In this document: piece by piece, positions 1 through 64,000 of the stretch
How positions within the stretch are numbered: position 1 is the stretch's first letter
How the letters are laid out: every line of letters starts with the position of its first letter
Assembly (NCBI GenBank): GCA_033764955.1
Contig: JANRIL010000038.1
Span: 1 to 64,000, forward strand
Source of the DNA: Cyanobacteriota bacterium
GTDB taxonomy: Bacteria; Cyanobacteriota; Cyanobacteriia; Thermostichales; Thermostichaceae
Direction: 5' to 3'
Length of the DNA stretch: 64,000 bases
The notes under the pieces: model-generated
Told to the model about the DNA's origin: nothing
What the model saw: the letters and a program-made list of their open reading frames with translations, nothing else
Database searches by the model: none
Position numbers and translations under genes: made by a program

Positions 1-173
1 AACGTTTCTGGCATCACCCCACACAATCGCTTGAACTGGGCACGGGGTAGTTGCTGGATTTCTTCATATCTCATGGGTTAGGGGTGGGTCTACCTTCTCC
101 CTGGGTCTATCCCCCTTTTCCCTCTTTTGCAAGAAGCTCATTGTCGAGCCGTGAGTGTCAGCGGCGAAGGCAC

Positions 174-269
174 GCCGAACCAGGCGCTGCACCTGACCGG
201 CGGGGCATGAGCACTTCTCGTGACCATAGCTCACCGAGCCCGCCCGGCAGGTGAACTGTGTCGTTAGCT
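174..269 (+). repeat. attC site 1
   Basis: GCCGAAC...gcacctgaccggcggg...cccgcccggcaggtgaac...GTTAGCT imperfect hairpin. Confidence 0.8.
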
Positions 270-328
270 AGCTTCGGTTACAGGTGGTGGCGCTGTTTGC
301 AAATTATCTGTTAATGTCCAAGTTTTGG

Positions 329-661
329 TCAGACAACAGCTTTTGGGTCAGTGCCATACCATCTCACAGCTAGTTCATAAAGATGATCGAGTGTTCCCGA
401 TAACTCTTTACCGCGTTCAGTGAGCGTGTAAGTGACCTGCGGTGGAATTGTGGGTTCGTGGTGACGATGAACCAGTTCAAGAGACTCTAAGAGCCTTAAC
501 CGTTCCGTCAGTACTTTGGTCGAGATACCTTCTACCTTTCGTTTGAGTTCTCCAAATCGTTGTGAACCATTGGTATCTAGAACCCAGAGGATATAAAGTG
601 TCCACTGTCCTGAAATTTGTTTGAGCAATATTTCCAACGGGCAGCATTGAGTTTCAGTCAT
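329..661 (-). CDS. HxlR-family winged-helix transcriptional regulator
   Basis: CPLE..L..ISGQW...RFGELKR..GISTKVLTERL...IPPQVTYTLTERG. Confidence 0.9.
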   Translation of the reverse strand: MTETQCCPLEILLKQISGQWTLYILWVLDTNGSQRFGELKRKVEGISTKVLTERLRLLESLELVHRHHEPTIPPQVTYTLTERGKELSGTLDHLYELAVRWYGTDPKAVV

Positions 662-682
662 GGTAGGGGGTTCATAAGGGAT

Positions 683-725
683 AGGTAGTTACCATTTGGT
701 TCCTACTTTACTTTAGTAACTACCT
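683..725. promoter_or_regulatory. Inverted repeat, probable HxlR operator between divergent hxlR and azoR
   Basis: AGGTAGTTAC-N23-GTAACTACCT, perfect 10-bp arms. Confidence 0.6.
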
Positions 726-769
726 GTTTTATTGTCGAGGGGACAGATAAAATTTCTGATTCCACCCCT

Positions 770-1390
770 ATGAACAGTATCTTGCATCTTGATTCGAGTC
801 CTCGTGGTGAGCGCTCTAGATCTCGCCAACTTGCTAGCAACTTTATGGAAGCTTGGCGGGATCTCCATCCGAACGCAACGGTTACGTATCGTGACTTGCG
901 CCAAACTCCAATTCCTCACATTACTGAGGATTGGATTGAAGCTGACTTTACGCCACCAGAAGCACTTAGCCTAGAACTGCGAGAACAGCTCAAGTTATCT
1001 GATGAGTTGGTTGACGAGTTTCTAGCTGCCGATCGATGTCTATTCAGTGTGCCGATGTATAACTTTAGCGTGCCCTCAAATTTCAAAGCCTACATCGATC
1101 AAATTGTGCGTGTAGGTCGAACGTTTACGTATGAGAATGGTCAAGGTAAAGGGCTAGTCAGCGGAAAGAAAGTTGTATTCATTACATCACGAGGTGTTGA
1201 ATATAGTTCTGGTTCACCCTATGAGGGATGGGATGCTCAAGAGCCAGCTTTGCGTAATATTTTTCAATTTATGGGAGTAACAGATATTCAATTTATTCAT
1301 GCCAATGGTTTAGACATGGGAGACGACGCGCGGAAAAGGGGGATGGATGAAGCACAATCTAAAATTCAAAAATTAGTGGCTGATTGGTAG
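770..1390 (+). CDS. azoR: FMN-dependent NADH-azoreductase / quinone reductase
   Basis: SSPRGERSRS, PMYNFSVPS.FKAYID, TF.Y...G..GL. Confidence 0.9.
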   Translation: MNSILHLDSSPRGERSRSRQLASNFMEAWRDLHPNATVTYRDLRQTPIPHITEDWIEADFTPPEALSLELREQLKLSDELVDEFLAADRCLFSVPMYNFSVPSNFKAYIDQIVRVGRTFTYENGQGKGLVSGKKVVFITSRGVEYSSGSPYEGWDAQEPALRNIFQFMGVTDIQFIHANGLDMGDDARKRGMDEAQSKIQKLVADW

Positions 1391-1402
1391 CGCCAGCCAG
1401 CT

Positions 1403-1461
1403 AGCCAACGTGATGCAGCGAACGGCAAGAGGTTATTTGCCGCTGCATTTTGCCGTTAGCA
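1403..1461 (+). repeat. attC site 2 (short form)
   Basis: AGCCAAC..atgcagcg.acggcaaga ggttatttgccgctgcat..GTTAGCA; flank GCTAGCCAAC is 9/10 complementary to GTTAGCTAGC at 263. Confidence 0.75.
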
Positions 1462-1474
1462 GTCAGGAAAAACT

Positions 1475-1963
1475 GTGTCACCAGAAGAAATTATTCAATA
1501 CATATGCAGTAATCTCCCAGATGTAGTCCCAAAAGCTAGTTGGGGCGAAACGTCACTGTTTTATAATCCTGGTCGCGTGTTGCCACACGGTGTTTATTTT
1601 TGCACCATCAAACAACATAATGGCGAAAACGACCAAGCCTCAAATCTTGATCGAGAAGAGGTGTTTAGAGTTGCTATCGGTCTTCATCCCACAACCTACG
1701 TCCGCTTATTTGGTCAGAAACCAGTACGCCCTAGCAAGGGTGGTATTGTTATAACGGGTCACGATTTTACAAAGTTAAATGAGCTGATGCCGCATCCGAT
1801 TTATGCTTGGATGTCCTGGGTACAAATACTTTCCCCTAGCCGAGACAAGTTTGAGGAGGTCTTCTCTTTAATTGAGGAGGCGCATCAGGAGGCAGTCAAA
1901 AAGTTTGAGAAAAAGACTGCTAACAATTCGGTTGCAGCGGAACGGTTCAGTTCTGTTAATTGA
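1475..1963 (+). CDS. DUF6194-like hypothetical protein (stop codon lies inside attC)
   Basis: WGETSLFYNPG..LPHGVYFCTIK...MPHPIYAWMSWVQILSPS. Confidence 0.75.
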   Translation: MSPEEIIQYICSNLPDVVPKASWGETSLFYNPGRVLPHGVYFCTIKQHNGENDQASNLDREEVFRVAIGLHPTTYVRLFGQKPVRPSKGGIVITGHDFTKLNELMPHPIYAWMSWVQILSPSRDKFEEVFSLIEEAHQEAVKKFEKKTANNSVAAERFSSVN

Positions 1964-2005
1964 GTTGTCAAGCTTACCTGCGTCCGCTGAACCGAGCCGT
2001 TATGC
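1918..2005 (+). repeat. attC site 3
   Basis: TGCTAAC..cggttgcagcgga...tccgctgaaccg..GTTATGC; GACTGCTAAC is the exact complement of GTTAGCAGTC at 1455. Confidence 0.85.
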
Positions 2006-2150
2006 CGCAGAGTCCTCGGTTGGGGCGCAGCCGGAATCTCATCTGTTGGCGTCTGAGGCTAGATGACATAAAATCTTGAGCCAGTAGTGCTTGTAGGTGA
2101 TAACGGCAGCAGCAATTTACAATAGACCAAGAGTTGCTGGGAAAGGGCTG

Positions 2151-2372
2151 ATGACGTTACAAGAAATTCAAAATCAGGCATTGCAGTTGCCTACTGGCGA
2201 TCGCTGGCAGTTGGTACAAGTTCTTCTAGACTCGTTGAAGCGGGAAGCAAACCTCAAGCCCAAGCGGAAAAACTTGTCGCGTTTGCGAGGTGTTGCTAAG
2301 ATTTCGGCAGTCACAGGAGAAAGTAACGCCCAAGCGGATTATGCAACCTATCTGACCAAAAAGTATCAATAA
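2151..2372 (+). CDS. Putative antitoxin (small protein upstream of PIN toxin)
   Basis: About 73 aa, overlaps PIN start (TAATG), ends LRGV...YL.KKYQ. Confidence 0.7.
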   Translation: MTLQEIQNQALQLPTGDRWQLVQVLLDSLKREANLKPKRKNLSRLRGVAKISAVTGESNAQADYATYLTKKYQ

Positions 2373-2788
2373 TGCGAGTTCTGATTGATACCAATGTTGT
2401 TCTTGATTTTTTACAAGAACGGGAGCCGTTTGTGAAAAATGCAGCAAGATTATTTGAGCGCATTGATGCTGGGGAAATTGAGGGATTTATCGCAGCAACA
2501 ACAATAACCAACATTTACTACATTGTTCGTAGGGCAGCAGGTAGGGCAGTGGCGCAAGATGCAGTTACTCAGGTATTAAGCGACTTAAACATCTGTACAG
2601 TCGATTTAGAGGTGCTAGAACAAGCTCTTGCATTAGATTTCGAGGATTTTGAAGATGCAGTACAGTATGCTTGTGCGGTGGCGTATGGTGTTGATGCGAT
2701 CGTTACTCGTGATACCACTGGATTTACAAATTCGGAAGTTCCTGTAGTCTTGCCTGAAGACATTGGTACAATCAATGGTGCTGAGTGA
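2372..2788 (+). CDS. PIN-domain toxin (VapC-like)
   Basis: VLIDTNVVLD...DFEDAVQYACA...IVTRD. Confidence 0.9.
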   Translation: MRVLIDTNVVLDFLQEREPFVKNAARLFERIDAGEIEGFIAATTITNIYYIVRRAAGRAVAQDAVTQVLSDLNICTVDLEVLEQALALDFEDFEDAVQYACAVAYGVDAIVTRDTTGFTNSEVPVVLPEDIGTINGAE

Positions 2789-2813
2789 AGAGATTGAAGC
2801 AGCGGTCAGCACG

Positions 2814-2873
2814 CCATAACCAGTTGCTGCACCGGAACACCAGTCGTTAGCCCGCTTTGCTTCAGAGTTACTG
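2814..2873 (+). repeat. attC site 4, right arm truncated or degenerate
   Basis: CCATAAC cagttgctgcaccgga... left arm present; ACGCCATAAC is 8/10 complementary to GTTATGCCGC at 1999; no matching right arm. Confidence 0.6.
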
Positions 2874-3130
2874 AGTTGTTGAAAGCTTGAAAATCCTGTA
2901 ATTGAAGATCTTCGAGAGAAAAATCTCTATTCTAATACTCCTGGATTCTGCGTTACCTAACCTATATCGGGATGGTTCAAAAGCTTTGCAGAGATTGCCT
3001 TTGAACCGAAATATAGTCCTATTAAAAGCCGAAGGTATATTTTGACAAAAATTTGACGTACTCCCCTCAAGCTAGTTATAGAATCTGGAGAACAGCAGGC
3101 AATTCAGGGATCAGTTATGACTGAGGCGCA

Positions 3131-6100
3131 ATGTCTTCAATCTTGCAAGTTAAATTGTTAGGTGAGTTTTCTATCACCTATGGAGATCGCCCGGTTGCAA
3201 GTATTAGCTCAGCGCGATCGCAAGCATTACTGGCTTATTTGATCCTCCATCGACAGTTGCCCCAATCCCGTCAGCGGCTTGCCTTTCATCTATGGGAGAG
3301 TTCGACCGATACCCAAGCAAGATCCAATCTTCGTAAAGAGTTGACCTACTTGCGTCGTGCTTTACCCAACTCTGAGCAATTTTTGCTGGTTGAGTCAAAA
3401 ACGCTGCAATGGTCGCCTACAGCTCCATTCGCCTTAGATATCTTGGAGTTTGAAGAGGCTGTAACAGCCGTAAAGGGGGCTGAACCTCAGACCATACCAA
3501 CCTTGCTTCAAAAAGCGATCGCGCTCTACAGAGGCGACTTGCTGCCAAGCTGTGAAGATGAGTGGATCATTTCTGACCGTGAACGCCTTCAGCAACTACA
3601 TCTCAGTGCTTTAGAACAATTAGTTGACCACTTACAGCAACAGCAGGACTATCACACAGCCCTGAACTATGCTCAGCAACTCCTGCGCGTCGATGCCTAC
3701 AAGGAAGCGACCTACTGTACGTTGATGCAGCTCTACAGTCGGAGTGGCGATCGCGCGAATGCACTAAAAACCTACTATCGCTGCATGACACTGTTGCGGG
3801 AGGAGTTGGGAGTTGACCCCAGTGTCACCACGCGCAAGCTATATGAGCAACTATTACAAGACAATCACGTAGCGGAACAGGACGCGCCAACGAGAGCAAA
3901 TGCGCCAACGCCTCTATCGGCAATCGGAGCGATCGCCGCCGCCTCACCTTTGGTTGGACGAGAGCGAGAGTGGGCATTCGTTCAACAATGGTCTACCAGT
4001 GCAACGAATGGCTCTGAAGTGTTACTGGTGGTTGGTGAACCTGGTATTGGTAAAACACGGTTGCTAGAGGAATTTCGATCGACCCTGGCAGAGAATCAAA
4101 TTCTTTGGGGGCGCGGATTTGCAGCAGAGATGGTGCGACCCTACGGTATTTGGACAGATGCGTTGCGCTCTTTCGGTGTCGGGCAAGGTCGATCGCCAAT
4201 GGTGCCAATTCCACCGGAACTAGGCGTGTTGCTTCCAGAATTGGGAGCATCTGGGTCGGATCTCCCAGACCGCAGCCATTTGTTTGATGCAGTGGTGCAA
4301 CTGTTCGCTGCACAGGCAAACCATGCCCCATTCCTCGTGGTTCTAGATGACATTCAGTGGATTGATGAAGCGTCATCGGCGCTGTTGCATTATGCTGTGC
4401 GCTTGTTAAGTCATCTTCCCATCCAGTTTGCTTGTACAGCATGTGTTGGCGAGTTGGAAAAAAATGCAGCGATCGAGCGAATGTTACAGGCACTCAGGCG
4501 GGAACAACGGCTGCGAGTTATGGAGTTACAGCCTTTAGATCGCGGCCAAACCGCAGATTTAATTCGTAGTATTCAAGCAATCAACTCCTCAGATATATCC
4601 CTTGAATTGGTTGATCAAGTCTTTAGCGAAAGTGGCGGTAATCCTCTCTTTGCTCTGGAAGTTGCTCGTGCCTGGTCACACGATCGAGTGGCTCATGCAA
4701 GCAATTTAGAAGCACTGATTCGCGATCGCCTGCAACGTCTCGATCCATCCGCACGGGAACTTCTTCCCTGGGCAGCAGCATTAGGACGGAGCTTTAAATC
4801 AACCGTAGTGGCACAGGTTTCAGACTATGCCCTACCGCAACTGCTAACGGCGATCGAGCAGCTTGAACAACAAACAATTATCCGCCCCAGTATTTCTGCC
4901 AATAATGAACCGAGGTACGACTTTGTTCACGATATTGTCCGTCAAACGGTCTATCGGCAGCTATCAGAACCCCGTCGTCAGTTAGTGCATTTGCAAATTG
5001 CCCATAAGTTAAATCAACAGCTAACCGCCGATAGTGCATTGGTGAGTGATGTGGCACATCATGCGGCGTTGGGAGGCGACCACGAGTTAGCGACCTCCAC
5101 TGCTCTAGCGGCAGCCGAACGCTGTCTGAAACTGTTTGCTTATGCAGAAGCCGCTAAATTGGCGACACAGGGAATTCAGCACTGTCAATCCTTGGATCAG
5201 CGAACTCGAATTCGGCGGCAGTTGCAGTTACTCCGAGTTGTGGCGTTGGCAGGGGTAACTGGCGATCGCGCTGCTCAGTTAGAAGCTGAGGTGAATCAGT
5301 TGATGGATGAAGCCAGACAATTGGGATTAAGAGATGAAGAGGCGATCGGGTTAGAAGCGGTTGGGCTAGTGTATTACCATCAGGGCAACTTGATCAATAC
5401 AAGGGAACACTCCCTGCGAGCAGTTGAAATCAGTCAGTCAGCTAGCCCTGCGACAGCAGCCCGTTTGCTGGCCCATAGTGGTTCTTGTCTGGCTGAACTG
5501 GGGCACGACATTGTTCGAGCAGAAGCATTATTGCTAGAAGCACAATCGCTAGCAGCTAGAGTTGGCTTAGAACTATGTGATCTTTACAGCGGACTGGGAG
5601 CAGTGCGCCTCTATCAGGGTTGTTTTGATGATGCTCGATCGCTATTTAAGCAAGGCTGGCAACTCTCCTTAGCGGAGCAAGACCACTGGCGCGAGTTTTA
5701 TTGCCTGAGCTACCTCGTTATGCTAGAGGTGGAAACGGGTCATTTAACTGATGCATTGACGTTTTGCCAGCAAATGGCAGTTGTCTCTGCTCAGATTCAA
5801 GGTGAGGGCAGCGAAGGAGCAATTGCAGCTGCACTAGATGCTTTGATCCACTACAAGCTCCACCAACCCAAAGCCGAATCCCACTTTCAACGGGCAGTTG
5901 TTCGACTGCAACAGGTGGATGCCAAGCGAATGCTGTCCTATGTGCTGATTGGTGCTGCTGAGGTTGATTTGGCACAGCGACGTTGGGAGTTAACATTGGC
6001 ACGGGCTGAAACTGCGTTACAAACGGCTCAGATCATGCAACATGCTAATGAAATTGCTTTAGCTGGGGCAGTGTTAGCGCAGGCGACTTTAGCATTGGGA

Positions 6101-6199
6101 CAATCAGAACAAGCAGCACAGTGGCAAACTTTTCTGGAGCAAACTGATCGCCATGTTCTCAGTTTTCGTGCCCAAAATGCAATTAATCAAACAACCTAG
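3131..6199 (+). CDS. SARP/AfsR-like regulator: wHTH-BTAD + AAA ATPase + TPR
   Basis: N-terminal LLG.F...ARSNLRKEL..LR; ALYRGDLL; EELGVDPS; Walker A GEPGIGKT; LDDIQWID; SGGNPLF. Confidence 0.9.
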   Translation: MSSILQVKLLGEFSITYGDRPVASISSARSQALLAYLILHRQLPQSRQRLAFHLWESSTDTQARSNLRKELTYLRRALPNSEQFLLVESKTLQWSPTAPFALDILEFEEAVTAVKGAEPQTIPTLLQKAIALYRGDLLPSCEDEWIISDRERLQQLHLSALEQLVDHLQQQQDYHTALNYAQQLLRVDAYKEATYCTLMQLYSRSGDRANALKTYYRCMTLLREELGVDPSVTTRKLYEQLLQDNHVAEQDAPTRANAPTPLSAIGAIAAASPLVGREREWAFVQQWSTSATNGSEVLLVVGEPGIGKTRLLEEFRSTLAENQILWGRGFAAEMVRPYGIWTDALRSFGVGQGRSPMVPIPPELGVLLPELGASGSDLPDRSHLFDAVVQLFAAQANHAPFLVVLDDIQWIDEASSALLHYAVRLLSHLPIQFACTACVGELEKNAAIERMLQALRREQRLRVMELQPLDRGQTADLIRSIQAINSSDISLELVDQVFSESGGNPLFALEVARAWSHDRVAHASNLEALIRDRLQRLDPSARELLPWAAALGRSFKSTVVAQVSDYALPQLLTAIEQLEQQTIIRPSISANNEPRYDFVHDIVRQTVYRQLSEPRRQLVHLQIAHKLNQQLTADSALVSDVAHHAALGGDHELATSTALAAAERCLKLFAYAEAAKLATQGIQHCQSLDQRTRIRRQLQLLRVVALAGVTGDRAAQLEAEVNQLMDEARQLGLRDEEAIGLEAVGLVYYHQGNLINTREHSLRAVEISQSASPATAARLLAHSGSCLAELGHDIVRAEALLLEAQSLAARVGLELCDLYSGLGAVRLYQGCFDDARSLFKQGWQLSLAEQDHWREFYCLSYLVMLEVETGHLTDALTFCQQMAVVSAQIQGEGSEGAIAAALDALIHYKLHQPKAESHFQRAVVRLQQVDAKRMLSYVLIGAAEVDLAQRRWELTLARAETALQTAQIMQHANEIALAGAVLAQATLALGQSEQAAQWQTFLEQTDRHVLSFRAQNAINQTT

Positions 6200-6275
6200 C
6201 ACGTGCAAGGTATCACTTCTAGCGCTTGCACAAGTGATTAAATTGAATGGTTCAAATGATGCTTAAAGGAGAACG

Positions 6276-6809
6276 ATGGTGTCGCTAGTAATTGTTGAAA
6301 CCGTTACTGAACAGATCTTAACCGACGAACTATTAGCATCTGCGGATCGGCAAATTACTCCTTGTATACAAGCCCGCAATGCAACGTGGCGCTATTCGCT
6401 TTTATCCAGCGATCGCCATCGCATGATTTGTATCTACGATGCACCCGATGCCGAATCAATCCGAGATGCCTATCGTCGAGGCGGGCTTGCCTCTAGTCGA
6501 GCCTGGGCAGGATATGTTATTCAGCCAGAAGGGACTACTCTACCAACCTGGAATGAATCTACCCTCAAGATTCAGGAAAGCACTTATCCGACGGGTCTTA
6601 CTGATGAGCAATGTAACAAGGAGCGACAGCATTTACTGCCCTGCTATGCAGAGTACGGCGTTGAATGGATTCGCTCCTATGTGTCGCTCGATACAACCCG
6701 TGTGTTATGTGAACTGAATGCACCCGATGCCGAAGTAATTCGCCATGCCCACCGTCGGTTTGGTTTTCCCTGTGATCGCGTCTGGTCAGCTCAAGTTTTT
6801 GGTCCTTAA
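6276..6809 (+). CDS. Tandem DUF4242 (SCO4226-like) domain protein
   Basis: Two repeats of W..S..S.D..R..C...APDAE.IR.A.RR.G. Confidence 0.75.
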   Translation: MVSLVIVETVTEQILTDELLASADRQITPCIQARNATWRYSLLSSDRHRMICIYDAPDAESIRDAYRRGGLASSRAWAGYVIQPEGTTLPTWNESTLKIQESTYPTGLTDEQCNKERQHLLPCYAEYGVEWIRSYVSLDTTRVLCELNAPDAEVIRHAHRRFGFPCDRVWSAQVFGP

Positions 6810-6833
6810 AATCAGTGTTGGTTTATGTTTCAG

Positions 6834-6892
6834 GGAGAGAGCAATTTGGGAGCGGTTTGAGAGCGGTTTGAGAGCGATCGGCTTGCTAACTT
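6834..6892 (+). promoter_or_regulatory. Four 11-bp-phased direct repeats (core GAGAGC) plus -10-like TAACTT; probable SARP-type activator site
   Basis: ggagagagcaa tttgggagcgg tttgagagcgg tttgagagcga upstream of the methyltransferase. Confidence 0.6.
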
Positions 6893-6940
6893 GATTTCAG
6901 ATGCAAAGACCGTATCAGAAAACTGTTAGCGAAGGAGCTA

Positions 6941-8032
6941 ATGATGACCACACAAACCGACGACGCAATTCAACTTGACACTGCCAAAACCGAAGCATTC
7001 GCCGATCGCATATTGACCATTCTCAACAGCGGCGCACTTGCCCTGATGACTTCGATCGGGCATCGCACCGAACTGTTTGACACGATGGCAGAGCTACCAT
7101 CTTCTACCAGCCAGCAAATTGCCGATGCCGCCGGACTGCACGAACGCTACGTGCGGGAATGGCTCGGCGCAATGGTGACAGGTCGTGTGGTGGAGTATGA
7201 CCCGATCGCCCAAACCTATACCCTGCCTCCAGAACACGCCGCACTGTTGACCAGAGCAGTCGCTTCAGATAATATCGCCGTCTTTGCCCAATACATTCCG
7301 CTGCTGGGATCGGTAGAAGAACAGATCATTAATTGCTTTTACAAAGGTGGGGGTGTTCCCTATTCTGAGTACAAGCGCTTTCATGCGGTAATGGCCGAAG
7401 ATAGCGGTCAAAGCGTGGTCTCTTCGTTATTTGAGCATGTGCTGCCGCTGATTCCCGGACTGGTCGAAGCATTGCAGCAGGGAATTGACGTTCTAGATGT
7501 TGGTTGTGGCAGTGGACGGGCGTTGAACACAATGGCAGCCGCGTTTCCCAATAGTCGCTTTACTGGCTATGACTTTTCTGGAGAAGCCGTTGCCAATGCG
7601 AATGCCGATGCTCAACTGCACAAGCTCAGCAACATTCAGTTTCAGGTGAAGGATGCTGCCACGATCGCAGAGTGCGATCGCTACGACTTCATCACCACGT
7701 TTGATGCGGTTCACGATCAGGCAAAACCCGATGTGGTGTTGCACAACATCTGCCGTGCCCTGCGTCCGGATGGCGTTTATTTAATGCAGGATATTCACGC
7801 CTCGACCGATGTAAGCGGCAATCTCGACCATCCCATTGGCTCATTGCTCTACACCATTTCATGTATGCACTGTATGACAGTTTCGCTAGCCTATGGTGGC
7901 ATGGGCTTAGGGGCAATGTGGGGAAAAGAAAAAGCCCTGGAACTATTGGCGAATGCAGGATTTCAGCAAGTGGAAATTAAGCAGCTTACCCACGACTTTC
8001 AGAACGACTACTACATCATTCGTAAATCGTAA
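6941..8032 (+). CDS. Class I SAM-dependent methyltransferase with N-terminal wHTH (Rv2258c-like)
   Basis: AGLHERYVREWL; VLDVGCGSG; FDAVHD; HCMTVSLA. Confidence 0.9.
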   Translation: MMTTQTDDAIQLDTAKTEAFADRILTILNSGALALMTSIGHRTELFDTMAELPSSTSQQIADAAGLHERYVREWLGAMVTGRVVEYDPIAQTYTLPPEHAALLTRAVASDNIAVFAQYIPLLGSVEEQIINCFYKGGGVPYSEYKRFHAVMAEDSGQSVVSSLFEHVLPLIPGLVEALQQGIDVLDVGCGSGRALNTMAAAFPNSRFTGYDFSGEAVANANADAQLHKLSNIQFQVKDAATIAECDRYDFITTFDAVHDQAKPDVVLHNICRALRPDGVYLMQDIHASTDVSGNLDHPIGSLLYTISCMHCMTVSLAYGGMGLGAMWGKEKALELLANAGFQQVEIKQLTHDFQNDYYIIRKS

Positions 8033-8192
8033 ACAACCATGTGCAAACTTTGTTCATTCGCAGTACGGTATCCCCGTATTCGCCAAGATTCGCTTGTCTT
8101 GAATCTCAGCCAATTTGCCACTGCGGTTACAGCAAAACCTGTGACTGAACCCTCTCAACCCCAATCCACACCATCTTGGAGTAGTCAAAACG

Positions 8193-8873
8193 ATGCCTGA
8201 AACACAATTCGATGTCAATCTGGTTCGGGATTCCGGTGTCACACAACTCAATCTGAAGTTTGAAGACAAACAATCAAGAGCTTTTGTCGAGAAGATTCAA
8301 TCGGTTGCAGCAATTCTTGCCAGAGCCTTTGTGGATGATCCGATGTTTGAGTTCCTATTTCCAGACGATTCAATCCGCTTGCAAACATTGATGGCGTTCT
8401 TTCAACCCTTTGTGGCGGATGGCATCAATCGGGGCGAGGTTCTCCTTGCTCCAGCAAACCAGGGAGTCTGCATTTGGTATCCCCATGAAGTATGCGTCTT
8501 CGACGATGAATTTGAGGCTATCATCAATGAAGTTATTGCCATCAGCACTCACTTTGGTGGCACAGAAGCTGGGCAACGTTGTGAGCATTTAGCAAATCAA
8601 GTGGGGGCTTATGAGCCAATCGATCCACGTTGTGAAGTGCTGTGGATTGCTCTTCTACCTGACGCGAGAGGACAGGGGTTGGGTGGGCATTTATTACAGC
8701 CATCCCTGAATGCTGCCGATGCTCAAGGTCTGGGTTCCTACTTGGTGTCATCGAATGCTCGTAATCACTCGTTCTATGAACGACATGGGTTCTGCAAAAG
8801 AGATGCCATTCAAATTAGCTCTTGCTATTCCATGACGGGAATGTGGCGCGTTCCTAGTTCGACTGCGAATTAG
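8193..8873 (+). CDS. GNAT-family N-acetyltransferase
   Basis: AFVDDP; P.ARGQGLGG.LL; N..FYERHGF. Confidence 0.85.
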   Translation: MPETQFDVNLVRDSGVTQLNLKFEDKQSRAFVEKIQSVAAILARAFVDDPMFEFLFPDDSIRLQTLMAFFQPFVADGINRGEVLLAPANQGVCIWYPHEVCVFDDEFEAIINEVIAISTHFGGTEAGQRCEHLANQVGAYEPIDPRCEVLWIALLPDARGQGLGGHLLQPSLNAADAQGLGSYLVSSNARNHSFYERHGFCKRDAIQISSCYSMTGMWRVPSSTAN

Positions 8874-9172
8874 CGAATAGATTTTTAGTCATTTTGATCA
8901 AGACATTCAAAATCTTCCCGTACAAGCATTTTAGCAATTTTACCGCTATCTCTCACAGGTCTAATACACGTATTATCAGGAGAACATGATCATGTCTACA
9001 CAGCAAAATTTGAATGCAGAACTCAATGCAGAATTCTCAAGTAATCAGGATCTAATCACAACCGAGTTGATACCGATCATTGGAACATTCAAAGGAGATT
9101 TTCTCGTAGGGAGCGCGATCACCCAGAAGTTGAAGTTCTCAAAGAACTCCAACTTTTACAGACCAGATAATA

Positions 9173-9697
9173 ATGAACAATCACCTGAACAATATGCAAA
9201 TCAAACCTTATCACCCTAGTCACTTGAATGTCGTGGTTCGTCTTTCACTGCGGGCATGGGAACCTGTTTTCGATTCACTGAAACAGGTGCTCAATCCCGA
9301 TGTGTACCAGGTCTTCTACCCAGAACATTGGCGAGTCAGCCAACAACAATCAGTAGAGGCTGTCTGCACAGCGGAAGACACAAAGGTATGGGTTGCTAGT
9401 GTCTCCGACCGACCAGAGGTTAACGATGTAGGCTCTACTGTGGGTTTTGTAGCCGTGAAACTACACTTAGAAGACAGCATGGGTGAAATTTACATGGTCG
9501 CTGTCGATCCGGACTTTCAAGGTCGCGGCATTGGCAGTACTCTGATAAAATTTGCACTGGCTTGGCTAAAGGAATCTGGGATGTCTATTGCGATGGTTGA
9601 GACTGGAAGTGATCCTGGTCATGCACCAGCCCGTCACACCTATGAGAAGGTCGGTTTCGAGCTGTTTCCAGTTGCTAGATATTTCAAGAAGCTCTAA
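9173..9697 (+). CDS. GNAT-family N-acetyltransferase
   Basis: VAVDPDFQGRGIG; TG.DPGHAPAR.TYEKVGF (start may be the later MQIKPY). Confidence 0.85.
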   Translation: MNNHLNNMQIKPYHPSHLNVVVRLSLRAWEPVFDSLKQVLNPDVYQVFYPEHWRVSQQQSVEAVCTAEDTKVWVASVSDRPEVNDVGSTVGFVAVKLHLEDSMGEIYMVAVDPDFQGRGIGSTLIKFALAWLKESGMSIAMVETGSDPGHAPARHTYEKVGFELFPVARYFKKL

Positions 9698-9791
9698 GTG
9701 TACATGTAAGGCCCAAAGTTTACTTTGCTCTATGGCTAGTCAATCATGATGCAATTTGGTAGAAATTAGAAACATCGCGTAGTAGTCAGCC

Positions 9792-9880
9792 AGCTAACAA
9801 CGCAGTGGACTGGACGGAATAGAGTCTTTTTGTGCTTCGTTTCAGTGTTACTTACCGCCGCTCATTTTAGCTCTTTGATA
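9792..9880 (+). repeat. attC site 5, degenerate R' end
   Basis: AGCTAAC..gtggactggacgg...ccgccgctcat...; expected GTTAGATGTC appears as ctttgatatc. Confidence 0.6.
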
Positions 9881-9887
9881 TCATAAC

Positions 9888-10439
9888 ATGCACGCGAGCG
9901 ACACCCACTACGTTGAAGATCTACGCCATCGGTTCAACACTGGCGAGAGGTTGGAGTTTGTCTTCTTCTGGAGGCACCATCCCAGCAAGACTGGCGTCTC
10001 CGCATCGTGCCTCAGCCAGTGGTACAGCTCTCCGTTCTTCGTAGAAGGCACACGCTACCCGACTGCCGAACACTTCATGATGGCCGAGAAGTCTGCACTC
10101 TTCGGTGACCACGCAACAAGAGAGCTCATCCTCCAAGTGCCGGACCCTGGGGCAGCCAAAGCATTGGGGCGGCAAGTTCGCGGCTTCGACGAGGCGGCGT
10201 GGCTGGAAAGAAGGTTTTCGATCGTCAAACGCGCCAGCCAAGCAAAGTTTTCGCAGAACCCCGAGCTAGGCGAATTCCTTAAGCAAACGGGGGCTTGTAT
10301 CCTCGTGGAGGCGAGCCCCACGGATAGAATTTGGGGCATCAGTCTCGCGGAAGATGACGAGAAGTCCAGCGATCCGAATTGTTGGCGCGGCCTCAACCTC
10401 TTGGGCTTTGCACTCATGGAGGTCCGTAATGACATCTAA
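9888..10439 (+). CDS. NADAR (YbiA-like) family protein
   Basis: CLSQWY; YPTAEHFMMAEK; AKALGRQVRGFD; VEASPTDRIWGI; GLNLLG.ALM.VR. Confidence 0.92.
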   Translation: MHASDTHYVEDLRHRFNTGERLEFVFFWRHHPSKTGVSASCLSQWYSSPFFVEGTRYPTAEHFMMAEKSALFGDHATRELILQVPDPGAAKALGRQVRGFDEAAWLERRFSIVKRASQAKFSQNPELGEFLKQTGACILVEASPTDRIWGISLAEDDEKSSDPNCWRGLNLLGFALMEVRNDI

Positions 10440-10523
10440 CCCGCTAGTCAACACTGACGCCTTGCGGCGTCCGGCCGCGCAACGGCCTCCTCTCGTAAGT
10501 CGCCGGTTACATGCACGTTAGCC
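10434..10523 (+). repeat. attC site 6
   Basis: ATCTAAC (overlaps NADAR stop)...gtcaac.ctgac...gtcgccggttac...GTTAGCC. Confidence 0.8.
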
Positions 10524-10620
10524 TGCTTAAGCCTCTATGGTGATGAATTCAGTAGATCTGGGTAAGAGGCAGCCTGTAAATCAGTTGTCTCAGCCTCGCT
10601 CAAAATAAATTCTTAGGTTT

Positions 10621-10647
10621 TGTCGAAATGGCGATCGTTGGCTCGTC
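10621..10647 (+). promoter_or_regulatory. ECF42-type promoter
   Basis: TGTCGA-N17-CGTC upstream of yciI-gst-ecf42; matches the known ECF42 target motif. Confidence 0.7.
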
Positions 10648-10708
10648 ATATAAGTAGAAGCATAAAGAACCTTATGCTTTCACTTCACTACAAAACGAGT
10701 ACATTCTC

Positions 10709-11050
10709 ATGAAATACGCCATTCTGGTTTACGAAACCGAGCAAGACTTCTCCAATCGGGAGAAGCACATGCCCGCCTATAATGCCTATTCTCAAGCCTT
10801 AGCGGAGGCAGGAGTGGCAGCGGGTGGTGCGGCTCTCCATCCCAGTCATACCGCGACAACGCTCCGTCTGCGAAACGGGCAACGGAACGTTCAAGACGGT
10901 CCCTATGCCGATACCAAAGAACAACTGGGCGGCTTGTTTATCATTGATGTTGCTGATCTGGATACGGCTTTAGACTGGGCATCCCGCTGTCCGGCTGCGA
11001 GTAATTGCGCTGTGGAAGTCCGGCCTCTGTTACCTATGAACCCGGCTTAG
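10709..11050 (+). CDS. YciI/DGPF-family protein
   Basis: DGPYADTKEQLGG.FIIDV.DLD.AL.WA.RCP...VEVRP. Confidence 0.9.
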   Translation: MKYAILVYETEQDFSNREKHMPAYNAYSQALAEAGVAAGGAALHPSHTATTLRLRNGQRNVQDGPYADTKEQLGGLFIIDVADLDTALDWASRCPAASNCAVEVRPLLPMNPA

Positions 11051-11061
11051 GAGGTGACAGC

Positions 11062-11679
11062 ATGAAACTCTACTATTTCCCCGCGTCACCCAATAGCCGC
11101 AAAGCCCATGCCGTGGCGATTCAGCTTGACCTTCCCTTAGACCTGAGACTTGTAGATTTGCAAAAAGGAGAACAACGAACTCCAGAGTTCATGCAGTTGA
11201 ACCCGACTGGACGAACCCCTGTGTTGCAAGATGGTGAGTTTGTGCTGTGGGAGTCTACAGCAATTATGCAATATTTAGCTAGTCAGATCTCTAACTCCCT
11301 TTGGCCGGAAAACGTTCAAAGTCGGGCAGACATCATGCGCTGGCAGAGTTGGCAACTGGCTCACTGGCAGTCAGCCTGTCAGCCGTTGCAATTTGAGCGA
11401 GTGGTGAAGCAAATTTTGCAACTGGGAGATCCGAACCCTGAGATTGTGGAACAGGCTACTCAACAGTTTCATCAAGAAGCTACTGTCCTGAATCAGCACC
11501 TGGCAGAGCGTACCTACCTGATCAATGAAACCCTGACATTGGCTGACTTTTCGGTGGCAAGTAACCTGACCTATGCTGGACCAGGGCAGTTCCCCCTTGA
11601 GCGTTATCCCCATATTCAAGCCTGGTATGCTCGGATCGAGCAGTTACCAGCCTGGCAACAGACTAACCCCACAGGTTAA
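11062..11679 (+). CDS. Glutathione S-transferase
   Basis: GGAGG RBS; SPNS; LNPTGRTPVL.DG; WESTAI.QYL; TLAD. Confidence 0.9.
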   Translation: MKLYYFPASPNSRKAHAVAIQLDLPLDLRLVDLQKGEQRTPEFMQLNPTGRTPVLQDGEFVLWESTAIMQYLASQISNSLWPENVQSRADIMRWQSWQLAHWQSACQPLQFERVVKQILQLGDPNPEIVEQATQQFHQEATVLNQHLAERTYLINETLTLADFSVASNLTYAGPGQFPLERYPHIQAWYARIEQLPAWQQTNPTG

Positions 11680-11685
11680 GCCCAC

Positions 11686-12918
11686 ATGGATGCACGTCGA
11701 GCGGCAGAAATGGCAGTCCGCAATTCCTATGGACAGTTGGTTGCTTATTTGGCATCTCGAACCAGAGATGTGGCGGCAGCCGAAGATGCCCTCGGCGATG
11801 CGTTCCTGATGGCTTTGAAAACCTGGCCTGAGACGGGAGTTCCCAAAAAACCTGAAGCCTGGTTAATGGTGTCAGCCCGGAATCGGTTGACTGATGCGGC
11901 ACGACGCGATCGTGTTTATGAAAATATTCTGGAAACACTGAAATCGAACAGTCTGCGATCGCAACCTGAATCCCCCAATCCTTCGGAGATATTTCCAGAC
12001 GATCGGCTTAAATTACTCTTTACTTGCGCCCATCCAGCGATCGATGCAACGATGCACACGCCATTGATGCTACAAACGGTACTCGGTCTAAATGCAGCAC
12101 AGATTGCCTCCGCATTTCTGGTTGCCCCCGCTACCATGAGCCAGCGACTGGTGAGAGCCAAGGCCAAAATTCGGGATGCGGGCATTGCGTTTGAATTGCC
12201 GGAAGTTGATGAATTGCCGAGCCGTTTAGCGGCTGTGTTAGAAGCCGTTTACGCTGCCTACACCAATGCCTGGGAAACAGTCAATGGGAGTGACCCCCGC
12301 CATCGGGGGTTGGCTGAAGAGGCAATCTGGCTGGCTCGTTTGTGTGTTCAGCTCATGCCGCAAGCACCGGAAGCACGGGGATTACTGGCACTCATGCTGT
12401 ACTGTGAAGCCCGACGCGATGCTCGTCGCAGTGCAAACGGTGCCTACATCCCTTTAACCCAGCAAGATACCCAGCTTTGGTCGCAGCCCATGATTGATGA
12501 AGCGGAATCCGAGCTTGCTCACGCCGCTACCTTCAAACAGTTGGGACGATTTCAACTGGAAGCAGCCATTCAATCGCTCCATACCCAACGTGCCGTTACT
12601 CAGCAGGTCGATTGGGAAACACTGGTGGTGTTGTATGAAGGCTTAATTCAGCTTTCGCCCACGTTTGGTGCATTCGTCAGTTATGCGGCTGCGATCGCAG
12701 AAGCCAAAGGATTACAGCAAAGTTTGGTCTATCTCAACACACTGCCAACTGAAGCTGTGAAAAACTACCAACCCTATTGGGCACTAAAAGCTCATTTATC
12801 GCAGCAGCTAGAGCAGAAAGCTGAAGCTCAGCAGGCTTATTCACGCGCGATCGGATTAACAGAAGACGCTACAGTTCGTAAATTTCTTCTCCATCAGTCT
12901 TCACTGTTGGATGAGTAA
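11686..12918 (+). CDS. ECF sigma factor, ECF42 group (C-terminal DUF6596/TPR extension)
   Basis: AAEDAL; PDDRLKLLFTCAHPA; QRLVRAKAKIRDAGI; PEARGLLALML. Confidence 0.9.
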   Translation: MDARRAAEMAVRNSYGQLVAYLASRTRDVAAAEDALGDAFLMALKTWPETGVPKKPEAWLMVSARNRLTDAARRDRVYENILETLKSNSLRSQPESPNPSEIFPDDRLKLLFTCAHPAIDATMHTPLMLQTVLGLNAAQIASAFLVAPATMSQRLVRAKAKIRDAGIAFELPEVDELPSRLAAVLEAVYAAYTNAWETVNGSDPRHRGLAEEAIWLARLCVQLMPQAPEARGLLALMLYCEARRDARRSANGAYIPLTQQDTQLWSQPMIDEAESELAHAATFKQLGRFQLEAAIQSLHTQRAVTQQVDWETLVVLYEGLIQLSPTFGAFVSYAAAIAEAKGLQQSLVYLNTLPTEAVKNYQPYWALKAHLSQQLEQKAEAQQAYSRAIGLTEDATVRKFLLHQSSLLDE

Positions 12919-12923
12919 CCGCA

Positions 12924-13011
12924 GGCTAACACCACCCATGCACACCGACCACCGAAAGTTTATTGGTTATGCTACAAAGGTTTCTGCGGCGGGTGATGGT
13001 CACCGTTAGCT
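12924..13011 (+). repeat. attC site 7
   Basis: GGCTAAC..ccatgcacaccg...cgggtgatgg..GTTAGCT; GCAGGCTAAC is the exact complement of GTTAGCCTGC at 10517. Confidence 0.85.
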
Positions 13012-13144
13012 GGCTTGAGCTATCGGTGGGGGCATAGCTAGGAGGTAGTCGGTGAGGCAATTGCTCTGGAGAAATTGAGGTATTTTGGCATAATAGTTTC
13101 AACTTAGCAATTGCTAGAATCCGTACACTGAGCAGAAACCTTTA

Positions 13145-14041
13145 ATGTCATTACCCAGCAGTACTAACTTAACTGAGCCAAGAAATGACCAGAGATCGGT
13201 AGTTGTATCTGACGACTTCGTTATCCCGTTTAGCACTCAGACAAAATGGTGTTCAGAATTTGTTTTTGAAGTTCATCGTTTGTCCCCTACGGAAGTTACT
13301 GAACACGATATTGAAGGGCATCACCTATTAATCAATCTAGGTCAATCAGTCCGCTGTGGTTGGCAGACAGGTGGGCGCAGGTATGAAAGCACCTTTCCAC
13401 TTACTGGAATTTGCCTTCAATCTCACGGAGAAACCAATGCTTCTTTTTGGCAAGACGAGATGAGAGTAGCCGTGATCGCTATTTCACCTAAATTCATCAA
13501 GACTATTCTTAGCGATCGTACCCCTGCTGCAATTGATACCTTTGTCGAGCAACATTGCATCCAAGATGGCATCGCCTATCACCATGCCAGGACACTTGCT
13601 GCTGAACTTGTCACACCCAATGAACCGCTCTACGCTGAATCTCTCTGTCTCTCTTTGACGCTGCATCTCTTGACTGCTTACAGCGGAAAAGCTGGAAAAC
13701 CCCTTATTCCTAAAGGCAAGCTATCTGCAATACAGCTGAGAGCGGCGATCGATTTGGCACAGACTCAGTTAGGCAACGAATTAACCCTTGACCAATTAGC
13801 ATCTGCTGTCAATATATCCCCTTTCCGTTTCACTCGCTTGTTCAAGAACACTACAGGGGTTTCGCCCCACCAGTTTATTCTGCGATTGCGCTTAGAGCGA
13901 GCAAAGCGTCTATTGCTCATGCGTCAACTTTCACTGATGGAAATTGCCCAAGCTGTAGGATTTTTTGACCAAGCGCACTTTACTAATACATTTCGACGCG
14001 CCTTTGGTATGACTCCAAAAGCATTCGTTCAGTGCCTTTAA
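13145..14041 (+). CDS. AraC-family transcriptional regulator
   Basis: C-terminal HTH: F.RLFK.TTG.SPHQF...EIA.AVGFFDQAHFT..FRR.FGMTP. Confidence 0.92.
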   Translation: MSLPSSTNLTEPRNDQRSVVVSDDFVIPFSTQTKWCSEFVFEVHRLSPTEVTEHDIEGHHLLINLGQSVRCGWQTGGRRYESTFPLTGICLQSHGETNASFWQDEMRVAVIAISPKFIKTILSDRTPAAIDTFVEQHCIQDGIAYHHARTLAAELVTPNEPLYAESLCLSLTLHLLTAYSGKAGKPLIPKGKLSAIQLRAAIDLAQTQLGNELTLDQLASAVNISPFRFTRLFKNTTGVSPHQFILRLRLERAKRLLLMRQLSLMEIAQAVGFFDQAHFTNTFRRAFGMTPKAFVQCL

Positions 14042-14129
14042 ACTAAGCAAGAATTTCCAAGATTTATCAGCAGCATTTGGCATATCTTTTTACTACCCAT
14101 TAATTTTTGAGGAAGCCAGGTAAGGAATT

Positions 14130-15023
14130 ATGCCAGACATCAGCCGCCGTCAAATGCTTACAACTGGAGCGATCGGAATCGCTGGATTTACAACTGCAAT
14201 GGCGACTCAAATAGCTCATGCCAATACCCAAAATCCGTCAGAACCTCAGGCAAGTGTCAATCCCAACGGTCGCTTTGTAGGTAAAGTCGTCCTCATCACC
14301 GGAGCCACCTCAGGAATTGGAGAAGCTACTGCACGGGCATTTGCATCTGAGGGCGCTACGGTTCACTTCTGCGGTCGGCGCGAAGCATTGGGAGAGCAAG
14401 TCGCTCAAAGTATCCGGGATGCAGGCGGTAAAGCTACTTATCAACGAGCCGATGTGCGAATTGAGGAAGATGTTAAAGCGTTTGTGAATACTTGTGTGGA
14501 GCAGTATGGGCGGCTAGATATCGCCTTTAACAATGCTGGCATCTTCATGACTCCTGCTGAGATTCAAGATATTCCGCTGGATAACTTCGTGGACATCATC
14601 ACGACCAACACAGTGGGAGAGTTTCTCTGCATGAAGTACGAAATTCCCCAAATGCGGCGGCAGGGGGGTGGCAACATCATCAACATGGCATCGGTTGCTG
14701 GACATGTTGGTTTCCGCACGACGGCTCACTACAACGCCAGTAAGCATGGCGTAATTGGACTCACCAAAGCAGCGGCTCAAGAAAACGCTGCCCATAATAT
14801 TCGCATCAATTCCATCTCGCCGTTGGTAGTAGATACGCCTCAATTGCGTGAATCCTTTGCTTTTCAAGGATTCACATATGAACAAGCCGTACAGGGATTT
14901 GTCACCAAACGAATTATGACCCCGCATGAAATGGCAGAAGCTGTTATGTTTTTAGCATCTAATCAAGCGACATCAATGACGGGTATGGATTTGGACGTTA
15001 CTGGAGGGCAATTGGCAGGTTAG
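14130..15023 (+). CDS. Short-chain dehydrogenase/reductase with twin-arginine signal-like N-terminus
   Basis: SRRQML...AHA; TGATSGIG; NNAG; YNASK. Confidence 0.9.
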   Translation: MPDISRRQMLTTGAIGIAGFTTAMATQIAHANTQNPSEPQASVNPNGRFVGKVVLITGATSGIGEATARAFASEGATVHFCGRREALGEQVAQSIRDAGGKATYQRADVRIEEDVKAFVNTCVEQYGRLDIAFNNAGIFMTPAEIQDIPLDNFVDIITTNTVGEFLCMKYEIPQMRRQGGGNIINMASVAGHVGFRTTAHYNASKHGVIGLTKAAAQENAAHNIRINSISPLVVDTPQLRESFAFQGFTYEQAVQGFVTKRIMTPHEMAEAVMFLASNQATSMTGMDLDVTGGQLAG

Positions 15024-15082
15024 CAATCGCTAATTCCACTAGCCCTCACCCGATCGCTTGGCACAGTAAAACAGGAGAAATT

Positions 15083-16126
15083 ATGCAATACACAACTCTT
15101 GGAAAAACTGGTTTAGTCATATCTCGTCTTTCCTTTGGGGCGATGACCTTTGGTGAAGGGCAACTGGTTCCTGGCGTGACCAACAGCATCGATCAGACAA
15201 TCGCGGATCAAATGGTGGGTCGCGTCATGGAGGCTGGAATTAACCTGTTTGATACCGCTGATGCTTACACCAATGGACAATCGGAAATCATGCTAGGTAG
15301 GGCACTTGCTCATTGTCGTGATGAGGTTGTTATTGCTACAAAATCAGGGTTTCGATCGGGTAACGCCATTACGGATACAGGATCGTCCTATCGACATATC
15401 ATGATGGCGGCAGAAGCCAGTCTAAAGCGGTTAAACACTAACTACATCGATCTCTATCAGCTTCACATTCCCGATCCAATCACACCGTTAGAGGAAACCT
15501 TACGCGCGTTAGAGGATCTGGTGCGTCAGGGCAAAGTGCGCTACATCGGCTATTCCAACTTTCCAGCCTGGAAAGCCGCCAAGATGGTGGGTCTTCAGAA
15601 ACACTACAACTATGCTCAGTTTGTCGCGGCTCAAATGTATTACTCGCTGCTGGGGCGTGATTTGGAACATGAAGTTGTGCCATTTGTGGAAGATGCAGGC
15701 ATTGGAGTATTGGTGTGGAGTCCTTTGGCAGGTGGCTTTCTAAGCGGCAAGTATACCCGTGAAAACCCAACACCAGAGGGAGCCAGACTGAATCAATTTA
15801 AGCTGCCGCCTATTGATGTGGAGCAGGGCTATGACGTGGTGGATGTCATCCAGCAAATTGCTCAGGAACACGATGCATCTCCGGCTCAGGTGGCGATCGC
15901 CTGGATTCTCACGAAACCGTTTATCTCGTCTGTAATTGTTGGCGCTAATAAAATGCACCAGCTTGAAGACAACTTGAAAGCCGCCGATCTCAGGCTCTCT
16001 GCCGCAGAGATTCACCAACTGGATACCCTCACTACTCCACCATCGCTCTATCCTGGCTGGATGCAGGCAATGGGTTGGGATGCCAAAGTCAAAGCAGCAT
16101 TTGATTTAGATTCTAAAAATCAGTAA
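15083..16126 (+). CDS. Aldo/keto reductase
   Basis: DTADAY; IATK; YIDLYQLH; GKVRYIG.SN; WSPLAGG. Confidence 0.92.
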   Translation: MQYTTLGKTGLVISRLSFGAMTFGEGQLVPGVTNSIDQTIADQMVGRVMEAGINLFDTADAYTNGQSEIMLGRALAHCRDEVVIATKSGFRSGNAITDTGSSYRHIMMAAEASLKRLNTNYIDLYQLHIPDPITPLEETLRALEDLVRQGKVRYIGYSNFPAWKAAKMVGLQKHYNYAQFVAAQMYYSLLGRDLEHEVVPFVEDAGIGVLVWSPLAGGFLSGKYTRENPTPEGARLNQFKLPPIDVEQGYDVVDVIQQIAQEHDASPAQVAIAWILTKPFISSVIVGANKMHQLEDNLKAADLRLSAAEIHQLDTLTTPPSLYPGWMQAMGWDAKVKAAFDLDSKNQ

Positions 16127-16166
16127 AGAAGTTGGGTTAAGAGCAGGGGCGATCGCAGATATCGCA

Positions 16167-16252
16167 AGCTAACAAGTCGATGAAGCGGACGGGCGAGAGA
16201 TCTTGATTGGGATACCAAGGTTATCTGCCGCCGCTTATCTTGGTCGTTATCG
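16167..16252 (+). repeat. attC site 8 (terminal)
   Basis: AGCTAAC..gatgaagcggacgg...ccgccgcttatc..GTTATCG; GCAAGCTAAC is 9/10 complementary to GTTAGCTGGC at 13005. Confidence 0.85.
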
Positions 16253-16293
16253 GGGTTTGTGATGAGAGTTGGGCAGGGATCCCTCTCCCCCCA

Positions 16294-16743
16294 TCAATAA
16301 TTCCACCGAATCCCACTTTTCCTCTCCCCAAAACAGGGAAAACCATCCCGCGCATCCAAATGCACAAAACCCTTCTGTGCCCCATAGCCCAGTCCCCCAG
16401 ACCAACGCAAGTCAACCCAGGTCTGAAACTCTGAGATCTTGCCATTCACCGGATAGACATCCGCCGCCCAGCCCAATACATGCTGACTGTTTGGCACACC
16501 CCCCACCGCCAGATTCACCAAGTAAGGGCGATACCAACTTGTCACTCCCAACCCACTGCCCCACGCCGCTCGTACCCGATCAAGCTCTTGAGCGAACTTC
16601 AAGATCCGCTCCCTCACCACCGGATCCGTCGGCACCCGTGGGGGATCCCCTAACGTCATCTCTCCCACCCGGAAATAAGTTGATAATCGTGCTGCTGGAT
16701 TATTCCAATCTGGCTCTGCCACAGTGACCCCGACACTATTCAT
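16294..16743 (-). CDS. Peptidase M15 (Zn D-Ala-D-Ala peptidase fold), phage endolysin-like
   Basis: TSWYRP..N.AVGG..NSQH..G.AAD; FVHLD.R. Confidence 0.85.
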   Translation of the reverse strand: MNSVGVTVAEPDWNNPAARLSTYFRVGEMTLGDPPRVPTDPVVRERILKFAQELDRVRAAWGSGLGVTSWYRPYLVNLAVGGVPNSQHVLGWAADVYPVNGKISEFQTWVDLRWSGGLGYGAQKGFVHLDARDGFPCFGERKSGIRWNY

Positions 16744-16891
16744 TCTTCTACTCCTTTCTCGTCCTTTTTCTTCAGTGGCGACGGCACCAAATACCCCAAG
16801 AACTCACTCAGCCCCATCTGCGCCAAATCTGCAAACCGTGGACGATACTGGGGGATCCACCCCCGCCAACCCCAGAGATCCCGCCCCCTGA

Positions 16892-17023
16892 CTAATCGTG
16901 CCATCCCGTTTGAAGGTCAAGCCCCCCACCGTCCCTTGCAGTGGTACACCCCAAAGCCGCCGCAAATTGTTCCTGAGTCATCCCCAGGGATAGGCGCAGT
17001 TGTTTGATCTTGCCTTTGTCCAT
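16892..17023 (-). pseudogene. Truncated XRE/Cro-like HTH fragment
   Basis: Manual translation MDKGKIKQLRLSLGMTQEQFAAALGCTTA, then loses the HTH pattern and stops. Confidence 0.6.
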
Positions 17024-17128
17024 GTACTCTGCACCGCTAGAGTGAACACTCGTTTTTCGCCCTATTTTGACCCTATCACAGCCATTCTTAAAGACCTGGG
17101 CACATGACTAGGCAAGTGGGTAGTTTCG

Positions 17129-17172
17129 CCGTATTAGTTCCGTATTAAATCCATATCAATTCCATATCAGAT
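17129..17172. repeat. Four tandem imperfect 11-bp repeats
   Basis: ccgtattagtt ccgtattaaat ccatatcaatt ccatatcagat. Confidence 0.7.
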
Positions 17173-17275
17173 CCCTGCCCAACTTCACAGAGTCAGGGGA
17201 TCCCTATCCACCGGAAAGAACAAACCCATTAAAAAATAGTCCTACGGATGAGGGTGTAAATGTAGAGATTAAACG

Positions 17276-17608
17276 ATGAAAATCCTACAAAAAATAAGTG
17301 AAGACTTGACTAAATTAGAGCAACAGATCCTGGAGATAATGGGCGAAGAAGATTCTGATTCCAATCAAATTGTAGAACTGAAATCTCATGCGCAATGGCT
17401 CAATAATAAGCTCAAAGTTTACTTCTCATTATGCGCTGCCTTTGATTCCCTACCAGAAAATGGCGCAGGTGAAGCATACGGAGATCTCCTCGACCAAATG
17501 GCGGATGTAAAAGCTGCAATCCACCGTAGAGTTTCCTCTCTGAAAATAATTCAACAGCAGCAAGAGTCAAAATTGGCAATCGTCAACAGTCCTACGGAAC
17601 GGGTGTAG
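17276..17608 (+). CDS. Hypothetical helical protein
   Basis: 110-aa ORF, no recognised motif. Confidence 0.55.
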   Translation: MKILQKISEDLTKLEQQILEIMGEEDSDSNQIVELKSHAQWLNNKLKVYFSLCAAFDSLPENGAGEAYGDLLDQMADVKAAIHRRVSSLKIIQQQQESKLAIVNSPTERV

Positions 17609-17794
17609 TTGACAGGTGTTAATTATGTCCAGAACTGGCGACCCAATGGTAGATTTCCTCGTGGCTCAAGCCGAATGGGGATCCCTATTCTTCGTCGCCC
17701 TTCCTCGAGGTGAGTTAGTCCACCAGGCTCCACCTCGACATCCCACTAATCGGCATTGGTGATCCTTATAGACTCAATCCAGATTCTTTGTGAA

Positions 17795-17812
17795 GGCGGA
17801 AGCAATTCTGCC
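17795..17812. promoter_or_regulatory. Imperfect palindrome upstream of WYL gene (candidate operator)
   Basis: GGCGGAA-gcaa-TTCTGCC followed by -10-like TAAGAT at 17825. Confidence 0.4.
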
Positions 17813-17856
17813 GGGATCCCCCTCTAAGATCGCGGTAGTGTAAAAAACCAACTGTG

Positions 17857-18837
17857 ATGTCTCGTCATCTTGAACGACTTTTGAAACTGGATGGGGTCCT
17901 TCGCCAGATCGGACGAAAGACAACTAAGGATCTTGCAGAAACCTTAGTTGTCAGTGAACATACTATCCGTAGTGATATTGCCTTTCTCCGAGACCGTTTC
18001 CAGGCTTCTCTGGAATGGAGTCAACAAAAAGGTTTCTTCTACACAGATGCGGACTGGCGATTGCCGACCATTCCTCTCACACAAGGAGAGGTTTTTGCCC
18101 TGACGCTGGGAGCCAGGATGCTGGAGTCCTATGCCGGATCCGCCTACGCCCCTCAGTTACGGTCTGCTCTTGCCCGTTTAAGTGGGCGGATACCAGAGCA
18201 GACCTGGCTGGATTTGCAGTCACTGCTGCAGAACCGGATTTTCTTCCGGGTAGGAGCAGAGACGGCGCTGGATTCGGAGATCTGGCAGGGGTTGGAGCAA
18301 GCCTGCCAGGAATCTCGCGAAGTCCAGATCCGGTATCGCACCGCCAGCCGGGGGGATGAGATCTCCGAATGGGTGGTGGATCCCTATCTATTACACATCT
18401 ATAGGGGCACCAATCCCTACGTGATTGGCTACTGCCACCGACGGCAGGGGGTGAGGTGGTTTCGGGTAGACCGAATTTTGGCTCTGCAGTTGTTATCGGA
18501 CAAGTTTGTTGTGGATCCTACCTTCGATGCTTGGGATTACCTAGAGATGATCTTTCAGGATGAAGCGGGAGGGATCCCGCAGACAGTGGTGATTGACTTT
18601 GACTCAGTCACAGCTCCCTATATCCGAGAGCGGCGCTGGCACCCTACCCAGGAGATCAGAGAGCATGCAGATGGATCCTTGACACTGCAGATGACGGTGC
18701 GAGGAATGAATGATGTTAAGCGGTGGGTGCTGGGGTATGGCAAAGGGGCTGTGGCTAAGGATCCACCGGAGTTAGTGCAGATGGTGGAGGCAGAAATAAA
18801 GAATATGGTCTTGAACTATAGTGGGATTTCTCAATGA
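17857..18837 (+). CDS. HTH-WYL-WCX transcriptional regulator preceding the cas operon
   Basis: TIRSDI.FLRD; YVIGYCH.R..VR.FRVDRI; RWVLGYG; overlaps cas3 start. Confidence 0.92.
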   Translation: MSRHLERLLKLDGVLRQIGRKTTKDLAETLVVSEHTIRSDIAFLRDRFQASLEWSQQKGFFYTDADWRLPTIPLTQGEVFALTLGARMLESYAGSAYAPQLRSALARLSGRIPEQTWLDLQSLLQNRIFFRVGAETALDSEIWQGLEQACQESREVQIRYRTASRGDEISEWVVDPYLLHIYRGTNPYVIGYCHRRQGVRWFRVDRILALQLLSDKFVVDPTFDAWDYLEMIFQDEAGGIPQTVVIDFDSVTAPYIRERRWHPTQEIREHADGSLTLQMTVRGMNDVKRWVLGYGKGAVAKDPPELVQMVEAEIKNMVLNYSGISQ

Positions 18838-21566
18838 TGGATTCACTTTTATTGTGGGCAAAATTAGATAAACAAAAGAAGGGCTTGTTCCATCCCCCTT
18901 TGTTTCATTTATTGGATACTGCAACAGTTGCAAAGCAGCTTTTGCTAGAAGGATTACCCCTGGCCTTAATGAATAGGCTAACGAAAGGTTTGGAAATCAC
19001 TCAGGAAAGTCTCCTACGGTTTGTTCCATTTTTATGCGGTGTTCACGATCTTGGCAAGATTGCACCTGATTTTGAATTTCAAAATGACCAAGGAGTAGAA
19101 ATAGCAGTCAGATTAATGGGGAAAGAAGTTTATCAGAAGTGGCTCGACAGGAAGGAAGGGGAAAAAATACCTCATGGTACGATTACAGCCGTCACACTCC
19201 CCCAATACTTAAAGGAACTGGGTGTAGAACCTTTTCTGGCAGAAGAAATCGCTGCTATTACAGGAGGTCATCACGGAATTATTCCTCACCCTGAAGATAT
19301 TAGAGAAGCGTCTCATCGAAAATTCAATATTGGGAAAAAACAGTGGCAAGATTTTCGCAAAGAGACAATTGATGCGCTAGTCAAATACACTCAAATCAGC
19401 ACCATAGACTTTCCCAAGGTTATTGCGGCTGCCTCCAAAATTATTCTGGCTGGCTTGGTAACTCTTTCAGACTGGATAGCCTCAAATCCAGATTGGTTTC
19501 CCTACTCCAATGATCCACTTGAAGATTATGTTAAAACGCTCGATAAAAAAGTTGAAACGGCATTGAGAGAATCCGGCTGGATTGGCTGGGAGCAGCATAT
19601 AGAGCCGATCAGATTGAGGGATTTATTCAAATATATTGAGAACTTTTTGCCTCGCAACCTGCAAGAGAAGGTTGAGGAATTACTTCCGGAATTTACAGAA
19701 CAGCCTGCTCTTTTTATCATTGAAGCTCCTACAGGAGAGGGAAAAACAGAAACCGCGATCACGGTTGCTGAATGGTGTGGGACGCAATCAGGGATTGCAA
19801 AGGGAGCTTATTTTGCCCTTCCGACTCAAGCGACAAGCAATCAGCTTTATGGACGGATTCAGGAATTTTTGGAACATCGTTATCCCAACCAAACTACTCC
19901 ATTGAATTTGGTTCATAGTCATGCTCAATTGTCGGAAGACTTTAGCAAAACCATTGTTTGTCGGTTAGATCAGGTTCATGAGGAAGATGGTACTGCCCCT
20001 GGCGTGGTTGCCAGTGAATGGTTTACTTACCGGAAACGACCTCTTCTGAGTCCTTGGGGCACGGGAACCATTGACCAAGCCTTGATGGGGATTTTACGCA
20101 GTAAGCATAACTTTGTGCGGTTGCTGGGGTTGGCTGGTAAAACGGTTATTCTGGATGAGATCCATGCCTATGATGCCTACACATCAACACTCATAGAGTC
20201 TTTGCTGGAGTGGCTGGCTGCCCTTGGTTCTCCAGTGGTTGCGATGTCTGCTACCCTCTCTCAGAAGCAACGCCAAGCATTTCTAAACGCTTACAGTCGT
20301 GGATTGGGGCAATCTGCACCAGAATTGGAAGTTTGTCCTTATCCTCGTTTAACGATTTACAACCAATGTCTATCCCAACCCACGACAAGTTCGTTCGAGG
20401 TTAGTGACCTCAATGCTAACCGTAAGATTCGGCTGCAATGGATTGATGAAGAACAAATTCCTGAAATTCTTGATACCGAGCTAGTCAATGGGGGAACTGC
20501 GGCAGTTTTACGCACGTTAGTGGGTTGGGCACAGCAAACCTATGAAGAATTGATTCCTCCCTCATTTAGACAACATGAGCGGCTTTTGTTCCATAGTCGT
20601 TTTCTACACTTTGATCGCAGAAAAATTGAAGAAGATTGCTTGTCAACCTACGGGAAAAAGGTGGATCACACCAAACCTCGCCCCCGGTCTGTTTGTGTCG
20701 CGACTCAGGTGATTGAACAAAGTCTGGATTTAGACTTTGATTTCATGATTTCAGACCTTGCTCCTATCGATCTGCTCATTCAGCGGGTTGGACGGATTTG
20801 GAGGCACAAGCGGGTGCGTCCACCTCGGCTCACTGAACCAACGCTTTACCTGATTAGCCCAAATTTGGATAAGGGCACTCCAGATTTTGACTCTACCGTG
20901 GAGCAATTTATTTATGAACGTCATTTATTGTTGCGAACCTGGGATGCGTTGGAATCACTCAAAGATGGCCAAGGTGATTGTTATCTGGAACTGATGAAGT
21001 GGGTTGATGCACACCATCGGCAAATTGACTGGCTCATTGAACAGGTCTATAACACCTCTCGTTCACCTTTAAAAATGCTTGACTCTCAAGAAGAAAGTGC
21101 TTGGGAGTGCAGCCATCAACAATGGAAAACTCAAGTTGAGGCTGAGCAAGACCTTGCAAAGAAGCGCGACTTACCGCATGTCAATTGTTTAGTTGAAGCT
21201 TATGAACTTACACATCGTCCCGAAAATATGGAGACAGCAACCCGACTAACACCGCTCAATGTCACGGTAGTTCTTGCAGAGGAAACAACAGAGGGCTTAA
21301 TTCTGCCTCGGACTGGGCGACGAATTTATCCCCATCGCAAGCCTAGTAAAGCGGAAGTCAAAGATATTCTCGATCATTCAGTCAACTTGACCAAACAGGG
21401 ACTGGTACAGCAATTGCTGAGATTTCCTCCAGAAGAGGGTTGGACAGAAAATAGTCTACTCCGCAACCTCAAGTTGTTGCGTTTACACAATCGCTCTTAT
21501 CGAGGCATCGCTGGTTGGCAAGTACAACTTGATGATGCTTTGGGTGTCATTACATCTCGCCTCTGA
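18834..21566 (+). CDS. cas3: CRISPR-associated HD nuclease/helicase Cas3
   Basis: HLLD, HDLGK, GHHG, SDWIAS; APTGEGKT; DEIH; SAT; QRVGR. Confidence 0.96.
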   Translation: MMDSLLLWAKLDKQKKGLFHPPLFHLLDTATVAKQLLLEGLPLALMNRLTKGLEITQESLLRFVPFLCGVHDLGKIAPDFEFQNDQGVEIAVRLMGKEVYQKWLDRKEGEKIPHGTITAVTLPQYLKELGVEPFLAEEIAAITGGHHGIIPHPEDIREASHRKFNIGKKQWQDFRKETIDALVKYTQISTIDFPKVIAAASKIILAGLVTLSDWIASNPDWFPYSNDPLEDYVKTLDKKVETALRESGWIGWEQHIEPIRLRDLFKYIENFLPRNLQEKVEELLPEFTEQPALFIIEAPTGEGKTETAITVAEWCGTQSGIAKGAYFALPTQATSNQLYGRIQEFLEHRYPNQTTPLNLVHSHAQLSEDFSKTIVCRLDQVHEEDGTAPGVVASEWFTYRKRPLLSPWGTGTIDQALMGILRSKHNFVRLLGLAGKTVILDEIHAYDAYTSTLIESLLEWLAALGSPVVAMSATLSQKQRQAFLNAYSRGLGQSAPELEVCPYPRLTIYNQCLSQPTTSSFEVSDLNANRKIRLQWIDEEQIPEILDTELVNGGTAAVLRTLVGWAQQTYEELIPPSFRQHERLLFHSRFLHFDRRKIEEDCLSTYGKKVDHTKPRPRSVCVATQVIEQSLDLDFDFMISDLAPIDLLIQRVGRIWRHKRVRPPRLTEPTLYLISPNLDKGTPDFDSTVEQFIYERHLLLRTWDALESLKDGQGDCYLELMKWVDAHHRQIDWLIEQVYNTSRSPLKMLDSQEESAWECSHQQWKTQVEAEQDLAKKRDLPHVNCLVEAYELTHRPENMETATRLTPLNVTVVLAEETTEGLILPRTGRRIYPHRKPSKAEVKDILDHSVNLTKQGLVQQLLRFPPEEGWTENSLLRNLKLLRLHNRSYRGIAGWQVQLDDALGVITSRL

Positions 21567-21607
21567 AATACAAATCAACTCAAATTTCGTTTAGGATCGA
21601 TTGCTCT

Positions 21608-23200
21608 ATGACTTCAGCTACTCCTTCTGTGCAAACTCAACGAACCAGCTTTTCATTGCTCACAGAACCCTGGATTCCAGTCGTCTTTCAGTCGTTGGAA
21701 TACGATATGGTTTCTCTAAAAGATTTATTTCTGCGTTGGGATGACCTCAAAACAGTGCAAGCGGCCAATCCACCTCGCACGATCGCCCTGTGGCGCTGGT
21801 TGATTGCCTTTACTCAATGGTCAATTCAAGGCCCAGCCACCAAAGAGGATTGGGCAGCACTTTGGAATGATCAGGAACTTTGGCAAAGGATTGTTGAAAA
21901 GTTGGAAACGGTGAGCGATCGCCTCGATTTACTTCATCCTAAATATCCTTTTGCTCAATGCCCAGATTTGCTGAAAGAAGCCAATGGAAAACCACCCACT
22001 CCAGCAGCTAAATTGCTCTACCACGATAAGGATACAGGTTTACTTTGGACTCGTTTCAGTCAATGGCAACCTGCATCCCTCACCTATGCAGAAGCAACAC
22101 AAGAACTTTTGCGTCTGCTTTGTGTAGATTTGGGAGGGACAAAATCAGATAAAGATAAAAAGGAAAGATCAGCCCAGTCTGGCTCTTGCATGATGGCTCG
22201 AATTGTCATGCCCTTGGGAGGAACTGTCAAAGAAACCCTTTTGCTAAATCTGCATGAATATAACTCTTCCCCAACTACTTCTCAACGAACTCCTGATTTA
22301 CCCTTATGGGAACAGGGAGAAATTCAAAAAGAATTTCAAAAAGTAAATGGATTGCTCGATTATCTCACGTTTCCTGGAAGGCGAGCATTACTCATTCATG
22401 ATGATGAAAAAGTAGTAGGGGTATATATTTATAGGGGAGAAGAATTATCCATCAAAGAACCTACACCTGCTCAAAAATCAATTATCGAAGCAAATGTATC
22501 CTGGGAGTTTTGGCAAGCATACGTTAACAATAAACCGTTGAACTTGGATGTGCATAAGGCATCTTGGCGAGATGCCGAAGCACTACTACATCCCACTTCT
22601 GATAAGAATCAGAAACCCCGCATCTTTGACTGGTTGGTGAAATGTCGCAAGACAAAATTTGTTCCAGATCCATTACCAGTACAAGTTATGGGATTTGCCC
22701 ATGAAAATCAGAAGCAAGGAAAGCCCTTGCAATGGGTTCACGACACAATGACAATTCCTCAAATTTACTTGGATTCTGGGGAGGCATATCATGCTTTAGT
22801 TCGAGCCTTGAAATATGCAGAAGCAGTCGGAGAACTCTTTAGTGCTAAAACCTATGCCCCTGTTGCTGATGCATTAAATCTATCCAAGCCAAAAGGGAAA
22901 AAAGATAACGACTGGACAAGGTTTATAAAAAATGTTTCATCAATTAGTTCTAGCTATTGGAGTGCATTAGATGCTGAATTTCAGCAATTCATGTTTGATT
23001 TGACAGAAGACGAAGAGGTTGATGAAGATGATGATGAGATTACCTATGGAGGTAAAACGATTCCGGTATGGAAAGACAAGCTGAGAACGATCGCAACAGA
23101 TTTCTATGAGCAGAGTTTATCCGGTGTTTCCAGTTATGAAGCGAAGGCTAGGGGACTCAATGCTTGGCACAAAGAACTTCACAAAGTTTTGGAGAAGTAG
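21608..23200 (+). CDS. cas8e: Type I-E Cascade large subunit Cas8e/Cse1
   Basis: FSLLTEPWIPV; LDLLHP.YPF.Q; DLGG.K; YW..L; position in operon. Confidence 0.88.
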   Translation: MTSATPSVQTQRTSFSLLTEPWIPVVFQSLEYDMVSLKDLFLRWDDLKTVQAANPPRTIALWRWLIAFTQWSIQGPATKEDWAALWNDQELWQRIVEKLETVSDRLDLLHPKYPFAQCPDLLKEANGKPPTPAAKLLYHDKDTGLLWTRFSQWQPASLTYAEATQELLRLLCVDLGGTKSDKDKKERSAQSGSCMMARIVMPLGGTVKETLLLNLHEYNSSPTTSQRTPDLPLWEQGEIQKEFQKVNGLLDYLTFPGRRALLIHDDEKVVGVYIYRGEELSIKEPTPAQKSIIEANVSWEFWQAYVNNKPLNLDVHKASWRDAEALLHPTSDKNQKPRIFDWLVKCRKTKFVPDPLPVQVMGFAHENQKQGKPLQWVHDTMTIPQIYLDSGEAYHALVRALKYAEAVGELFSAKTYAPVADALNLSKPKGKKDNDWTRFIKNVSSISSSYWSALDAEFQQFMFDLTEDEEVDEDDDEITYGGKTIPVWKDKLRTIATDFYEQSLSGVSSYEAKARGLNAWHKELHKVLEK

Positions 23201-23202
23201 TA

Positions 23203-23730
23203 ATGACTGTGACTGAAGATAAGGAGAAAGTCTCTCCGGAGAGGCAGTTTATCAATGAAGTTTGGGAGCGTATTGAGGGCGATCGCGGTGCCATTGCCAC
23301 TCTCAGCCGTTGCTTAAATCGACAATCCTATTACCAACGGCAGGCAGCTCAGTATGTTTATCCCTATTTGCCTGATGAAATTCGCAAGTATCAAAGTGTA
23401 GTCGATCGCTATGTATTTGTAGCCGCTTTGATGGCATCCAATCATCAGCAAGATCCTAAAGAGGCTGAGCAGGGGATGAGTTTTGGTGGGGTATGTCGCC
23501 TTCTCAAGCAGAAACTTGGTGACAACTCGGGTGGGTTGGATCGTCGCTTCCAAGTTTTGCTCAATGCAGACGGGGAAGAGGTTTACCGCTATATCGAAAT
23601 GCTGGCTCCTCTGTTGCGTCAATATCAAGTTCCTTGTGATTGGGCAAAACTACTCGAAGACCTGAATTGGTGGGATTACGAGAACGAAAGTGTTCGCCTA
23701 CGTTGGGCTAGAGACTTTTACCGAGAGTAG
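23203..23730 (+). CDS. cse2: Type I-E small subunit Cas11/Cse2
   Basis: SFG; RRF..LL; DW.KL..DL.WW; RWARDFY. Confidence 0.9.
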   Translation: MTVTEDKEKVSPERQFINEVWERIEGDRGAIATLSRCLNRQSYYQRQAAQYVYPYLPDEIRKYQSVVDRYVFVAALMASNHQQDPKEAEQGMSFGGVCRLLKQKLGDNSGGLDRRFQVLLNADGEEVYRYIEMLAPLLRQYQVPCDWAKLLEDLNWWDYENESVRLRWARDFYRE

Positions 23731-23778
23731 GGTTATTTGCTCAATCGTCCATCAATCTTTAATTTAAGGAGAAAATCC

Positions 23779-25320
23779 ATGGCTGTTTTTCTAGAAGTTC
23801 ATTTGCTGCAATCCACTCCCCCATCCAACATGAACCGGGATCAAAACGGTGCCCCCAAAACGGCTTATTTCGGGGGGATGGAACGGCTACGAGTCAGTTC
23901 TCAGTGTTGGAAGCGGGCAATGCGGCAGCACTATAAAGACACGTTACCTGATGATCACAAAACCTATCGCGATCGTGCTTGGGCGAAGGAATTGGCTAAA
24001 CGCCTCAACCAAAAAGGATTTGATGGTGATCTGAAGGTGGATGAGTCTTCCACTTCGGCTGTGCTGCCAGTGTCGCTGCGAGTGGCTTGGATGTTGTTGA
24101 GTGCCTTGGGTGTCAAACCCAACAAGGGCAACTACGAAGCAGGGATTGTAGACACATTGTTGTTTTTGGGTGAGACAGAGATTCGTCAAATGCTCAAGTT
24201 GGCTGAATCTCACAAAGAATTGCTAATTCGAGTGGCGCAAAATCCACCCAAAGTAGAAAAGAAATCCAAAGGGACGGCGAAAAAACCAAAAGCACAGGAT
24301 ACCGACGAGACACCAGTCGAAGACAAAGTTCCAGAAGTCAGCTATCAATTGCCAGGAACACCGATCAATGGAGGTTTGGGCGGAAGTTACCAGAACAGTC
24401 CCCTAGAAAAGTTGGTGAGTGAAGCAGAGTTCAAAGCTCTTAAGAGCCTGTGTGATGGCATTCAGGGTGTTCTCTACGATAAAAAGAAAAGTCACATTCA
24501 GTCTGTGCCGGGGGATGTGGCTCTCTTCGGTCGGATGCTGGCCTCTTTGCCTGTGGCGAGTGTGGATGCTGCTGTCAGCGTTGCCCATGCGATTTCAGCG
24601 AATACCATCAAACGCGAATTTGACTACTGGACAGCCGCTGGGGATTTTGAGAAGGCGGATAGTGATCAGGGTAAGGGAGGGGAGCATATTGGCGATCGCC
24701 CCTTCTCTAGTGGTGTGTTCTATCGTTATAGCTGCCTGGATCTGGCTCAATTGGTTGAGAATATGGGCGAAAAATTTAAAAATGATCTGGGCCTCATTGT
24801 TGAACACTATCTGGACGCTTTTCTTTACAGTCGTCCCACAGGTTACAGCAAGCAGTTTGGTCATGACACCGTGCCCTTTGCTGGCATGTTTGTGATCCGC
24901 CACTCCCAACCGATTTCATTGGTTCAAGCCTTTGAAACACCGATCAAACCAAAGCCAGACGAATCCATCAGCCAGAAATCCTGGCAAAAAGCAGTTCAGC
25001 ACTGGAATGAAATCCAGCAAGCTCATGGCAAACGGCTACCCGTAGAGGCTGTCCATGTTTTCAGCGAAGCTAGTTTTGCTGAAGTTAGCGATGACAAGAA
25101 ATCGTCAATCGATAAACTTTCTAAAGAATTGCCTGATCGCGCCATCATCAATCTTCTGAAGCTGAAGGCAAAAAATAAGCAAGAATCACCCAACCCTCAA
25201 TCATCTAATCCGTTAGAAGAGCAAAAAGAAGATACTCAACAGAAAGTCTTCTTGCATGTGGACTTCAGCGATGCCATTGAAGCGGCTGTGGCGGATCTAC
25301 TCAAACATCGGGAGGGTTAA
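23779..25320 (+). CDS. cas7e: Type I-E Cas7/Cse4, enlarged (about 513 aa)
   Basis: NMNRDQNGAPKTA.FGG..R.RVSSQ.WKR; DVALFGRM; VAHAIS; DYWTA; FYRY. Confidence 0.92.
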   Translation: MAVFLEVHLLQSTPPSNMNRDQNGAPKTAYFGGMERLRVSSQCWKRAMRQHYKDTLPDDHKTYRDRAWAKELAKRLNQKGFDGDLKVDESSTSAVLPVSLRVAWMLLSALGVKPNKGNYEAGIVDTLLFLGETEIRQMLKLAESHKELLIRVAQNPPKVEKKSKGTAKKPKAQDTDETPVEDKVPEVSYQLPGTPINGGLGGSYQNSPLEKLVSEAEFKALKSLCDGIQGVLYDKKKSHIQSVPGDVALFGRMLASLPVASVDAAVSVAHAISANTIKREFDYWTAAGDFEKADSDQGKGGEHIGDRPFSSGVFYRYSCLDLAQLVENMGEKFKNDLGLIVEHYLDAFLYSRPTGYSKQFGHDTVPFAGMFVIRHSQPISLVQAFETPIKPKPDESISQKSWQKAVQHWNEIQQAHGKRLPVEAVHVFSEASFAEVSDDKKSSIDKLSKELPDRAIINLLKLKAKNKQESPNPQSSNPLEEQKEDTQQKVFLHVDFSDAIEAAVADLLKHREG

Positions 25321-25322
25321 TC

Positions 25323-25982
25323 ATGCCAACCCTTTTACTGCGGTTAGCAGGTCCCCTCCAATCCTGGGGGCGTGGCTCTCGGTTTGACTCTCGCGATACA
25401 GATACGGTTCCAACCCAATCCGGCGTGATTGGGTTAATTGCCTCAGCAATGGGTATTAAACGCTATAACCAGGCGAGGTTAGCAGAAATTGCTCGGTTAC
25501 ATATGGGAGTTTTGATTGAGCGGGAAGGCAAACTGTTGGTTGACTATCACACCGCAATGGGAGCAGTCAAAGCTGATGGAACATCTGACGAAAAGGAGAC
25601 AATTCAGTCCCAACGTCAGTACTTATGCGATGCAGAGTTTCTGGTTGGCTTAGAAAGCAATGATGAAAAGCTACTCAGAGACATCGAACATCATCTTTGT
25701 TTCCCGACCTGGCAACCCTTTCTAGGGCGTAAATCTTGCCCACCCAGCAAGCCCATTTTTGTGGATTTGGTTCCCACAAATTTGCAAGAAACCTTTGACT
25801 CACCTACCACTTTGCAAAATTGTGGAGTTAAACCGGGGAAATATCGCTTAGTGATCCAATCCGATAATCCACAAGCTGCCCTGCGTCTAGACGTTCCTGT
25901 TGACTTTGAACAGCGGATTTTTTCAGTTCGTACCGTGATCACTCAGCCTGTCGAGGTGCCCGATGTATCTGAGCAAAATTGA
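25323..25982 (+). CDS. cas5e: Type I-E Cas5
   Basis: LRLAGPLQSWG; PT.SGV.G; DYHT; YLCDA.F; FLGRKSCPPS. Confidence 0.95.
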   Translation: MPTLLLRLAGPLQSWGRGSRFDSRDTDTVPTQSGVIGLIASAMGIKRYNQARLAEIARLHMGVLIEREGKLLVDYHTAMGAVKADGTSDEKETIQSQRQYLCDAEFLVGLESNDEKLLRDIEHHLCFPTWQPFLGRKSCPPSKPIFVDLVPTNLQETFDSPTTLQNCGVKPGKYRLVIQSDNPQAALRLDVPVDFEQRIFSVRTVITQPVEVPDVSEQN

Positions 25983-26640
25983 TTTAGACCTAACAAAATC
26001 GGGAGTTCGTAAGGATTTAGGTAACCATCATCAGTTGCATCAGAAGGTGATGATGGGCTTTCCTGACCAACGTGAATCAACAGATCTAACCCCTCAGGAG
26101 AACAATGAATGTCGCAAGAATTGGCAAATTCTCTTCCGACTCGAAGGGGCGACGCTGTTGGTGCAATCTGGGGTTAAACCCAATTGGAGTCGATTGCCAA
26201 CAGGGTATACCCCTGATGGGGAGATTCGAGAACTGGATTTTCAAACCATCCAGTCTGGACAACGCTTGAAGTTTCGCTTAGTTGCCAATCCAGTTCAGCA
26301 GCGCACGCACAAACGAACAGACGAGGATGGAAATCCTATTCTCAAAGCTGATGGATCAGGCAAACCCCAGCAAAAGACCTGGCGGCGTTTGATTACCAAA
26401 GAAAATGACCAAATTCAATGGCTAGTTAATCATCTCAAGGGAGCCAAACTGGAGGAGTGCTACATTACTGCACCCAGCAAAATCAATCGTGACCACCAAT
26501 CATCCATTATTCGTACAGTGCAATTTGATGGTGTGTTGCAAGTTGTCAATCCATCTGAATTTCTGGATGTGTTAACGAATGGTATTGGTCGCGGTCGTTC
26601 CTATGGGTGTGGTCTACTGTCCATAGCCAGGATTCTGTAA
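25963..26640 (+). CDS. cas6e: Type I-E Cas6e/Cse3
   Basis: H..VM..FP; FRLVANP; FDG.L.V; GIGRGRSYGCGLL. Confidence 0.95.
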   Translation: MYLSKIDLDLTKSGVRKDLGNHHQLHQKVMMGFPDQRESTDLTPQENNECRKNWQILFRLEGATLLVQSGVKPNWSRLPTGYTPDGEIRELDFQTIQSGQRLKFRLVANPVQQRTHKRTDEDGNPILKADGSGKPQQKTWRRLITKENDQIQWLVNHLKGAKLEECYITAPSKINRDHQSSIIRTVQFDGVLQVVNPSEFLDVLTNGIGRGRSYGCGLLSIARIL

Positions 26641-26670
26641 GCGAAACATTTCTTGATTAGGAAATAAACT

Positions 26671-27594
26671 ATGTCTTCACTACGTCGGATCCCGAAGGTT
26701 CGGGATAGCTTGAGCTTCGTTTATTTTGACCGTTGTCGTATAGAGCAGGATTCTAAAGCTATTGCCGTCTATCAAGAAAATGCCAAATATGTTATTCCCT
26801 GTGCCAGTTTAACGACCCTACTGCTTGGCCCTGGCAGTGTGATTACCCATGCTGCTATCAAAGCACTGGCTGATAACGCTTGTGCTGTCCAATGGGTTGG
26901 AGAAGACAGCCTACGTTTTTACTCTCGGGGAGTCAGTAGTTCGAGCAGTGTAGAACGACTTTATCATCAAACTCGGCTTTGGTCGGATCCAGTTCAACAT
27001 CTCAAAGTGGTTCGACGGATGTATGAGTTTCGATTCCAGGATCCTCTCAAAGAAGGGTTAACTCTGGAACAAATTCGGGGCTTGGAAGGGGTTAGGGTTC
27101 GTACTACCTATAGCCGTATGAGCAAAGCGACAGGAGTGGAATGGAAAGGCCGTGATTATAAGTTAAGTAACTGGGATAATTCAGATCCGATCAATCGCAC
27201 TCTTTCAAAGGCTAACACTTGTCTTTACGCGGTATGTCAAGCGGCTCTAAATGCTGTGGGCTATTCTTCTGCTCTGGGATTTATTCATACCGGAAAGTCA
27301 CTTTCTTTTGTGTATGATATCGCAGATCTTTACAAAACGGAAACTACAATTCCAGCAGCATTTGAGGCGGTAGCTGAGTTTGGACAGACCGCAGAGTCCA
27401 AGGTTCGTCATAAGTGTCGGGAAAAGTTTGGGGATCTTCGCTTAATGCAGCGCATTATCGAGGATGTGGATCGGATTTTGCAAATTGGGGAGGTGAATGA
27501 ATCAGCTTTACCCGTAGGTCAATTGTGGGATCCTGACCAAGGCTTGGTTGAAGGTGGCCAGAGTTGGGGTGAAGAACCTACCCAGGAGGAGTGA
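26671..27594 (+). CDS. cas1: Type I-E Cas1
   Basis: LLLGPG..ITHAA; RGLEG.RVR; LGFIHTGK.LSFVYDIADLYK. Confidence 0.96.
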   Translation: MSSLRRIPKVRDSLSFVYFDRCRIEQDSKAIAVYQENAKYVIPCASLTTLLLGPGSVITHAAIKALADNACAVQWVGEDSLRFYSRGVSSSSSVERLYHQTRLWSDPVQHLKVVRRMYEFRFQDPLKEGLTLEQIRGLEGVRVRTTYSRMSKATGVEWKGRDYKLSNWDNSDPINRTLSKANTCLYAVCQAALNAVGYSSALGFIHTGKSLSFVYDIADLYKTETTIPAAFEAVAEFGQTAESKVRHKCREKFGDLRLMQRIIEDVDRILQIGEVNESALPVGQLWDPDQGLVEGGQSWGEEPTQEE

Positions 27595-27595
27595 G

Positions 27596-27868
27596 ATGGT
27601 GGTGTTTATCTTACAAAATGTCGCTCCCAGCCTACGGGGTGAATTGAGTCGGTGGCTCTTTGAGGTCAAAGCTGGTGTGTTTACTGGGCGGGTTTCGGCT
27701 TTGGTGAGAGATGAGTTGTGGGAGATGGTTACCAAAAAGATCAAGGACGGATCCGCTGTCATGGTTTACACCACTAACTCTGAACAAGGGTTTGCTGCCC
27801 GAATTTTGGGGGATCCTACTCGGACTCTTGTAGACATAGAAGGAGTACTGATTGTCAAAACAGCCTGA
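27596..27868 (+). CDS. cas2: Type I-E Cas2 (no DnaQ fusion)
   Basis: LRGELSRWLFEV.AGVFTG.VSA.VRD.LW; EQGF; VD.EG. Confidence 0.95.
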   Translation: MVVFILQNVAPSLRGELSRWLFEVKAGVFTGRVSALVRDELWEMVTKKIKDGSAVMVYTTNSEQGFAARILGDPTRTLVDIEGVLIVKTA

Positions 27869-27887
27869 TATCAGCAAAAGTGGAAGT

Positions 27888-29223
27888 GTTGTCCCCACAC
27901 CCGTGGGGGTGAACCGCCGATACCAGAGAGAGCCGTGTGTCCGATTGACGTTGTCCCCACACCCGTGGGGGTGAACCGGTGCTGACGCAGCCTCCTCTGT
28001 GAGCCGAAATCGTTGTCCCCACACCCGTGGGGGTGAACCGACATACTTGGGCTGGGATATTGCGCGCCGTCGGGTTGTCCCCACACCCGTGGGGGTGAAC
28101 CGCCGTTAACAAAGTCTTAGGAGGGCGGTAATGGGGTTGTCCCCACACCCGTGGGGGTGAACCGGGATCCCCGGTTGGGATTCGTTTGGGCGTGGGGGTT
28201 GTCCCCACACCCGTGGGGGTGAACCGTATTTCGGGCGCAAGAGTTGCCGTTTTACCCACGTTGTCCCCACACCCGTGGGGGTGAACCGATCCGCTGGGAC
28301 ACCTGCTTGATTTAAAGCGGGAGTTGTCCCCACACCCGTGGGGGTGAACCGGCAAAATCAGCAAATACGCCTTGTCCAGCGGATGGTTGTCCCCACACCC
28401 GTGGGGGTGAACCGTAAGCGTGGCCTGATACTTGGCCATTGTGCTGGTAGTTGTCCCCACACCCGTGGGGGTGAACCGCCGGATAGAGAAATGAAAACAG
28501 AACTAATAAAAGTTGTCCCCACACCCGTGGGGGTGAACCGCCGGGATCCCGACTAGCCTTGCCCCGCCTCGCCGTTGTCCCCACACCCGTGGGGGTGAAC
28601 CAGTTTCGTGGGCAAACGAAATTCGTTTCAATATTCGTTGTCCCCACACCCGTGGGGGTGAACCGTCTCTTTGCCGTGCTGTCACGGGTTGATAGCTGGT
28701 TGTCCCCACACCCGTGGGGGTGAACCGCAAACCGTCAGCCCTTTATCTGCCTTCAAAAAGTTGTCCCCACACCCGTGGGGGTGAACCGAAGCATCGCGAT
28801 CGACAGACTGTCTAACCGAAGTTGTCCCCACACCCGTGGGGGTGAACCGCTCAACAGGGACAACGGGTTTTGTTGGTGGATCTCGTTGTCCCCACACCCG
28901 TGGGGGTGAACCGAAGTAGGCGGGATTATTCCCGTGGTCTACTGGCGTTGTCCCCACACCCGTGGGGGTGAACCGGAAAAATTAGCGATAAAGGAAAGTC
29001 GTATTGCGTTGTCCCCACACCCGTGGGGGTGAACCGGCTACCGTTAGTAATTAGCCGTCCCCTAACGATCGTTGTCCCCACACCCGTGGGGGTGAACCGA
29101 GGTCGCTGTTGCGAATAATCCTGACACCGATCGTTGTCCCCACACCCGTGGGGGTGAACCGATTCGGGAAATCGGTATCAGGTAAGGATCCCGTGTTGTC
29201 CCCACACCCGTGGGGGTGAACCG
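27888..29223 (+). CRISPR. Type I-E array: 22 repeats GTTGTCCCCACACCCGTGGGGGTGAACCG, 21 spacers of 32-35 nt
   Basis: Counted directly; repeat 12 ends ...GAACCA; possible degenerate terminal unit after 29256. Confidence 0.98.
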
Positions 29224-29281
29224 GAGATTGCCCCAGAATTGACCTTGACCAATGATTAGTAGGGGGTGTGGATCTGTGATT

Positions 29282-30421
29282 TTAGGCAAGCAGGGGATGA
29301 CAAATGGTTTCTGCCAATTCCCTTTCTATCTCTTGCATCTCCTGAATAGCTGCTTGATAGACCTGGGCGGGGGAGGATCCGTCTTCCACCTGTCGTAGCC
29401 ACTGTTGAGCCTCGTTGCCCTCTGCCAAAACCCGTTGTAAGGGCGACAAAAAACAGCTAAAGCCGAGGGGATGGGCTAGCAACCAAGCTTCCGTCAGTTG
29501 TTGCTCAAGCCATGCCTGAGCGGTGATGGTTTGTCCGGTTTGCCAATGAATCAACTCGGCTTCGAGGGAGTGACGGGCGGCGGCCTGTTCGTTTTGGTTG
29601 CAAATCTCCACCAACTCAGCAGGGGTAAAACCAGCTAGGAGGGGATCCCAGCCATCGGGGTCGTCCAGCATCGCCAGCAGGCGGGCTTCCATCAGGGCAG
29701 CCAGCCCTAAAATCACCACGGGATCCGCCACTAGATCGCAAATGCGTAGCTCCACACGGTTCAAATCGAAGGGGCGATCCGCGCCATTGGGACGCACAGC
29801 CGCCCAGAGGTGGCGAACATTTTGCATGGATCCCAGAGCCAGTTGTTCTTGAGTCCATTGGATGTAATGAGCGTGATCCACAAAAAGCGGCACACTGGGG
29901 GGGGTCTTGGGAAAAACCTGCCAACGGCTGGAGTGGGATCCCGTGACTTGTCCGGCTAAAAAGGGGGAAGAAGCACTCAAGGCCAGATAAAGGGGAGCCT
30001 CGACCCGCAGCAGGCGGCAGGCTCGCATGATCTGGTCGGGGGTAGACAAACCGATATTGATGTGGATGCTGGCGGTGACCACCGTGGTATGGTAGGTCTT
30101 CTCGATATAGTCGTGGTAGGGATTTTCCGGATCTGAGCGGTCAAAATAATCGCTGCCCCCCAGGGCCAGGGTACTTCCCGGCAGTAGGGTGTAGGATCCC
30201 CTCTCCTGCAAAAAATGGCGCAGGGCAAGGCGGGGCTTGAGCAAGGCACAAAGCAACTGTTCGTAGCTGGTCAGGGGTGGGGTGATATATTCGACGTTGC
30301 GCTGATCCGGCTCCCGCACAAACCCAGGCAAAGTATCCGCGATTTTGCCCGAAAAGCCTATAGCTTCTCCAGCAGGGGTGCCCGTGTACATTTCAACTTC
30401 AAAGCCTTTGGTTAACAGCAC
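29282..30421 (-). CDS. gshA: Glutamate--cysteine ligase (cyanobacterial type)
   Basis: KGFEVEMYTG; REPD.RNVEY; TASIHINIG; MQNVRHLW..VRPNG; ELRICD. Confidence 0.92.
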   Translation of the reverse strand: MLLTKGFEVEMYTGTPAGEAIGFSGKIADTLPGFVREPDQRNVEYITPPLTSYEQLLCALLKPRLALRHFLQERGSYTLLPGSTLALGGSDYFDRSDPENPYHDYIEKTYHTTVVTASIHINIGLSTPDQIMRACRLLRVEAPLYLALSASSPFLAGQVTGSHSSRWQVFPKTPPSVPLFVDHAHYIQWTQEQLALGSMQNVRHLWAAVRPNGADRPFDLNRVELRICDLVADPVVILGLAALMEARLLAMLDDPDGWDPLLAGFTPAELVEICNQNEQAAARHSLEAELIHWQTGQTITAQAWLEQQLTEAWLLAHPLGFSCFLSPLQRVLAEGNEAQQWLRQVEDGSSPAQVYQAAIQEMQEIERELAETICHPLLA

Positions 30422-30466
30422 GGTGCTACCGTTGTTTCAGCATTTTTAGTTTATCACTGGACTCTC

Positions 30467-32299
30467 TCACTGATATCCCGCCGCTTGCAGGGAGAAAAGA
30501 TGGGCATACCGTCCACCCAGGCGCAGCAATTCAGCATGGGATCCCGCTTCTACCACTTGACCATTTTCCAGGACAATGATCCGGTCGGCCATCCGCACCG
30601 TAGAGAAGCGATGGGAGATCAAGATAGCCATCTGTTGATGGGTGAGGGCACGAAATCGCTCAAAAATTTCCACCTCTGCTTCCGCATCCATCGCGGCTGT
30701 GGGTTCATCCAACACCAAAATATCCGCCTGGGAGCGCATAAAGGCTCTGGCCAGGGCGATCTTTTGCCATTGCCCGCCGGAGAGTTCTAAGCCCGCTTGG
30801 AACCATTTGCCCAGTTGGGTAGCAAATCCCTGCGGCATCCCTGCGATCAAGGCGGTGGCCATACCTTTGTCGGCGGCGATCTGCCACCGCTGGGCATCCA
30901 TCAAATAGTCCACATCCCCTACCCCGATATTTTCTCCGGCACTGAATTGATAGCGGACGAAGTTTTGAAAGATCACGCCGATGCGACGATGTAACACCAC
31001 GGGATCCCATGCCTGTAAATCCAAACCATCCAGGGTGATTCGTCCCTGATCCGGGGGATACATGCGTACCAACAGGTTGATCAGGGTGGTTTTGCCAGAG
31101 CCATTTTTACCCACGAGGGCCAGCTTTTCCCCTGGTTTGAGGTGGAGGGAAATGTTGTGGAGAGCGGGTTGGGGGTTGCCCGGATAGGTAAAGCTCACCT
31201 GCTCAAAGCGGATCCCGTCGCCGGGGAGGGGGCCATGCTTGGCTTGACCGGAGGCGAAATGGACGGGTTGTTCCAAAAACTCGTAGAGGTTTGAGAGATA
31301 GAGGGTGTCTTCGTAGATGCCCCCCAGGGATCCCAAGAGGGTAGCCAGTGTGGTTTGACCTTGGCGAAAGAGGCTCAAATAGAGGGTCATATCCCCCAGC
31401 GTGATGCGGTTGGCAACGGTTTCGATGACAATCCAGGCATAGGCGGCATAAAAGGTCAGGCTGCTGAGCAAGCTCAAGCCGTAGCTCCAAGCCCCCCGCC
31501 GCAGGGTGAGATCCCGTCCCTCCCCATACAAGTGCTGAAAGATGGCCTGGTAGCGCTCTAAAAACGTCTGACCCAGTTGATAAAGTTTCACCTCACGGGC
31601 AAAGTCTTCACGGGCAATCAAGGTTTCCAAATAGACCTGTTGGCGGGTTTCGGGGGCGCGCCGACGAAACAGCCGAAAGGCTTCTCCCGAAAAGCGGGTT
31701 TCTGCCCAAAAACTGGGTAGGGCGGTCATGACCAGAATCAGGACAGTCCAGCCGGAAAACGGCAAGAGCAACCCACTAAAGGCTAATAGGGACAGGGCAT
31801 TTTGCACCAAGCCAAAGCTGGTCATCACCAAACTCAAGGGACGACTAGAGGCTTCTTGGCGGGCACGGCTCATCTTGTCATAGAGTTCGGAGTCTTCAAA
31901 ATCCGCCAAACTTAAGGTGAGAGCTTTTTCCAAGATCAAGACATTCACCCGTTGTCCCAATAAAACCCGCAACAAGGATTGACAGATGGCGGTACCTTGG
32001 CGACAGGCGGCCATTCCTACCACCAAGAGGGCTTCCCAAGCGGTGTAACCCAGAGCCTCCCAGCGATCCGCGGCTAGTCCCGACTGACTGGCTTGCACCA
32101 CACTATCCACAATCAGTTTGCCCACATAGGCAATCGCCGCCGGTAGGATCCCCCCCAGCAGGGTGAGTCCCGCTACTATTAGGGTCAACCGCGCATGGGT
32201 CGTCCAGACGAGACGGATGGCTCGCCAGATAGAGGGCAATAGGCTTTTAACCGGGATCCGAGGATCAGCAGGACGAGGAGGCGAGACCGCAGACACCAT
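30467..32299 (-). CDS. ABC transporter ATP-binding/permease fusion
   Basis: TM helices plus GKNGSGKT, LSGGQ, LDEPT. Confidence 0.93.
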   Translation of the reverse strand: MVSAVSPPRPADPRIPVKSLLPSIWRAIRLVWTTHARLTLIVAGLTLLGGILPAAIAYVGKLIVDSVVQASQSGLAADRWEALGYTAWEALLVVGMAACRQGTAICQSLLRVLLGQRVNVLILEKALTLSLADFEDSELYDKMSRARQEASSRPLSLVMTSFGLVQNALSLLAFSGLLLPFSGWTVLILVMTALPSFWAETRFSGEAFRLFRRRAPETRQQVYLETLIAREDFAREVKLYQLGQTFLERYQAIFQHLYGEGRDLTLRRGAWSYGLSLLSSLTFYAAYAWIVIETVANRITLGDMTLYLSLFRQGQTTLATLLGSLGGIYEDTLYLSNLYEFLEQPVHFASGQAKHGPLPGDGIRFEQVSFTYPGNPQPALHNISLHLKPGEKLALVGKNGSGKTTLINLLVRMYPPDQGRITLDGLDLQAWDPVVLHRRIGVIFQNFVRYQFSAGENIGVGDVDYLMDAQRWQIAADKGMATALIAGMPQGFATQLGKWFQAGLELSGGQWQKIALARAFMRSQADILVLDEPTAAMDAEAEVEIFERFRALTHQQMAILISHRFSTVRMADRIIVLENGQVVEAGSHAELLRLGGRYAHLFSLQAAGYQ

Positions 32300-32456
32300 G
32301 CCAATGAGCGCACAACAGCTTCTAGCATGGCACTAGCAATCTGTGGATCCCAAGGGTAAATGGGTTACCGAGTCGCGGTTGTTTTCGGCAGGGATTGATC
32401 AAGTCTTGGGATCCTAGGGGTAAGCTGAGCATGGGGCGCAGAGGATTGGCAGGGTT

Positions 32457-32882
32457 ATGACGGACGATCGGGATCCGCAACGGAAAGTCAAAGAAACCTG
32501 GGCATGGGTTGCTCTGGTGGGTGTTTTGGTGCCCGGATTGCAGTGGTTACTTTATTTGGGTCATTTTCATCCCCAACAAAGGAAATGGGGCTGGATTTAT
32601 TTGGGGATAGGATTTTGTTTTCTGCTGCCGATTGGTGCCTTAAAATATCTCAGTTTGCTACCTCGCCTCGCCTGTTTGTTGGAGGGGTTGTGGCTATTGA
32701 GCATGAGCAATGAAGAGTTTGATTCCCGATTTAATCGAGAGCATTCTGGCCTAGAGTGGACGAGTGTGATAGGGCGGGCGGCGTTGGATCCCGAACAACA
32801 ATTGGAAGCGATGAAACGGAGTGGTTTGATCACCGAAGCCGAATATCAACAACGACGGCAGGAATTGCGAAAAATCACTTAG
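32457..32882 (+). CDS. Membrane protein, TM2/NINE-like with C-terminal SHOCT-like motif
   Basis: PGL..LYLG...G..YL; G.ITEAEYQ.RR. Confidence 0.65.
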   Translation: MTDDRDPQRKVKETWAWVALVGVLVPGLQWLLYLGHFHPQQRKWGWIYLGIGFCFLLPIGALKYLSLLPRLACLLEGLWLLSMSNEEFDSRFNREHSGLEWTSVIGRAALDPEQQLEAMKRSGLITEAEYQQRRQELRKIT

Positions 32883-32963
32883 ATTTTCTTTGCTAAGATT
32901 AAGTTTCTGATTGTTTCTCCGTCAGGCTTTGCAAAACACCCTTCATCCAATCTATCCATAACG

Positions 32964-33761
32964 ATGCGTCCTGCTGTTTTCCCTTGTCTGGCTGTCGTTG
33001 CTGCGATTTTGCTGGTTTTAGGACTAGCTCCGTCCCTTGTTCTTTCTCAAGAGCCGACGGAACTACTGATCTCTGCTGGGGCGAGTTTGAAAGATGCCCT
33101 CAGCGATATTCAAACGCTTTATCAACAGGAACAACCCCAGGTGAAGTTGACCTATAACTTTGGAGCATCGGGATCCCTCAAGCAACAAATTGAGCAGGGT
33201 GCTCCTGTGGATGTCTTTATCTCAGCCGCCCCTCAACCTCTCGCTGATCTGGAAGCCAAAGGGCTTATTTTAGAAAACACCCGCCACAATTTATTGAGCA
33301 ATCGTCTGGTGGTTGTGGTTCCGACTCAAGCGACTGGAGGAAGGGATCCCATCACTACGCTGGCAGATTTGCAACGCCCCGATATTGAGCGCATTGCCAT
33401 GGGGGAACCCAACAGTGTTCCAGCAGGGCAGTATGCCGAACAAGCGATTGCTTCCTATCAACTGACAGAAGCCCTTAAGCCTAAATTAATTTATGCCAAA
33501 GATGTCCGGCAGGTTTTGAGCTATGTGGAAACAGGGAATGTGGATGTAGGGTTTGTCTATATCACCGATGCCAAAGTTTCCCCGCAGGTCAGGGTGGCCT
33601 TCGAGTTGCCGCCGGAGTCCCACAGTGCAATTGTTTATCCGATGGCGGTCATCAAAACCAGCGAGCATCCCACACTAGCCCAAGCCTTTGTGGAATTTTT
33701 GCTGGAGGATGCTGAGGTGCAGGCGATTTTTCAGAAATATGGCTTTCGTGCCCCCGACTAA
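32964..33761 (+). CDS. modA: Molybdate ABC transporter substrate-binding protein
   Basis: AGASL.D; FGASG.L..QI.QGAPVDVFISA; VPAGQYA; VY.TDA. Confidence 0.93.
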   Translation: MRPAVFPCLAVVAAILLVLGLAPSLVLSQEPTELLISAGASLKDALSDIQTLYQQEQPQVKLTYNFGASGSLKQQIEQGAPVDVFISAAPQPLADLEAKGLILENTRHNLLSNRLVVVVPTQATGGRDPITTLADLQRPDIERIAMGEPNSVPAGQYAEQAIASYQLTEALKPKLIYAKDVRQVLSYVETGNVDVGFVYITDAKVSPQVRVAFELPPESHSAIVYPMAVIKTSEHPTLAQAFVEFLLEDAEVQAIFQKYGFRAPD

Positions 33762-33781
33762 GCCAAGGTCTATCATCAATT

Positions 33782-33867
33782 CGATAACGTTCCCGACCAG
33801 CAGCGGCAGATAACCTTGAACTCAGCACCAGCGGTTCTCGTCCGTCCGCACCAACGCAGTGTTGGGC
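33782..33867 (-). repeat. attC site (terminal), homologous to attC 8
   Basis: Reverse complement shares gcggacggRcgaga, caaggttatctgccgcYgct and cgttatcg with 16167-16252. Confidence 0.85.
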
Positions 33868-33874
33868 TGCGCTG

Positions 33875-34258
33875 CTACAAGACGCTAACTAAGTAGGCAC
33901 GAACAGCTGCATCTACTGTAGCAATGGTCAAACCGTTTTGTAATGCCTGACAGATGAGCATTCTGTCAAACGGATCACGATGCAATGGTGGCAGTTTAGG
34001 CAGTTGAATCACACTGCTTTCATCAAGAGCAAGGCTGGCAATTTGATGAAGGTCACGTTGCTTAGGTAAATATATTTCGGGAGGTTCTGGCAGGGGTAAC
34101 TTGCCCAACTGGTACTTGACAATTGCTTCCCAGATTGAAACTGAACTCAGATAGGCTTCGTTGTCTGGATCACGAATCGCATCCCGAACGTCCGTTGATA
34201 ACTGAATGTCACCGCTAATGAACCATAAGAAAATATGCGTATCTAGCAAAATTCTCAT
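33875..34258 (-). CDS. PIN/VapC toxin
   Basis: ILLDTHIFLW; S.WE..K; HRDPFDRML..QA. Confidence 0.92.
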   Translation of the reverse strand: MRILLDTHIFLWFISGDIQLSTDVRDAIRDPDNEAYLSSVSIWEAIVKYQLGKLPLPEPPEIYLPKQRDLHQIASLALDESSVIQLPKLPPLHRDPFDRMLICQALQNGLTIATVDAAVRAYLVSVL

Positions 34259-34491
34259 TTGCCCTCGAATGCGTTGAGCAGATCTTCCGGTAAAGAAGCG
34301 TCGAAATCGTCTGGAACAGTAAACTCGCCTGCACATAAACCAAATGGTCGTAATTGCTTACTATTGACAACAGGTTTAAGTTCAGCAATCGGCTTGTTAG
34401 ATCTAAAAATGACAAGCGTCTCGCCCGCCTCTACTTGATTCAGATACTTAAGAGGATCGCGCTGAATATCATCAACCGTTACATTCAACAT
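34255..34491 (-). CDS. Phd/YefM-family antitoxin
   Basis: L..VEAGE..VI.R..KPIAEL.P; RPFGL..G...PDDFD..LP. Confidence 0.88.
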   Translation of the reverse strand: MLNVTVDDIQRDPLKYLNQVEAGETLVIFRSNKPIAELKPVVNSKQLRPFGLCAGEFTVPDDFDASLPEDLLNAFEGK

Positions 34492-34547
34492 TGGCTTGCC
34501 TCAATACAACTCGACATATACATCAAAATCCAAAGCAGTGAAACATT

Positions 34548-35039
34548 TCAAAGCTTCTCTAAGTAAAGAGTTTTGATCTGAAATGCAACTTTTCTAGCCT
34601 GAATCAAGGGTATTGGATAGCCAATTGTGTTGTACCCTTTATTGGCTACACTTCTTTCTTTGAGAGACTTCTGTAATTCCCAAACCAAAGCCCTTAGCTT
34701 TCCTGGTTTGAAGGCAATAATTTCCTGCTCTGGTATGAGAAAGATCCAGTAATCGGCTTGTGAACTCCACCCCCATCCTGGAATAAGCTCCTTGTCATTT
34801 GAAACAGTTTCAAAGAAAAGGTTGCCTGTTCGTTTAGCAGCCATGTCAAATTTGTACTCAATCGTGATGACTGATCCATCTAGACGTGTAACGACTCGAT
34901 CAATCCCTGATTGTTGGTACTTCAGATCTTCAGAAACATCCAGCACCTTATAAGTAGAGGATAACCATTGGTCTAGGAATGTTTCGCCTTCCTGCCCAAC
35001 TTTGCGCTGAGTGTGAAAATCGTACTGTCTAGTTTGCAT
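34548..35039 (-). CDS. PD-(D/E)xK-like nuclease
   Basis: G..GE..L; QQSGID; IEYK.D; TGNLFFE; GW...SQADY. Confidence 0.7.
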   Translation of the reverse strand: MQTRQYDFHTQRKVGQEGETFLDQWLSSTYKVLDVSEDLKYQQSGIDRVVTRLDGSVITIEYKFDMAAKRTGNLFFETVSNDKELIPGWGWSSQADYWIFLIPEQEIIAFKPGKLRALVWELQKSLKERSVANKGYNTIGYPIPLIQARKVAFQIKTLYLEKL

Positions 35040-35897
35040 AGATGTAAGGGATGTAGAGTTGAACATCATCATTGCCTTCTCGCCGTATGGGAATCCCTGC
35101 CCACCGTGTCACCCAATTTACTAACGCTCTCAAGGAACTAGCTCGACGAGGATTTGTGGTTCCTCCGCAATCACCCAAACTCACCGCAGAAATGATCTCT
35201 TGGATTAACTCTTTGGTAAGTTCTTTGTCACCACGAGTTGTTTCTTCAATGATCATTTGAATCGGGTAAAACCCAACAAAGCTTCTGCTAGAAGACGCTC
35301 ACGAGTCTCTGAATCATTGCTCTGAGCAATTCGTTGACCTCGCTCCGTCAAAACATAAGTGCTTGTAGATTGCTTTTCAATTTGACACCGACTAGCAAGA
35401 CCAATCTCAATAATAGGTCGCCCAAGATAGTCACCTCTCCTTGCCAGATCTTTATCTTTCTTTGCACCACTACCAAATGCAATACCTAAATCTTTCGGAG
35501 TGTTGATTCCACAATGAATTAATTCAACAGTTCTGATAAATTTATGCGGATCACCGATTTGGGGAATGTAGACGGGTTGATCCTCACCACTGCGAAGATC
35601 TTGCTCTAGAGCAGTTCTCCAATCGATTGAGTGAGACATCTGTTTGAATTCATAGAATCTGATCTCTTTCCTGGCAACATCGACAGTATAAGTAATCTGG
35701 AAGGTTCGCCCTGTGATTTCATAGACTAATTCTGTAATACCTGGCTTTATTCCACAGCTAGCTCCTTTGACTTCACCACATTGTTTGAGAGTCTCTAGAA
35801 CAGGAGAAAGTTCTTGCTCCAATTCAGCATCCCAAAATGCGTTTCTATCGAAAAACGTTGATTTAACTTGATAATCGAAATACGTAAACCTGTACAC
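35029..35897 (-). pseudogene. RelE/ParE-like N-terminus plus wHTH-type C-terminus, split by a -1 frameshift at 35268-35274
   Basis: ORFs 35253-35897 and 35029-35256 join as ...LLGFYPIQMIIE with one added T; motifs YIPQ, DY, GL, LT.RG, T..RRASSL. Confidence 0.65.
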
Positions 35898-35918
35898 TTT
35901 ATCACTCCTTAAGTTGAA

Positions 35919-36314
35919 TCAGATCTGAATTTCAGAAGGAAGAAATAAAACTTTATCGGCATCACCGATCAGCGGTAGTGAAAGGTGATGAGTGAAACGA
36001 GGCGATACGAATGCAACAACTCGTCTTTTGTGAAACGTTAAATAGATACAGTCCGTACCTCCCAGAAGCTTTTCCCATGCTTCGGTTAACTGGTCCCGGA
36101 ACTCAGTCAGAGGAACTTCTTCACTTTTCTGAACACTAATTTCGCTGTCTCCAGAATTAAGTTCATCAATATCTTGAAGAGGAAGCAGGAAAGCTGCCAC
36201 TTCTCCATAATGAGTACACACAATGCGTAAGTTACCCGACTGAACCTGTCGCCTAAGTTTTGGCAGTTTGACCCGTAACTCTGACATTGGGATTTGCTTA
36301 AAACGTTTGTTCAT
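35919..36314 (-). CDS. Protein with two tandem Phd/YefM-like DNA-binding domains
   Basis: IPMSELRVKL..L...V......IV.THYGEVAAFLLP repeated as VPLTEFRDQL.......IYLTFHKRRVVAFVSP. Confidence 0.75.
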   Translation of the reverse strand: MNKRFKQIPMSELRVKLPKLRRQVQSGNLRIVCTHYGEVAAFLLPLQDIDELNSGDSEISVQKSEEVPLTEFRDQLTEAWEKLLGGTDCIYLTFHKRRVVAFVSPRFTHHLSLPLIGDADKVLFLPSEIQI

Positions 36315-36340
36315 GTTTACCAGCCCTATCCCTACACCTC

Positions 36341-36369
36341 ATAATGGCAAGGAATTTATTAACTGTCAA
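36341..36369 (-). promoter_or_regulatory. Sigma70-type promoter inside the cassette
   Basis: TTGACA-N17-CATTAT on - strand, 26 bp before the ATG at 36314. Confidence 0.7.
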
Positions 36370-36522
36370 TAGTGTATCACGTTTTTTACATTTTTAGTCC
36401 AAACATCACTGAAATTAGTGCTTTTGGGGGTTTAGATTTTAAGGTGAGAGATGGCTTGAGGTGGCTAAATCCAGAACTCTAGCAGGGAATGCTCAGGCTG
36501 CTGCCCCACCGAGAACTAAGCA

Positions 36523-36610
36523 GCCCAACGGCTAGGGTCAGCGGCGGCGAAAAAAAATAGGCCGCACTGTGAGAGATCTCTGCGCTGTCCGCTGCACCAA
36601 CGTGTTAGGC
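36523..36610 (-). repeat. attC site
   Basis: On -: GCCTAAC..ggtgcagcggacagc...gccgccgctgacc..GTTGGGC. Confidence 0.82.
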
Positions 36611-36825
36611 ATGGCAAAGCTGGACTGGACAAAACATGGGAAAACTCGATCGACTCATCGCTAAAAATATTAAACCACGATCGTGTAATATAGCGATGTG
36701 CAGTCGTATGAGGTAGACAAGCATGGGCTACAATCTAACCTGGCAAAGGATTTTACTGTACCTCTCGCCAGCGAATACCGCCATAAATCGATATCACCCA
36801 ACACAGAAATATATATTCTGATTCT

Positions 36826-37113
36826 TCAGTGCCGTGCGAACCAGTATGGAACCTCAGCATTATGAGCTTCCCATAAGTTTTGACATGCAAAATTGATGAA
36901 TTCACATGCAACTTCGTGTGCTGACATATCTTTAGGTATTTGTTCTGCGGCATAGAAAGCGTCGTCCATATTAATCAGCGTGCCAGTCGCAGAGAAAATG
37001 TGTCTACGTTCTTTAGGGTCTTCTCGTAGAGATAGATTTATTGTGTTGACAATCAAAGTGGTTTGAACTTCTGTTATGAATTGAAACTTTTTCCATTCGA
37101 ACTCATTATTCAT
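36826..37113 (-). CDS. Hypothetical protein (probable next cassette)
   Basis: 95-aa ORF, same orientation, upstream of attC 36523-36610. Confidence 0.6.
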   Translation of the reverse strand: MNNEFEWKKFQFITEVQTTLIVNTINLSLREDPKERRHIFSATGTLINMDDAFYAAEQIPKDMSAHEVACEFINFACQNLWEAHNAEVPYWFARH

Positions 37114-37149
37114 TTTTCTTTAGATTTTGTGATTATTGAAACTGTTGCA

Positions 37150-37275
37150 TATAGCAATCCTATAAGAGTTGTGAAAGCTAGGATCCCTGAGGGATCCCCC
37201 CGCCCTATCGGGCACCCCCCTTAGCAAGAGGGGCTTGGGGGGATCGGTTTTCACGAATCATTTAGGCTTGCTATA
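37150..37275. mobile_element. Cyanobacterial MITE-like element
   Basis: Imperfect TIRs TATAGCAATCCTATAAGAGTTGTGAAA / TTTCACGAATCATTTAGGCTTGCTATA around a GC-rich palindromic core. Confidence 0.75.
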
Positions 37276-37469
37276 TAAAGTTGGTAAGCTTGATTACCGC
37301 CATTCTCATTAAAAAATTTCTTAACTCGGTCTAAAGATACATATAGATAATCCTTACACAAACCACATGGAAGTTGGCTAGGTTGACTACTTCCTAACAC
37401 ATGGTATGGCTGGCTCTGTGGATTACGCCCTGCATTACATGCTGGACATGGAAACTGATCCTGATTCAT
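37251..37469 (-). CDS. Small CxxC...CxxC protein; C-terminus supplied by the MITE
   Basis: CPAC...CGLC. Confidence 0.5.
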   Translation of the reverse strand: MNQDQFPCPACNAGRNPQSQPYHVLGSSQPSQLPCGLCKDYLYVSLDRVKKFFNENGGNQAYQLYIASLNDS

Positions 37470-37950
37470 AGAGTAGCTTGATTACAAAGTGAGCAGACAA
37501 CTACTTATTGCTTTTGCACATGAGTCTAGCCATGTATTATACGGAAAATTTCTGGGTAATACAATCAATGGGCATGTTATCCCGATTTGCTCCGGCTAAG
37601 CTTCTTTGAAGCATGTTATGCCAAAATATCCAATGTTTTGTTTCGAGACCAGTAGCTAGGGTCAAGGAAAGCAAAGTATAAATACTTGGGTTTTTAGATA
37701 GAGATAGCCAGCTATCACCCAGAAAATTGCTTGACTACGTGCGTGATGTGATGTCAACCATTACTTCTATCAGGCTGAGATGGCTGATGTGCAATGGATG
37801 TTTCATTCTGTACCTATTGAACGCTATTCCAGGATGCGGCGGGATGAAGAGAGGGATCCCTTGCGGATGAGCTATGACTCCTCAGCACGCAAGAAAGGTG
37901 GAGGCATTGCATCCAGAATCCGATTATTCGCTTTAAATTGATGACCTGTC

Positions 37951-38724
37951 TTAGCGCAGTTGATAGCTGAGGGTATAGGATCCCAGCGCGGGATCCTCAT
38001 AGGCATTGACGCGAATGGTGTAGTCGCCGGATTGTTCCAAATAAATCGCTAAAAGAGCATCGGATCCCCCCCCTTGGTCATCATCTTGTCCAATCACATC
38101 CCCCTGTGCATTCACTACCTGCACAAACGCATCGAACTCAGCACTGGCTAGTTTAACCAGTAGGGTTTGTCGGGCTTTGCCACTGATCGGATATTCATCC
38201 ATCCAGGTTTGGTCGTCGGGATGTTGGGCATCGCCTTCGGTTAGGGATCCCGTCAGTTGGGTTTCCCACTCTACATCCCCTAGGCTGTAGCTGAGTTGAT
38301 AGTCCCCTGTGGCTTGCGGGTCAAACGTGGTGGCGCGGATCGTATAGGTGCCCGCTTCCGGTAGCTGTACCGCCAAAAAAGCATGGACATCGGGTCCTGC
38401 ATCGTCATTAAAGGCGATAATTTCCCCTTGACTATTGAGCACCTCCAGATAGGGATCAACATCGCTACTTTCCATCCCCACCATCAAGATTTGTCCGGCG
38501 CTGGCTTGAATAGGAATGGTATCCCCATAGGTTTCATCGGCGGGGTTGAAGGGATCCCCGACCACTAAGCTGCCCGTCAGGGTTTGGCTGCCCCGATAAA
38601 ACATCGTCGCATCCGTCTCAAAAGCAGGCAATCCTCCACATCCCACCACGGTTATCCCTGCTGTCAATAGAGTTAGATATAGATATCGCCACCCCAACAT
38701 TGGTCTCATCATCCTCCCTCCCAC
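37951..38724 (-). CDS. Lipoprotein with two PPC (pre-peptidase C-terminal) domains
   Basis: VVGC lipobox; repeated D..L.V.N.QG..I..DD, G.Y.IR. Confidence 0.8.
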   Translation of the reverse strand: MGGRMMRPMLGWRYLYLTLLTAGITVVGCGGLPAFETDATMFYRGSQTLTGSLVVGDPFNPADETYGDTIPIQASAGQILMVGMESSDVDPYLEVLNSQGEIIAFNDDAGPDVHAFLAVQLPEAGTYTIRATTFDPQATGDYQLSYSLGDVEWETQLTGSLTEGDAQHPDDQTWMDEYPISGKARQTLLVKLASAEFDAFVQVVNAQGDVIGQDDDQGGGSDALLAIYLEQSGDYTIRVNAYEDPALGSYTLSYQLR

Positions 38725-38825
38725 ACTTGGCTAGCCCCAATCCTACTCGAAACTTTTTTAGAGGGATCCCACAGGAAGCGGGCTGATGCTGGATAGATTA
38801 TGGGGCGTTGCTGGATCCCCAGCAC

Positions 38826-39752
38826 TTATTCCCCGATCATCCAGTCTTGCAGCATGGCTTGCCGTCGTGGATGACGCAGCTTCCGCATCGCTTTGGCCTG
38901 AATTTGGCGGACTCGCTCGCGCGATAACCCAAAGCGCTGTCCAATTTCGGAGAGGGTGTGATTGTGTCCGTCCTGCAAGCCGTAGCGCAGTTTAATGATT
39001 TCTTGTTCGCGGGGGGTGAGCTGGGTTAAGACTTCATCCATCTGGGTGGAGAGCATTTTTCCGTCCAACTGAGCCTCTAGGGGAAGTTCGCTCTCCGACT
39101 CGATCAACTGCAACAGCTCCGTATCTTCATCCTTGCCCACCCGTGCGTGCAGGGAGAGGGTTTGCCGCCCTGCATCCAAAATGGCATCCAGTTTATCGGG
39201 GGTGAGATCAAGAGCCTCGGCAATCTCCGCTTGGGTGGGTTTGCGTCCCAATTGCTCGGCCAGATCCCGTCGGATCTTTTTGACATGGTTCAGTTTTTCC
39301 ACCATGTGAACGGGCAAGCGCACCAGGCGGGACTGATTGGCAACCGCGCGGGTGATCCCTTGGCGAATCCACCAATAGGCATAGGTAGAAAACTTATAGC
39401 CCCGTTCATAATCAAACTTTTCGGCAGCCCGCATCAGCCCAATGGTTCCTTCCTGGATCAAATCCAAAAAGGGCACGCCCCGATTCAAATATTTTTTGGC
39501 AATCGACACCACTAACCGCAGGTTGGCGCGTACCAACTGCCGTTTGGCGCGTTCCCCACTCTCTCCCCCTTTGACAATTTGGCGAGCCAGTTCGACCTCC
39601 TGCACCTGAGTCAATAGGGGGTAACGAGCCATTTCTTTGAGAAACAGGCCAACCGAATCATCCGCTGGGGGGCGACGAGGGGATCCCTTGCTGTTGGGGC
39701 TAGAAATCTTGACATGAACGGAGGTGTTGGGGGGAGGAGCAAGGCTAGCCAT
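38826..39752 (-). CDS. Group 2 sigma-70 factor (RpoD/SigA family)
   Basis: [44 protein letters not shown]. Confidence 0.93.
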
Positions 39753-40076
39753 AGATCTCATCTCAGAAAGAATGACAGATGGTTCTGAAGGGAGGGCAAC
39801 CGTAGAAGCGGTTTTAGGATGGTGGCAGCAGAAAATAAGGAAGCCTACGTCGTCAAGTCGTGAGGAAGGATCCACCGCCCCATTAGGCTAGGTTTTGCCT
39901 CAGAGTTACCGTCAAATTATTGCTGCGATGCTACCGAGGCTGGATGGCTTTCGGCTGTCAAGTAGAATACAGACTAGCTTGCAAAAAGCTGAAATTCTCC
40001 TGAGCAGACCATCAACACAACGGATCCAGCCAATCAGGTGAGCCAGGAGATCTCACTAGTGCAATCGCTGGGGGTG

Positions 40077-41082
40077 GGTGGGAGAGTTTTTCGGGCGCAA
40101 GAGTTGCCCTTCTACCCGCCGCATGGGTTTGGCTGTCGCTGTCGGACAATATCTCTCACCGAGCGCTAGGTGCAGGAACGGGGGTTGACGGTGGTTAGGG
40201 GATTTTGTCCGTTATCAAGACCCAGGCTCCGGCAAGGAGACACTGATCCGACTGGAGGCTGAGCGAGGGTTTGACGGGATCCCTGGTCAGAGTCGGCCAG
40301 AGCAACGGGCGCAGATGATGCAGCAGATTTTACGGCGATTGGATCCGGTGGATGCGGCGTGGGTGCGGCAGGAGATGGCGGCGATTGATCAGAGAATTGG
40401 GGAGCGTCGAGAGGAAGTTGGTTCGTTTCAGCTTATTACTTCCGATATTTTTTTTGCCGCTCTGGGAGATTGGCTGCAACAACTTCGTTCGATCGACCAA
40501 CGATTACTAAATGCCAACCAGCTTAACCAGGTGCTTGATTCGGAGTGGGCTGTTACCGAATTACTGCAAGCAGATTCCTTAAAGGTTCGTGGAGTGATCG
40601 ATCATCAGGGAGTTTTGCAGTCTGCGGCATCTGTCGAAGCGGATGCAGGGGCATTGCGGATTCAGTGGCTTGCGACCGCCCCTCAAAATTTAATCTATTT
40701 AGAAAATCCAGATCGTCTTGCAGGTGCTAGTCGAGCGCTAATGTTGTATTTGGTTAAAGAAAGTCAGGATTTAGGGTTTCAGGGCAGGATAGAATTGGTA
40801 TCACTAGAAACTTCGATCGAGTTTTACCGTAAATTGGGATTTTCCCAGCGAGGTGGATTGCTTTCTCTCGATCCTGAAAACGCCCAAAGCCTGCTTGATC
40901 AATACGGAGACACGGTAATGTTTGCCAAATTTGATACAGAAGAGCTTGATCGTTTGGAAGCTGAGTCTGGAGCGGTTTTGGCAGTGCCAGATCAAGATGC
41001 TTTGCGACGGAGGGATGACTATAAGGCAAAGCGCATGGCGGAAATCGAGACCCAAAAACAGGAATCTGCCACTGATCAATAA
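40077..41082 (+). pseudogene. Degraded MuF (gpF) head-morphogenesis gene with GNAT-like C-terminal domain (open part 40315-41082)
   Basis: Manual translation GRVFRAQELPFYPPHGFGCRC, TAG at 40167, frameshift near 40200 into the 40315 frame; C-terminal LATAP...G...LM...FYRKLGF. Confidence 0.7.
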
Positions 41083-41559
41083 ATGGTCAAGCTCATCACC
41101 ACCGTCACTGATACTCGGCTCCAGCAACTTTTTGACCGGATCGACAATACCCTACGCAGCCCTCAGCCCCTCTACAAAGCCTGGGCTAATCACCTTGAAT
41201 CCCGTGTGGTCAATGCTTTCAAGCAAGAAACCTCTCCCGCAGGTCAAGCATGGCCGGAACTGAAGCCTGCCACCATCCGCCGCAAAAACCGGAACTCTTC
41301 CAGCCTCAACAAAAAGCTGCGAGACACCGGAACTCTCTATGACTCGATAGCCGCTCGTGCGCTGCCCGATGGTGGGGTCGTTGGCACCAATCAACGAGTG
41401 GGATCCTACAGTCTGGGTGCAATCCATCAATACGGCGCACCACAGCGAAATATCCCCTCCAGGCCATTTTTGCCTGTCGATCTTAATGGTGATCTGCTCT
41501 CTCAGAATGTTGAAGAATTGATCCAGTTGACTCAAGACTGGCTGAATTTGCAGCCTTAA
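41083..41559 (+). CDS. Phage virion morphogenesis protein (Mu gpG / P2 gpS-like)
   Basis: F.QE..P.G..WPELKPAT; LRDTG.L..SI; VGTN; AIHQYG; IPSRPFL. Confidence 0.9.
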   Translation: MVKLITTVTDTRLQQLFDRIDNTLRSPQPLYKAWANHLESRVVNAFKQETSPAGQAWPELKPATIRRKNRNSSSLNKKLRDTGTLYDSIAARALPDGGVVGTNQRVGSYSLGAIHQYGAPQRNIPSRPFLPVDLNGDLLSQNVEELIQLTQDWLNLQP

Positions 41560-42216
41560 TCGAATTAATTTCAGCTCAGAAGAAAAGGATCAAAAATATC
41601 CAAATACGCCGAAAAAAGAGACTGAAAAATCTCTAGGAACAGCCTATAGGATAAATATAGTGGATGTGGACTGATGAATTGACTATCTGTGACAGAAAAA
41701 GAGACTCCACAGGCTTCGCAAAACCGAATACTAGCAACAAATCTTAGACTTGCATCTCCTTTCACTACATTTCTAGGGAAAAAAGATATGGATTAACAAA
41801 GAATTTAAGCAAAAAAAGAAGAGGGAAAATCTTGCAGCTCAAAAATTCATGGGAGAAATTGAGGAAGATGAAAGCGAGTTCGATCTCTCAAGAGATCTTA
41901 CGGGAGCGCCTGAGGAGGGAGAGATCTGACCACAACCTGCCGACGCCAAGGGGTGGCGGATCCTTTTCGACCCACACTAGGATAACCACCATGAACCTAG
42001 ACTCTAGCCAGATTCGTAGGTGGAGAGATCCCTCCCCTCATTACTGGGTTGGGGTTGGGCAATGATCAACAGGTGACTGGCAGGGCATCATCGCTGGTGT
42101 CAAAGTTGCCTGAGTGGAAATAGATAGCCCATAACGTTTCATATGCAGACCAGATAACCGTGAGGGGTCAATTCCTCATTTCCATCGGATTCCAGTAGTA
42201 AGGAAAAAGGCGGTTT

Positions 42217-42609
42217 ATGCCCACCTCTCCAGAAAACAATAAGCAGAAGGCGATGGCTTTTTATGACCTGATGTTTAACCAGTGTCAGCCCGCCGTTGCC
42301 GTAGAGCAGTATGTTGGATCCCACTACATTCAGCACAATCCCGAGGTGGCTGACGGCAAAGATGCCTTCATTGCCTACTTTGAGCGGATGGCGGCTGAGT
42401 ATCCCGGCAAGCAAGTTTTTTTCAAGCGAGCTATTGCCGAAGGGGATTTTGTGGTGCTGCACTGCCATCAGGTTTGGCCAACGGATACCCACAAGGATTG
42501 GGCGGGCATCGATATTTTCCGGTTTGATGAGGAGGGTAAGATTGTCGAACATTGGGATGTGTTGCAGCGGGTTCCCCTCACCGCCGCTCACACCAATACC
42601 ATGTTTTAG
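42217..42609 (+). CDS. SnoaL/NTF2-like protein
   Basis: [32 protein letters not shown]. Confidence 0.88.
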
Positions 42610-42768
42610 AAACAGGTAACCAATTTCCTTGTGGTTGCCGGTGGGCAGTGAATCTTGATATCTCTAAGGAAAATAGACATTTTTTCTTAGCAACTCCTCA
42701 AAGTCTTCGCCTCAGCATCGGTCTACAATGATGCTGTTCAAGCCCGTCATGCCTGGAGACAAACGCTC

Positions 42769-44358
42769 ATGGGACAAGCTGAGTTGTTGTGGCAACGCTA
42801 CCAGGACTGGCTCTACTATCATGCGGGTCTCGATTTTTATCTCGATATCAGCCGGATTGACCTGGATCCCAATCTAATCACCCAATGGCAGCCTCGCCTA
42901 CAACAGGCTTTTGATGAGATGGAGAAGCTGGAGCAAGGGGCGATTGCCAACCCCGATGAACATCGCCAAGTAGGTCACTATTGGTTACGGGATCCCGATT
43001 TGGCACCTTCCCCAACGGTCTCAGCAGAGATTCGCACCGCCATTGACCAGATTGAGCAGTTTGCTGCCCAGATCCACCAGGGATCCCGACTGGCTCCCAC
43101 GGGACAACCCTTTCAAGATTTGGTGTGGATTGGTATTGGTGGATCGGCTTTAGGTCCGCAGTTTGTGGCCGCAGCCCTTGCCCCGGATCGGCCTCCTCTG
43201 GCGATTCACTTTATCGACAATACGGATCCCGATGGCATCGATCGCGTGATGGCGGGGTTAGCGGGTCGTTTGCCCCAGACCTTGGTGGCAGTGGTGTCCA
43301 AATCCGGCGGCACTCCAGAACCGCGCAACGGCATGATTGAAATTCAAGCCATTTATCAGCAGTTGGGATTATCCTTTGCCCGTCATGCCCTGGCCATCAC
43401 CAGTCCCGGTAGCAAGCTAGAAGCGATGGCGCAGCAGGAGGGATGGCTAGGGGTTTTTCCGATCTTTGATTGGGTGGGGGGACGCACCTCTGAGCTATCC
43501 GCCGTGGGATTATTGCCCGCCGCCCTCCAGGGGATCCCGATTCGGGAGATGTTGGCGGGGGCAGCTGAGATGGATCAGGCCACCCGTCTGCGCCAACTCC
43601 AGGACAATCCGGCGGCGCTTTTGGCTTTAGCCTGGTATGCGGTGGGATCCGGGCAGGGGCAGAAAGATATGGTGGTGCTGCCCTACAAAGATCGCCTGCT
43701 GTTGTTTAGCCGCTACCTGCAACAGTTGGTTATGGAATCATTGGGAAAATCCCATGATTTGAGCGGTCGATTGGTTAACCAGGGAATTGCGGTCTACGGC
43801 AACAAAGGTTCAACCGATCAACATGCCTACGTCCAACAGCTCCGGGATGGAATCAATAACTTTTTTGTCACTTTTATCGAGGTTCTCCAGGATCGGGTTG
43901 GAGATTCTCCCTTGGTGGAAGCGGACGTGACAGCGGGAGATTATCTGAGCGGATTGCTGCAAGGGACTCGCCAGGCTCTCTATGAGAATCAGCGGCAGTC
44001 GATTACGGTGACCATTCCCACCGTGAATGCTCGCACGGTTGGCGCGTTAATCGCTCTCTATGAGCGAGCGGTCGGCCTTTATGCCTCCTTGATCCACATC
44101 AATGCCTATCATCAACCGGGGGTGGAAGCGGGCAAAAAAGCAGCGAGTGGCGTGTTGGATCTGCAACGGAAACTGATTCATGCCCTCGATCCCACTGGGG
44201 GATCCCTTGCGTTGACGGATTTGGCCGAGCAGATCGGAGCCAGCGAGCAGATCGAAATCCTCTATAAAATCGTCCGTCATCTGGCCGCCAATCAACGTCA
44301 TCTCCAGGTGAGTGGGGATCCCCGTCTACCCTCCACCTGGCAGGTGCGTAAGCGATGA
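42769..44358 (+). CDS. pgi: Glucose-6-phosphate isomerase
   Basis: [39 protein letters not shown]. Confidence 0.96.
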
Positions 44359-44395
44359 AGCTACTCCCTGAAAAACTAATGAGGCTATTCAAGGA

Positions 44396-47300
44396 TCAGC
44401 CATCTTCTCCATCGCCAGCCGCCGGATAGCTCAATTCTTGCGGTAGGTTCACCGAAAAGCAGGTTTCACCCAGTTGACTGGTTACCCAAATTTGACCTTG
44501 CATCTGCTCCGTTAAATGCTTGATCAGGGCTAATCCTAAACCTGTGCCCCCCTGTTTCCAGCGATCCCCATTCGGGATCCGATAAAACTTGTCGAAAATA
44601 CGCCCAATTTCACTGTTGGGAATTTCGACTCCGCTATTGCGAACTTGGAATAAAAACCGTTGGGCTTGATGGCGAATCGCCAGTTCAATGTGGGCGGAGG
44701 GAGGGGAATATTTACAGGCATTATTTAACAGTTCCGCCAGGATCCGCCCCAAGCTGGTTCGATCGGTCAAAATCATCGATTCTTGCCCCGTCAGTTGCCA
44801 GCTTAGATGCTGCTGCCGTTGTTGCAAGCGAGATTCAAAGGGTTTGAGCAAAACCGGGATCCACTCCAGCAGATCAATCCATTCCCCGTTAAATGGGTGG
44901 GATCCCCCTTCTAGTCGTTGCAGATCCAGCAAGTCGTTGATAAGTTCCGTTTCCCGCAAACATTCATCCTGCAAAATTTGTAGATAGCGCATCACTTTTG
45001 CTGCCCAGGCCTGTTGGGTATCGATATCAGAAAGTGACAACTTGAGCATATGAATCCCCATTTTCATGTTGGCCATGGGTGTGCGTAGTTCATGGGAAAC
45101 TGTACTTAAAAAATCATCCTTGAGCAGATTGAGTTGCTGCAACTCTTGCATTTTTCCTTTCAGTTTTAATTCCGCTTGTTTGCGTTCCGTAATATCAAAG
45201 GCCGTGCCCAAAATGGCGGGTTCCCCCTTAAAGCGGATCAATCCAGTTGTACAATCTAGCCATTTTTCTTCCCCTGTTTTGGTGACAATTTGAAACTCTT
45301 GATGAAAGGATTCGACCCGCCCTTGTAGTGTAGATTGAGCCTGGGCGCGGGCGGTCGCATACAGCGCTTTGGGAAGAAGTTTCCAGAAGGGCATCTGCAA
45401 CAATTCTTCTCGCTCATAGCCCGTGATCCGACTAGAGGCCACATTCACATCCAAAAAATGGTGGCGAAAGATAAAAATAGCGGAGGTGGCGGTTTCGGCC
45501 AAAATCCTGAACTTTTCTTCACTTTCCCGCAGAGCATCTTCCGCCTGTTTGCGCTGGGTGATATCCATGCTGATGCCAATGCCCCCCAAGACATTCCCCT
45601 CCCCATCCCGCATGGGCGAAAGCTCCACAAACACACGCTTGGCTGATTCCGTTCCGCCGCCTGTCTCCTCCAGCGCGGACAATCGGGGAGACTCGGCTTC
45701 TTCCTCCGGCAAAAGGGATCCCGGCGGCAAAATGGGGTAAACCGTCAACTCCCCTGACCACTTTTCTCCTTGGGCAAGGGCTTGTTTAACCTCCGGGATC
45801 TGCTGAGAGGCAAAAGGAATCACATCCTCCAAAAATTCCCCCAGAGCCGCCGCTTCCGAAAGCCCATACAGTTTTTGGGCATAGGCATTCCAATAAATCA
45901 CCTGTCCCGACAAAGCGGTTGCCACCACGGCGTTATCGACGGTATCCAGCAGTTGCGCCTGCAATTTGAGGGCGGCCACCTGCTTGTTCAGTTGAGCCGT
46001 GCGAACCCTGACTTTCCGCTCCAGTTCATCATTGAGGGATTGCACCTGCTGATAAAGTTGAGCCTGCTGAATGGCAATTTCGACCTGAGTAGCCAGCTTT
46101 TCCAGCAAACTTTTTTCGTGATCCTCCCAGTAGCGAGTATCCCGACATTGATGCGCCACCAACAGTCCCCACACTCCACCCTTTTGAAAGAGGGGTACGA
46201 CCAGATGGGCTTTCACCAGTAATCGCTGCTGGAGAAAACTAGCCAGAGGAGGGGAAAGGGTTTGTTCACGGATATCAGAAATGGCACGCACTCCCCCATG
46301 TCGATAGAGGCTGTTTAGGTGGTTAAACCAATCCCGCTTGACAACTTGACCCAGGGCTTTCGGCCAGTTGGCCGCCACTGCCTCAGCAATGATCATCCCA
46401 TCCCCATTGGCTTGAAATTCATAGACTAGGACCCGATCCACCTGAAGCAGTTGGCGCACCTCCGCCGTCGTGGTTTGGAGAATTTCCCTGAGATTGAGGG
46501 AGCGACGAATGCGGAGGGCAATTGCCGTCATCACCTGTTCTCGCTCTGCTTGTCGGTGCTGCTGGGTTTCTGCCCGTTTGCGTCCGGTCATATCCCGCAC
46601 GACAGCCAGAGCCTGCTCCTCTTCACAAACCACTAGACGGGCTTCAAATTCTTTCTTGTCCAATCCGAACATCAGTTGATATTCAAAGATCTGCATATCC
46701 CCTGTGTCGAGGGTGGTCTGGATGTGCCGCAAAAAGGTCTGAGCCACATCCACCGGCAAGACCTGCTCCAGGCGTTGTCCGATCAGGTTGGGGGCAGGCA
46801 ACAGCAGCAGTTTGCTATCCCCGCGACAGTCCAGGTATTCTCCACTGCGGCTAAAGCGAAACATCAAATCGGGGGTGGCATTGAGGATCGCGGTATTGCG
46901 GGCTTCACTCTGGCGCAGGGCGGCTTCCGTTTGTTTGTGTTGGGTGATGTCGCGGAAGGTAACCACGACCCCACTAATCTGGGACTCCGCATCTCGAATT
47001 GGGGCGGTACTGGCGGAAATAAATCGTTCACAGCCGGTTTTGCTGATCAAAAGGGTATGGCGGGGTAGACCGATCACCTGCTGTTGCTGCATCACCTGCC
47101 CCACCAGATCAGGGGGAACGTGGCGAGTTTCTGCATGGACAATCTGGAGGACTTGCGACAGGTGTTGCCCTATGGCCTCAGCGGGATCCCATCCCGTAAG
47201 ATGGGCAGCCACCGGATTGAGTTGCTGAATGTGCCCTTGCCGATCGGTGGTGATGACCCCATCCCCAATACTGGCTAGGGTGATGGCTAACCGCTCTTTT

Positions 47301-48787
47301 TCTGCCGCCAAGGCCAGTTCTGCCCGTTTGCGCTCCGCCAAGTCCTGTTGAGCGGCTTGATCGAGGCGCACATGAGCCAGCGCCAGCGCCGCCAGTTGAG
47401 CAAACTGCTCGAGGAGGTGGATTTGCTCAGGGGAAAATCGCTGCCGGGGATCCCGATGTGCTACCCCTAACACCCCCACCACCTCAGCTCCAGCCTGGGA
47501 TCCGGTTTTGAGGGGAACCCCCACGGTTGCCCGCCGTTGGGTGGCAAAATGAGGGGGACGCTCCGACCAAGCGCTATAGTCCGTAATTAACAACGATTGC
47601 CCCGTTTGCCAAACTCGCCCCGACAAGCCCTCCCCCCAGCCTAGGCGAAACCCCACATCCGCCTGAGAGGGGCCGATCCCCACCTTGAGTTCTAAATAAT
47701 GGGTAGGAGGAGACGAGGCAGCCGGATCCACCACTGTCTCCACTAAAAACATGAAGCCTTCGGGGGTGCCCAAAACCTGGGAAGCCTTTCCCACAATGGT
47801 TTGCAAAACATGGGCAAGATCCAACTGAGCATCCAAAAGCGCCAGACTGGTTTCATGCAGAGCGGCCAGATAGGCGTTGCTCTGGCGCAGTTGATCCTCC
47901 GAGCGCTTGCGATCACTGATATCGCGGCAGGTAAAAATCACCCCCCCCACGACGGGATCCGATAACAAATTACGGGCAACAGTTTCCACATAAACCCAGT
48001 GACCCTGTCGGTGGCGCAAACGATAGTGATGGGTGAGTTCCACAACCGGATGCGCCAACAGATCTTGCCAAAATCGTTGGCAATCCACCAGATCGTCGGG
48101 GTGAACAAACGACCAAAAATCTAGGTTGATCAAGGATTCCGGTCGATAGCCCAACATTTTTTCGACAGCAGGACTGACATAACGGAGGATGCCCTCCAGG
48201 GTGTGAATGGAGGTGATATCCGAGGAGCTTTGAATCAGGGAACGAAAGTATTCTTCACGGCGAGCCAGCATCCGCTCAGTTTTTTGTTGTTGGTCGATGC
48301 TGACCGTCATCGAGCAAACTCCAATGATCCGCCCATCTTCCGCCACAATCGGGTTGTAGTGGAACTCATACCATTGGTCATGATCGGTTTGCCCCCGAAT
48401 GGCTCGCTCGAACCGTAAGCTCTCCCCCTGCAAAACCTGTCGAAAATCCGCCTCAAAAGCTTGTCGATTCTGGGGATGCACATAGGCAAAAATCGATTGC
48501 CCTACCTCAAGTTGACATCCCCAAACGGTCTGAATCCAGTTGATGGCAGTTTGATTGAAGGCTTGAATGGTGAATCGATAATCGATCAATAAAACCGATT
48601 GCAAGCTGCTGTCAAAGAGTGCTTTGAGATGAGGAGGAATGCCGGGAAAGGGGGCGGCGCCGGACTGGGGTTCCAAAGCAAAAGAAATGGGGGAATTGGG
48701 ATCCCTGTCCACCATCCGTGGGTATGGCTCGGCTTCTTCCAGACTGGAGGGGAGGCTGAGGTTGAGGGGCAGGGGGGGGTCAGACAT
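44396..48787 (-). CDS. Multi-PAS/GAF sensor histidine kinase
   Basis: Several PAS/PAC (RDIT.RK), two GAF, SHELRTP, NNACKY, GGTGLGL. Confidence 0.93.
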   Translation of the reverse strand: MSDPPLPLNLSLPSSLEEAEPYPRMVDRDPNSPISFALEPQSGAAPFPGIPPHLKALFDSSLQSVLLIDYRFTIQAFNQTAINWIQTVWGCQLEVGQSIFAYVHPQNRQAFEADFRQVLQGESLRFERAIRGQTDHDQWYEFHYNPIVAEDGRIIGVCSMTVSIDQQQKTERMLARREEYFRSLIQSSSDITSIHTLEGILRYVSPAVEKMLGYRPESLINLDFWSFVHPDDLVDCQRFWQDLLAHPVVELTHHYRLRHRQGHWVYVETVARNLLSDPVVGGVIFTCRDISDRKRSEDQLRQSNAYLAALHETSLALLDAQLDLAHVLQTIVGKASQVLGTPEGFMFLVETVVDPAASSPPTHYLELKVGIGPSQADVGFRLGWGEGLSGRVWQTGQSLLITDYSAWSERPPHFATQRRATVGVPLKTGSQAGAEVVGVLGVAHRDPRQRFSPEQIHLLEQFAQLAALALAHVRLDQAAQQDLAERKRAELALAAEKERLAITLASIGDGVITTDRQGHIQQLNPVAAHLTGWDPAEAIGQHLSQVLQIVHAETRHVPPDLVGQVMQQQQVIGLPRHTLLISKTGCERFISASTAPIRDAESQISGVVVTFRDITQHKQTEAALRQSEARNTAILNATPDLMFRFSRSGEYLDCRGDSKLLLLPAPNLIGQRLEQVLPVDVAQTFLRHIQTTLDTGDMQIFEYQLMFGLDKKEFEARLVVCEEEQALAVVRDMTGRKRAETQQHRQAEREQVMTAIALRIRRSLNLREILQTTTAEVRQLLQVDRVLVYEFQANGDGMIIAEAVAANWPKALGQVVKRDWFNHLNSLYRHGGVRAISDIREQTLSPPLASFLQQRLLVKAHLVVPLFQKGGVWGLLVAHQCRDTRYWEDHEKSLLEKLATQVEIAIQQAQLYQQVQSLNDELERKVRVRTAQLNKQVAALKLQAQLLDTVDNAVVATALSGQVIYWNAYAQKLYGLSEAAALGEFLEDVIPFASQQIPEVKQALAQGEKWSGELTVYPILPPGSLLPEEEAESPRLSALEETGGGTESAKRVFVELSPMRDGEGNVLGGIGISMDITQRKQAEDALRESEEKFRILAETATSAIFIFRHHFLDVNVASSRITGYEREELLQMPFWKLLPKALYATARAQAQSTLQGRVESFHQEFQIVTKTGEEKWLDCTTGLIRFKGEPAILGTAFDITERKQAELKLKGKMQELQQLNLLKDDFLSTVSHELRTPMANMKMGIHMLKLSLSDIDTQQAWAAKVMRYLQILQDECLRETELINDLLDLQRLEGGSHPFNGEWIDLLEWIPVLLKPFESRLQQRQQHLSWQLTGQESMILTDRTSLGRILAELLNNACKYSPPSAHIELAIRHQAQRFLFQVRNSGVEIPNSEIGRIFDKFYRIPNGDRWKQGGTGLGLALIKHLTEQMQGQIWVTSQLGETCFSVNLPQELSYPAAGDGEDG

Positions 48788-49288
48788 GGCGGGATCCCTT
48801 CTCTAACTCTGCGCGCAATCTTGTTTATCCTATCTCTGAAGTTCCCCAACCGTGCCTAGTCATGAGTTGGCACGATCCCTAGCTTTATTGAGAATAGCAT
48901 TGAGACCTCATAAAAACTACGATTGAAGGCAAAGGAACGCAAATAGCAAGAAAAGTGAGAAGCGAAGAGATTAGGTGAGTTATCTTGTGGAACATGTGAA
49001 TATATTATCTCCATTAGGAAGGTGTTCCTTGAGTCCAATCTCCCATTTTTGTACTATCTTTTTAGGTAGTTTTTGTCTGTTTTTTAGGACGTTATAACTA
49101 GATTGAGAAATAAATTAGGACGATTATCCTAGTCACGATTTGGAAATAATTGGTATATAGTATGAAGAGTTGTTTTGAAAAAAAATATGGGCACTAAGCT
49201 GATGAGAATAAACATTCATTGCAACCAATTTGACTTATCCCCGTCTATTGATCAATTTATCGTTAGGAGCTTTAAGAAACCAGGATTT

Positions 49289-50029
49289 ATGAAAATAGGG
49301 ATCCATTTTCTTCTCGGATGGATTGCCATTGGTTTTGGTATGACAGGATGTGGATTTGATGCCACTTCTACCTCAACCTCCTCGACAGAAAACAGTGAGA
49401 CTCAGTTGGGGTCCGTTGCAAATGGCAGCTTTGAAACTTGTGATTTCACTGATTGGCAGACAATAGGGGATGTCTCCATCCAGCAGGATATTTTTGATAG
49501 TTCCCCCTCAGATGGGGAGTGCCAGGTTCTATTATCCAACCGACCGGATCCCCTAAGTGATACGGATCCCTTCTCAGATGAGGAGGCTGTCACGATTACT
49601 CAATTAACCGCTTTTTTAGGAATCAGTACCAGTGCTCTAGATAGTCTGTTAGATCAACCTCCTGCTGGAGAAGGTTCTGCCATTCGAACCAGTTTTCAGG
49701 CTAGTGATGGACAGGCTCTGAGTTTAGATTGGAATTTTCTAACGATGGAGCTGGAGCAAAATCAAGTTGCTGACGATAGCATTTTCATAACTATTTCACC
49801 CCTGTTTTCTTCTCCTCAAAAATTAGCTGGGGTGATTGACTATTCTAGTGTATTTGAGGAATCAGATAGTGTGTTTGCCCGTGCAACTGGATTTGTTCGC
49901 TATACATCTCCCCCTCTAGAGGAGGGAACCTATATTTTAGGAGTTGGTATTGTTGATGGAGGCATCGCCACGGGATCCGATCAAAATGTTGATTCGGCGG
50001 TATTGGTGGATCGTATTCAATTGGAGTAA
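49289..50029 (+). CDS. Putative lipoprotein with acidic beta-rich domain
   Basis: GMTGC lipobox; NGSFE..D..W; DSAVLVD. Confidence 0.7.
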   Translation: MKIGIHFLLGWIAIGFGMTGCGFDATSTSTSSTENSETQLGSVANGSFETCDFTDWQTIGDVSIQQDIFDSSPSDGECQVLLSNRPDPLSDTDPFSDEEAVTITQLTAFLGISTSALDSLLDQPPAGEGSAIRTSFQASDGQALSLDWNFLTMELEQNQVADDSIFITISPLFSSPQKLAGVIDYSSVFEESDSVFARATGFVRYTSPPLEEGTYILGVGIVDGGIATGSDQNVDSAVLVDRIQLE

Positions 50030-50221
50030 GATTTTTGACCCTGGGCTTTCGGTTCTAAAATTCTCCTCTCCAATGGAGAGACTGACCTACGATTACTGCT
50101 ATTGGAAGTCTGGGACAATAGTCCTAAGCGGGTAGCCATACTATTGAGAACATAGCCTCTAGAAAAAATGATGACATTCCCTATAAAGTAGGCTGTATGT
50201 CGATGGAGACTAATCAGCGTT

Positions 50222-51502
50222 GTGAGTTTGGGGATCCCTGGAGTGGCTCGTTCTTTTCGTTTGCCTCTTTATTTGGAATGGATTCTATTGGGGATCGCCT
50301 CCCTCAGCTTGCTTCCGTTGGGGGGACAAGCCGTAGAAAGCTTTTTTTTACCCCTATCGTTAATCAAGCCTAGCTCCTGGTTGATGGGGGTCACGCTATT
50401 GCTGTTTGGGTTATTGGGATGGCAGCTACCGAATAGGCAAGGACGGGGCAAGTGGCTTTATACCCTGGTGCAATTTTTTCTAATTTTTCTATTGATTTTA
50501 TCGGGTGGGCGTAGTCCCACATTATTCCCAGCACTTCTCCTAATTGTCGTGATCCGCAGTTGCTTAATTTTTGGCTGGCCTGAACAAATTGCAATTGGAC
50601 TTTCTGCATTCGCGATGTTTCTCTTGTCGTGGTGGATCCCATTTCAAAGTATGGGGCAGATTGCTCCCATTCAAGTGCCAAAATTGGCCTCTGTTCCTTT
50701 TGATTATCGAGGTGAAATCCATAATATTTTGATCTCGCTTATTCTCAATTCTGCTATTTTATTTGCTCTAGTTTTGGTGTTTGTCATGATGCTCATGAAT
50801 GCTATGATCTCAGAACGACAAAGCCGTGAGAAATTAAGCCAAGCTCATCATCAGTTGCAGGCTTATGCGTTACGAATTGAAGATCAAGCTACGCTGCAAG
50901 AACGCAACCGAATTGCTCGTGAAATTCATGATGCCCTCGGACATGCCCTCGCTGCTCAGATCATTCAACTGGATAATGCCCTCTTTTTTATCGAATCTAG
51001 CCTGGAGAAAGCTCGCTCCTTCTTGTTGGAGAGCCGCAAACTAGCCGCCACCGCTTTGCAAGAAGTGCGCTATTCGATCCGTGCCATGCGCTCGGATCCT
51101 TTACAAAATCGATCACTGGAGGTGGCTCTTTCTCAACTGGTCAGGGAGTTCGAGCAAACCAGCCAAATCTCTACCCAGATCGAGATCGAAATTCTCACAA
51201 CCCTCTCTAATGAACTCAATATAGCGATCTTTCGGATTATCCAGGAAGCTCTCACCAATATCCAAAAACATAGCCAAGCTAGCCACGTAAAAGTACGCCT
51301 GCAAGCCAACTCAAAAATTCTCTATGCCTTGATCGAAGACAATGGAAAAGGATTTGATATCCATCAAAATACTACTGGATTTGGTTTGCAGGGGATGCGA
51401 GAGCGAACAGCCCATTTATCCGGTCAATTTCACATACTAACAGCTCCCAATCAGGGTTGCCGACTTTCTGTTTATATCCCTCTCCTTAGGACTTCACTAT
51501 GA
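50222..51502 (+). CDS. Membrane sensor histidine kinase (HisKA_3)
   Basis: ERNRIAREIHD; QEALTN..KH; DNGKGF; GFGL.GM.ER. Confidence 0.93.
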   Translation: MSLGIPGVARSFRLPLYLEWILLGIASLSLLPLGGQAVESFFLPLSLIKPSSWLMGVTLLLFGLLGWQLPNRQGRGKWLYTLVQFFLIFLLILSGGRSPTLFPALLLIVVIRSCLIFGWPEQIAIGLSAFAMFLLSWWIPFQSMGQIAPIQVPKLASVPFDYRGEIHNILISLILNSAILFALVLVFVMMLMNAMISERQSREKLSQAHHQLQAYALRIEDQATLQERNRIAREIHDALGHALAAQIIQLDNALFFIESSLEKARSFLLESRKLAATALQEVRYSIRAMRSDPLQNRSLEVALSQLVREFEQTSQISTQIEIEILTTLSNELNIAIFRIIQEALTNIQKHSQASHVKVRLQANSKILYALIEDNGKGFDIHQNTTGFGLQGMRERTAHLSGQFHILTAPNQGCRLSVYIPLLRTSL

Positions 51503-52206
51503 CGGTTGCTTCCCCCTATTCTCAAGGTTTTACGATGGTTCAGGTGCCTGATTTTCCTCCTATCTCCCTATTATTGGTGGATGATCAGATAATCATTCGT
51601 CAAGGATTACGTAGCCTCCTTGAATCCCAAACCGATTTTCGGGTTGTGGGTGAAGCGGACAACGGACAAACGGCTATTGAGCAAACCCACTTACTCCGTC
51701 CCGATTTGGTGTTGATGGATATCCGTATGCCAGGAGTGGATGGGGTGGCAGCCACCCGTGCTATTTGTGAAGCTGGATTGTCCAGCAAAATTCTGGTTTT
51801 GACAACATTTGACCATGATGAATATGTTTGGCAGGCGATGCGCTGGGGAGCGAAAGGATATCTTCTCAAAGATACGCATCCCGAAATCTTGGCTCAGGCA
51901 ATCCGGCATGTCCATCAAGGTCACACACAAATGGGGCCAGGACTGTTTGAAAAGTTATTACAGGGATCCCTAGCCCCGGCTCCGGCTCTTCCCCCGATTG
52001 AGCTACCCCCCGGCTGGTCAGAATTAACGGCACGGGAGCGGGAAGTGTTGGAGTTGATAGCGAAGGGATCCAGCAACCGCGAGATTGCTCACGCCCTCTA
52101 TATCTCAGAAAAAACTGTGAAAAATCATGTTACCAGCATTCTGGGGCGACTAGGCTTGCGGGATCGCACCCAGGCGGCTTTACTGGCTCGTTCCCTCCTC
52201 CCCTGA
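51499..52206 (+). CDS. NarL/LuxR-family response regulator
   Basis: VDD; LMDIRMP; LT.RE.EVL; SEKTVKNHV. Confidence 0.94.
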   Translation: MTVASPYSQGFTMVQVPDFPPISLLLVDDQIIIRQGLRSLLESQTDFRVVGEADNGQTAIEQTHLLRPDLVLMDIRMPGVDGVAATRAICEAGLSSKILVLTTFDHDEYVWQAMRWGAKGYLLKDTHPEILAQAIRHVHQGHTQMGPGLFEKLLQGSLAPAPALPPIELPPGWSELTAREREVLELIAKGSSNREIAHALYISEKTVKNHVTSILGRLGLRDRTQAALLARSLLP

Positions 52207-52370
52207 GATCTGGAGATCCAAACATAATCTGCCCCAAAATTTGTACAAAGCTCTCCACGGTCTCTCGTCAATTCAATAACGCCTGCATAAGCCTATACAC
52301 GATATGGGCTGTCAATGTAATATCCTTTAACAGTTAAAGTGGGTTGTAATCGAAAGCTTTCCTCACGCTG

Positions 52371-52522
52371 TATAGTTGCCCTATAAGAGTTGTTTTTATA
52401 TAAATTCACAATGATTTCTATAGCAATCAGGAACGATACATGATATTTCTTAGCTCCTCTCTCCTGCCCTGGCAGGGGGTCTGGGGGTGAGGGCTGCTTA
52501 CAATTCACGACAGATTGTTATA
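52371..52522. mobile_element. Degenerate or composite MITE related to 37150-37275
   Basis: tatag...ctataagagttgt at 52371; TATAGCAATC (52419)...GATTGTTATA (52522) with core ctctcc...ggggtctgggggtgaggg. Confidence 0.6.
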
Positions 52523-53057
52523 TTCTCAGATAGACACGGCTTTCCCAAGCATCCAAGATTAAGTTTAGCTTTAATTGAATTACCTTTTTATCTCACAGGC
52601 TGGAAAAATCCATTCGTTTTTTATTTATAAATCTCATCATCCCCATAACTTTTTAAGTTGAATTATGTCTTTATAAGTTAAGAGTCAATTTTTTTGAGAA
52701 CCAAATTTACTCTGAAAATGTTACTCCATTATCAAATTGAGTTACTATTAGGCAGTCTGGAAGAAAGATTACAAGTTCTAAAGACAATTGCTAGGTAAAA
52801 CTGGATTACCCCATTCAGATATTTTTGCTGGTTCAACTGGATAATTCGGAGAAATGCAGGGAACCCTGAGAATTAGGGATCCGTCTAGGCTGGAATAGTG
52901 TTCTCCCAAGTAACCCACCGACTGATGCTAACCCACAGAATAAGGGTGGGATTCATTTGGCATCATTTGACAATTGAGTGAGTCAGACCTCGCTGAACCA
53001 AACCCTGGCCGTGAAACAATATCCCTACAACACCATAATCGGATTGAGGTGAGGAAA

Positions 53058-54713
53058 ATGCGTGGATTTTTAGGTTGGAATCAGTTAACAGCCGTGGCAG
53101 CCGTGGTGGTTGCTGGCAGCTTGACCCCTATCCCCAGTTGGGCACAACTGAGTGATATCAACACCTATTGGGGATCCCAATATATCTCCAGTCTGGCGAA
53201 TCAACAGGTGATCGGCGGCTTTCCCGATGGCACTTTTCGTCCCAACGATCAGGTGACCCGTGCCCAGTTCGCCACCATTGTTACCAAAGCCTTCGGTCTC
53301 GATACCAATGTTCCGCCCAGGTCCTTTGTGGATCCCATCCCCAGTTGGGCAGCTCCTTCCATTAATGCCGCTGCGGCAGCTAATTTTGTCTCAGGCTTTC
53401 CCGATGGTACCTTTCGTCCCAACGATGTCTTGACACGGGCACAGGCCATTACCGTTTTGACCAAAGCAGCGGGAGTAACTTCGATTGATCCAGCTCAGGT
53501 GGAATCAGTGCTGAGTATCTATACCGATCAGGGATCCATCCCTAACTTTGCTCGTCCCCCCGTTGCCACCGCCACCCTAGAAAGTTTGCTGGTTCTCTAT
53601 CCCAACCCCAATTTCATCAATGCCACCGCCGTTGCTACTCGTGGAGAAGTAGCCGCCCTCACCTATCAAGCCTTGGCAAAAGCCGGACGAGTTCCCAATT
53701 TACCCCCCCCAGTGGGAGCAACCATCCCAGGAGGATTAACTACTGGCATCGGAGAAACTGTGGCGACCCCCACGCCAGAGGTACCGGTAGAAACCCTGGC
53801 TGGTGCCCCCACTGTGTCTGAGATCTTTACCCGCGACAACCTGAGCACCCTCAAACCGGGCGATACGATCACCGTATTTGTGGTGGGATCCCCTGGGGCA
53901 ACGGGTACCTTCTCCATTCCCGGCATTGTAGAAAACTTACCCCTCCAGGAAAGCCGCACCGGTCAGTATGAAGGCAGTTATACCTTCCGCACCCAAGACA
54001 GAGCGGCCAAGACCTCCATCATTGCCCGTCTGGAGCAATCTGGACTCGTGACCACCAGCCAGTTGCCGAACCAAACCATCACTATCGGGCAGGTGACGGA
54101 TGCCGTTTTTCCCACCATCAGCAAGCTTTCCCCCCCCCCTAATAGCACGGTGACGGATGCAGCTCCAGAAATTTCTGGGGAATTTAGCGATGACAAAGGC
54201 ATCGACCTGAATAGTTTTGTTTTGACAGTCAATAACCGCGATGTCACTCGCCAAGCCCAGCTCAGCAAAAACTCCTTCCGGTTTAAGCCGTCTCAACCCC
54301 TTCTCAAACGACGGCCTGTGGTAGTCACGTTACAAATTGCTGACACCAGTGGCAATACAGCCCTCCAAGAATGGGCTTTTACAATCGAAACCTCTAGCGC
54401 ACCTGCGCCTACTGCAACACCTACTCCCCCACCTGCACCCACTGCAACACCTACTCCCCCACCTGCGCCCACTGCAACACCTACTCCCCCACCTGCGCCC
54501 ACTGCAACACCACCTGCGCCGACTGCAACACCTACTCCCCCACCTGCGCCTACTGCAACGCTTACGCCTACCCCTGAGGCTGCTGCCACTCCATCAACAA
54601 CAGAGCCAACACCGACCACGGCTGAAACCACACCAGCAGTAGAGGTTACTCCAACCCCTGAAGCTCCTGCCCCGGATGCCACTAGCCCCGCACCGCCAAC
54701 CGCCAGTCCTTAA
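53058..54713 (+). CDS. S-layer homology (SLH) domain protein with Ig-like region and Pro/Thr tail
   Basis: Signal peptide; GFPDGTFRPN..TRAQ twice; TRGE. Confidence 0.88.
   Translation: MRGFLGWNQLTAVAAVVVAGSLTPIPSWAQLSDINTYWGSQYISSLANQQVIGGFPDGTFRPNDQVTRAQFATIVTKAFGLDTNVPPRSFVDPIPSWAAPSINAAAAANFVSGFPDGTFRPNDVLTRAQAITVLTKAAGVTSIDPAQVESVLSIYTDQGSIPNFARPPVATATLESLLVLYPNPNFINATAVATRGEVAALTYQALAKAGRVPNLPPPVGATIPGGLTTGIGETVATPTPEVPVETLAGAPTVSEIFTRDNLSTLKPGDTITVFVVGSPGATGTFSIPGIVENLPLQESRTGQYEGSYTFRTQDRAAKTSIIARLEQSGLVTTSQLPNQTITIGQVTDAVFPTISKLSPPPNSTVTDAAPEISGEFSDDKGIDLNSFVLTVNNRDVTRQAQLSKNSFRFKPSQPLLKRRPVVVTLQIADTSGNTALQEWAFTIETSSAPAPTATPTPPPAPTATPTPPPAPTATPTPPPAPTATPPAPTATPTPPPAPTATLTPTPEAAATPSTTEPTPTTAETTPAVEVTPTPEAPAPDATSPAPPTASP
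54400..54560 (+). repeat. Coding 30-bp tandem repeat (PAPTATPTPP)
   Basis: cacctgcgcctactgcaacacctactcccc, about 5.5 copies. Confidence 0.9.
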
Positions 54714-54747
54714 CAGGTCTGGGATGGGATCCCTTCTGCACTTCTGC

Positions 54748-55608
54748 CTAGGAGGGATCCCTTGCTTCGGGTAAACCTTGATTTAAGGTCTCCAGCAACT
54801 TACGAATCACCCGCGCTTCCGATAACCACGCCTCGGAGGATTGGGGGATCCCTTGCAAAAATTGTTCAAGATCCTGACGGGCTTCCGCCCACCGTCCCAA
54901 CTGATAATAAAGAAGCCCCCGATCCCGCCATTCCAACAGAGCCTCCGGGACGAGCACTAAGATACGTTCCACGCAGGCTAAACCTCGCTGCAGGTCTGCT
55001 TCCGCTAAATAAATATGTTTGAGATTGGTCAACATCCGCACCAAGAAAAAGCGATGGCTAACGGGCTGTAAAAATTCGGGCTGAAGTTTGGCGTGTTCTC
55101 CATAAACTTGTGCCAACCGCTCCTGACAATCCTCCGTAAATAAGAGATTTCCCTCATGAAAGGCATCCACATAAATGCCCACTTCAGCAAATTCAGGACG
55201 GATCAAAAAGTGTCCCGGCAGGCCAATCGGCACCATCGGAAAATCAACGCGACGGGCAATTTCCAAATAAACCAACGAGAGGGTAATCGGGATGCCGGTA
55301 CGCCGCTCGATCACCTCATTCAAAAAGCTATTGCGCGGATCATAATAGTCGGTGGTATTGCCACGGAAACCCAAATCCCTAAACAAATATTGATTGATTG
55401 TTTGAATGACTTTCAGGGGATAGCGCTGCGGAGGCAATTGCTCCAAAACCTCCTCAGCCATCGCATCCAATGCCGCTATATACTCCTCAACATCAAGATG
55501 GGGATATTCTTCTTGGGCGATATAAAGAGCTGCACTTGCCAATGAAATGTGAGAATCTGGCTGTTGAACTTCTTGGTATAATCGATAGCGAGCGAGCGGC
55601 AGATTCAT
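54748..55608 (-). CDS. SirB1-family transglutaminase-like/TPR protein
   Basis: GF.GN..DYYDPRNSFLN.V..RRTGIPI; PGHF; RDRGL. Confidence 0.9.
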   Translation of the reverse strand: MNLPLARYRLYQEVQQPDSHISLASAALYIAQEEYPHLDVEEYIAALDAMAEEVLEQLPPQRYPLKVIQTINQYLFRDLGFRGNTTDYYDPRNSFLNEVIERRTGIPITLSLVYLEIARRVDFPMVPIGLPGHFLIRPEFAEVGIYVDAFHEGNLLFTEDCQERLAQVYGEHAKLQPEFLQPVSHRFFLVRMLTNLKHIYLAEADLQRGLACVERILVLVPEALLEWRDRGLLYYQLGRWAEARQDLEQFLQGIPQSSEAWLSEARVIRKLLETLNQGLPEARDPS

Positions 55609-55742
55609 AAATCATCTCTGGGTCATGCAACATCACTGACCAGGGGGATGGGGATCCCTAGCTAGCACCTACTCCTACTCTGTGAATGAATCCTTTGGCA
55701 TCCGTGAAGCGTTCCATATTGAATGGATACCCAGCTAAAATT

Positions 55743-56717
55743 CTAAGCATTCCCTGCGTAGCGAAGCAAAGTGCCATTTTGTCCCAAGATGAAACCTTTT
55801 TGGGGTTGAGGGAAACTAATAGTATAGAAATTAGCAGGAACATTGCTAATTTTGCGGGCTTGTTCCCACGTTTTTCCGCCATCGGGACTGTGGATGAGTA
55901 AGGCACTCCCCCCCACCACCCACAAGTTTTGAGGATCCTGGTAAGCTGCCCCCAAATAGCCAAAACTTAGGGCTTTACCGGGACGAATCCCCTTATTCCA
56001 ATGGCCTGACTCTACATCATCAGTCAAGGTAATCTCGGCTCCTTGGTTGAGCTTCCAAGCAATCCCATCGGGGCCAAAACCCATGTTTTGAATACGGCGA
56101 GAACTTTCTCTGGGAAAGGGTTTCCAGGCTTGGCTAGCAGGGCTGTAGAGAAAATAAAAGCTCCCCCGTGAGGATACGGCTAAATAAGCCCCATCTTCTC
56201 GCCGTGCCACGTTCTTAATCACACCAATCGAGTCAGCCACCATGGCTTTCCAGGTTTTGCCATCATCCTGGGTGCGGTAGATAGCCCCCACATTGCTGAC
56301 CATCTCGGCACTATGGGATCCCAATGCGGTCACTTTGAGCGGTTCACCGGGTAGCTTGCTGCTCAGAATGATTTGTGACCAATGGGATCCACCGTCTTCG
56401 GTATGTAATAACACTTTCGGCTCCCCCACTATCCAACCCTCATCTCCCGCAAAGCTAACCGAGGTGAGGTAATAGTCTGGGTTGCTGGTTTCTAAGGTGT
56501 GGGGCTGCCAGTTAACTCCACCATCTCGGGTTTCTAGCAATGTGCCCTTATCCCCGACAATCCATCCATGATTGGCATCCGTGCCCGTGAAAGCAATATC
56601 GAGCAGGGTATTTTGGATGGGGAGATCCACCACCTGCCACTCCACCACCCGCATATTGGGCAATCCAGCAGCCATTAAGAAAAAAGCCAGGGCAACCATC
56701 AAGAAACGTTTCAGCAT
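55743..56717 (-). CDS. ycf48: Photosystem II assembly factor Ycf48
   Basis: Beta-propeller T.DGG..W repeats; AVSSRGSFY; SSRRIQNMG. Confidence 0.93.
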   Translation of the reverse strand: MLKRFLMVALAFFLMAAGLPNMRVVEWQVVDLPIQNTLLDIAFTGTDANHGWIVGDKGTLLETRDGGVNWQPHTLETSNPDYYLTSVSFAGDEGWIVGEPKVLLHTEDGGSHWSQIILSSKLPGEPLKVTALGSHSAEMVSNVGAIYRTQDDGKTWKAMVADSIGVIKNVARREDGAYLAVSSRGSFYFLYSPASQAWKPFPRESSRRIQNMGFGPDGIAWKLNQGAEITLTDDVESGHWNKGIRPGKALSFGYLGAAYQDPQNLWVVGGSALLIHSPDGGKTWEQARKISNVPANFYTISFPQPQKGFILGQNGTLLRYAGNA

Positions 56718-56830
56718 GATCCATCCATCAAAATAGCGATCAACACTCAGGCAGACACTTTCAGTCAGGTCGAAAACCAGATACCCAGAACCACCCATTG
56801 AACAATGGCAGGTAGCTGAGGAGATTGGGG

Positions 56831-57244
56831 TTATTCCACAAAATAAAAACTCATCAAAAACAGGAACCCCACCGTCAACCCCAAAAAGATCAGCAGATTT
56901 TTCTGAGCAGGAGTCATGACATTGACGCCTAGCCCATACCCCAGATTTTCCTGAAACCCAGAGGGCTTGCCTTTGGCTCCCACCGCCTCAAATTGGGTGG
57001 CATCTGCCGAACATACCGGACAACGCCAACCTTTGGGCAGATTCATAAACGGGATCCCGGCTGGAATTTGACCCTGTTGATCTCCCTTAAGTGGCTCGTA
57101 GATATAGCCACAGGAGCGGCATTCATAGCGCAACATCCGCGCCGGGTCACTCCATTCCGCATCGGTGGCGTCTTCTGCTAACTCGATAATGGGAGGCTCG
57201 GTGGGCAGAGGCTCCGCCACCGGATCAAGCTCCTGACTAGCCAT
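56831..57244 (-). CDS. rubA: Membrane-anchored rubredoxin
   Basis: YECRSCGYIY.P; WRCPVC; SGF.ENL.YG.GVN; C-terminal TM. Confidence 0.93.
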   Translation of the reverse strand: MASQELDPVAEPLPTEPPIIELAEDATDAEWSDPARMLRYECRSCGYIYEPLKGDQQGQIPAGIPFMNLPKGWRCPVCSADATQFEAVGAKGKPSGFQENLGYGLGVNVMTPAQKNLLIFLGLTVGFLFLMSFYFVE

Positions 57245-57452
57245 AGCCGGGGATCCCTTCCGAAAAAACACTTCTGTCCTGAGTCTTATTATGAGTGGCT
57301 TCGTTACAAAAATCTACTTGATTCGTCGAATTTTGATAAATCTGAGAGGATAGAGGCTAGGTTACCTGACCAAACTTCAGGGCTTCTACAGAGCTTTACA
57401 GAGAGCAGAGCCGTTTCGTCTGGCTATCCCCGACCCTATATGGCGACTAACT

Positions 57453-59315
57453 ATGGCGATTAAAGATCAACCGCAACCCTCCCGTCCCCGCCTGATTGGG
57501 AATATTTTATTGTTGGTGTCAGGACTGTTTTTGTTAGCTAATCTTTTCCTGCCCATGATCCTAGGGCCATCTATCCCAAGAGTGCCCTACAGCCTATTTA
57601 TTGAGCAAGTGGATGATGGGGAAGTAGCACGAGCCTCGATTGGGCAAAATGAGATTCGCTATCAATTGCGGGGAAAAGACAACGAAATCGGTCAGGTTTT
57701 GGCCACTACCCCGATTTTTGACCTAGAACTACCCAACCGTCTAGAGGCCAAAGGGGTTGAATTTGCGGCTGCCCCTCCCCCCAAAAATAACTGGTTTGGC
57801 ACCATTTTGAGCTGGGTGCTCCCTCCCCTAATTTTTGTGGGGATCTGGCAGTTTTTCTTGGGCAGGGCAGGAGCAGGTGGCCCACAGGGGGCACTTTCCA
57901 TCACCAAGAGCAAGGCCAAGGTTTATGTGGAGGGAGAATCCACGAAGGTCACCTTCGCAGATGTGGCGGGGGTAGAAGAAGCCAAGGCGGAGCTGGCGGA
58001 AATTGTCGAGTTTCTCAAGTCTCCCCAACGATTTTTGCAAATTGGGGCGCGGATCCCCAAAGGTGTCTTGTTAGTTGGCCCGCCCGGCACTGGCAAAACC
58101 CTCCTAGCCAAAGCGGTAGCCGGGGAAGCGGGGGTGTCTTTTTTTAGTATCTCCGGCTCCGAGTTTGTTGAGCTATTTGTCGGGGCAGGAGCCGCACGGG
58201 TGCGGGATTTATTTGAGCAGGCCAAGAAAAAAGCTCCCTGTATCATTTTTATTGATGAGTTAGATGCCATTGGCAAGTCTCGTAGCTCCGGCGGCTTTTA
58301 TGGGGGCAATGATGAGCGCGAACAAACCCTCAATCAGTTGTTGACAGAGATGGATGGGTTTGCGGTGGGGGATGGAACGGTGATCGTTTTAGCTGCCACT
58401 AATCGCCCTGAATCTTTGGATCCAGCTCTATTGCGTCCTGGGCGTTTTGATCGGCAAGTTTTGGTAGATCGCCCCGATCTCTCCGGTCGTCTGGCTATTT
58501 TGCAAATTTATGCTCGCCAGGTCAAGTTGGGGGAGGATGTCGATTTGAAGATGATTGCCACCCGTACTCCTGGATTTGCGGGGGCGGATCTGGCCAATCT
58601 GGTGAATGAGGCCGCTCTCTTGGCTGCCCGCAATCGTCGTGAAGTGGTGGCGCAGGCGGATTTTGCGGAGGCGATTGAACGGGTGGTGGCGGGCTTGGAG
58701 AAAAAGAGTCGAGTGCTCAGCGACAAGGAGAAAAAGATTGTGGCCTACCACGAAGTCGGTCATGCCCTGGTGGGATCCCTAATGCCTGGAACCAGCCAGG
58801 TGGCTAAAATCTCGATTATTCCTAGGGGGATGGCTGCCCTCGGCTACACCCTCCAACTGCCCACCGAAGATCGCTTTTTGATGGATGAGGGCGAATTGCG
58901 GGGACAAATTGCTACCCTCTTGGGGGGGCGCTCCGCTGAGGAAATCGTCTTTGGCAGCATCACGACAGGCGCAGCCAACGATCTGCAACGGGCTACGGAT
59001 CTGGCAGAGCGGATGGTAACCACCTATGGCATGAGCAAGGTGCTAGGGCCGCTCGCCTACGAACAAGGTCAGCAAAATGCTTTTTTGGGAGGAGGAATGC
59101 CTAGCCCCCGTCGTTCGGTGAGTGAACAAACCGCCGAAGCCATTGATCGGGAGGTAAAAGACATTGTCGAACAAGCCCATCAACAGGCGCTCGATATCCT
59201 CAACCGAAACCGTGATCTCTTAGAGGCTCTGGCTCAACAGCTACTCGACAAGGAAGTGATCGAAGGGGATCCCTTACAACAAATGTTGGGGCAGGTGAAA
59301 GCACTACCGGGGTGA
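57453..59315 (+). CDS. ftsH: ATP-dependent zinc metalloprotease FtsH (FtsH4-like)
   Basis: [25 protein letters not shown]. Confidence 0.96.
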
Positions 59316-59347
59316 TCGAAGGGGATCTGGAGCTTATCGTGATCAGC

Positions 59348-60769
59348 CTAGATCGAAAGGTCTCCATTCCGATCGAGTGGGAGATCCGCGGGGGCAGGCT
59401 GGTCAGCCAGATGGCGGCGCTGCTCAAGTTGTTGCAAAATTTCGGCGTGCTTTTGGCGGGTAATCGGATAAAAAACAGCCAAAAGGGATCCCAGAATTAA
59501 GGCAAGAGCGGGAAGTGGACCGATGGCTATCCGAATAGCCAAGAGAGCGGAAGCAGGCTGGCTAGGGGGGGCTTGTCCGGCAACCGATGAAACAAAGCCC
59601 GACCACTCTAAGGCCAATCCGACCAAAAACAGTCCGATCGCCAGTCCGACCTTTTGAAACAAGACCATAAAGGCATAAAAAACCCCTTCCCGCCGCTGTC
59701 CGGTTTGTAATTCGTCCACCTCAATCACATCGGGAATCATCGACCAGGGAATTAGATAAGCCGTCGATACCCCTACCCCTGCCAGAACCGCTAGAACCAG
59801 CAACAGGCCAGATTGTCCTGGCTGTAGACTAACCAATCCGATCTGAGCTACGATCCACACCCCCATGCCCAACAGATAAACAGCTTTTTTGCCAATTCGT
59901 TGACTGACTTTGTTCCAGACAAACAACATGACCAAAGCGGTTCCCTGCACCGCTAAAATCGTCAAAGCCGTCCAACTGCTCTGCAATCCCATCCAAAAGG
60001 TGATGTAGAAGGGAATGATGCTGGCCGTAAACTGTACCCCCAACCAAGAGCAGAGATACAACCCAATCACAAACAAATAGGGGCGATTAGAGAGGGCAAT
60101 CCGAATTTGGTTCCAGACGGGGACCTCCTCCTGCTCTGGCGCAAACTTTTCTTCGGTTCCCCAAAAACACCAAAACAGGGGGAGAACCGACAGCAGTGAC
60201 CACAGGCAACCTGCTACGAAATAGCCCGTCCCTTCATTGGCAAAGCTGGCCACAATTAACGGATGCAATACCCCGGACAACAAACTGCCCCCAATGGAAA
60301 AGGCAAAGCGAAAATTGGATAGGCTAGTGCGCTCATCATAGTCTTGGGTCAGTTGGGGGGTCAGCGCTGTATAGGGAAGGTTGACCGCCGTATAAAAACT
60401 GTTGAACAAGATAGCCACCAGCATATAGTAGGCAAATAGCCAACCCGGTTGATCAGGAAATGGCACAACCCATTGCGCCAGGAAGGAAAGCCCAAAGGGA
60501 ATCGCCCCAAACAAAATCCAGGGACGGCGGCGACCCCAGCGACTTTGGGTGCGGTCACTCAACACCCCCACAATCGGATCGTTGATAGCATCCCAGACTT
60601 TGCTCAAGGCTAAAATACTGCCCGCCAAACCCGCCGACAGGCCAGCTACATTCGTCAAAAAAGGCAAGAGAAAGAATACCAAGATGTTGGCGGTAATAGC
60701 GGGGCCGAGATCCCCAGCCCCGTAGGCCAGCTTGGAGCGTAAACTCAGTTTTTGCGTAGTCATGTTCAT
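59348..60769 (-). CDS. MFS transporter, GPH/MelB family
   Basis: WDAINDP.VG.LSDRT.SRWGRRRPW; ERT.L..FR; RREG. Confidence 0.9.
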   Translation of the reverse strand: MNMTTQKLSLRSKLAYGAGDLGPAITANILVFFLLPFLTNVAGLSAGLAGSILALSKVWDAINDPIVGVLSDRTQSRWGRRRPWILFGAIPFGLSFLAQWVVPFPDQPGWLFAYYMLVAILFNSFYTAVNLPYTALTPQLTQDYDERTSLSNFRFAFSIGGSLLSGVLHPLIVASFANEGTGYFVAGCLWSLLSVLPLFWCFWGTEEKFAPEQEEVPVWNQIRIALSNRPYLFVIGLYLCSWLGVQFTASIIPFYITFWMGLQSSWTALTILAVQGTALVMLFVWNKVSQRIGKKAVYLLGMGVWIVAQIGLVSLQPGQSGLLLVLAVLAGVGVSTAYLIPWSMIPDVIEVDELQTGQRREGVFYAFMVLFQKVGLAIGLFLVGLALEWSGFVSSVAGQAPPSQPASALLAIRIAIGPLPALALILGSLLAVFYPITRQKHAEILQQLEQRRHLADQPAPADLPLDRNGDLSI

Positions 60770-61176
60770 ATCTCAGTTTATTAAGAATCATGTCATGGAT
60801 TAAAAGGCCAATGGCGTTGGATAGGTATATCCTCTATTGAGTATTTCGTTTATCAATGTTAAAACTTAGAAATAGAGGTAAAGCACGGCAACAAAATCTT
60901 TTCCTCGCAAAAGTATTGTTACACTACCATTTTTCGGTTCCTTTCGGAACCCGAATTTTTGACGGTTTGATTTTAAAAAGTTTCATGGTGATCAGGGGGG
61001 TCAATAGCTCCAACAAAACGACCTCAATTTTGATGTGACCAAATTTCACTGGGAAGACGGCAAAATCTTATTGATTAAGTACTGTAATCCCGCCTCAAAA
61101 ACCTGTTGAGTTTTTTAGATGAAACTGATATATTCCTTGCGGTTATGCACAAATTCTTCGGCAGGAGGATAAGACA

Positions 61177-61500
61177 TTGGTCAGGAGAAGGAAGCGCAAA
61201 AGTCGTCGCAGGCAAGAAGGCCGCAAGATCCTAGAGCATATTCCCCAGTTTAATTTGGAGAGTGGTGAGGAGAAATCCGTCACGGCTGCTCGAAAATATA
61301 TTCATGATCAATCGATTGCTCCTCCCGCTCTCATTGTGGTTCGGAGAAATGAGCATACTATTGATCGATTCTTTTGGGCTGAAAAGGGATTGTTTGGTGC
61401 TCAATATGTAGAAGAAAATCACTTCCTCTTCCCCAGCTTGAGACCTTCTGAATCTGCTCCCTCCAGTAAATCTGAAAAAGTTCCTGCTTTGTCTCGCTAA
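61177..61500 (+). CDS. Conserved cyanobacterial protein (DUF3155-like)
   Basis: RRKRKSRRRQEGR; RRNEHT.DRFFWAEKGLF.AQY.EENHFLFPSL. Confidence 0.85.
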   Translation: MVRRRKRKSRRRQEGRKILEHIPQFNLESGEEKSVTAARKYIHDQSIAPPALIVVRRNEHTIDRFFWAEKGLFGAQYVEENHFLFPSLRPSESAPSSKSEKVPALSR

Positions 61501-61672
61501 ATGGGCAAAGCTGGGAGCATTGAGATGATTGTGTCTGTTATTAAGTCTATTAAGTTTTAACTAAAAATGGGATCCAGGCGGTCAGTTGGCTACCTGGATT
61601 TTTTCTTTCCTGCCTGTTTCCTGGGGATCCTGCCCCTAGTCAACCCCTGCCCAGCCAACGCTAAACGGGTGA

Positions 61673-62245
61673 TCAGGAAGAGGCCGAGACAAAAACCTCA
61701 TCAAGGGGAACTTCTAGAGCATCAATCACTTTTGTCCAAAAATTCATAAACCCAATCAGGGCGGTCAGCTCCACTAAATCTTCATCAGTCCAGATGGCTT
61801 TTAGCTGTTCAAAAAAACTGTCGGTCACCGTCATGCTGGGAACCGTGATGCGTTCAGCATATTCCAGGGCTAATTTTTCGGCTTGGGAAAAGAGAGCACT
61901 GGTGCGGGCTTGGGCTACGGCAGCGGTTTTGGCAGGACTGGCCCCATGCTTCTCGGCTTGTAGGGTATGGTAGGGCAAACAATAGTGACGACAGCCATTG
62001 ATCTGGGAGATGCGGATGCTCACCAGTTCTTTGAGTTCTTCCGAGAGATTGGGGTTGGGAGCATGAATAGCTCCGTAGAGGGTCATGACCGCCCGCATCA
62101 GTTGTGGTTTGTGAGCCATAGCCCGTAGGGGGTTGAGGGCTGTACCGTAGGCTTTTTCTAAGCTCTCGTAGACTTTTTGCAGTTGCTTGTCAGCCTGGTC
62201 ATAGCTAACCAAAGGGATCCGCATCGACATTCCCCGAATAAACAA
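61673..62245 (-). CDS. AhpD/carboxymuconolactone decarboxylase family protein
   Basis: ELV..R.SQINGC..C..YH; E.LAL.YAE. Confidence 0.85.
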   Translation of the reverse strand: MFIRGMSMRIPLVSYDQADKQLQKVYESLEKAYGTALNPLRAMAHKPQLMRAVMTLYGAIHAPNPNLSEELKELVSIRISQINGCRHYCLPYHTLQAEKHGASPAKTAAVAQARTSALFSQAEKLALEYAERITVPSMTVTDSFFEQLKAIWTDEDLVELTALIGFMNFWTKVIDALEVPLDEVFVSASS

Positions 62246-62340
62246 ATCTGAATTTACCGCGTTTTTGCCTGCTTAGGAAAGGGATTTGGGTGGGGAGAGA
62301 GGGAGCTAGCGTTGCTTGAGTACTAGGAGGGTAATATCGT

Positions 62341-62938
62341 CTAGCCCGTCACCTCTAGTGCGAGGGCTTTTGGGTGCCAGGGATGGGCACGGGCATCAAA
62401 CTTAACATCATAGGTTCGCAAACAACTCGCCTCGATTGCCTTGTTCATCGAGAGCATAGTAGTCTCCGCGGAACTGGTTGCTTGGATCGTTAATGACCAG
62501 TTGCAGGGATCCCTGCGGGCTGCGATAAACCCCGATAAAAGCCCCATCTTGAGCAGAGCCAAAATAGATCCAGGTGACTTGCGGAAATACTTGAATTTGT
62601 TCCCAGAGATAATACTCACTTTCTCGATTTTGGGTGCGAAGGATCCCCTGTTTAACGGCTGATATATTCAGTTGGTTAATACTTTCAGAAGTTTCTAGAA
62701 AACTATCCAATTTCTCTTCAATCTGACGACTGATGCTGTGTTGCAGTTGAGTCACCACATCATTGACCGCCTGCTGTCCATTACGAAGAGAAAGCCACCC
62801 GGTCAAACCAACGGCTAAGGCAATTTGCGAGAGAAAGGGAACCACCAAGATAAGGCGTAGGGATGGCGAGAAACTCTGCCCCCAAAGCTTGGAATGGACT
62901 AGGCTTGAGAGCATAAAATTTATAATTTTCGTGAGCAT
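62341..62938 (-). pseudogene. Truncated, frameshifted N-terminus of a Cache-domain sensor
   Basis: LRLILVVPF..Q...GLTGWLSLRNGQ.AV; continues in another frame as FDARAHPW, then stops. Confidence 0.7.
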
Positions 62939-63275
62939 AAAGGGATCCCTTTGATGATTCCCTAAGCCATCCCAAAAATCAACAGGGTGGCCTGTTATGA
63001 TTTATGCTGAGTCCACGCAGACATTGTTTTTAGGGTTATGTTATGTTGTAACTACTGGCTAGTTAGCCCTCAAGTTATCTATGGGAAGCGGTTGAGACGT
63101 TACTTGTAGTATGTGATCGTTAGGTAACTGTAAGTTCTCAGTTGGGGTGAGTTGAGAGATTGTCGCTGGAGTGGGAGACCAGAACTTAGGGTTAGTAATA
63201 AGAGCGATCGCATAAGCCAAAGATTGAGCAAGTTCAGGTTAGTCATTCATCAGACAGCGATAGGAGGGAAAAGAT

Positions 63276-63698
63276 ATGATACGGCGTAACCAAAAACGGT
63301 TGGCCATTCGCAGCTATGTTAAGAGTCTCGGTCCCCAACTCCGGAAGCGATATGGAGCATCTAGGTACTACACCCCAGAGCAGGTTAAAGCAACAGTCCG
63401 AGAATACCATTTGAATTCAAATTGGTTATCCTATGCACTCTGTATGTACTGTGACTACGATAGCTTCATTCAATACCATTTTGATATCGGTGAGACATGC
63501 GATTATGGAGCCATGCAGAGTGAGATAGCAGGGCAATTTTCCCGTAATCATGCGTCGTTTAATAAAGGTAATGCTTCAATGGTTAACGGCGACGTAACCA
63601 GCTACGGCTATGGATGGGTTGCTGGTGGCTTTAGTGGTAGTGATTGTGGTGGTGGCTTTGATAGTGGAGGGAGTTGTGATGGTGGAGGAGGTTATTGA
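63276..63698 (+). CDS. Hypothetical protein (DUF6559-like) with Gly-rich tail
   Basis: I.SY...LG..L.KRYG....YT.EQV. Confidence 0.65.
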   Translation: MIRRNQKRLAIRSYVKSLGPQLRKRYGASRYYTPEQVKATVREYHLNSNWLSYALCMYCDYDSFIQYHFDIGETCDYGAMQSEIAGQFSRNHASFNKGNASMVNGDVTSYGYGWVAGGFSGSDCGGGFDSGGSCDGGGGY

Positions 63699-63831
63699 AT
63701 TAGCCGCTCGCCCAGCAGCTCCAGACGCTTCTGGTTAGATCTGCCATTCTGGTACAGCGGACTCACAAACACTGTGATCCTAGATTTCAAGCTATTGACC
63801 CTTGCTGACCAGGGACATTATTGCTTGTTGT

Positions 63832-64000
63832 TTAAGGTTGCTCCAATGATTTTTCGATGGCTTCCACCTGCTGTTTTTGCTGGTTAACCGTTTGCTGCAA
63901 ATTTTGCTGCAACTGATCTTTTTCCTGAATCTGTTTGATTTGCTGAATGGGAGTGCTAGCAGGCAGGGATCCGGGATCTGGGGGTTTAGGGACAAATCCT
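63832..64000 (-). CDS. 3' end of a Gln-rich hypothetical protein (partial)
   Basis: Manual translation ...QQIKQIQEKDQLQQNLQQTVNQQKQQVEAIEKSLEQP*. Confidence 0.5.
   Translation of the reverse strand, partial: GFVPKPPDPGSLPASTPIQQIKQIQEKDQLQQNLQQTVNQQKQQVEAIEKSLEQP

Follow-up and report, generated by a model that had tools for sequence, protein, structure and literature searches.

A fragment of a probable chromosomal integron cassette array with regulator-plus-enzyme modules in a Thermostichaceae cyanobacterium

Layout of the array and its genes

The window, a stretch of 64,000 nucleotides from the start of contig JANRIL010000038.1, opens inside the end of a multi-copy, IS-like repeat (positions 1-141), copies of which, 99% identical, stand at the ends of two other contigs (C28 and C29) with different flanks each time. 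Beyond it, between positions 172 and 16254, lie eight attC-like sites on the forward strand, all of them where an earlier sequence-only reading had placed them, and the gene content agrees with Pfam (HxlR, Flavodoxin_2, DUF6194, PIN, BTAD/AAA_16, YCII, GST, ECF sigma with DUF6596, AraC, SDR and aldo-keto reductase, AKR). This region of the window is a real integron cassette array, in part decayed. The contig contains no intI, attI or Pc; on this contig the array is a CALIN, an attC cluster without an integrase, cut on the left by the multi-copy repeat.

The first site (172-271) is a long attC variant with an intact hairpin, whose R' GTTAGC at 263 opens cassette 1 (264-1455, 1.2 kb). This cassette holds hxlR (329-661, minus strand; Pfam 1.2e-24), a flavodoxin-fold gene (770-1390; Flavodoxin_2 6.5e-52) and a shortened, still hairpin-forming attC of 63 nt (1401-1463). 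The azoreductase NCBIfam score of the second gene falls below the cut-off, and we call it azoreductase-like only. The hxlR gene is antisense to the array and shares with its partner a divergent region of 108 bp that contains a conserved palindrome. Cassette 2 (1456-1998, 0.5 kb), with a single DUF6194 gene (1475-1963; 9.2e-51) and an attC at 1916-2007, fits the typical one-ORF cassette. It is followed by cassette 3 (1999-2852), a VapBC-like toxin-antitoxin pair (2097-2372 and a PIN gene at 2372-2788; PIN_3 2.3e-23) ending in an attC remnant at 2811-2852.

Next on the same strand comes a block of 6.9 kb (2853-9789) that, as annotated with Pfam, holds a SARP-like regulator (BTAD/AAA_16, 3131-6199), an SCO4226-like gene (6276-6809), an HTH-methyltransferase (6941-8032), a GNAT gene (8193-8873), a small ORF (8986-9219) and a second GNAT gene (9173-9697). 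At 6885-6930, the pair GCTAAC-N34-GTTAGC possibly marks a further attC remnant. The block ends at a degenerate forward-strand site (9790-9881) that has a recognisable R'' and L'', an R' without its G and no stable fold. The segment 9888-10523 consists of a NADAR gene (9888-10439; NADAR 1.2e-50, TIGR02464 over the cut-off, GC 0.571) and an atypical attC-like site (10443-10523), whose R' GTTAGCCTGC at 10517 opens the ECF-sigma cassette (10518-13005, 2.5 kb). That cassette carries YCII (10709-11050), GST (11005-11679) and an ECF sigma gene with a DUF6596/TPR extension (11686-12918), and closes with an attC at 12922-13013. The AraC cassette (13006-16254, 3.2 kb), with AraC (13145-14041), SDR (14130-15023), AKR (15083-16126) and an attC at 16165-16254, sits between two intact attC sites. 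Since no intact attC occurs within 2007-12922, intact sites flank just three cassettes here, the first two and that of AraC; the ECF cassette, with its upstream site atypical, has in this genome no intact partner on that side.

Identity of the sites and cassette boundaries

We trained a covariance model, R1, on 20 attC sites of other contigs, with none taken from the window. Its structure pairs 82% of cells, and changes on both sides of a pair number 63 against 27.8 in shuffles, a value that none of 500 shuffles reached. The genome-wide check proposed by the earlier reading gave 74 matches at E<=0.01, dispersed over many contigs and including arrays that begin beside two intI genes and run away from them on the expected strand. 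Both genes are intact and score above the TIGR02249 cut-off (C9:19-960, 463 bits; C38:63588-64529, 451 bits), and the genome holds intI fragments as well. Judged by its IntI relatives alone, the host is probably a Pseudanabaena-like cyanobacterium. In other cyanobacteria, 61 loci flanking IntI gave 47 matches, of which 46 sit upstream of intI and on the strand opposite to it, and R1 finds sites across many cyanobacterial families. A search for sequencing runs holding the strain found none, the best holder containing 21% of sampled words.

With filters off, R1 scores six of the eight sites in the window: 80 bits at 16165-16254, 64.7 at 1916-2007, 49.7 at 12922-13013, 26.6 at 172-271 (E 1e-4), 26.6 at 9790-9881 and 18.3 at 1401-1463 (E 0.02); no match at E<=10 was found near 2811-2852 or at 10443-10523. 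When folded with DNA parameters, 172-271 (-22.6 kcal), 1401-1463 (-12.4 kcal), 1916-2007, 12922-13013 and 16165-16254 form long imperfect hairpins with R'' (..AAC) at one end and R' (GTT..) at the other. These ends are invariant in the attC family, its stem covaries and it has two conserved single-base bulges; what attC sites conserve in general is their structure more than their sequence. The first site also matches one in another genome (G014) at 76%. The remaining three sites are decayed or atypical: 2811-2852 folds at only -0.5 kcal, 9790-9881 has lost its fold (-3.2 kcal), and 10443-10523 folds into a branched structure of which the R' end alone is demonstrably a cassette boundary. The site at 2811-2852 is the remnant of an internal deletion of about 50 nt, comprising the loop and L'; the full attC is kept in an 88-90% identical cassette of two other genomes (G037 and G340).

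The ten bases that start a cassette were claimed to complement the ten that end it, and the four cases reported hold exactly (263/1409, 9 of 10; 1455/1924, 10 of 10; 10517/12930, 10 of 10; 13005/16173, 9 of 10), so that each of these four cassettes starts at G|TT with bases complementing the flank of its own R''. Among 4084 cross-contig pairs of sites used as background, scores of at least 9 occur with a probability of 0.028 and scores of 10 with 0.005, and the R'' and R' flanks within one attC do no better than this (mean of 5.65 with n=57). For successive sites on other contigs the mean is 8.0, with at least 9 in 10 of 23 cases; the footprint is therefore specific to consecutive sites. Pairs absent from the earlier list score lower (1998/2820 and 2846/9797, 8 of 10 each, both counted by eye; 1998/9797, 6 of 10). 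By this footprint the units of 1.2, 2.5 and 3.2 kb are cassettes, as had been proposed.

Recurrence of the cassettes and conserved intergenic motifs

Three cassettes recur in other arrays, and their homology stops at the crossover. Cassette 1 has copies of 92-93% identity in two genomes (G285 and G228), where homology begins at GTTAGCTAGC, breaking on the 5' side at G|TT; the DUF6194 cassette adjoins it in both, and G285 has a full site of 91 nt (65.9 bits) in place of 1401-1463. The toxin-antitoxin cassette has copies of 82-95% identity in many genomes, flanked there by full attC sites, and its homology likewise breaks at the crossover on the 5' side. In G085, G397 and G289 the ECF cassette is enclosed by attC sites; there its homology stops at the crossover at either end, its own attC is conserved and divergence sets in directly after CGTTA; a further copy, in G157, has its own attC. 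In addition, a contig from a soil metagenome covers 10516-13009 at about 96% identity between flanks unlike those of the window, the upstream one ending like the 3' arm of another attC.

The AraC cassette was only partly confirmed in this respect: no other genome was found to carry the entire cassette in a close copy bounded at both ends, and attC sites surround a diverged version. An AraC-family gene precedes SDR(-SDR)-AKR in four of five other loci, the fifth being AraC-SDR-SDR without AKR. One of these loci (G257) has attC on both sides, with a different AraC (31% amino acid identity) and an R'' that mismatches the shared start motif; another (G376) has attC after AKR. G148 and G334 have the AraC-SDR-AKR order without attC. 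The SARP block could not be confirmed as a cassette of roughly 7 kb. The order SARP/SCO4226/methyltransferase is common to G368, G389, G390 and G219, and no attC was found at these four loci; the block's homolog at 86% is without attC, and homology with G368 spans only about 3020 to 9120, limits that disagree with the attC remnants.

Of the candidate operators and promoters ascribed to most cassettes, two stand as conserved motifs and none beyond them, and a generic sigma-70 scan fell below chance (11 sites against 17.9 expected). One lies in the divergent promoter region of cassette 1 (684-724), where a 9-bp inverted repeat, GGTAGTTAC/GTAACTACC, surrounds TACT-N7-AGTA (704-718). Its core is invariant in five of five aligned copies, two of them only 73-74% identical overall. 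An HxlR gene divergent from a putative flavin reductase, with a candidate palindromic operator between them, is the HxlR/DUF24-type arrangement, and the palindrome would serve as the HxlR operator. The other is an ECF-type promoter-like motif, TGTCGA-N17-CGTC (10621-10647), 62 nt upstream of the start codon of YCII, the first gene of the cassette; TGTCGAAAT and TCGTCATA are invariant in five of five aligned copies, including one without attC (G388), and the motif is probably an ECF promoter. The sigma factor has Sigma70_r2 and DUF6596 over the Pfam cut-off, r4_2 (19.4 bits) below it and a weak TPR; its NCBIfam superfamily match is below the cut-off. With its C-terminal extension it may belong to the ECF42-like group. 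Such sigma factors combine regions 2 and 4 with a long sensing extension at the C terminus; they lack an anti-sigma gene, have a YCII neighbour and are expressed from an autoregulated ECF promoter.

Related genomes contain the ECF-sigma operon, at 72-85% identity, both with attC and without it. Six genomes (G388, G160, G225, G387, G278 and G032) have the same order of the three genes but no attC sites, and where attC is present it starts 1-14 nt past the stop codon. A tree of 11 copies of the block requires at least two changes of attC state and does not give their direction, that is, operon capture as opposed to attC loss.

A proposed reading: whole regulatory modules as cassettes

In the usual picture an integron cassette is a small single-gene unit without a promoter, its expression set by the distance from Pc. 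The cassettes of 1.2, 2.5 and 3.2 kb differ from this picture in holding two, three and three genes, in the antisense hxlR and in the conserved promoter-like motifs inside cassettes. Each of these three units joins a regulator with enzymes that are its candidate targets, in line with the earlier claim, which is unsupported for the SARP block as a cassette. The redox and electrophile theme proposed for the array is loose, as the array also contains a toxin-antitoxin pair, two GNATs, a methyltransferase, the NADAR gene and a DUF. Comparable units occur between attC sites elsewhere in this genome (HxlR with SDR, AraC with glyoxalase) and in IntI-adjacent intervals of other cyanobacteria (LysR with Flavodoxin_2, LuxR with DJ-1/rhodanese, and TetR). 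The 19 inter-attC spacings beside IntI in other genomes have a median of 1.9 kb and nine exceed 2 kb, values that are upper bounds because the lineage model may miss sites.

We consider it most likely (probability about 0.85) that positions 172-16254 represent part of a chromosomal integron cassette array, three of whose cassettes are regulatory modules captured and moved whole. AttC sites of a type proper to the lineage would mark off the cassettes, and integrases encoded elsewhere in the genome would cut these sites at G|TT in R'. In the circle released by the cut, the start of a cassette would re-pair with its own R'', and the complementarity of 9 or 10 in 10 bases would be the footprint of this excised circle. 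The hxlR/azoreductase-like, YCII-GST-ECF sigma and AraC-SDR-AKR units would each have been captured and moved as one module, and internal promoters controlled by that module's own regulator would drive expression at any distance from Pc, and thus independently of array position. The middle part (1999-10523) is decaying, with the toxin-antitoxin attC internally deleted and two further sites degenerate or atypical, a decay that would leave about 8.5 kb fixed in place. The identity of the sites, the boundaries, the gene content, the recurrence in other contexts and the conserved intergenic motifs are observations, while we infer present-day excision, control by the cassette-borne regulators and the substrates.

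The array could instead be a fossil, with attC relics, nothing moving and modules acting as ordinary chromosomal operons. The contig without an integrase, three decayed sites of eight and other genomes that carry the same cassettes with intI fragments only (G085 and G285) or without any intI match (G037) are consistent with this, and a stabilising role of CALIN is put forward in the available part of Cury et al. 2016 (PMC4889954). Yet the genome has two intact intI genes and five sites are intact hairpins, while the ECF copy of about 96% identity in a different soil-metagenome context and the cassettes 82-95% identical in other families argue for recent movement, not necessarily in this strain. 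We therefore regard a fossil array as unlikely, if the most serious of the alternatives. Quite improbable, in our view, is that the modules are former single-gene cassettes joined by loss of the intervening attC. Such loss is documented in resistance integrons (Fonseca and Vicente 2022, PMC8876359, in the portion available) and has left traces in the window, namely the deleted toxin-antitoxin site, the degenerate 9790-9881 and perhaps the pair at 6885-6930, but only the toxin-antitoxin cassette with the block after it qualifies as a fusion. Between the genes of the HxlR, ECF and AraC cassettes R1 found no remnant, even with filters off; the ECF gene order is the same in six attC-less copies, one of which (G388) keeps the promoter motif, the AraC-SDR-AKR order also exists without attC, and hxlR and its partner have a single conserved divergent promoter region in common. 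That the repeats are another dispersed palindromic family between genes is scarcely credible. They are dispersed over many contigs and an Rfam search gave no match, but arrays start beside both intI genes and other cyanobacteria show the same placement beside IntI; the invariant AAC and GTT ends, covarying stem, two bulges, footprint of consecutive sites and breaks of homology at G|TT are likewise those of attC.

We compare our preferred reading, of modules moved whole, with known systems, using the available parts of the papers cited. The array resembles the chromosomal arrays and CALIN described by Cury et al. 2016 (PMC4889954) in its attC-bounded cassettes in one orientation, integrases elsewhere, many dispersed clusters and similar sites within one genome; there the typical cassette is one ORF and promoters in cassettes are rare, whereas here several cassettes of 2.4-3.9 kb hold two or three genes including a regulator. 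Cyanobacterial attC sites have been catalogued as a phylum-specific type recognisable by covariance model (Ghaly et al. 2021, PMC8352920; Ghaly et al. 2022, PMC9176274), in agreement with the range of cyanobacterial families in which R1 finds sites, and the sites in the window may be of this type. Expression independent of Pc and position would, by analogy, link our modules to the own-promoter and toxin-antitoxin cassettes reviewed by Fonseca and Vicente (PMC8876359), of which the VapBC-like cassette is a standard example; unlike those, a dedicated transcription factor (HxlR, AraC or ECF sigma) travels here with several target genes. Fused cassettes (section 2.4.4 of the same review) resemble the situation at 2811-2852, where attC loss joins neighbours into a fixed unit, whereas the ECF, AraC and HxlR units have no internal remnant and match operons outside integrons. 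A transcription factor on a cassette is known from the LysR cassette of the Sydney Tar Ponds (PMC2669170), but there the regulator (its DNA-binding domain) stands alone, while here regulator and targets are together.

Earlier publications cover integrons of cyanobacteria, promoters within cassettes and fused cassettes, and the mobile regulator-plus-target cassettes look like the novel element. A small-size constraint on cassettes has recently been proposed (bioRxiv 10.1101/2024.07.02.601686, as far as the available text goes). It is possible, though we hold it only tentatively and with some doubt, that cyanobacterial integrons breach this constraint, assumed for the genesis and recombination of cassettes, by routinely trafficking whole regulated operons with regulator, promoter and target enzymes. 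The findings have no bearing on antibiotic resistance. As the ECF operon is known with and without attC, it could expose how a chromosomal operon gains or loses its attC, and the two kinds of copies are material for testing the origin of cassettes. Regulator-plus-target cassettes of 2.5-3.9 kb move between cyanobacterial families as units, and if this is general in cyanobacteria, their integrons can exchange ready-wired stress-response circuits.

The attC sites and the integron-rich genome

Rfam gave no match in the window at the gathering threshold, which is no evidence either way, and a strict pattern-plus-fold scan for attC found nothing. A relaxed version of that scan was dropped as unspecific (619 hits, evenly spread across the genome), and a generic inverted-repeat search missed the majority of the attC sites. 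Because Rfam was silent and the simple scanners were unspecific, we used nhmmer and a covariance model instead. The nhmmer seeds were six hairpins lying beside both integron integrase genes (intI) of the genome and on other contigs. The resulting model, R1, rests on 20 sites, none of them from contig C11 (which carries the window), with a structure written to include R''/R' and the inner stem. In its alignment 82% of cells are paired, as opposed to 28-50% in slid controls, and both-side changes occupy 63 cells versus 27.8 in shuffles, the observed value being reached by none of 500 shuffles. AAC and GTT are invariant, and the R''-L'' arm carries two single-base bulges.

Genome-wide, R1 yields 74 matches at E<=0.01, including arrays that start beside both integrases and lead away from them. 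Applied to 61 loci that flank IntI in other cyanobacteria, it yields 47 matches, 46 of them located upstream of intI and on the strand opposite to it; the last reads one of those 46 in reverse. Both arrangements are integron architecture, and therefore the site family is attC, as the sequence-only reading had held.

Run without filters, R1 gives a score to six of the array's eight sites (172-16254), all six on the plus strand: 16165-16254 (80 bits), 1916-2007 (64.7 bits), 12922-13013 (49.7 bits), 172-271 (26.6 bits), the degenerate site 9790-9881 (26.6 bits) and the short form at 1401-1463 (18.3 bits, E 0.02). Five of the eight fold into a long imperfect hairpin. The short site has as its counterpart a full 91 nt attC in a 93% identical cassette of genome G285. 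Site 2811-2852 has neither an R1 score nor a stable fold; set beside an 88% identical cassette of genome G037, it is the same attC minus about 50 nt (the loop and L'), and the full version is also present in G340. Site 9790-9881 has kept R'' and L'' and lost both the G of R' and the fold. Site 10443-10523 is GC-rich, with a branched fold, and has no relatives in the genome or in any locus fetched for comparison; in its case the R' alone can be taken with certainty as a cassette limit.

The host genome comprises 3.8 Mb in 48 contigs, and the window takes up the first 64 kb of one of them, C11. Positions ~1-141 recur at 99% identity at the ends of contigs C28 and C29, with a different continuation after every copy, which means that C11 begins within a multi-copy mobile repeat. 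Two full integrases above the TIGR02249 cut-off are encoded elsewhere (C9:19-960, 463 bits; C38:63588-64529, 451 bits), besides at least four intI fragments, of which three sit at the end of a contig; intact genes and fragments together involve contigs C9, C38, C36, C4 and C30. Along with the 74 R1 matches, which are scattered across many contigs, this makes the genome rich in integron material, unusually so for 3.8 Mb. An IntI relative is encoded in 585 of 599 candidate stretches; the majority of the 80 listed are cyanobacterial, and the closest among them belong to Pseudanabaena and Pseudanabaenales assemblies (77-79% amino-acid identity). A search of sequencing runs for the strain found at best a run containing 21% of the sampled words, and no RNA runs with the strain were listed. 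In G037, a single-contig genome 99% complete, a TIGR02249 match is absent at E<=1e-20 and attC-flanked cassettes are kept.

Several observations concern the surroundings of the array. A second, small attC cluster lies at 33780-36612 in the opposite orientation (minus strand); its two sites score 60.8 and 44.8 bits and show a 10/10 start/end footprint, and between them lie 2.7 kb and four ORFs, with a Phd-like antitoxin and a PIN protein among the products. The stretch 16245-16400 begins in the R' of the last attC and extends into a Peptidase_M15_3 gene (16294-16743, minus strand); it matches both C14:87106-87259 of this genome and a contig of G013 at 85% identity. At 17854-21566, 1.6 kb downstream of the last attC, come a WYL-domain regulator and then Cas3 (HD nuclease-helicase); the array adjoins a type I CRISPR-Cas locus.

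Cassette boundaries and movement between genomes

The four complementarities that had been claimed between the 10 bp starting a cassette and the 10 bp ending it were all exact on recomputation. Among 4084 site pairs from different contigs, 9/10 is reached by 2.8% and 10/10 by 0.5%, whereas consecutive sites on other contigs average 8.0, with 10 of 23 at 9 or more. The R'' and R' flanks within a single attC are at background level (mean 5.65, n=57). This excess between consecutive sites, with single-attC flanks at background, ties the start of a cassette to the end of that same cassette, as a circular intermediate would predict. Three pairs absent from the earlier description are weaker (1998/2820 and 2846/9797, 8/10 each by eye; 1998/9797, 6/10).

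DNA homology was searched in 40 relatives and then in 400 genomes of the class. The toxin-antitoxin cassette (1999-2852) has copies 82-95% identical between attC sites in many genomes, the homology beginning at the R' of the preceding site; in the G037 copy (L031 1951-2235 region, 88% identical) the PIN toxin gene is frameshifted, with 19 nt fewer than in the window. Cassette 1 (264-1455; hxlR and an azoreductase-like flavodoxin-fold gene) and cassette 2 (1456-1998; a DUF6194 gene) are also adjacent in G285 and G228, at 92-93% identity; homology sets in exactly at GTTAGCTAGC, upstream of which the three genomes have unrelated sequence.

The ECF cassette (10518-13005; YCII, GST and ECF sigma genes) is flanked by attC sites in G085, G397 and G289, and its own attC is present in G157. 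The upstream attC sites of the copies are mutually different and homology begins at GTTAGCCTGCT; at the other end, the window, G085, G397 and G289 share a conserved attC of the cassette itself and diverge immediately after CGTTA. A 4547 nt contig from a soil-metagenome run (X1) spans 10516-13009 with 94 differences and has both flanks unlike the window, its upstream loose end resembling the 3' arm of another attC. In a further run (X3), contigs part from the window at 13008 and 13015 and continue differently. Five joints reported for metagenome contigs were set aside, being off attC sites and having short sides.

For the AraC cassette (13006-16254; AraC, SDR and AKR genes), the comparison suggests travel as a unit on thinner support than for the other cassettes. 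Of five other loci, four have SDR(-SDR)-AKR behind an AraC-family gene, and the remaining one (in G383) reads AraC-SDR-SDR without an AKR match. A close version in G148 (88% aa) has two extra genes and lies on a 5.8 kb contig devoid of attC; in G376 an attC comes directly after AKR, and G257 has a 3.2 kb unit with attC on both sides but with a different AraC. Thus homology ending at the G|TT crossover in R', which had been put forward as a check on the cassettes, is found for the toxin-antitoxin cassette, cassette 1 and the ECF cassette; for the AraC cassette there is only the attC flanking of a diverged version, and the limits of the SARP block lie elsewhere.

Possible operon capture or fusion, and decay

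Every multi-gene unit contains a regulator (Pfam). All NCBIfam matches fall below cut-off except TIGR02464 (the NADAR gene), and equivalog names are therefore avoided. Since hxlR runs against the array, it needs a promoter of its own. The 108 bp between hxlR and the flavin reductase gene hold a 9 bp inverted repeat around TACT-N7-AGTA, a core that does not vary in any of five copies, even at an overall identity of 73%. TGTCGA-N17-CGTC upstream of YCII is likewise invariant in five of five copies, one of them attC-less. The sigma factor of the ECF cassette may belong to the ECF42 group. Scans for sigma-70 promoters (11 vs 17.9 expected) and terminators (15 vs 16.9 expected) were not above chance. 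ECF sigmas with C-terminal extensions are described as working without an anti-sigma factor (bioRxiv 10.1101/2020.01.30.927608). The cassette-borne regulators would control the cassette genes.

Large units may have been captured whole or have arisen by fusion of cassettes. R1 with filters off finds no attC remnants between the genes of the HxlR, ECF and AraC cassettes, and the order YCII-GST-sigma exists without any attC in six genomes (G388, G160, G225, G387, G278 and G032; 72-85% identity). In a tree of 11 copies of the ECF block, those bearing attC fall into two well-supported groups, with at least two changes of attC state; this would be compatible either with capture of an operon or with loss of attC.

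The 6.9 kb SARP block (2853-9789) presents a different picture. Its core of SARP, SCO4226-like and methyltransferase genes is syntenic in G368, G389, G390 and G219, in whose loci no attC sites were found. The likeness to the G368 copy (86% identical) is confined to ~3020 to ~9120, limits that coincide with neither remnant, at 2846 or 9790. Between the SCO4226-like and methyltransferase genes, at 6885-6930, a GCTAAC-N34-GTTAGC pair could represent the minimal residue of an attC, or mere coincidence; the window has 32 copies of GTTAGC vs 19.8 expected. The homology limits, the attC-free homologous loci and this possible remnant lead us to read 1999-10523 as a decaying stretch where cassettes, possibly along with non-cassette DNA, were fixed in place. 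The NADAR gene (9888-10439) has a GC content of 0.571 vs 0.492 for the window; at E<=1e-30 the 150 matches listed, out of 222 in the 400 genomes, contain none to its DNA. It passes the TIGR02464 cut-off, weakly resembles a NADAR anti-phage family and may be of foreign origin.

An apparently recurrent cassette type

Comparable intervals occur between attC sites elsewhere in this genome: HxlR with SDR, AraC with glyoxalase, a 3.9 kb interval encoding an AAA ATPase and a subtilase, and a 2.4 kb interval encoding a ParA-like ATPase and a Schlafen-like protein, the last two with a 10/10 footprint. Seven of 28 consecutive attC spacings exceed 2 kb. Beside IntI in other cyanobacteria, the median of 19 hand-derived spacings is 1937 bp, and nine of them exceed 2 kb. 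All are maximum values, since sites can escape the lineage model; one interval holds an IS110-family transposase. Among these intervals are a LysR gene divergent from a Flavodoxin_2 gene, a LuxR gene divergent from DJ-1/PfpI together with a rhodanese, and a TetR unit, accompanied by typical defence-like single genes.

The first cassettes next to the C38 integrase (C38:52500-66000, 5444-10769 of that locus) resemble defence modules: one encodes a minimal CRISPR polymerase (mCpol) domain protein and a 338 aa partner, and the next is the 3.9 kb AAA ATPase-subtilase unit. In an Elainellaceae assembly (L092 488-1792), an IS110-family transposase lies within an inter-attC interval beside IntI and recalls the IS1111-attC elements, which target attC sites.

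Integrons in Cyanobacteria and CALIN elements have already been described (PMC4889954), a Cyanobacteria attC model exists (PMC8352920; PMC9176274), cassette-borne promoters, toxin-antitoxin cassettes and fused cassettes have been reviewed (PMC8876359), a LysR cassette has been reported (PMC2669170), and a small-size constraint on cassettes has been asserted (10.1101/2024.07.02.601686). A word search of an incomplete body of literature, with few subscription journals, turned up no account of cassettes that carry an operon of regulator plus targets.

The original observation was largely right, with its four complementarities exact and six of eight sites scored by R1, but three sites are decayed or atypical. 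Its large regulator-target cassettes stand for three of four units (HxlR, ECF and AraC) and not for the SARP block. That they form a "system" shuffling circuits, with detoxification as its theme, may be proposed as an interpretation. The array itself is a real integron cassette array of known kind, partly decaying, whose cassette type is uncommon and apparently recurrent.

Follow-up and report, generated by a model that had tools for sequence, protein, structure and literature searches.

The window, by which is meant the whole stretch of 64,000 nucleotides that was analysed, carries a complete type I-E cas operon with a CRISPR array and, further downstream, a short piece of DNA of phage origin that is matched by one of the spacers. 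It belongs to a cyanobacterial genome assembly of 3.8 Mb in 48 contigs, which is 89% complete. The host genome has psaA and psaB, and the Photo_RC family was not found in the 89%-complete assembly. The features of the window are as follows.

17854..18837, + strand: WYL-domain transcription regulator, 5' of cas3 (Pfam WYL E 1.3e-18, WCX E 5.8e-17)
18834..27868, + strand: type I-E cas operon, complete, with eight uninterrupted ORFs (Pfam)
18834-21566, + strand: cas3 (Pfam Cas3_HD 1.6e-43, model positions 1-207 of 207)
21608-23200, + strand: cse1 (Pfam CRISPR_Cse1 1.8e-80)
23164-23730, + strand: cse2 (Pfam CRISPR_Cse2 2.4e-29)
23737-25320, + strand: cas7 (Pfam Cas_CT1975 1.5e-84)
25323-25982, + strand: cas5 (Pfam Cas_Cas5d 8.7e-44)
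25963-26640, + strand: cas6e (Pfam CRISPR_assoc 2.3e-44)
26671-27594, + strand: cas1 (Pfam Cas_Cas1 E 6.1e-16)
27548-27868, + strand: cas2, of the I-E type (Pfam Cas_Cas2CT1978 E 4.4e-33)
27888..29223, + strand: CRISPR array, with 22 repeats of 29 nt and 21 spacers (regular-expression scan)
28227..28259, + strand: spacer 6, 33 nt
40068..40194, + strand: MuF-domain C-terminal pseudogene fragment (BLASTP, tblastn, PF04233, phrog_220)
40084..40086, + strand: GAG, the 5' flank of the imperfect protospacer, at the PAM position by the E. coli I-E convention
40087..40119, + strand: imperfect protospacer, 29/33 against spacer 6
40195..41082, + strand: open frame of 295 codons, linker and GNAT-like domain (tblastn to paralogues, ESM Atlas)
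41083..41559, + strand: Mu G-like virion morphogenesis gene, 158 aa, an intact ORF (PF05069, phrog_26)

The Pfam matches of the cas genes span nearly the full length of the models. Cas3, with its HD nuclease and helicase, and the Cascade genes for Cse1, Cse2, Cas7, Cas5 and Cas6e form a full set, and the adaptation gene pair, Cas1 and a Cas2 of the I-E type, adjoins the array. In its set of cas genes, its 29-nt repeat ending in CCG and its similar spacer length, the system resembles that of E. coli as described in the cited passages of PMC6568314, PMC4678831 and PMC6897959. It is unlike the E. coli system in that the host is a cyanobacterium, that Cas7 (527 aa) is longer than the Pfam model, and that only 19 nt separate the stop codon of cas2 from the first repeat of the array, which means that any leader must overlap cas2.

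The repeats are identical in 21 of the 22 cases, the exception being repeat 12, which has a final A in place of G; this uniformity and the intact cas reading frames are indirect signs that the system may be active. For 39900-41600 no public sequencing run was listed. The spacers are 32-35 nt long, most commonly 33, and the scan of the window and the genome found no second array in the assembly. No CRISPR-DR family in Rfam matched the repeat at the gathering score. Read from the sequence on the + strand, the repeat divides into 5 + 6 (stem) + 4 (loop) + 6 (stem) + 8 nt and has CCG as its last three letters. A 6-bp hairpin with an 8-nt 5' handle behind it is the type I-E layout, and that of the E. 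coli I-E repeat was used to orient the array. The crRNA strand is therefore the + strand and the PAM is expected 5' of the protospacer, where the sequence-only reading, made before any database search, had assumed it to be.

Spacer 6 aligns with positions 40087-40119 on the same strand and without gaps, with 29 of 33 positions identical and mismatches at spacer positions 2, 23, 26 and 32, while BLAST returns a local alignment of 93% over 29 nt. The ungapped comparison thus reproduces the match, the mismatch positions and the GAG flank given in the sequence-only reading, and the distance between array and target, put there at 12 kb, was measured as 11.8 kb. Together with the last G of the preceding repeat, spacer 6 encodes VFRAQELPFYP, which is the frame of the remnant (tblastn). 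All four differences between spacer and target are synonymous and lie at third-codon positions, as had been proposed, and the probability that four differences would all land on the 11 third-codon positions among the 33 is 0.008. Chance similarity can be dismissed as the explanation, since with 21 spacers and both strands of 3.8 Mb the expected number of matches of at least 29/33 is only about 2e-5, and the best of 1050 shuffled spacers scored 36.2 bits in BLAST, short of the 42.1 bits of spacer 6. The match between spacer 6 and the remnant is real and beyond chance. A search of the genome, in its 89%-complete assembly, found no better match to spacer 6 than 40087-40119, though the part that is not assembled could hold a better one.

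The frame across the protospacer reads ...GRVFRAQELPFYPPHGFGCRCRTISLTER and then meets a stop codon, and the protospacer lies in roughly the last 33 codons of the MuF (phage head morphogenesis) domain. The fragment is identical at 16 of 33 positions to residues 144-176 of the MuF protein of a related prophage, L014 (BLASTP E 2e-10); this is the end of the MuF domain, PF04233 covering residues 59-169 of that protein (E 7.8e-12). By tblastn, homology to related MuF proteins extends over 40068-40244. The Pfam model Phage_Mu_F (PF04233) matches here and nowhere else in the genome, at model positions 86-112 of 112 with 12 bits and E 0.88, a score below the curated cut-off of 29.6, as befits a fragment and not a member protein. 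There is also a match to PHROG 220 ("minor head protein and DNA pilot", E 5e-4). By these similarities, 40068-40166 is identified as the C-terminal end of a MuF domain. The naming of the target as MuF thus stands on the BLASTP, PHROG and tblastn results, and the contrary view, that it is not MuF, fails. The suggestion that MuF sequence starts about 10 bp upstream of the protospacer needs some correction, in that similarity starts at about 40068, 16 nt before the PAM, with the strongly conserved part running from about 40080.

The window copy of MuF is a pseudogene. It is truncated at the 5' end, where the body of the domain is absent, its frame is broken at 40167-40169 by a TAG that is CAG in the paralogues described below, and it shows a 16-nt gap after 40194 when aligned with the copy on contig C42. 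The first 72 codons of the following open frame (40195-40410) are a linker that is conserved in the paralogous cassettes, at 81-83% to the copies on contigs C42 and C34 (tblastn). The variable GNAT-like part that comes after the linker includes an ATG-started ORF of 255 aa (40315-41082). Its GNAT-like character comes from ESM Atlas leads, with a score of 0.94 and a structural TM of 0.5-0.62; Pfam found no domain in the open frame 40195-41082. This frame was probably once a C-terminal effector extension of MuF. The MuG-like gene that follows is well supported (PF05069 E 1.6e-16; phrog_26 E 1e-26), and its protein is 51% identical to MuG of the L014/L016 prophage.

Intact relatives were obtained by using an alignment of two MuG copies as the query, which led to three loci, two viral and one from a genome. 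L014 is an IMG/VR provirus, L016 is the same element in a Tildeniella torsiva MAG, and L015 is a second viral contig. The gene order in all three is terminase, Mu-type portal, MuF, MuG (Portal_Mu E 6.6e-94; MuF PF04233 E 7.8e-12 and 1.6e-9), and the window keeps the order MuF then MuG of these intact Mu-like prophages. With a single copy of MuG as the query, none of 269 candidate stretches on genome contigs was confirmed. A search of this genome with 58 ORFs from 2 x 20 kb of the related Mu-like prophages gave matches for only four of them, namely MuF, MuG of both prophages, and two ORFs, one of 91 aa and one for a pentapeptide-repeat protein, whose matches are at other places in the chromosome. 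The Mu protease family gave no match in this genome and neither did the Mu portal family, for which the control genomes were silent too.

Comparison of the genome with itself showed that the window remnant is one of four paralogous cassettes. Counterparts of window positions 40105-40411 and 41079-41553, with 78-80% nucleotide identity, lie at C42:85604-89930 and at C34:48795-50292, and a fourth, more decayed cassette is at C34:69950-70980. The description of the target as a prophage remnant was therefore right as to its phage origin, but what is present is a 1.5-kb cassette, one of four, and not a large decayed prophage. The cassettes follow one plan of a MuF 3' stub, the conserved linker, a differing middle and MuG. 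A frame offset at a G-run is a shared feature in the cassette family. The middles are listed here.

Window cassette: GNAT-like domain
C34 cassette: PBECR1-like domain (Pfam E 8.5e-5, below the curated cut-off) and a small ORF
C42 cassette: 184-aa ORF and a 556-aa P-loop protein (phrog_13260, E 5e-124)

PADLOC, run on the cassette cargo, gave nothing but a weak Cas8a-like match for the 556-aa protein (E 0.004), which is regarded as noise. Between the cassettes pS is 0.37-0.52 and dS 0.5-0.9, with a dN/dS (omega) of 0.10-0.23. Such divergence under purifying selection suggests that the cassettes are separate acquisitions and not copies of one dead remnant. The plan of MuF followed by variable C-terminal effectors is like that of the MuF-anchored effector ('polyvalent') proteins, as far as these are described in the cited part of Iyer et al. 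(2017, PMC5512222); unlike those proteins, the cassettes are reduced to 3' stubs, and neither the MuF body nor the portal nor another virion gene was seen in this genome.

The left ends of the cassettes, in window coordinates, are as follows.

Window cassette: about 40068-40080
C42 cassette: 40105
C34 cassette: 40120-40131
Fourth cassette: 40315

Measured from position 1 of the protospacer, the left ends lie at about -19 in the window, +19 in C42 and +34 to +45 in C34, which places the ends of three unlinked cassettes within about 65 nt around the protospacer. The left end in C42 is inside the protospacer, and the PAM and seed are gone from this copy. Host ORFs end 80-90 bp upstream of the C42 and C34 junctions, and these truncations are therefore real. 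The right ends also coincide, within a few nucleotides, at the stop codon of MuG. No spacer has an exact run of at least 12 nt at the right ends, and no partial protospacer of at least 12 nt exact was found at the cassette edges, spacer 6 itself excepted. No convincing direct or inverted terminal repeats flank the cassette. A pre-insertion site was sought through the synteny of pgi, a gene that all 22 of the family genomes have, at 66-72% identity: none of the 21 loci retrieved had any neighbour gene of the window alongside. The 72-residue linker (40195-40410) was found in none of 60 related genomes and had no match among the longer proteins of a 5.8-billion-protein index; none of 225 candidate stretches was confirmed for it in metagenome contigs, and none of 98 in viral contigs.

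All 21 spacers were checked against the genome, and a stronger self-match than that of spacer 6 was found, which is that of spacer 16. This spacer, of 35 nt (28850-28884), differs from C42:118458-118491 in its last base only, 34 of 35 positions being identical. Its target is a ParA-like ATPase gene (AAA_31 E 5e-31), whose neighbours are housekeeping genes, named by sequence as rtcB, glgC and accC. The target has ACCG as its 5' flank, the same four letters with which the repeat ends. In E. coli, CCG at the PAM position is a repeat-derived self signal that blocks both interference and priming, according to the cited passages of PMC4678831 and PMC6568314. This would explain why spacer 16 is tolerated, if the E. 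coli rule holds in the host system. Spacer 7 has a borderline match at C30:45416, with 24 of 34 positions identical over the whole length and 20 of 21 in the 3' part (34.2 bits, a score reached by 3 of 1050 shuffles). The sequence-only reading had suggested that neighbouring spacers could have been primed against the same phage. This was not borne out, in that none of the 20 other spacers matches the window remnant or its paralogues (no exact run of at least 12 nt) or the three related prophage records L014-L016; elsewhere on contig C11 they gave only chance-level matches of 13-17 nt.

The reading that we prefer, with a probability of roughly three in four, is that spacer 6 is a memory of a related functional Mu-like phage, and that it cross-reacts imperfectly with the remnant and is tolerated. 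A Mu-like temperate phage family would have visited the lineage of the cyanobacterial host repeatedly, and the resident type I-E Cas1-Cas2 would have taken spacer 6 from the conserved 3' end of a functional MuF gene. The source phage would be a relative of the phage behind the remnant at 40068-41559, and not identical to it, and the remnant would be recognised only by cross-reaction, at 29/33 and with GAG at the PAM position. The main argument is the nature of the differences. Codon constraint applies neither to dead genes nor to spacers, and differences that are purely synonymous imply that both sequences diverged as working genes, which favours a related phage over the remnant locus as the source. 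The proposal in the sequence-only reading that the spacer came from a related phage is upheld in this respect, since synonymous-only differences argue for a functional MuF as the source over a decayed copy. Third-position divergence between spacer and remnant (4/11) is similar in order to the pS of the paralogous cassettes. The C42 paralogue keeps protospacer positions 19-27, where it is identical to the spacer at nine of nine positions, including the alleles at positions 23 and 26, and these two alleles therefore exist in the phage family. The related phage is a source that we infer from codon positions in only 33 nt.

The source itself was sought with IUPAC patterns that cover every synonymous spelling of VFRAQELPFYP. 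These occurred at no place in IMG/VR, in the GTDB species genomes or in JGI metagenome contigs. The whole array had no blastn match in 50,697 INPHARED phage records. Against PLSDB it found 13 records, all through similarity of the repeat to other I-E arrays, and against the L014, L015 and L016 records it found nothing significant (best E 1.9).

Tolerance of the remnant would follow from the four base-pairing mismatches, including one at seed position 2, which weaken the binding of Cascade, and from the fact that the target is dispensable DNA. None of the mismatch positions 2, 23, 26 and 32 is a flipped-out sixth position. In E. coli I-E, single mismatches in seed positions 1-8 markedly lower activity, with little effect past position 24, according to the cited part of PMC6897959; judged by this, reduced binding of Cascade at the remnant is likely but not certain. 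The cited text of PMC6568314 places GAG among the PAMs that allow interference in E. coli I-E, which agrees with its earlier description as a tolerated PAM. As stated in the cited part of PMC4678831, interference in E. coli is more tolerant of changes in seed and PAM than was thought, in a manner that depends on the spacer, and one or two seed mismatches may still permit interference or priming for some spacers. Given a PAM that is proficient in interference and seed mismatches that are sometimes allowed, tolerance through mismatch alone is not assured, and the system could instead be silent or inhibited. The idea in the sequence-only reading that the mismatch at seed position 2 may prevent autoimmunity is accordingly a weak one. 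The PAM of the host can be judged from only two protospacers, of which that of spacer 6 has GAG and that of spacer 16 has CCG.

Alternatively, spacer 6 could have been acquired from the remnant locus or from its intact ancestor, with the four differences arising later by mutation. Naive adaptation from chromosomal DNA occurs, and spacer 16, in the same array, copies part of a chromosomal gene almost perfectly. However, this origin is very unlikely, because four of four differences are synonymous third positions (p 0.008), though neither pseudogene nor spacer is codon-constrained, and because two of the spacer alleles are present in a different paralogue, that of C42. Less probable again is a regulatory, non-immune use, in which Cascade with crRNA 6 would bind without cleavage and modulate expression of the GNAT-like and MuG genes. 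The imperfect match, the plausible PAM and a position just 5' of the intact ORFs at 40315-41559 are in keeping with such a use, but it has no direct support, and cross-reaction with a relative would by default be expected to give just this pattern.

Type I-F self-targeting in Pectobacterium was reportedly followed by loss of an island. In the same vein, spacer 6, or targets that match it perfectly in resident prophages or in incoming DNA of the phage family, might have recruited Cas3, with the PAM-proximal side being degraded and the PAM-distal part kept. The left ends of the cassettes would then be scars of type I-E self-targeting, an account that would add to the preferred reading without excluding it, and which we hold to be unlikely. 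The sequence-only reading had raised earlier self-targeting as the cause of the prophage deletion. That idea gains some support, of a circumstantial kind, from the left ends, which at three unlinked loci start between -19 and +45 nt of the start of the protospacer and in C42 and C34 are, judging by where host ORFs end, real truncations, and also from the divergence of the cassettes under purifying selection, which suggests separate acquisitions. It fits, too, that so few of the related-prophage ORFs were matched in the genome (4 of 58) and that the Mu portal and Mu protease families gave no match (portal controls being silent). The missing side is PAM-proximal, which is the direction of I-E Cas3 deletions, many of which begin within 500 bp of the PAM (both from the cited part of PMC6897959). 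It loses from the right ends, which coincide at the MuG stop without any spacer match, so that some other process sets at least one boundary and maybe both. Moreover, any remnant that keeps the 3' end of MuF must lack the upstream side, and the direction is thus not independent evidence. The protospacer is retained in the window copy, just three or four loci are involved, and the synteny of the pgi flank is not conserved in 22 family members, so that no pre-insertion state was recovered. Another cause of the cassette boundaries is at least as likely as self-targeting.

In its fullest form this account makes the four cassettes natural scars of type I-E immunity, in which spacer 6 or a predecessor guided repeated erasure by Cas3; we regard this as distinctly unlikely. 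Cascade would bind the conserved MuF site at each lysogenisation or entry, Cas3 would remove the PAM-proximal side, and the cell would retain the PAM-distal piece with its cargo of injected effector or immunity genes. If this were true, CRISPR would not only kill prophages but leave defined, possibly useful, fragments of them.

The preferred reading, that spacer 6 recalls a relative of the phage behind the remnant, makes the finding an ordinary one. It is best read as a self-targeting spacer against prophage-derived DNA, a known class, such spacers having been catalogued in about a fifth of CRISPR-bearing bacteria according to the cited text of PMC7708048. As in the prophage self-targeting spacers of Nobrega et al. 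(2020, PMC7708048), the spacer sits in a chromosomal array and matches phage-derived DNA of the same genome, with cas genes undegraded, mutation of the target is a tolerance route that the cited text names, and the 93% over 29 nt found here would pass its filter of >90%. It is unlike the cases described in that text in that the full-length match is 88%, that the differences are ancestral synonymous divergence and not escape mutations, that the target is a 1.5-kb dead cassette and no prophage, and that no further self-targeting spacers have piled up through priming. There is also a likeness to heterologous autoimmunity (Chen, Mayer and Balasubramanian, bioRxiv 10.1101/2021.01.04.425308), where a foreign-derived spacer cross-reacts with similar host sequence, but the cross-reactivity treated in the cited part of that work is statistical and due to chance, whereas here it comes from the homology of phage and remnant. 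The missing PAM-proximal side of the cassettes recalls the unidirectional long-range deletions made by Cascade-Cas3 (Morisaka et al., 2019, PMC6897959). Unlike what is described in the cited part of that work, the pattern here is static and comes from a single genome, and such deletions do not account for the second boundary of each cassette.

The finding is useful as a clean case, because its mismatches lend themselves to being read as synonymous divergence that is ancestral, by which a "memory of a relative" can be told from an "escape mutation". More interesting than the spacer match itself are the independently diverged phage stubs, which end at the recognition site of the spacer. Also of interest, in the same array, is a near-perfect spacer against a chromosomal ParA-like gene, which a CCG flank resembling the repeat end may shield. 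Further attention is best given to the cassettes as a family, to their boundaries at the protospacer, to the frame offset that they share at the G-run, and to spacer 16. Should close strains or the phage become available, the genome could show whether type I-E systems shape the natural decay of prophages, and whether the CCG self signal of E. coli works in cyanobacteria.

The genome was found to contain four paralogous cassettes, each of which consists of a 3' stub of the head morphogenesis gene MuF, a conserved linker of 72 residues, a variable effector-like cargo and MuG. Their positions are as follows.

Window 40068-41559: cassette 1, the Mu-like remnant
Contig C34, 48795-50292 (locus L010): cassette 2
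Contig C42, 85604-89930 (locus L008): cassette 3
Contig C34, 69950-70980 (locus L011): cassette 4

The flanks of the cassettes share 78-80% nucleotide identity, with dN/dS of 0.10-0.23 and dS of 0.5-0.9. The left ends gather around protospacer 6, the imperfect match to spacer 6 of the CRISPR array, and the right ends are at the MuG stop. A search of the genome for further genes of the Mu-like phage family, beyond the parts of the cassettes, found none. In L014, an IMG/VR provirus that is an intact relative of the remnant, MuG is followed by a gene for a 348-residue pentapeptide-repeat membrane protein (10683-11729), and the end of MuG is therefore a module boundary in this phage too.

Two of the copies, on C34 (around 48870-48885, L010) and on C42 (around 85695-85705, L008), have an offset of -1 at a G-run, between the MuF frame and the frame of the linker and effector. 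The position of the MuF-frame stop just past the G-run is common to all copies. Where the other two copies have the offset, the window copy shows a gap of 16 nt (40190-40201). The intact MuF homologue of L014 is read in a single continuous frame. The offset on C34 and C42 is a candidate programmed -1 frameshift, by which some of the MuF molecules would gain the effector, or else a defect common to the copies or a homopolymer error.

The terminal repeats of the CRISPR array are both perfect (array flanks at window 27866-27888 and 29224-29281), and the only deviating repeat is repeat 12 (28574-28602), whose last base is A. Only 19 nt separate the cas2 stop from the first repeat (window 27866-27888), so that any leader must overlap cas2. 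Cas7 (window 23737-25320) has 527 residues, and the 361 positions of the Pfam CT1975 model are stretched across residues 19-461, implying sizeable insertions.

Spacer 16 (window 28850-28884) is identical at 34 of 35 positions to part of a chromosomal ParA-like ATPase gene (C42:118458-118491; locus L009, 8458-8491). The 5' flank of this target is ACCG, the same as the end of the CRISPR repeat; in E. coli I-E, CCG is a self signal that gives neither interference nor priming (PMC4678831, PMC6568314). A paralogue of the gene (C42:57146, minus strand) matches at 25/35 and is likewise preceded by CCG. Spacer 7 (window 28289-28322) matches contig C30 at 45416-45449 (locus L013, 3416-3449), close to a large SNF2-type helicase gene, with 24/34 identities over the full spacer and 20/21 within the 3' part, a borderline score that 3 of 1050 shuffled spacers also reached.

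The highly iterated palindrome GGGATCCC occurs 4915 times genome-wide, 75 times the mononucleotide expectation, and is distinct from GCGATCGC, which reaches only 1.7 times expectation. GGATCC occurs 11709 times genome-wide (12 times expectation), with 113 sites in the window. It lies inside three of the 21 spacers (5, 11 and 21), and the DNA sampled by the array therefore has the motif at host-like density.

The photosystem genes psaA and psaB are located on contig C7. A genome-wide search gave no hit to the Photo_RC family (psbA/psbD), probably because of a gap in the assembly, which is 89% complete.

Between the array and the remnant there are an ORF with a PIN domain (window 33875-34336) and one for a Phd/YefM-like antitoxin (35919-36314), together with two ORFs that match no family (34548-35072 and 35253-35897). 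These four ORFs may form a small toxin-antitoxin or defence islet.
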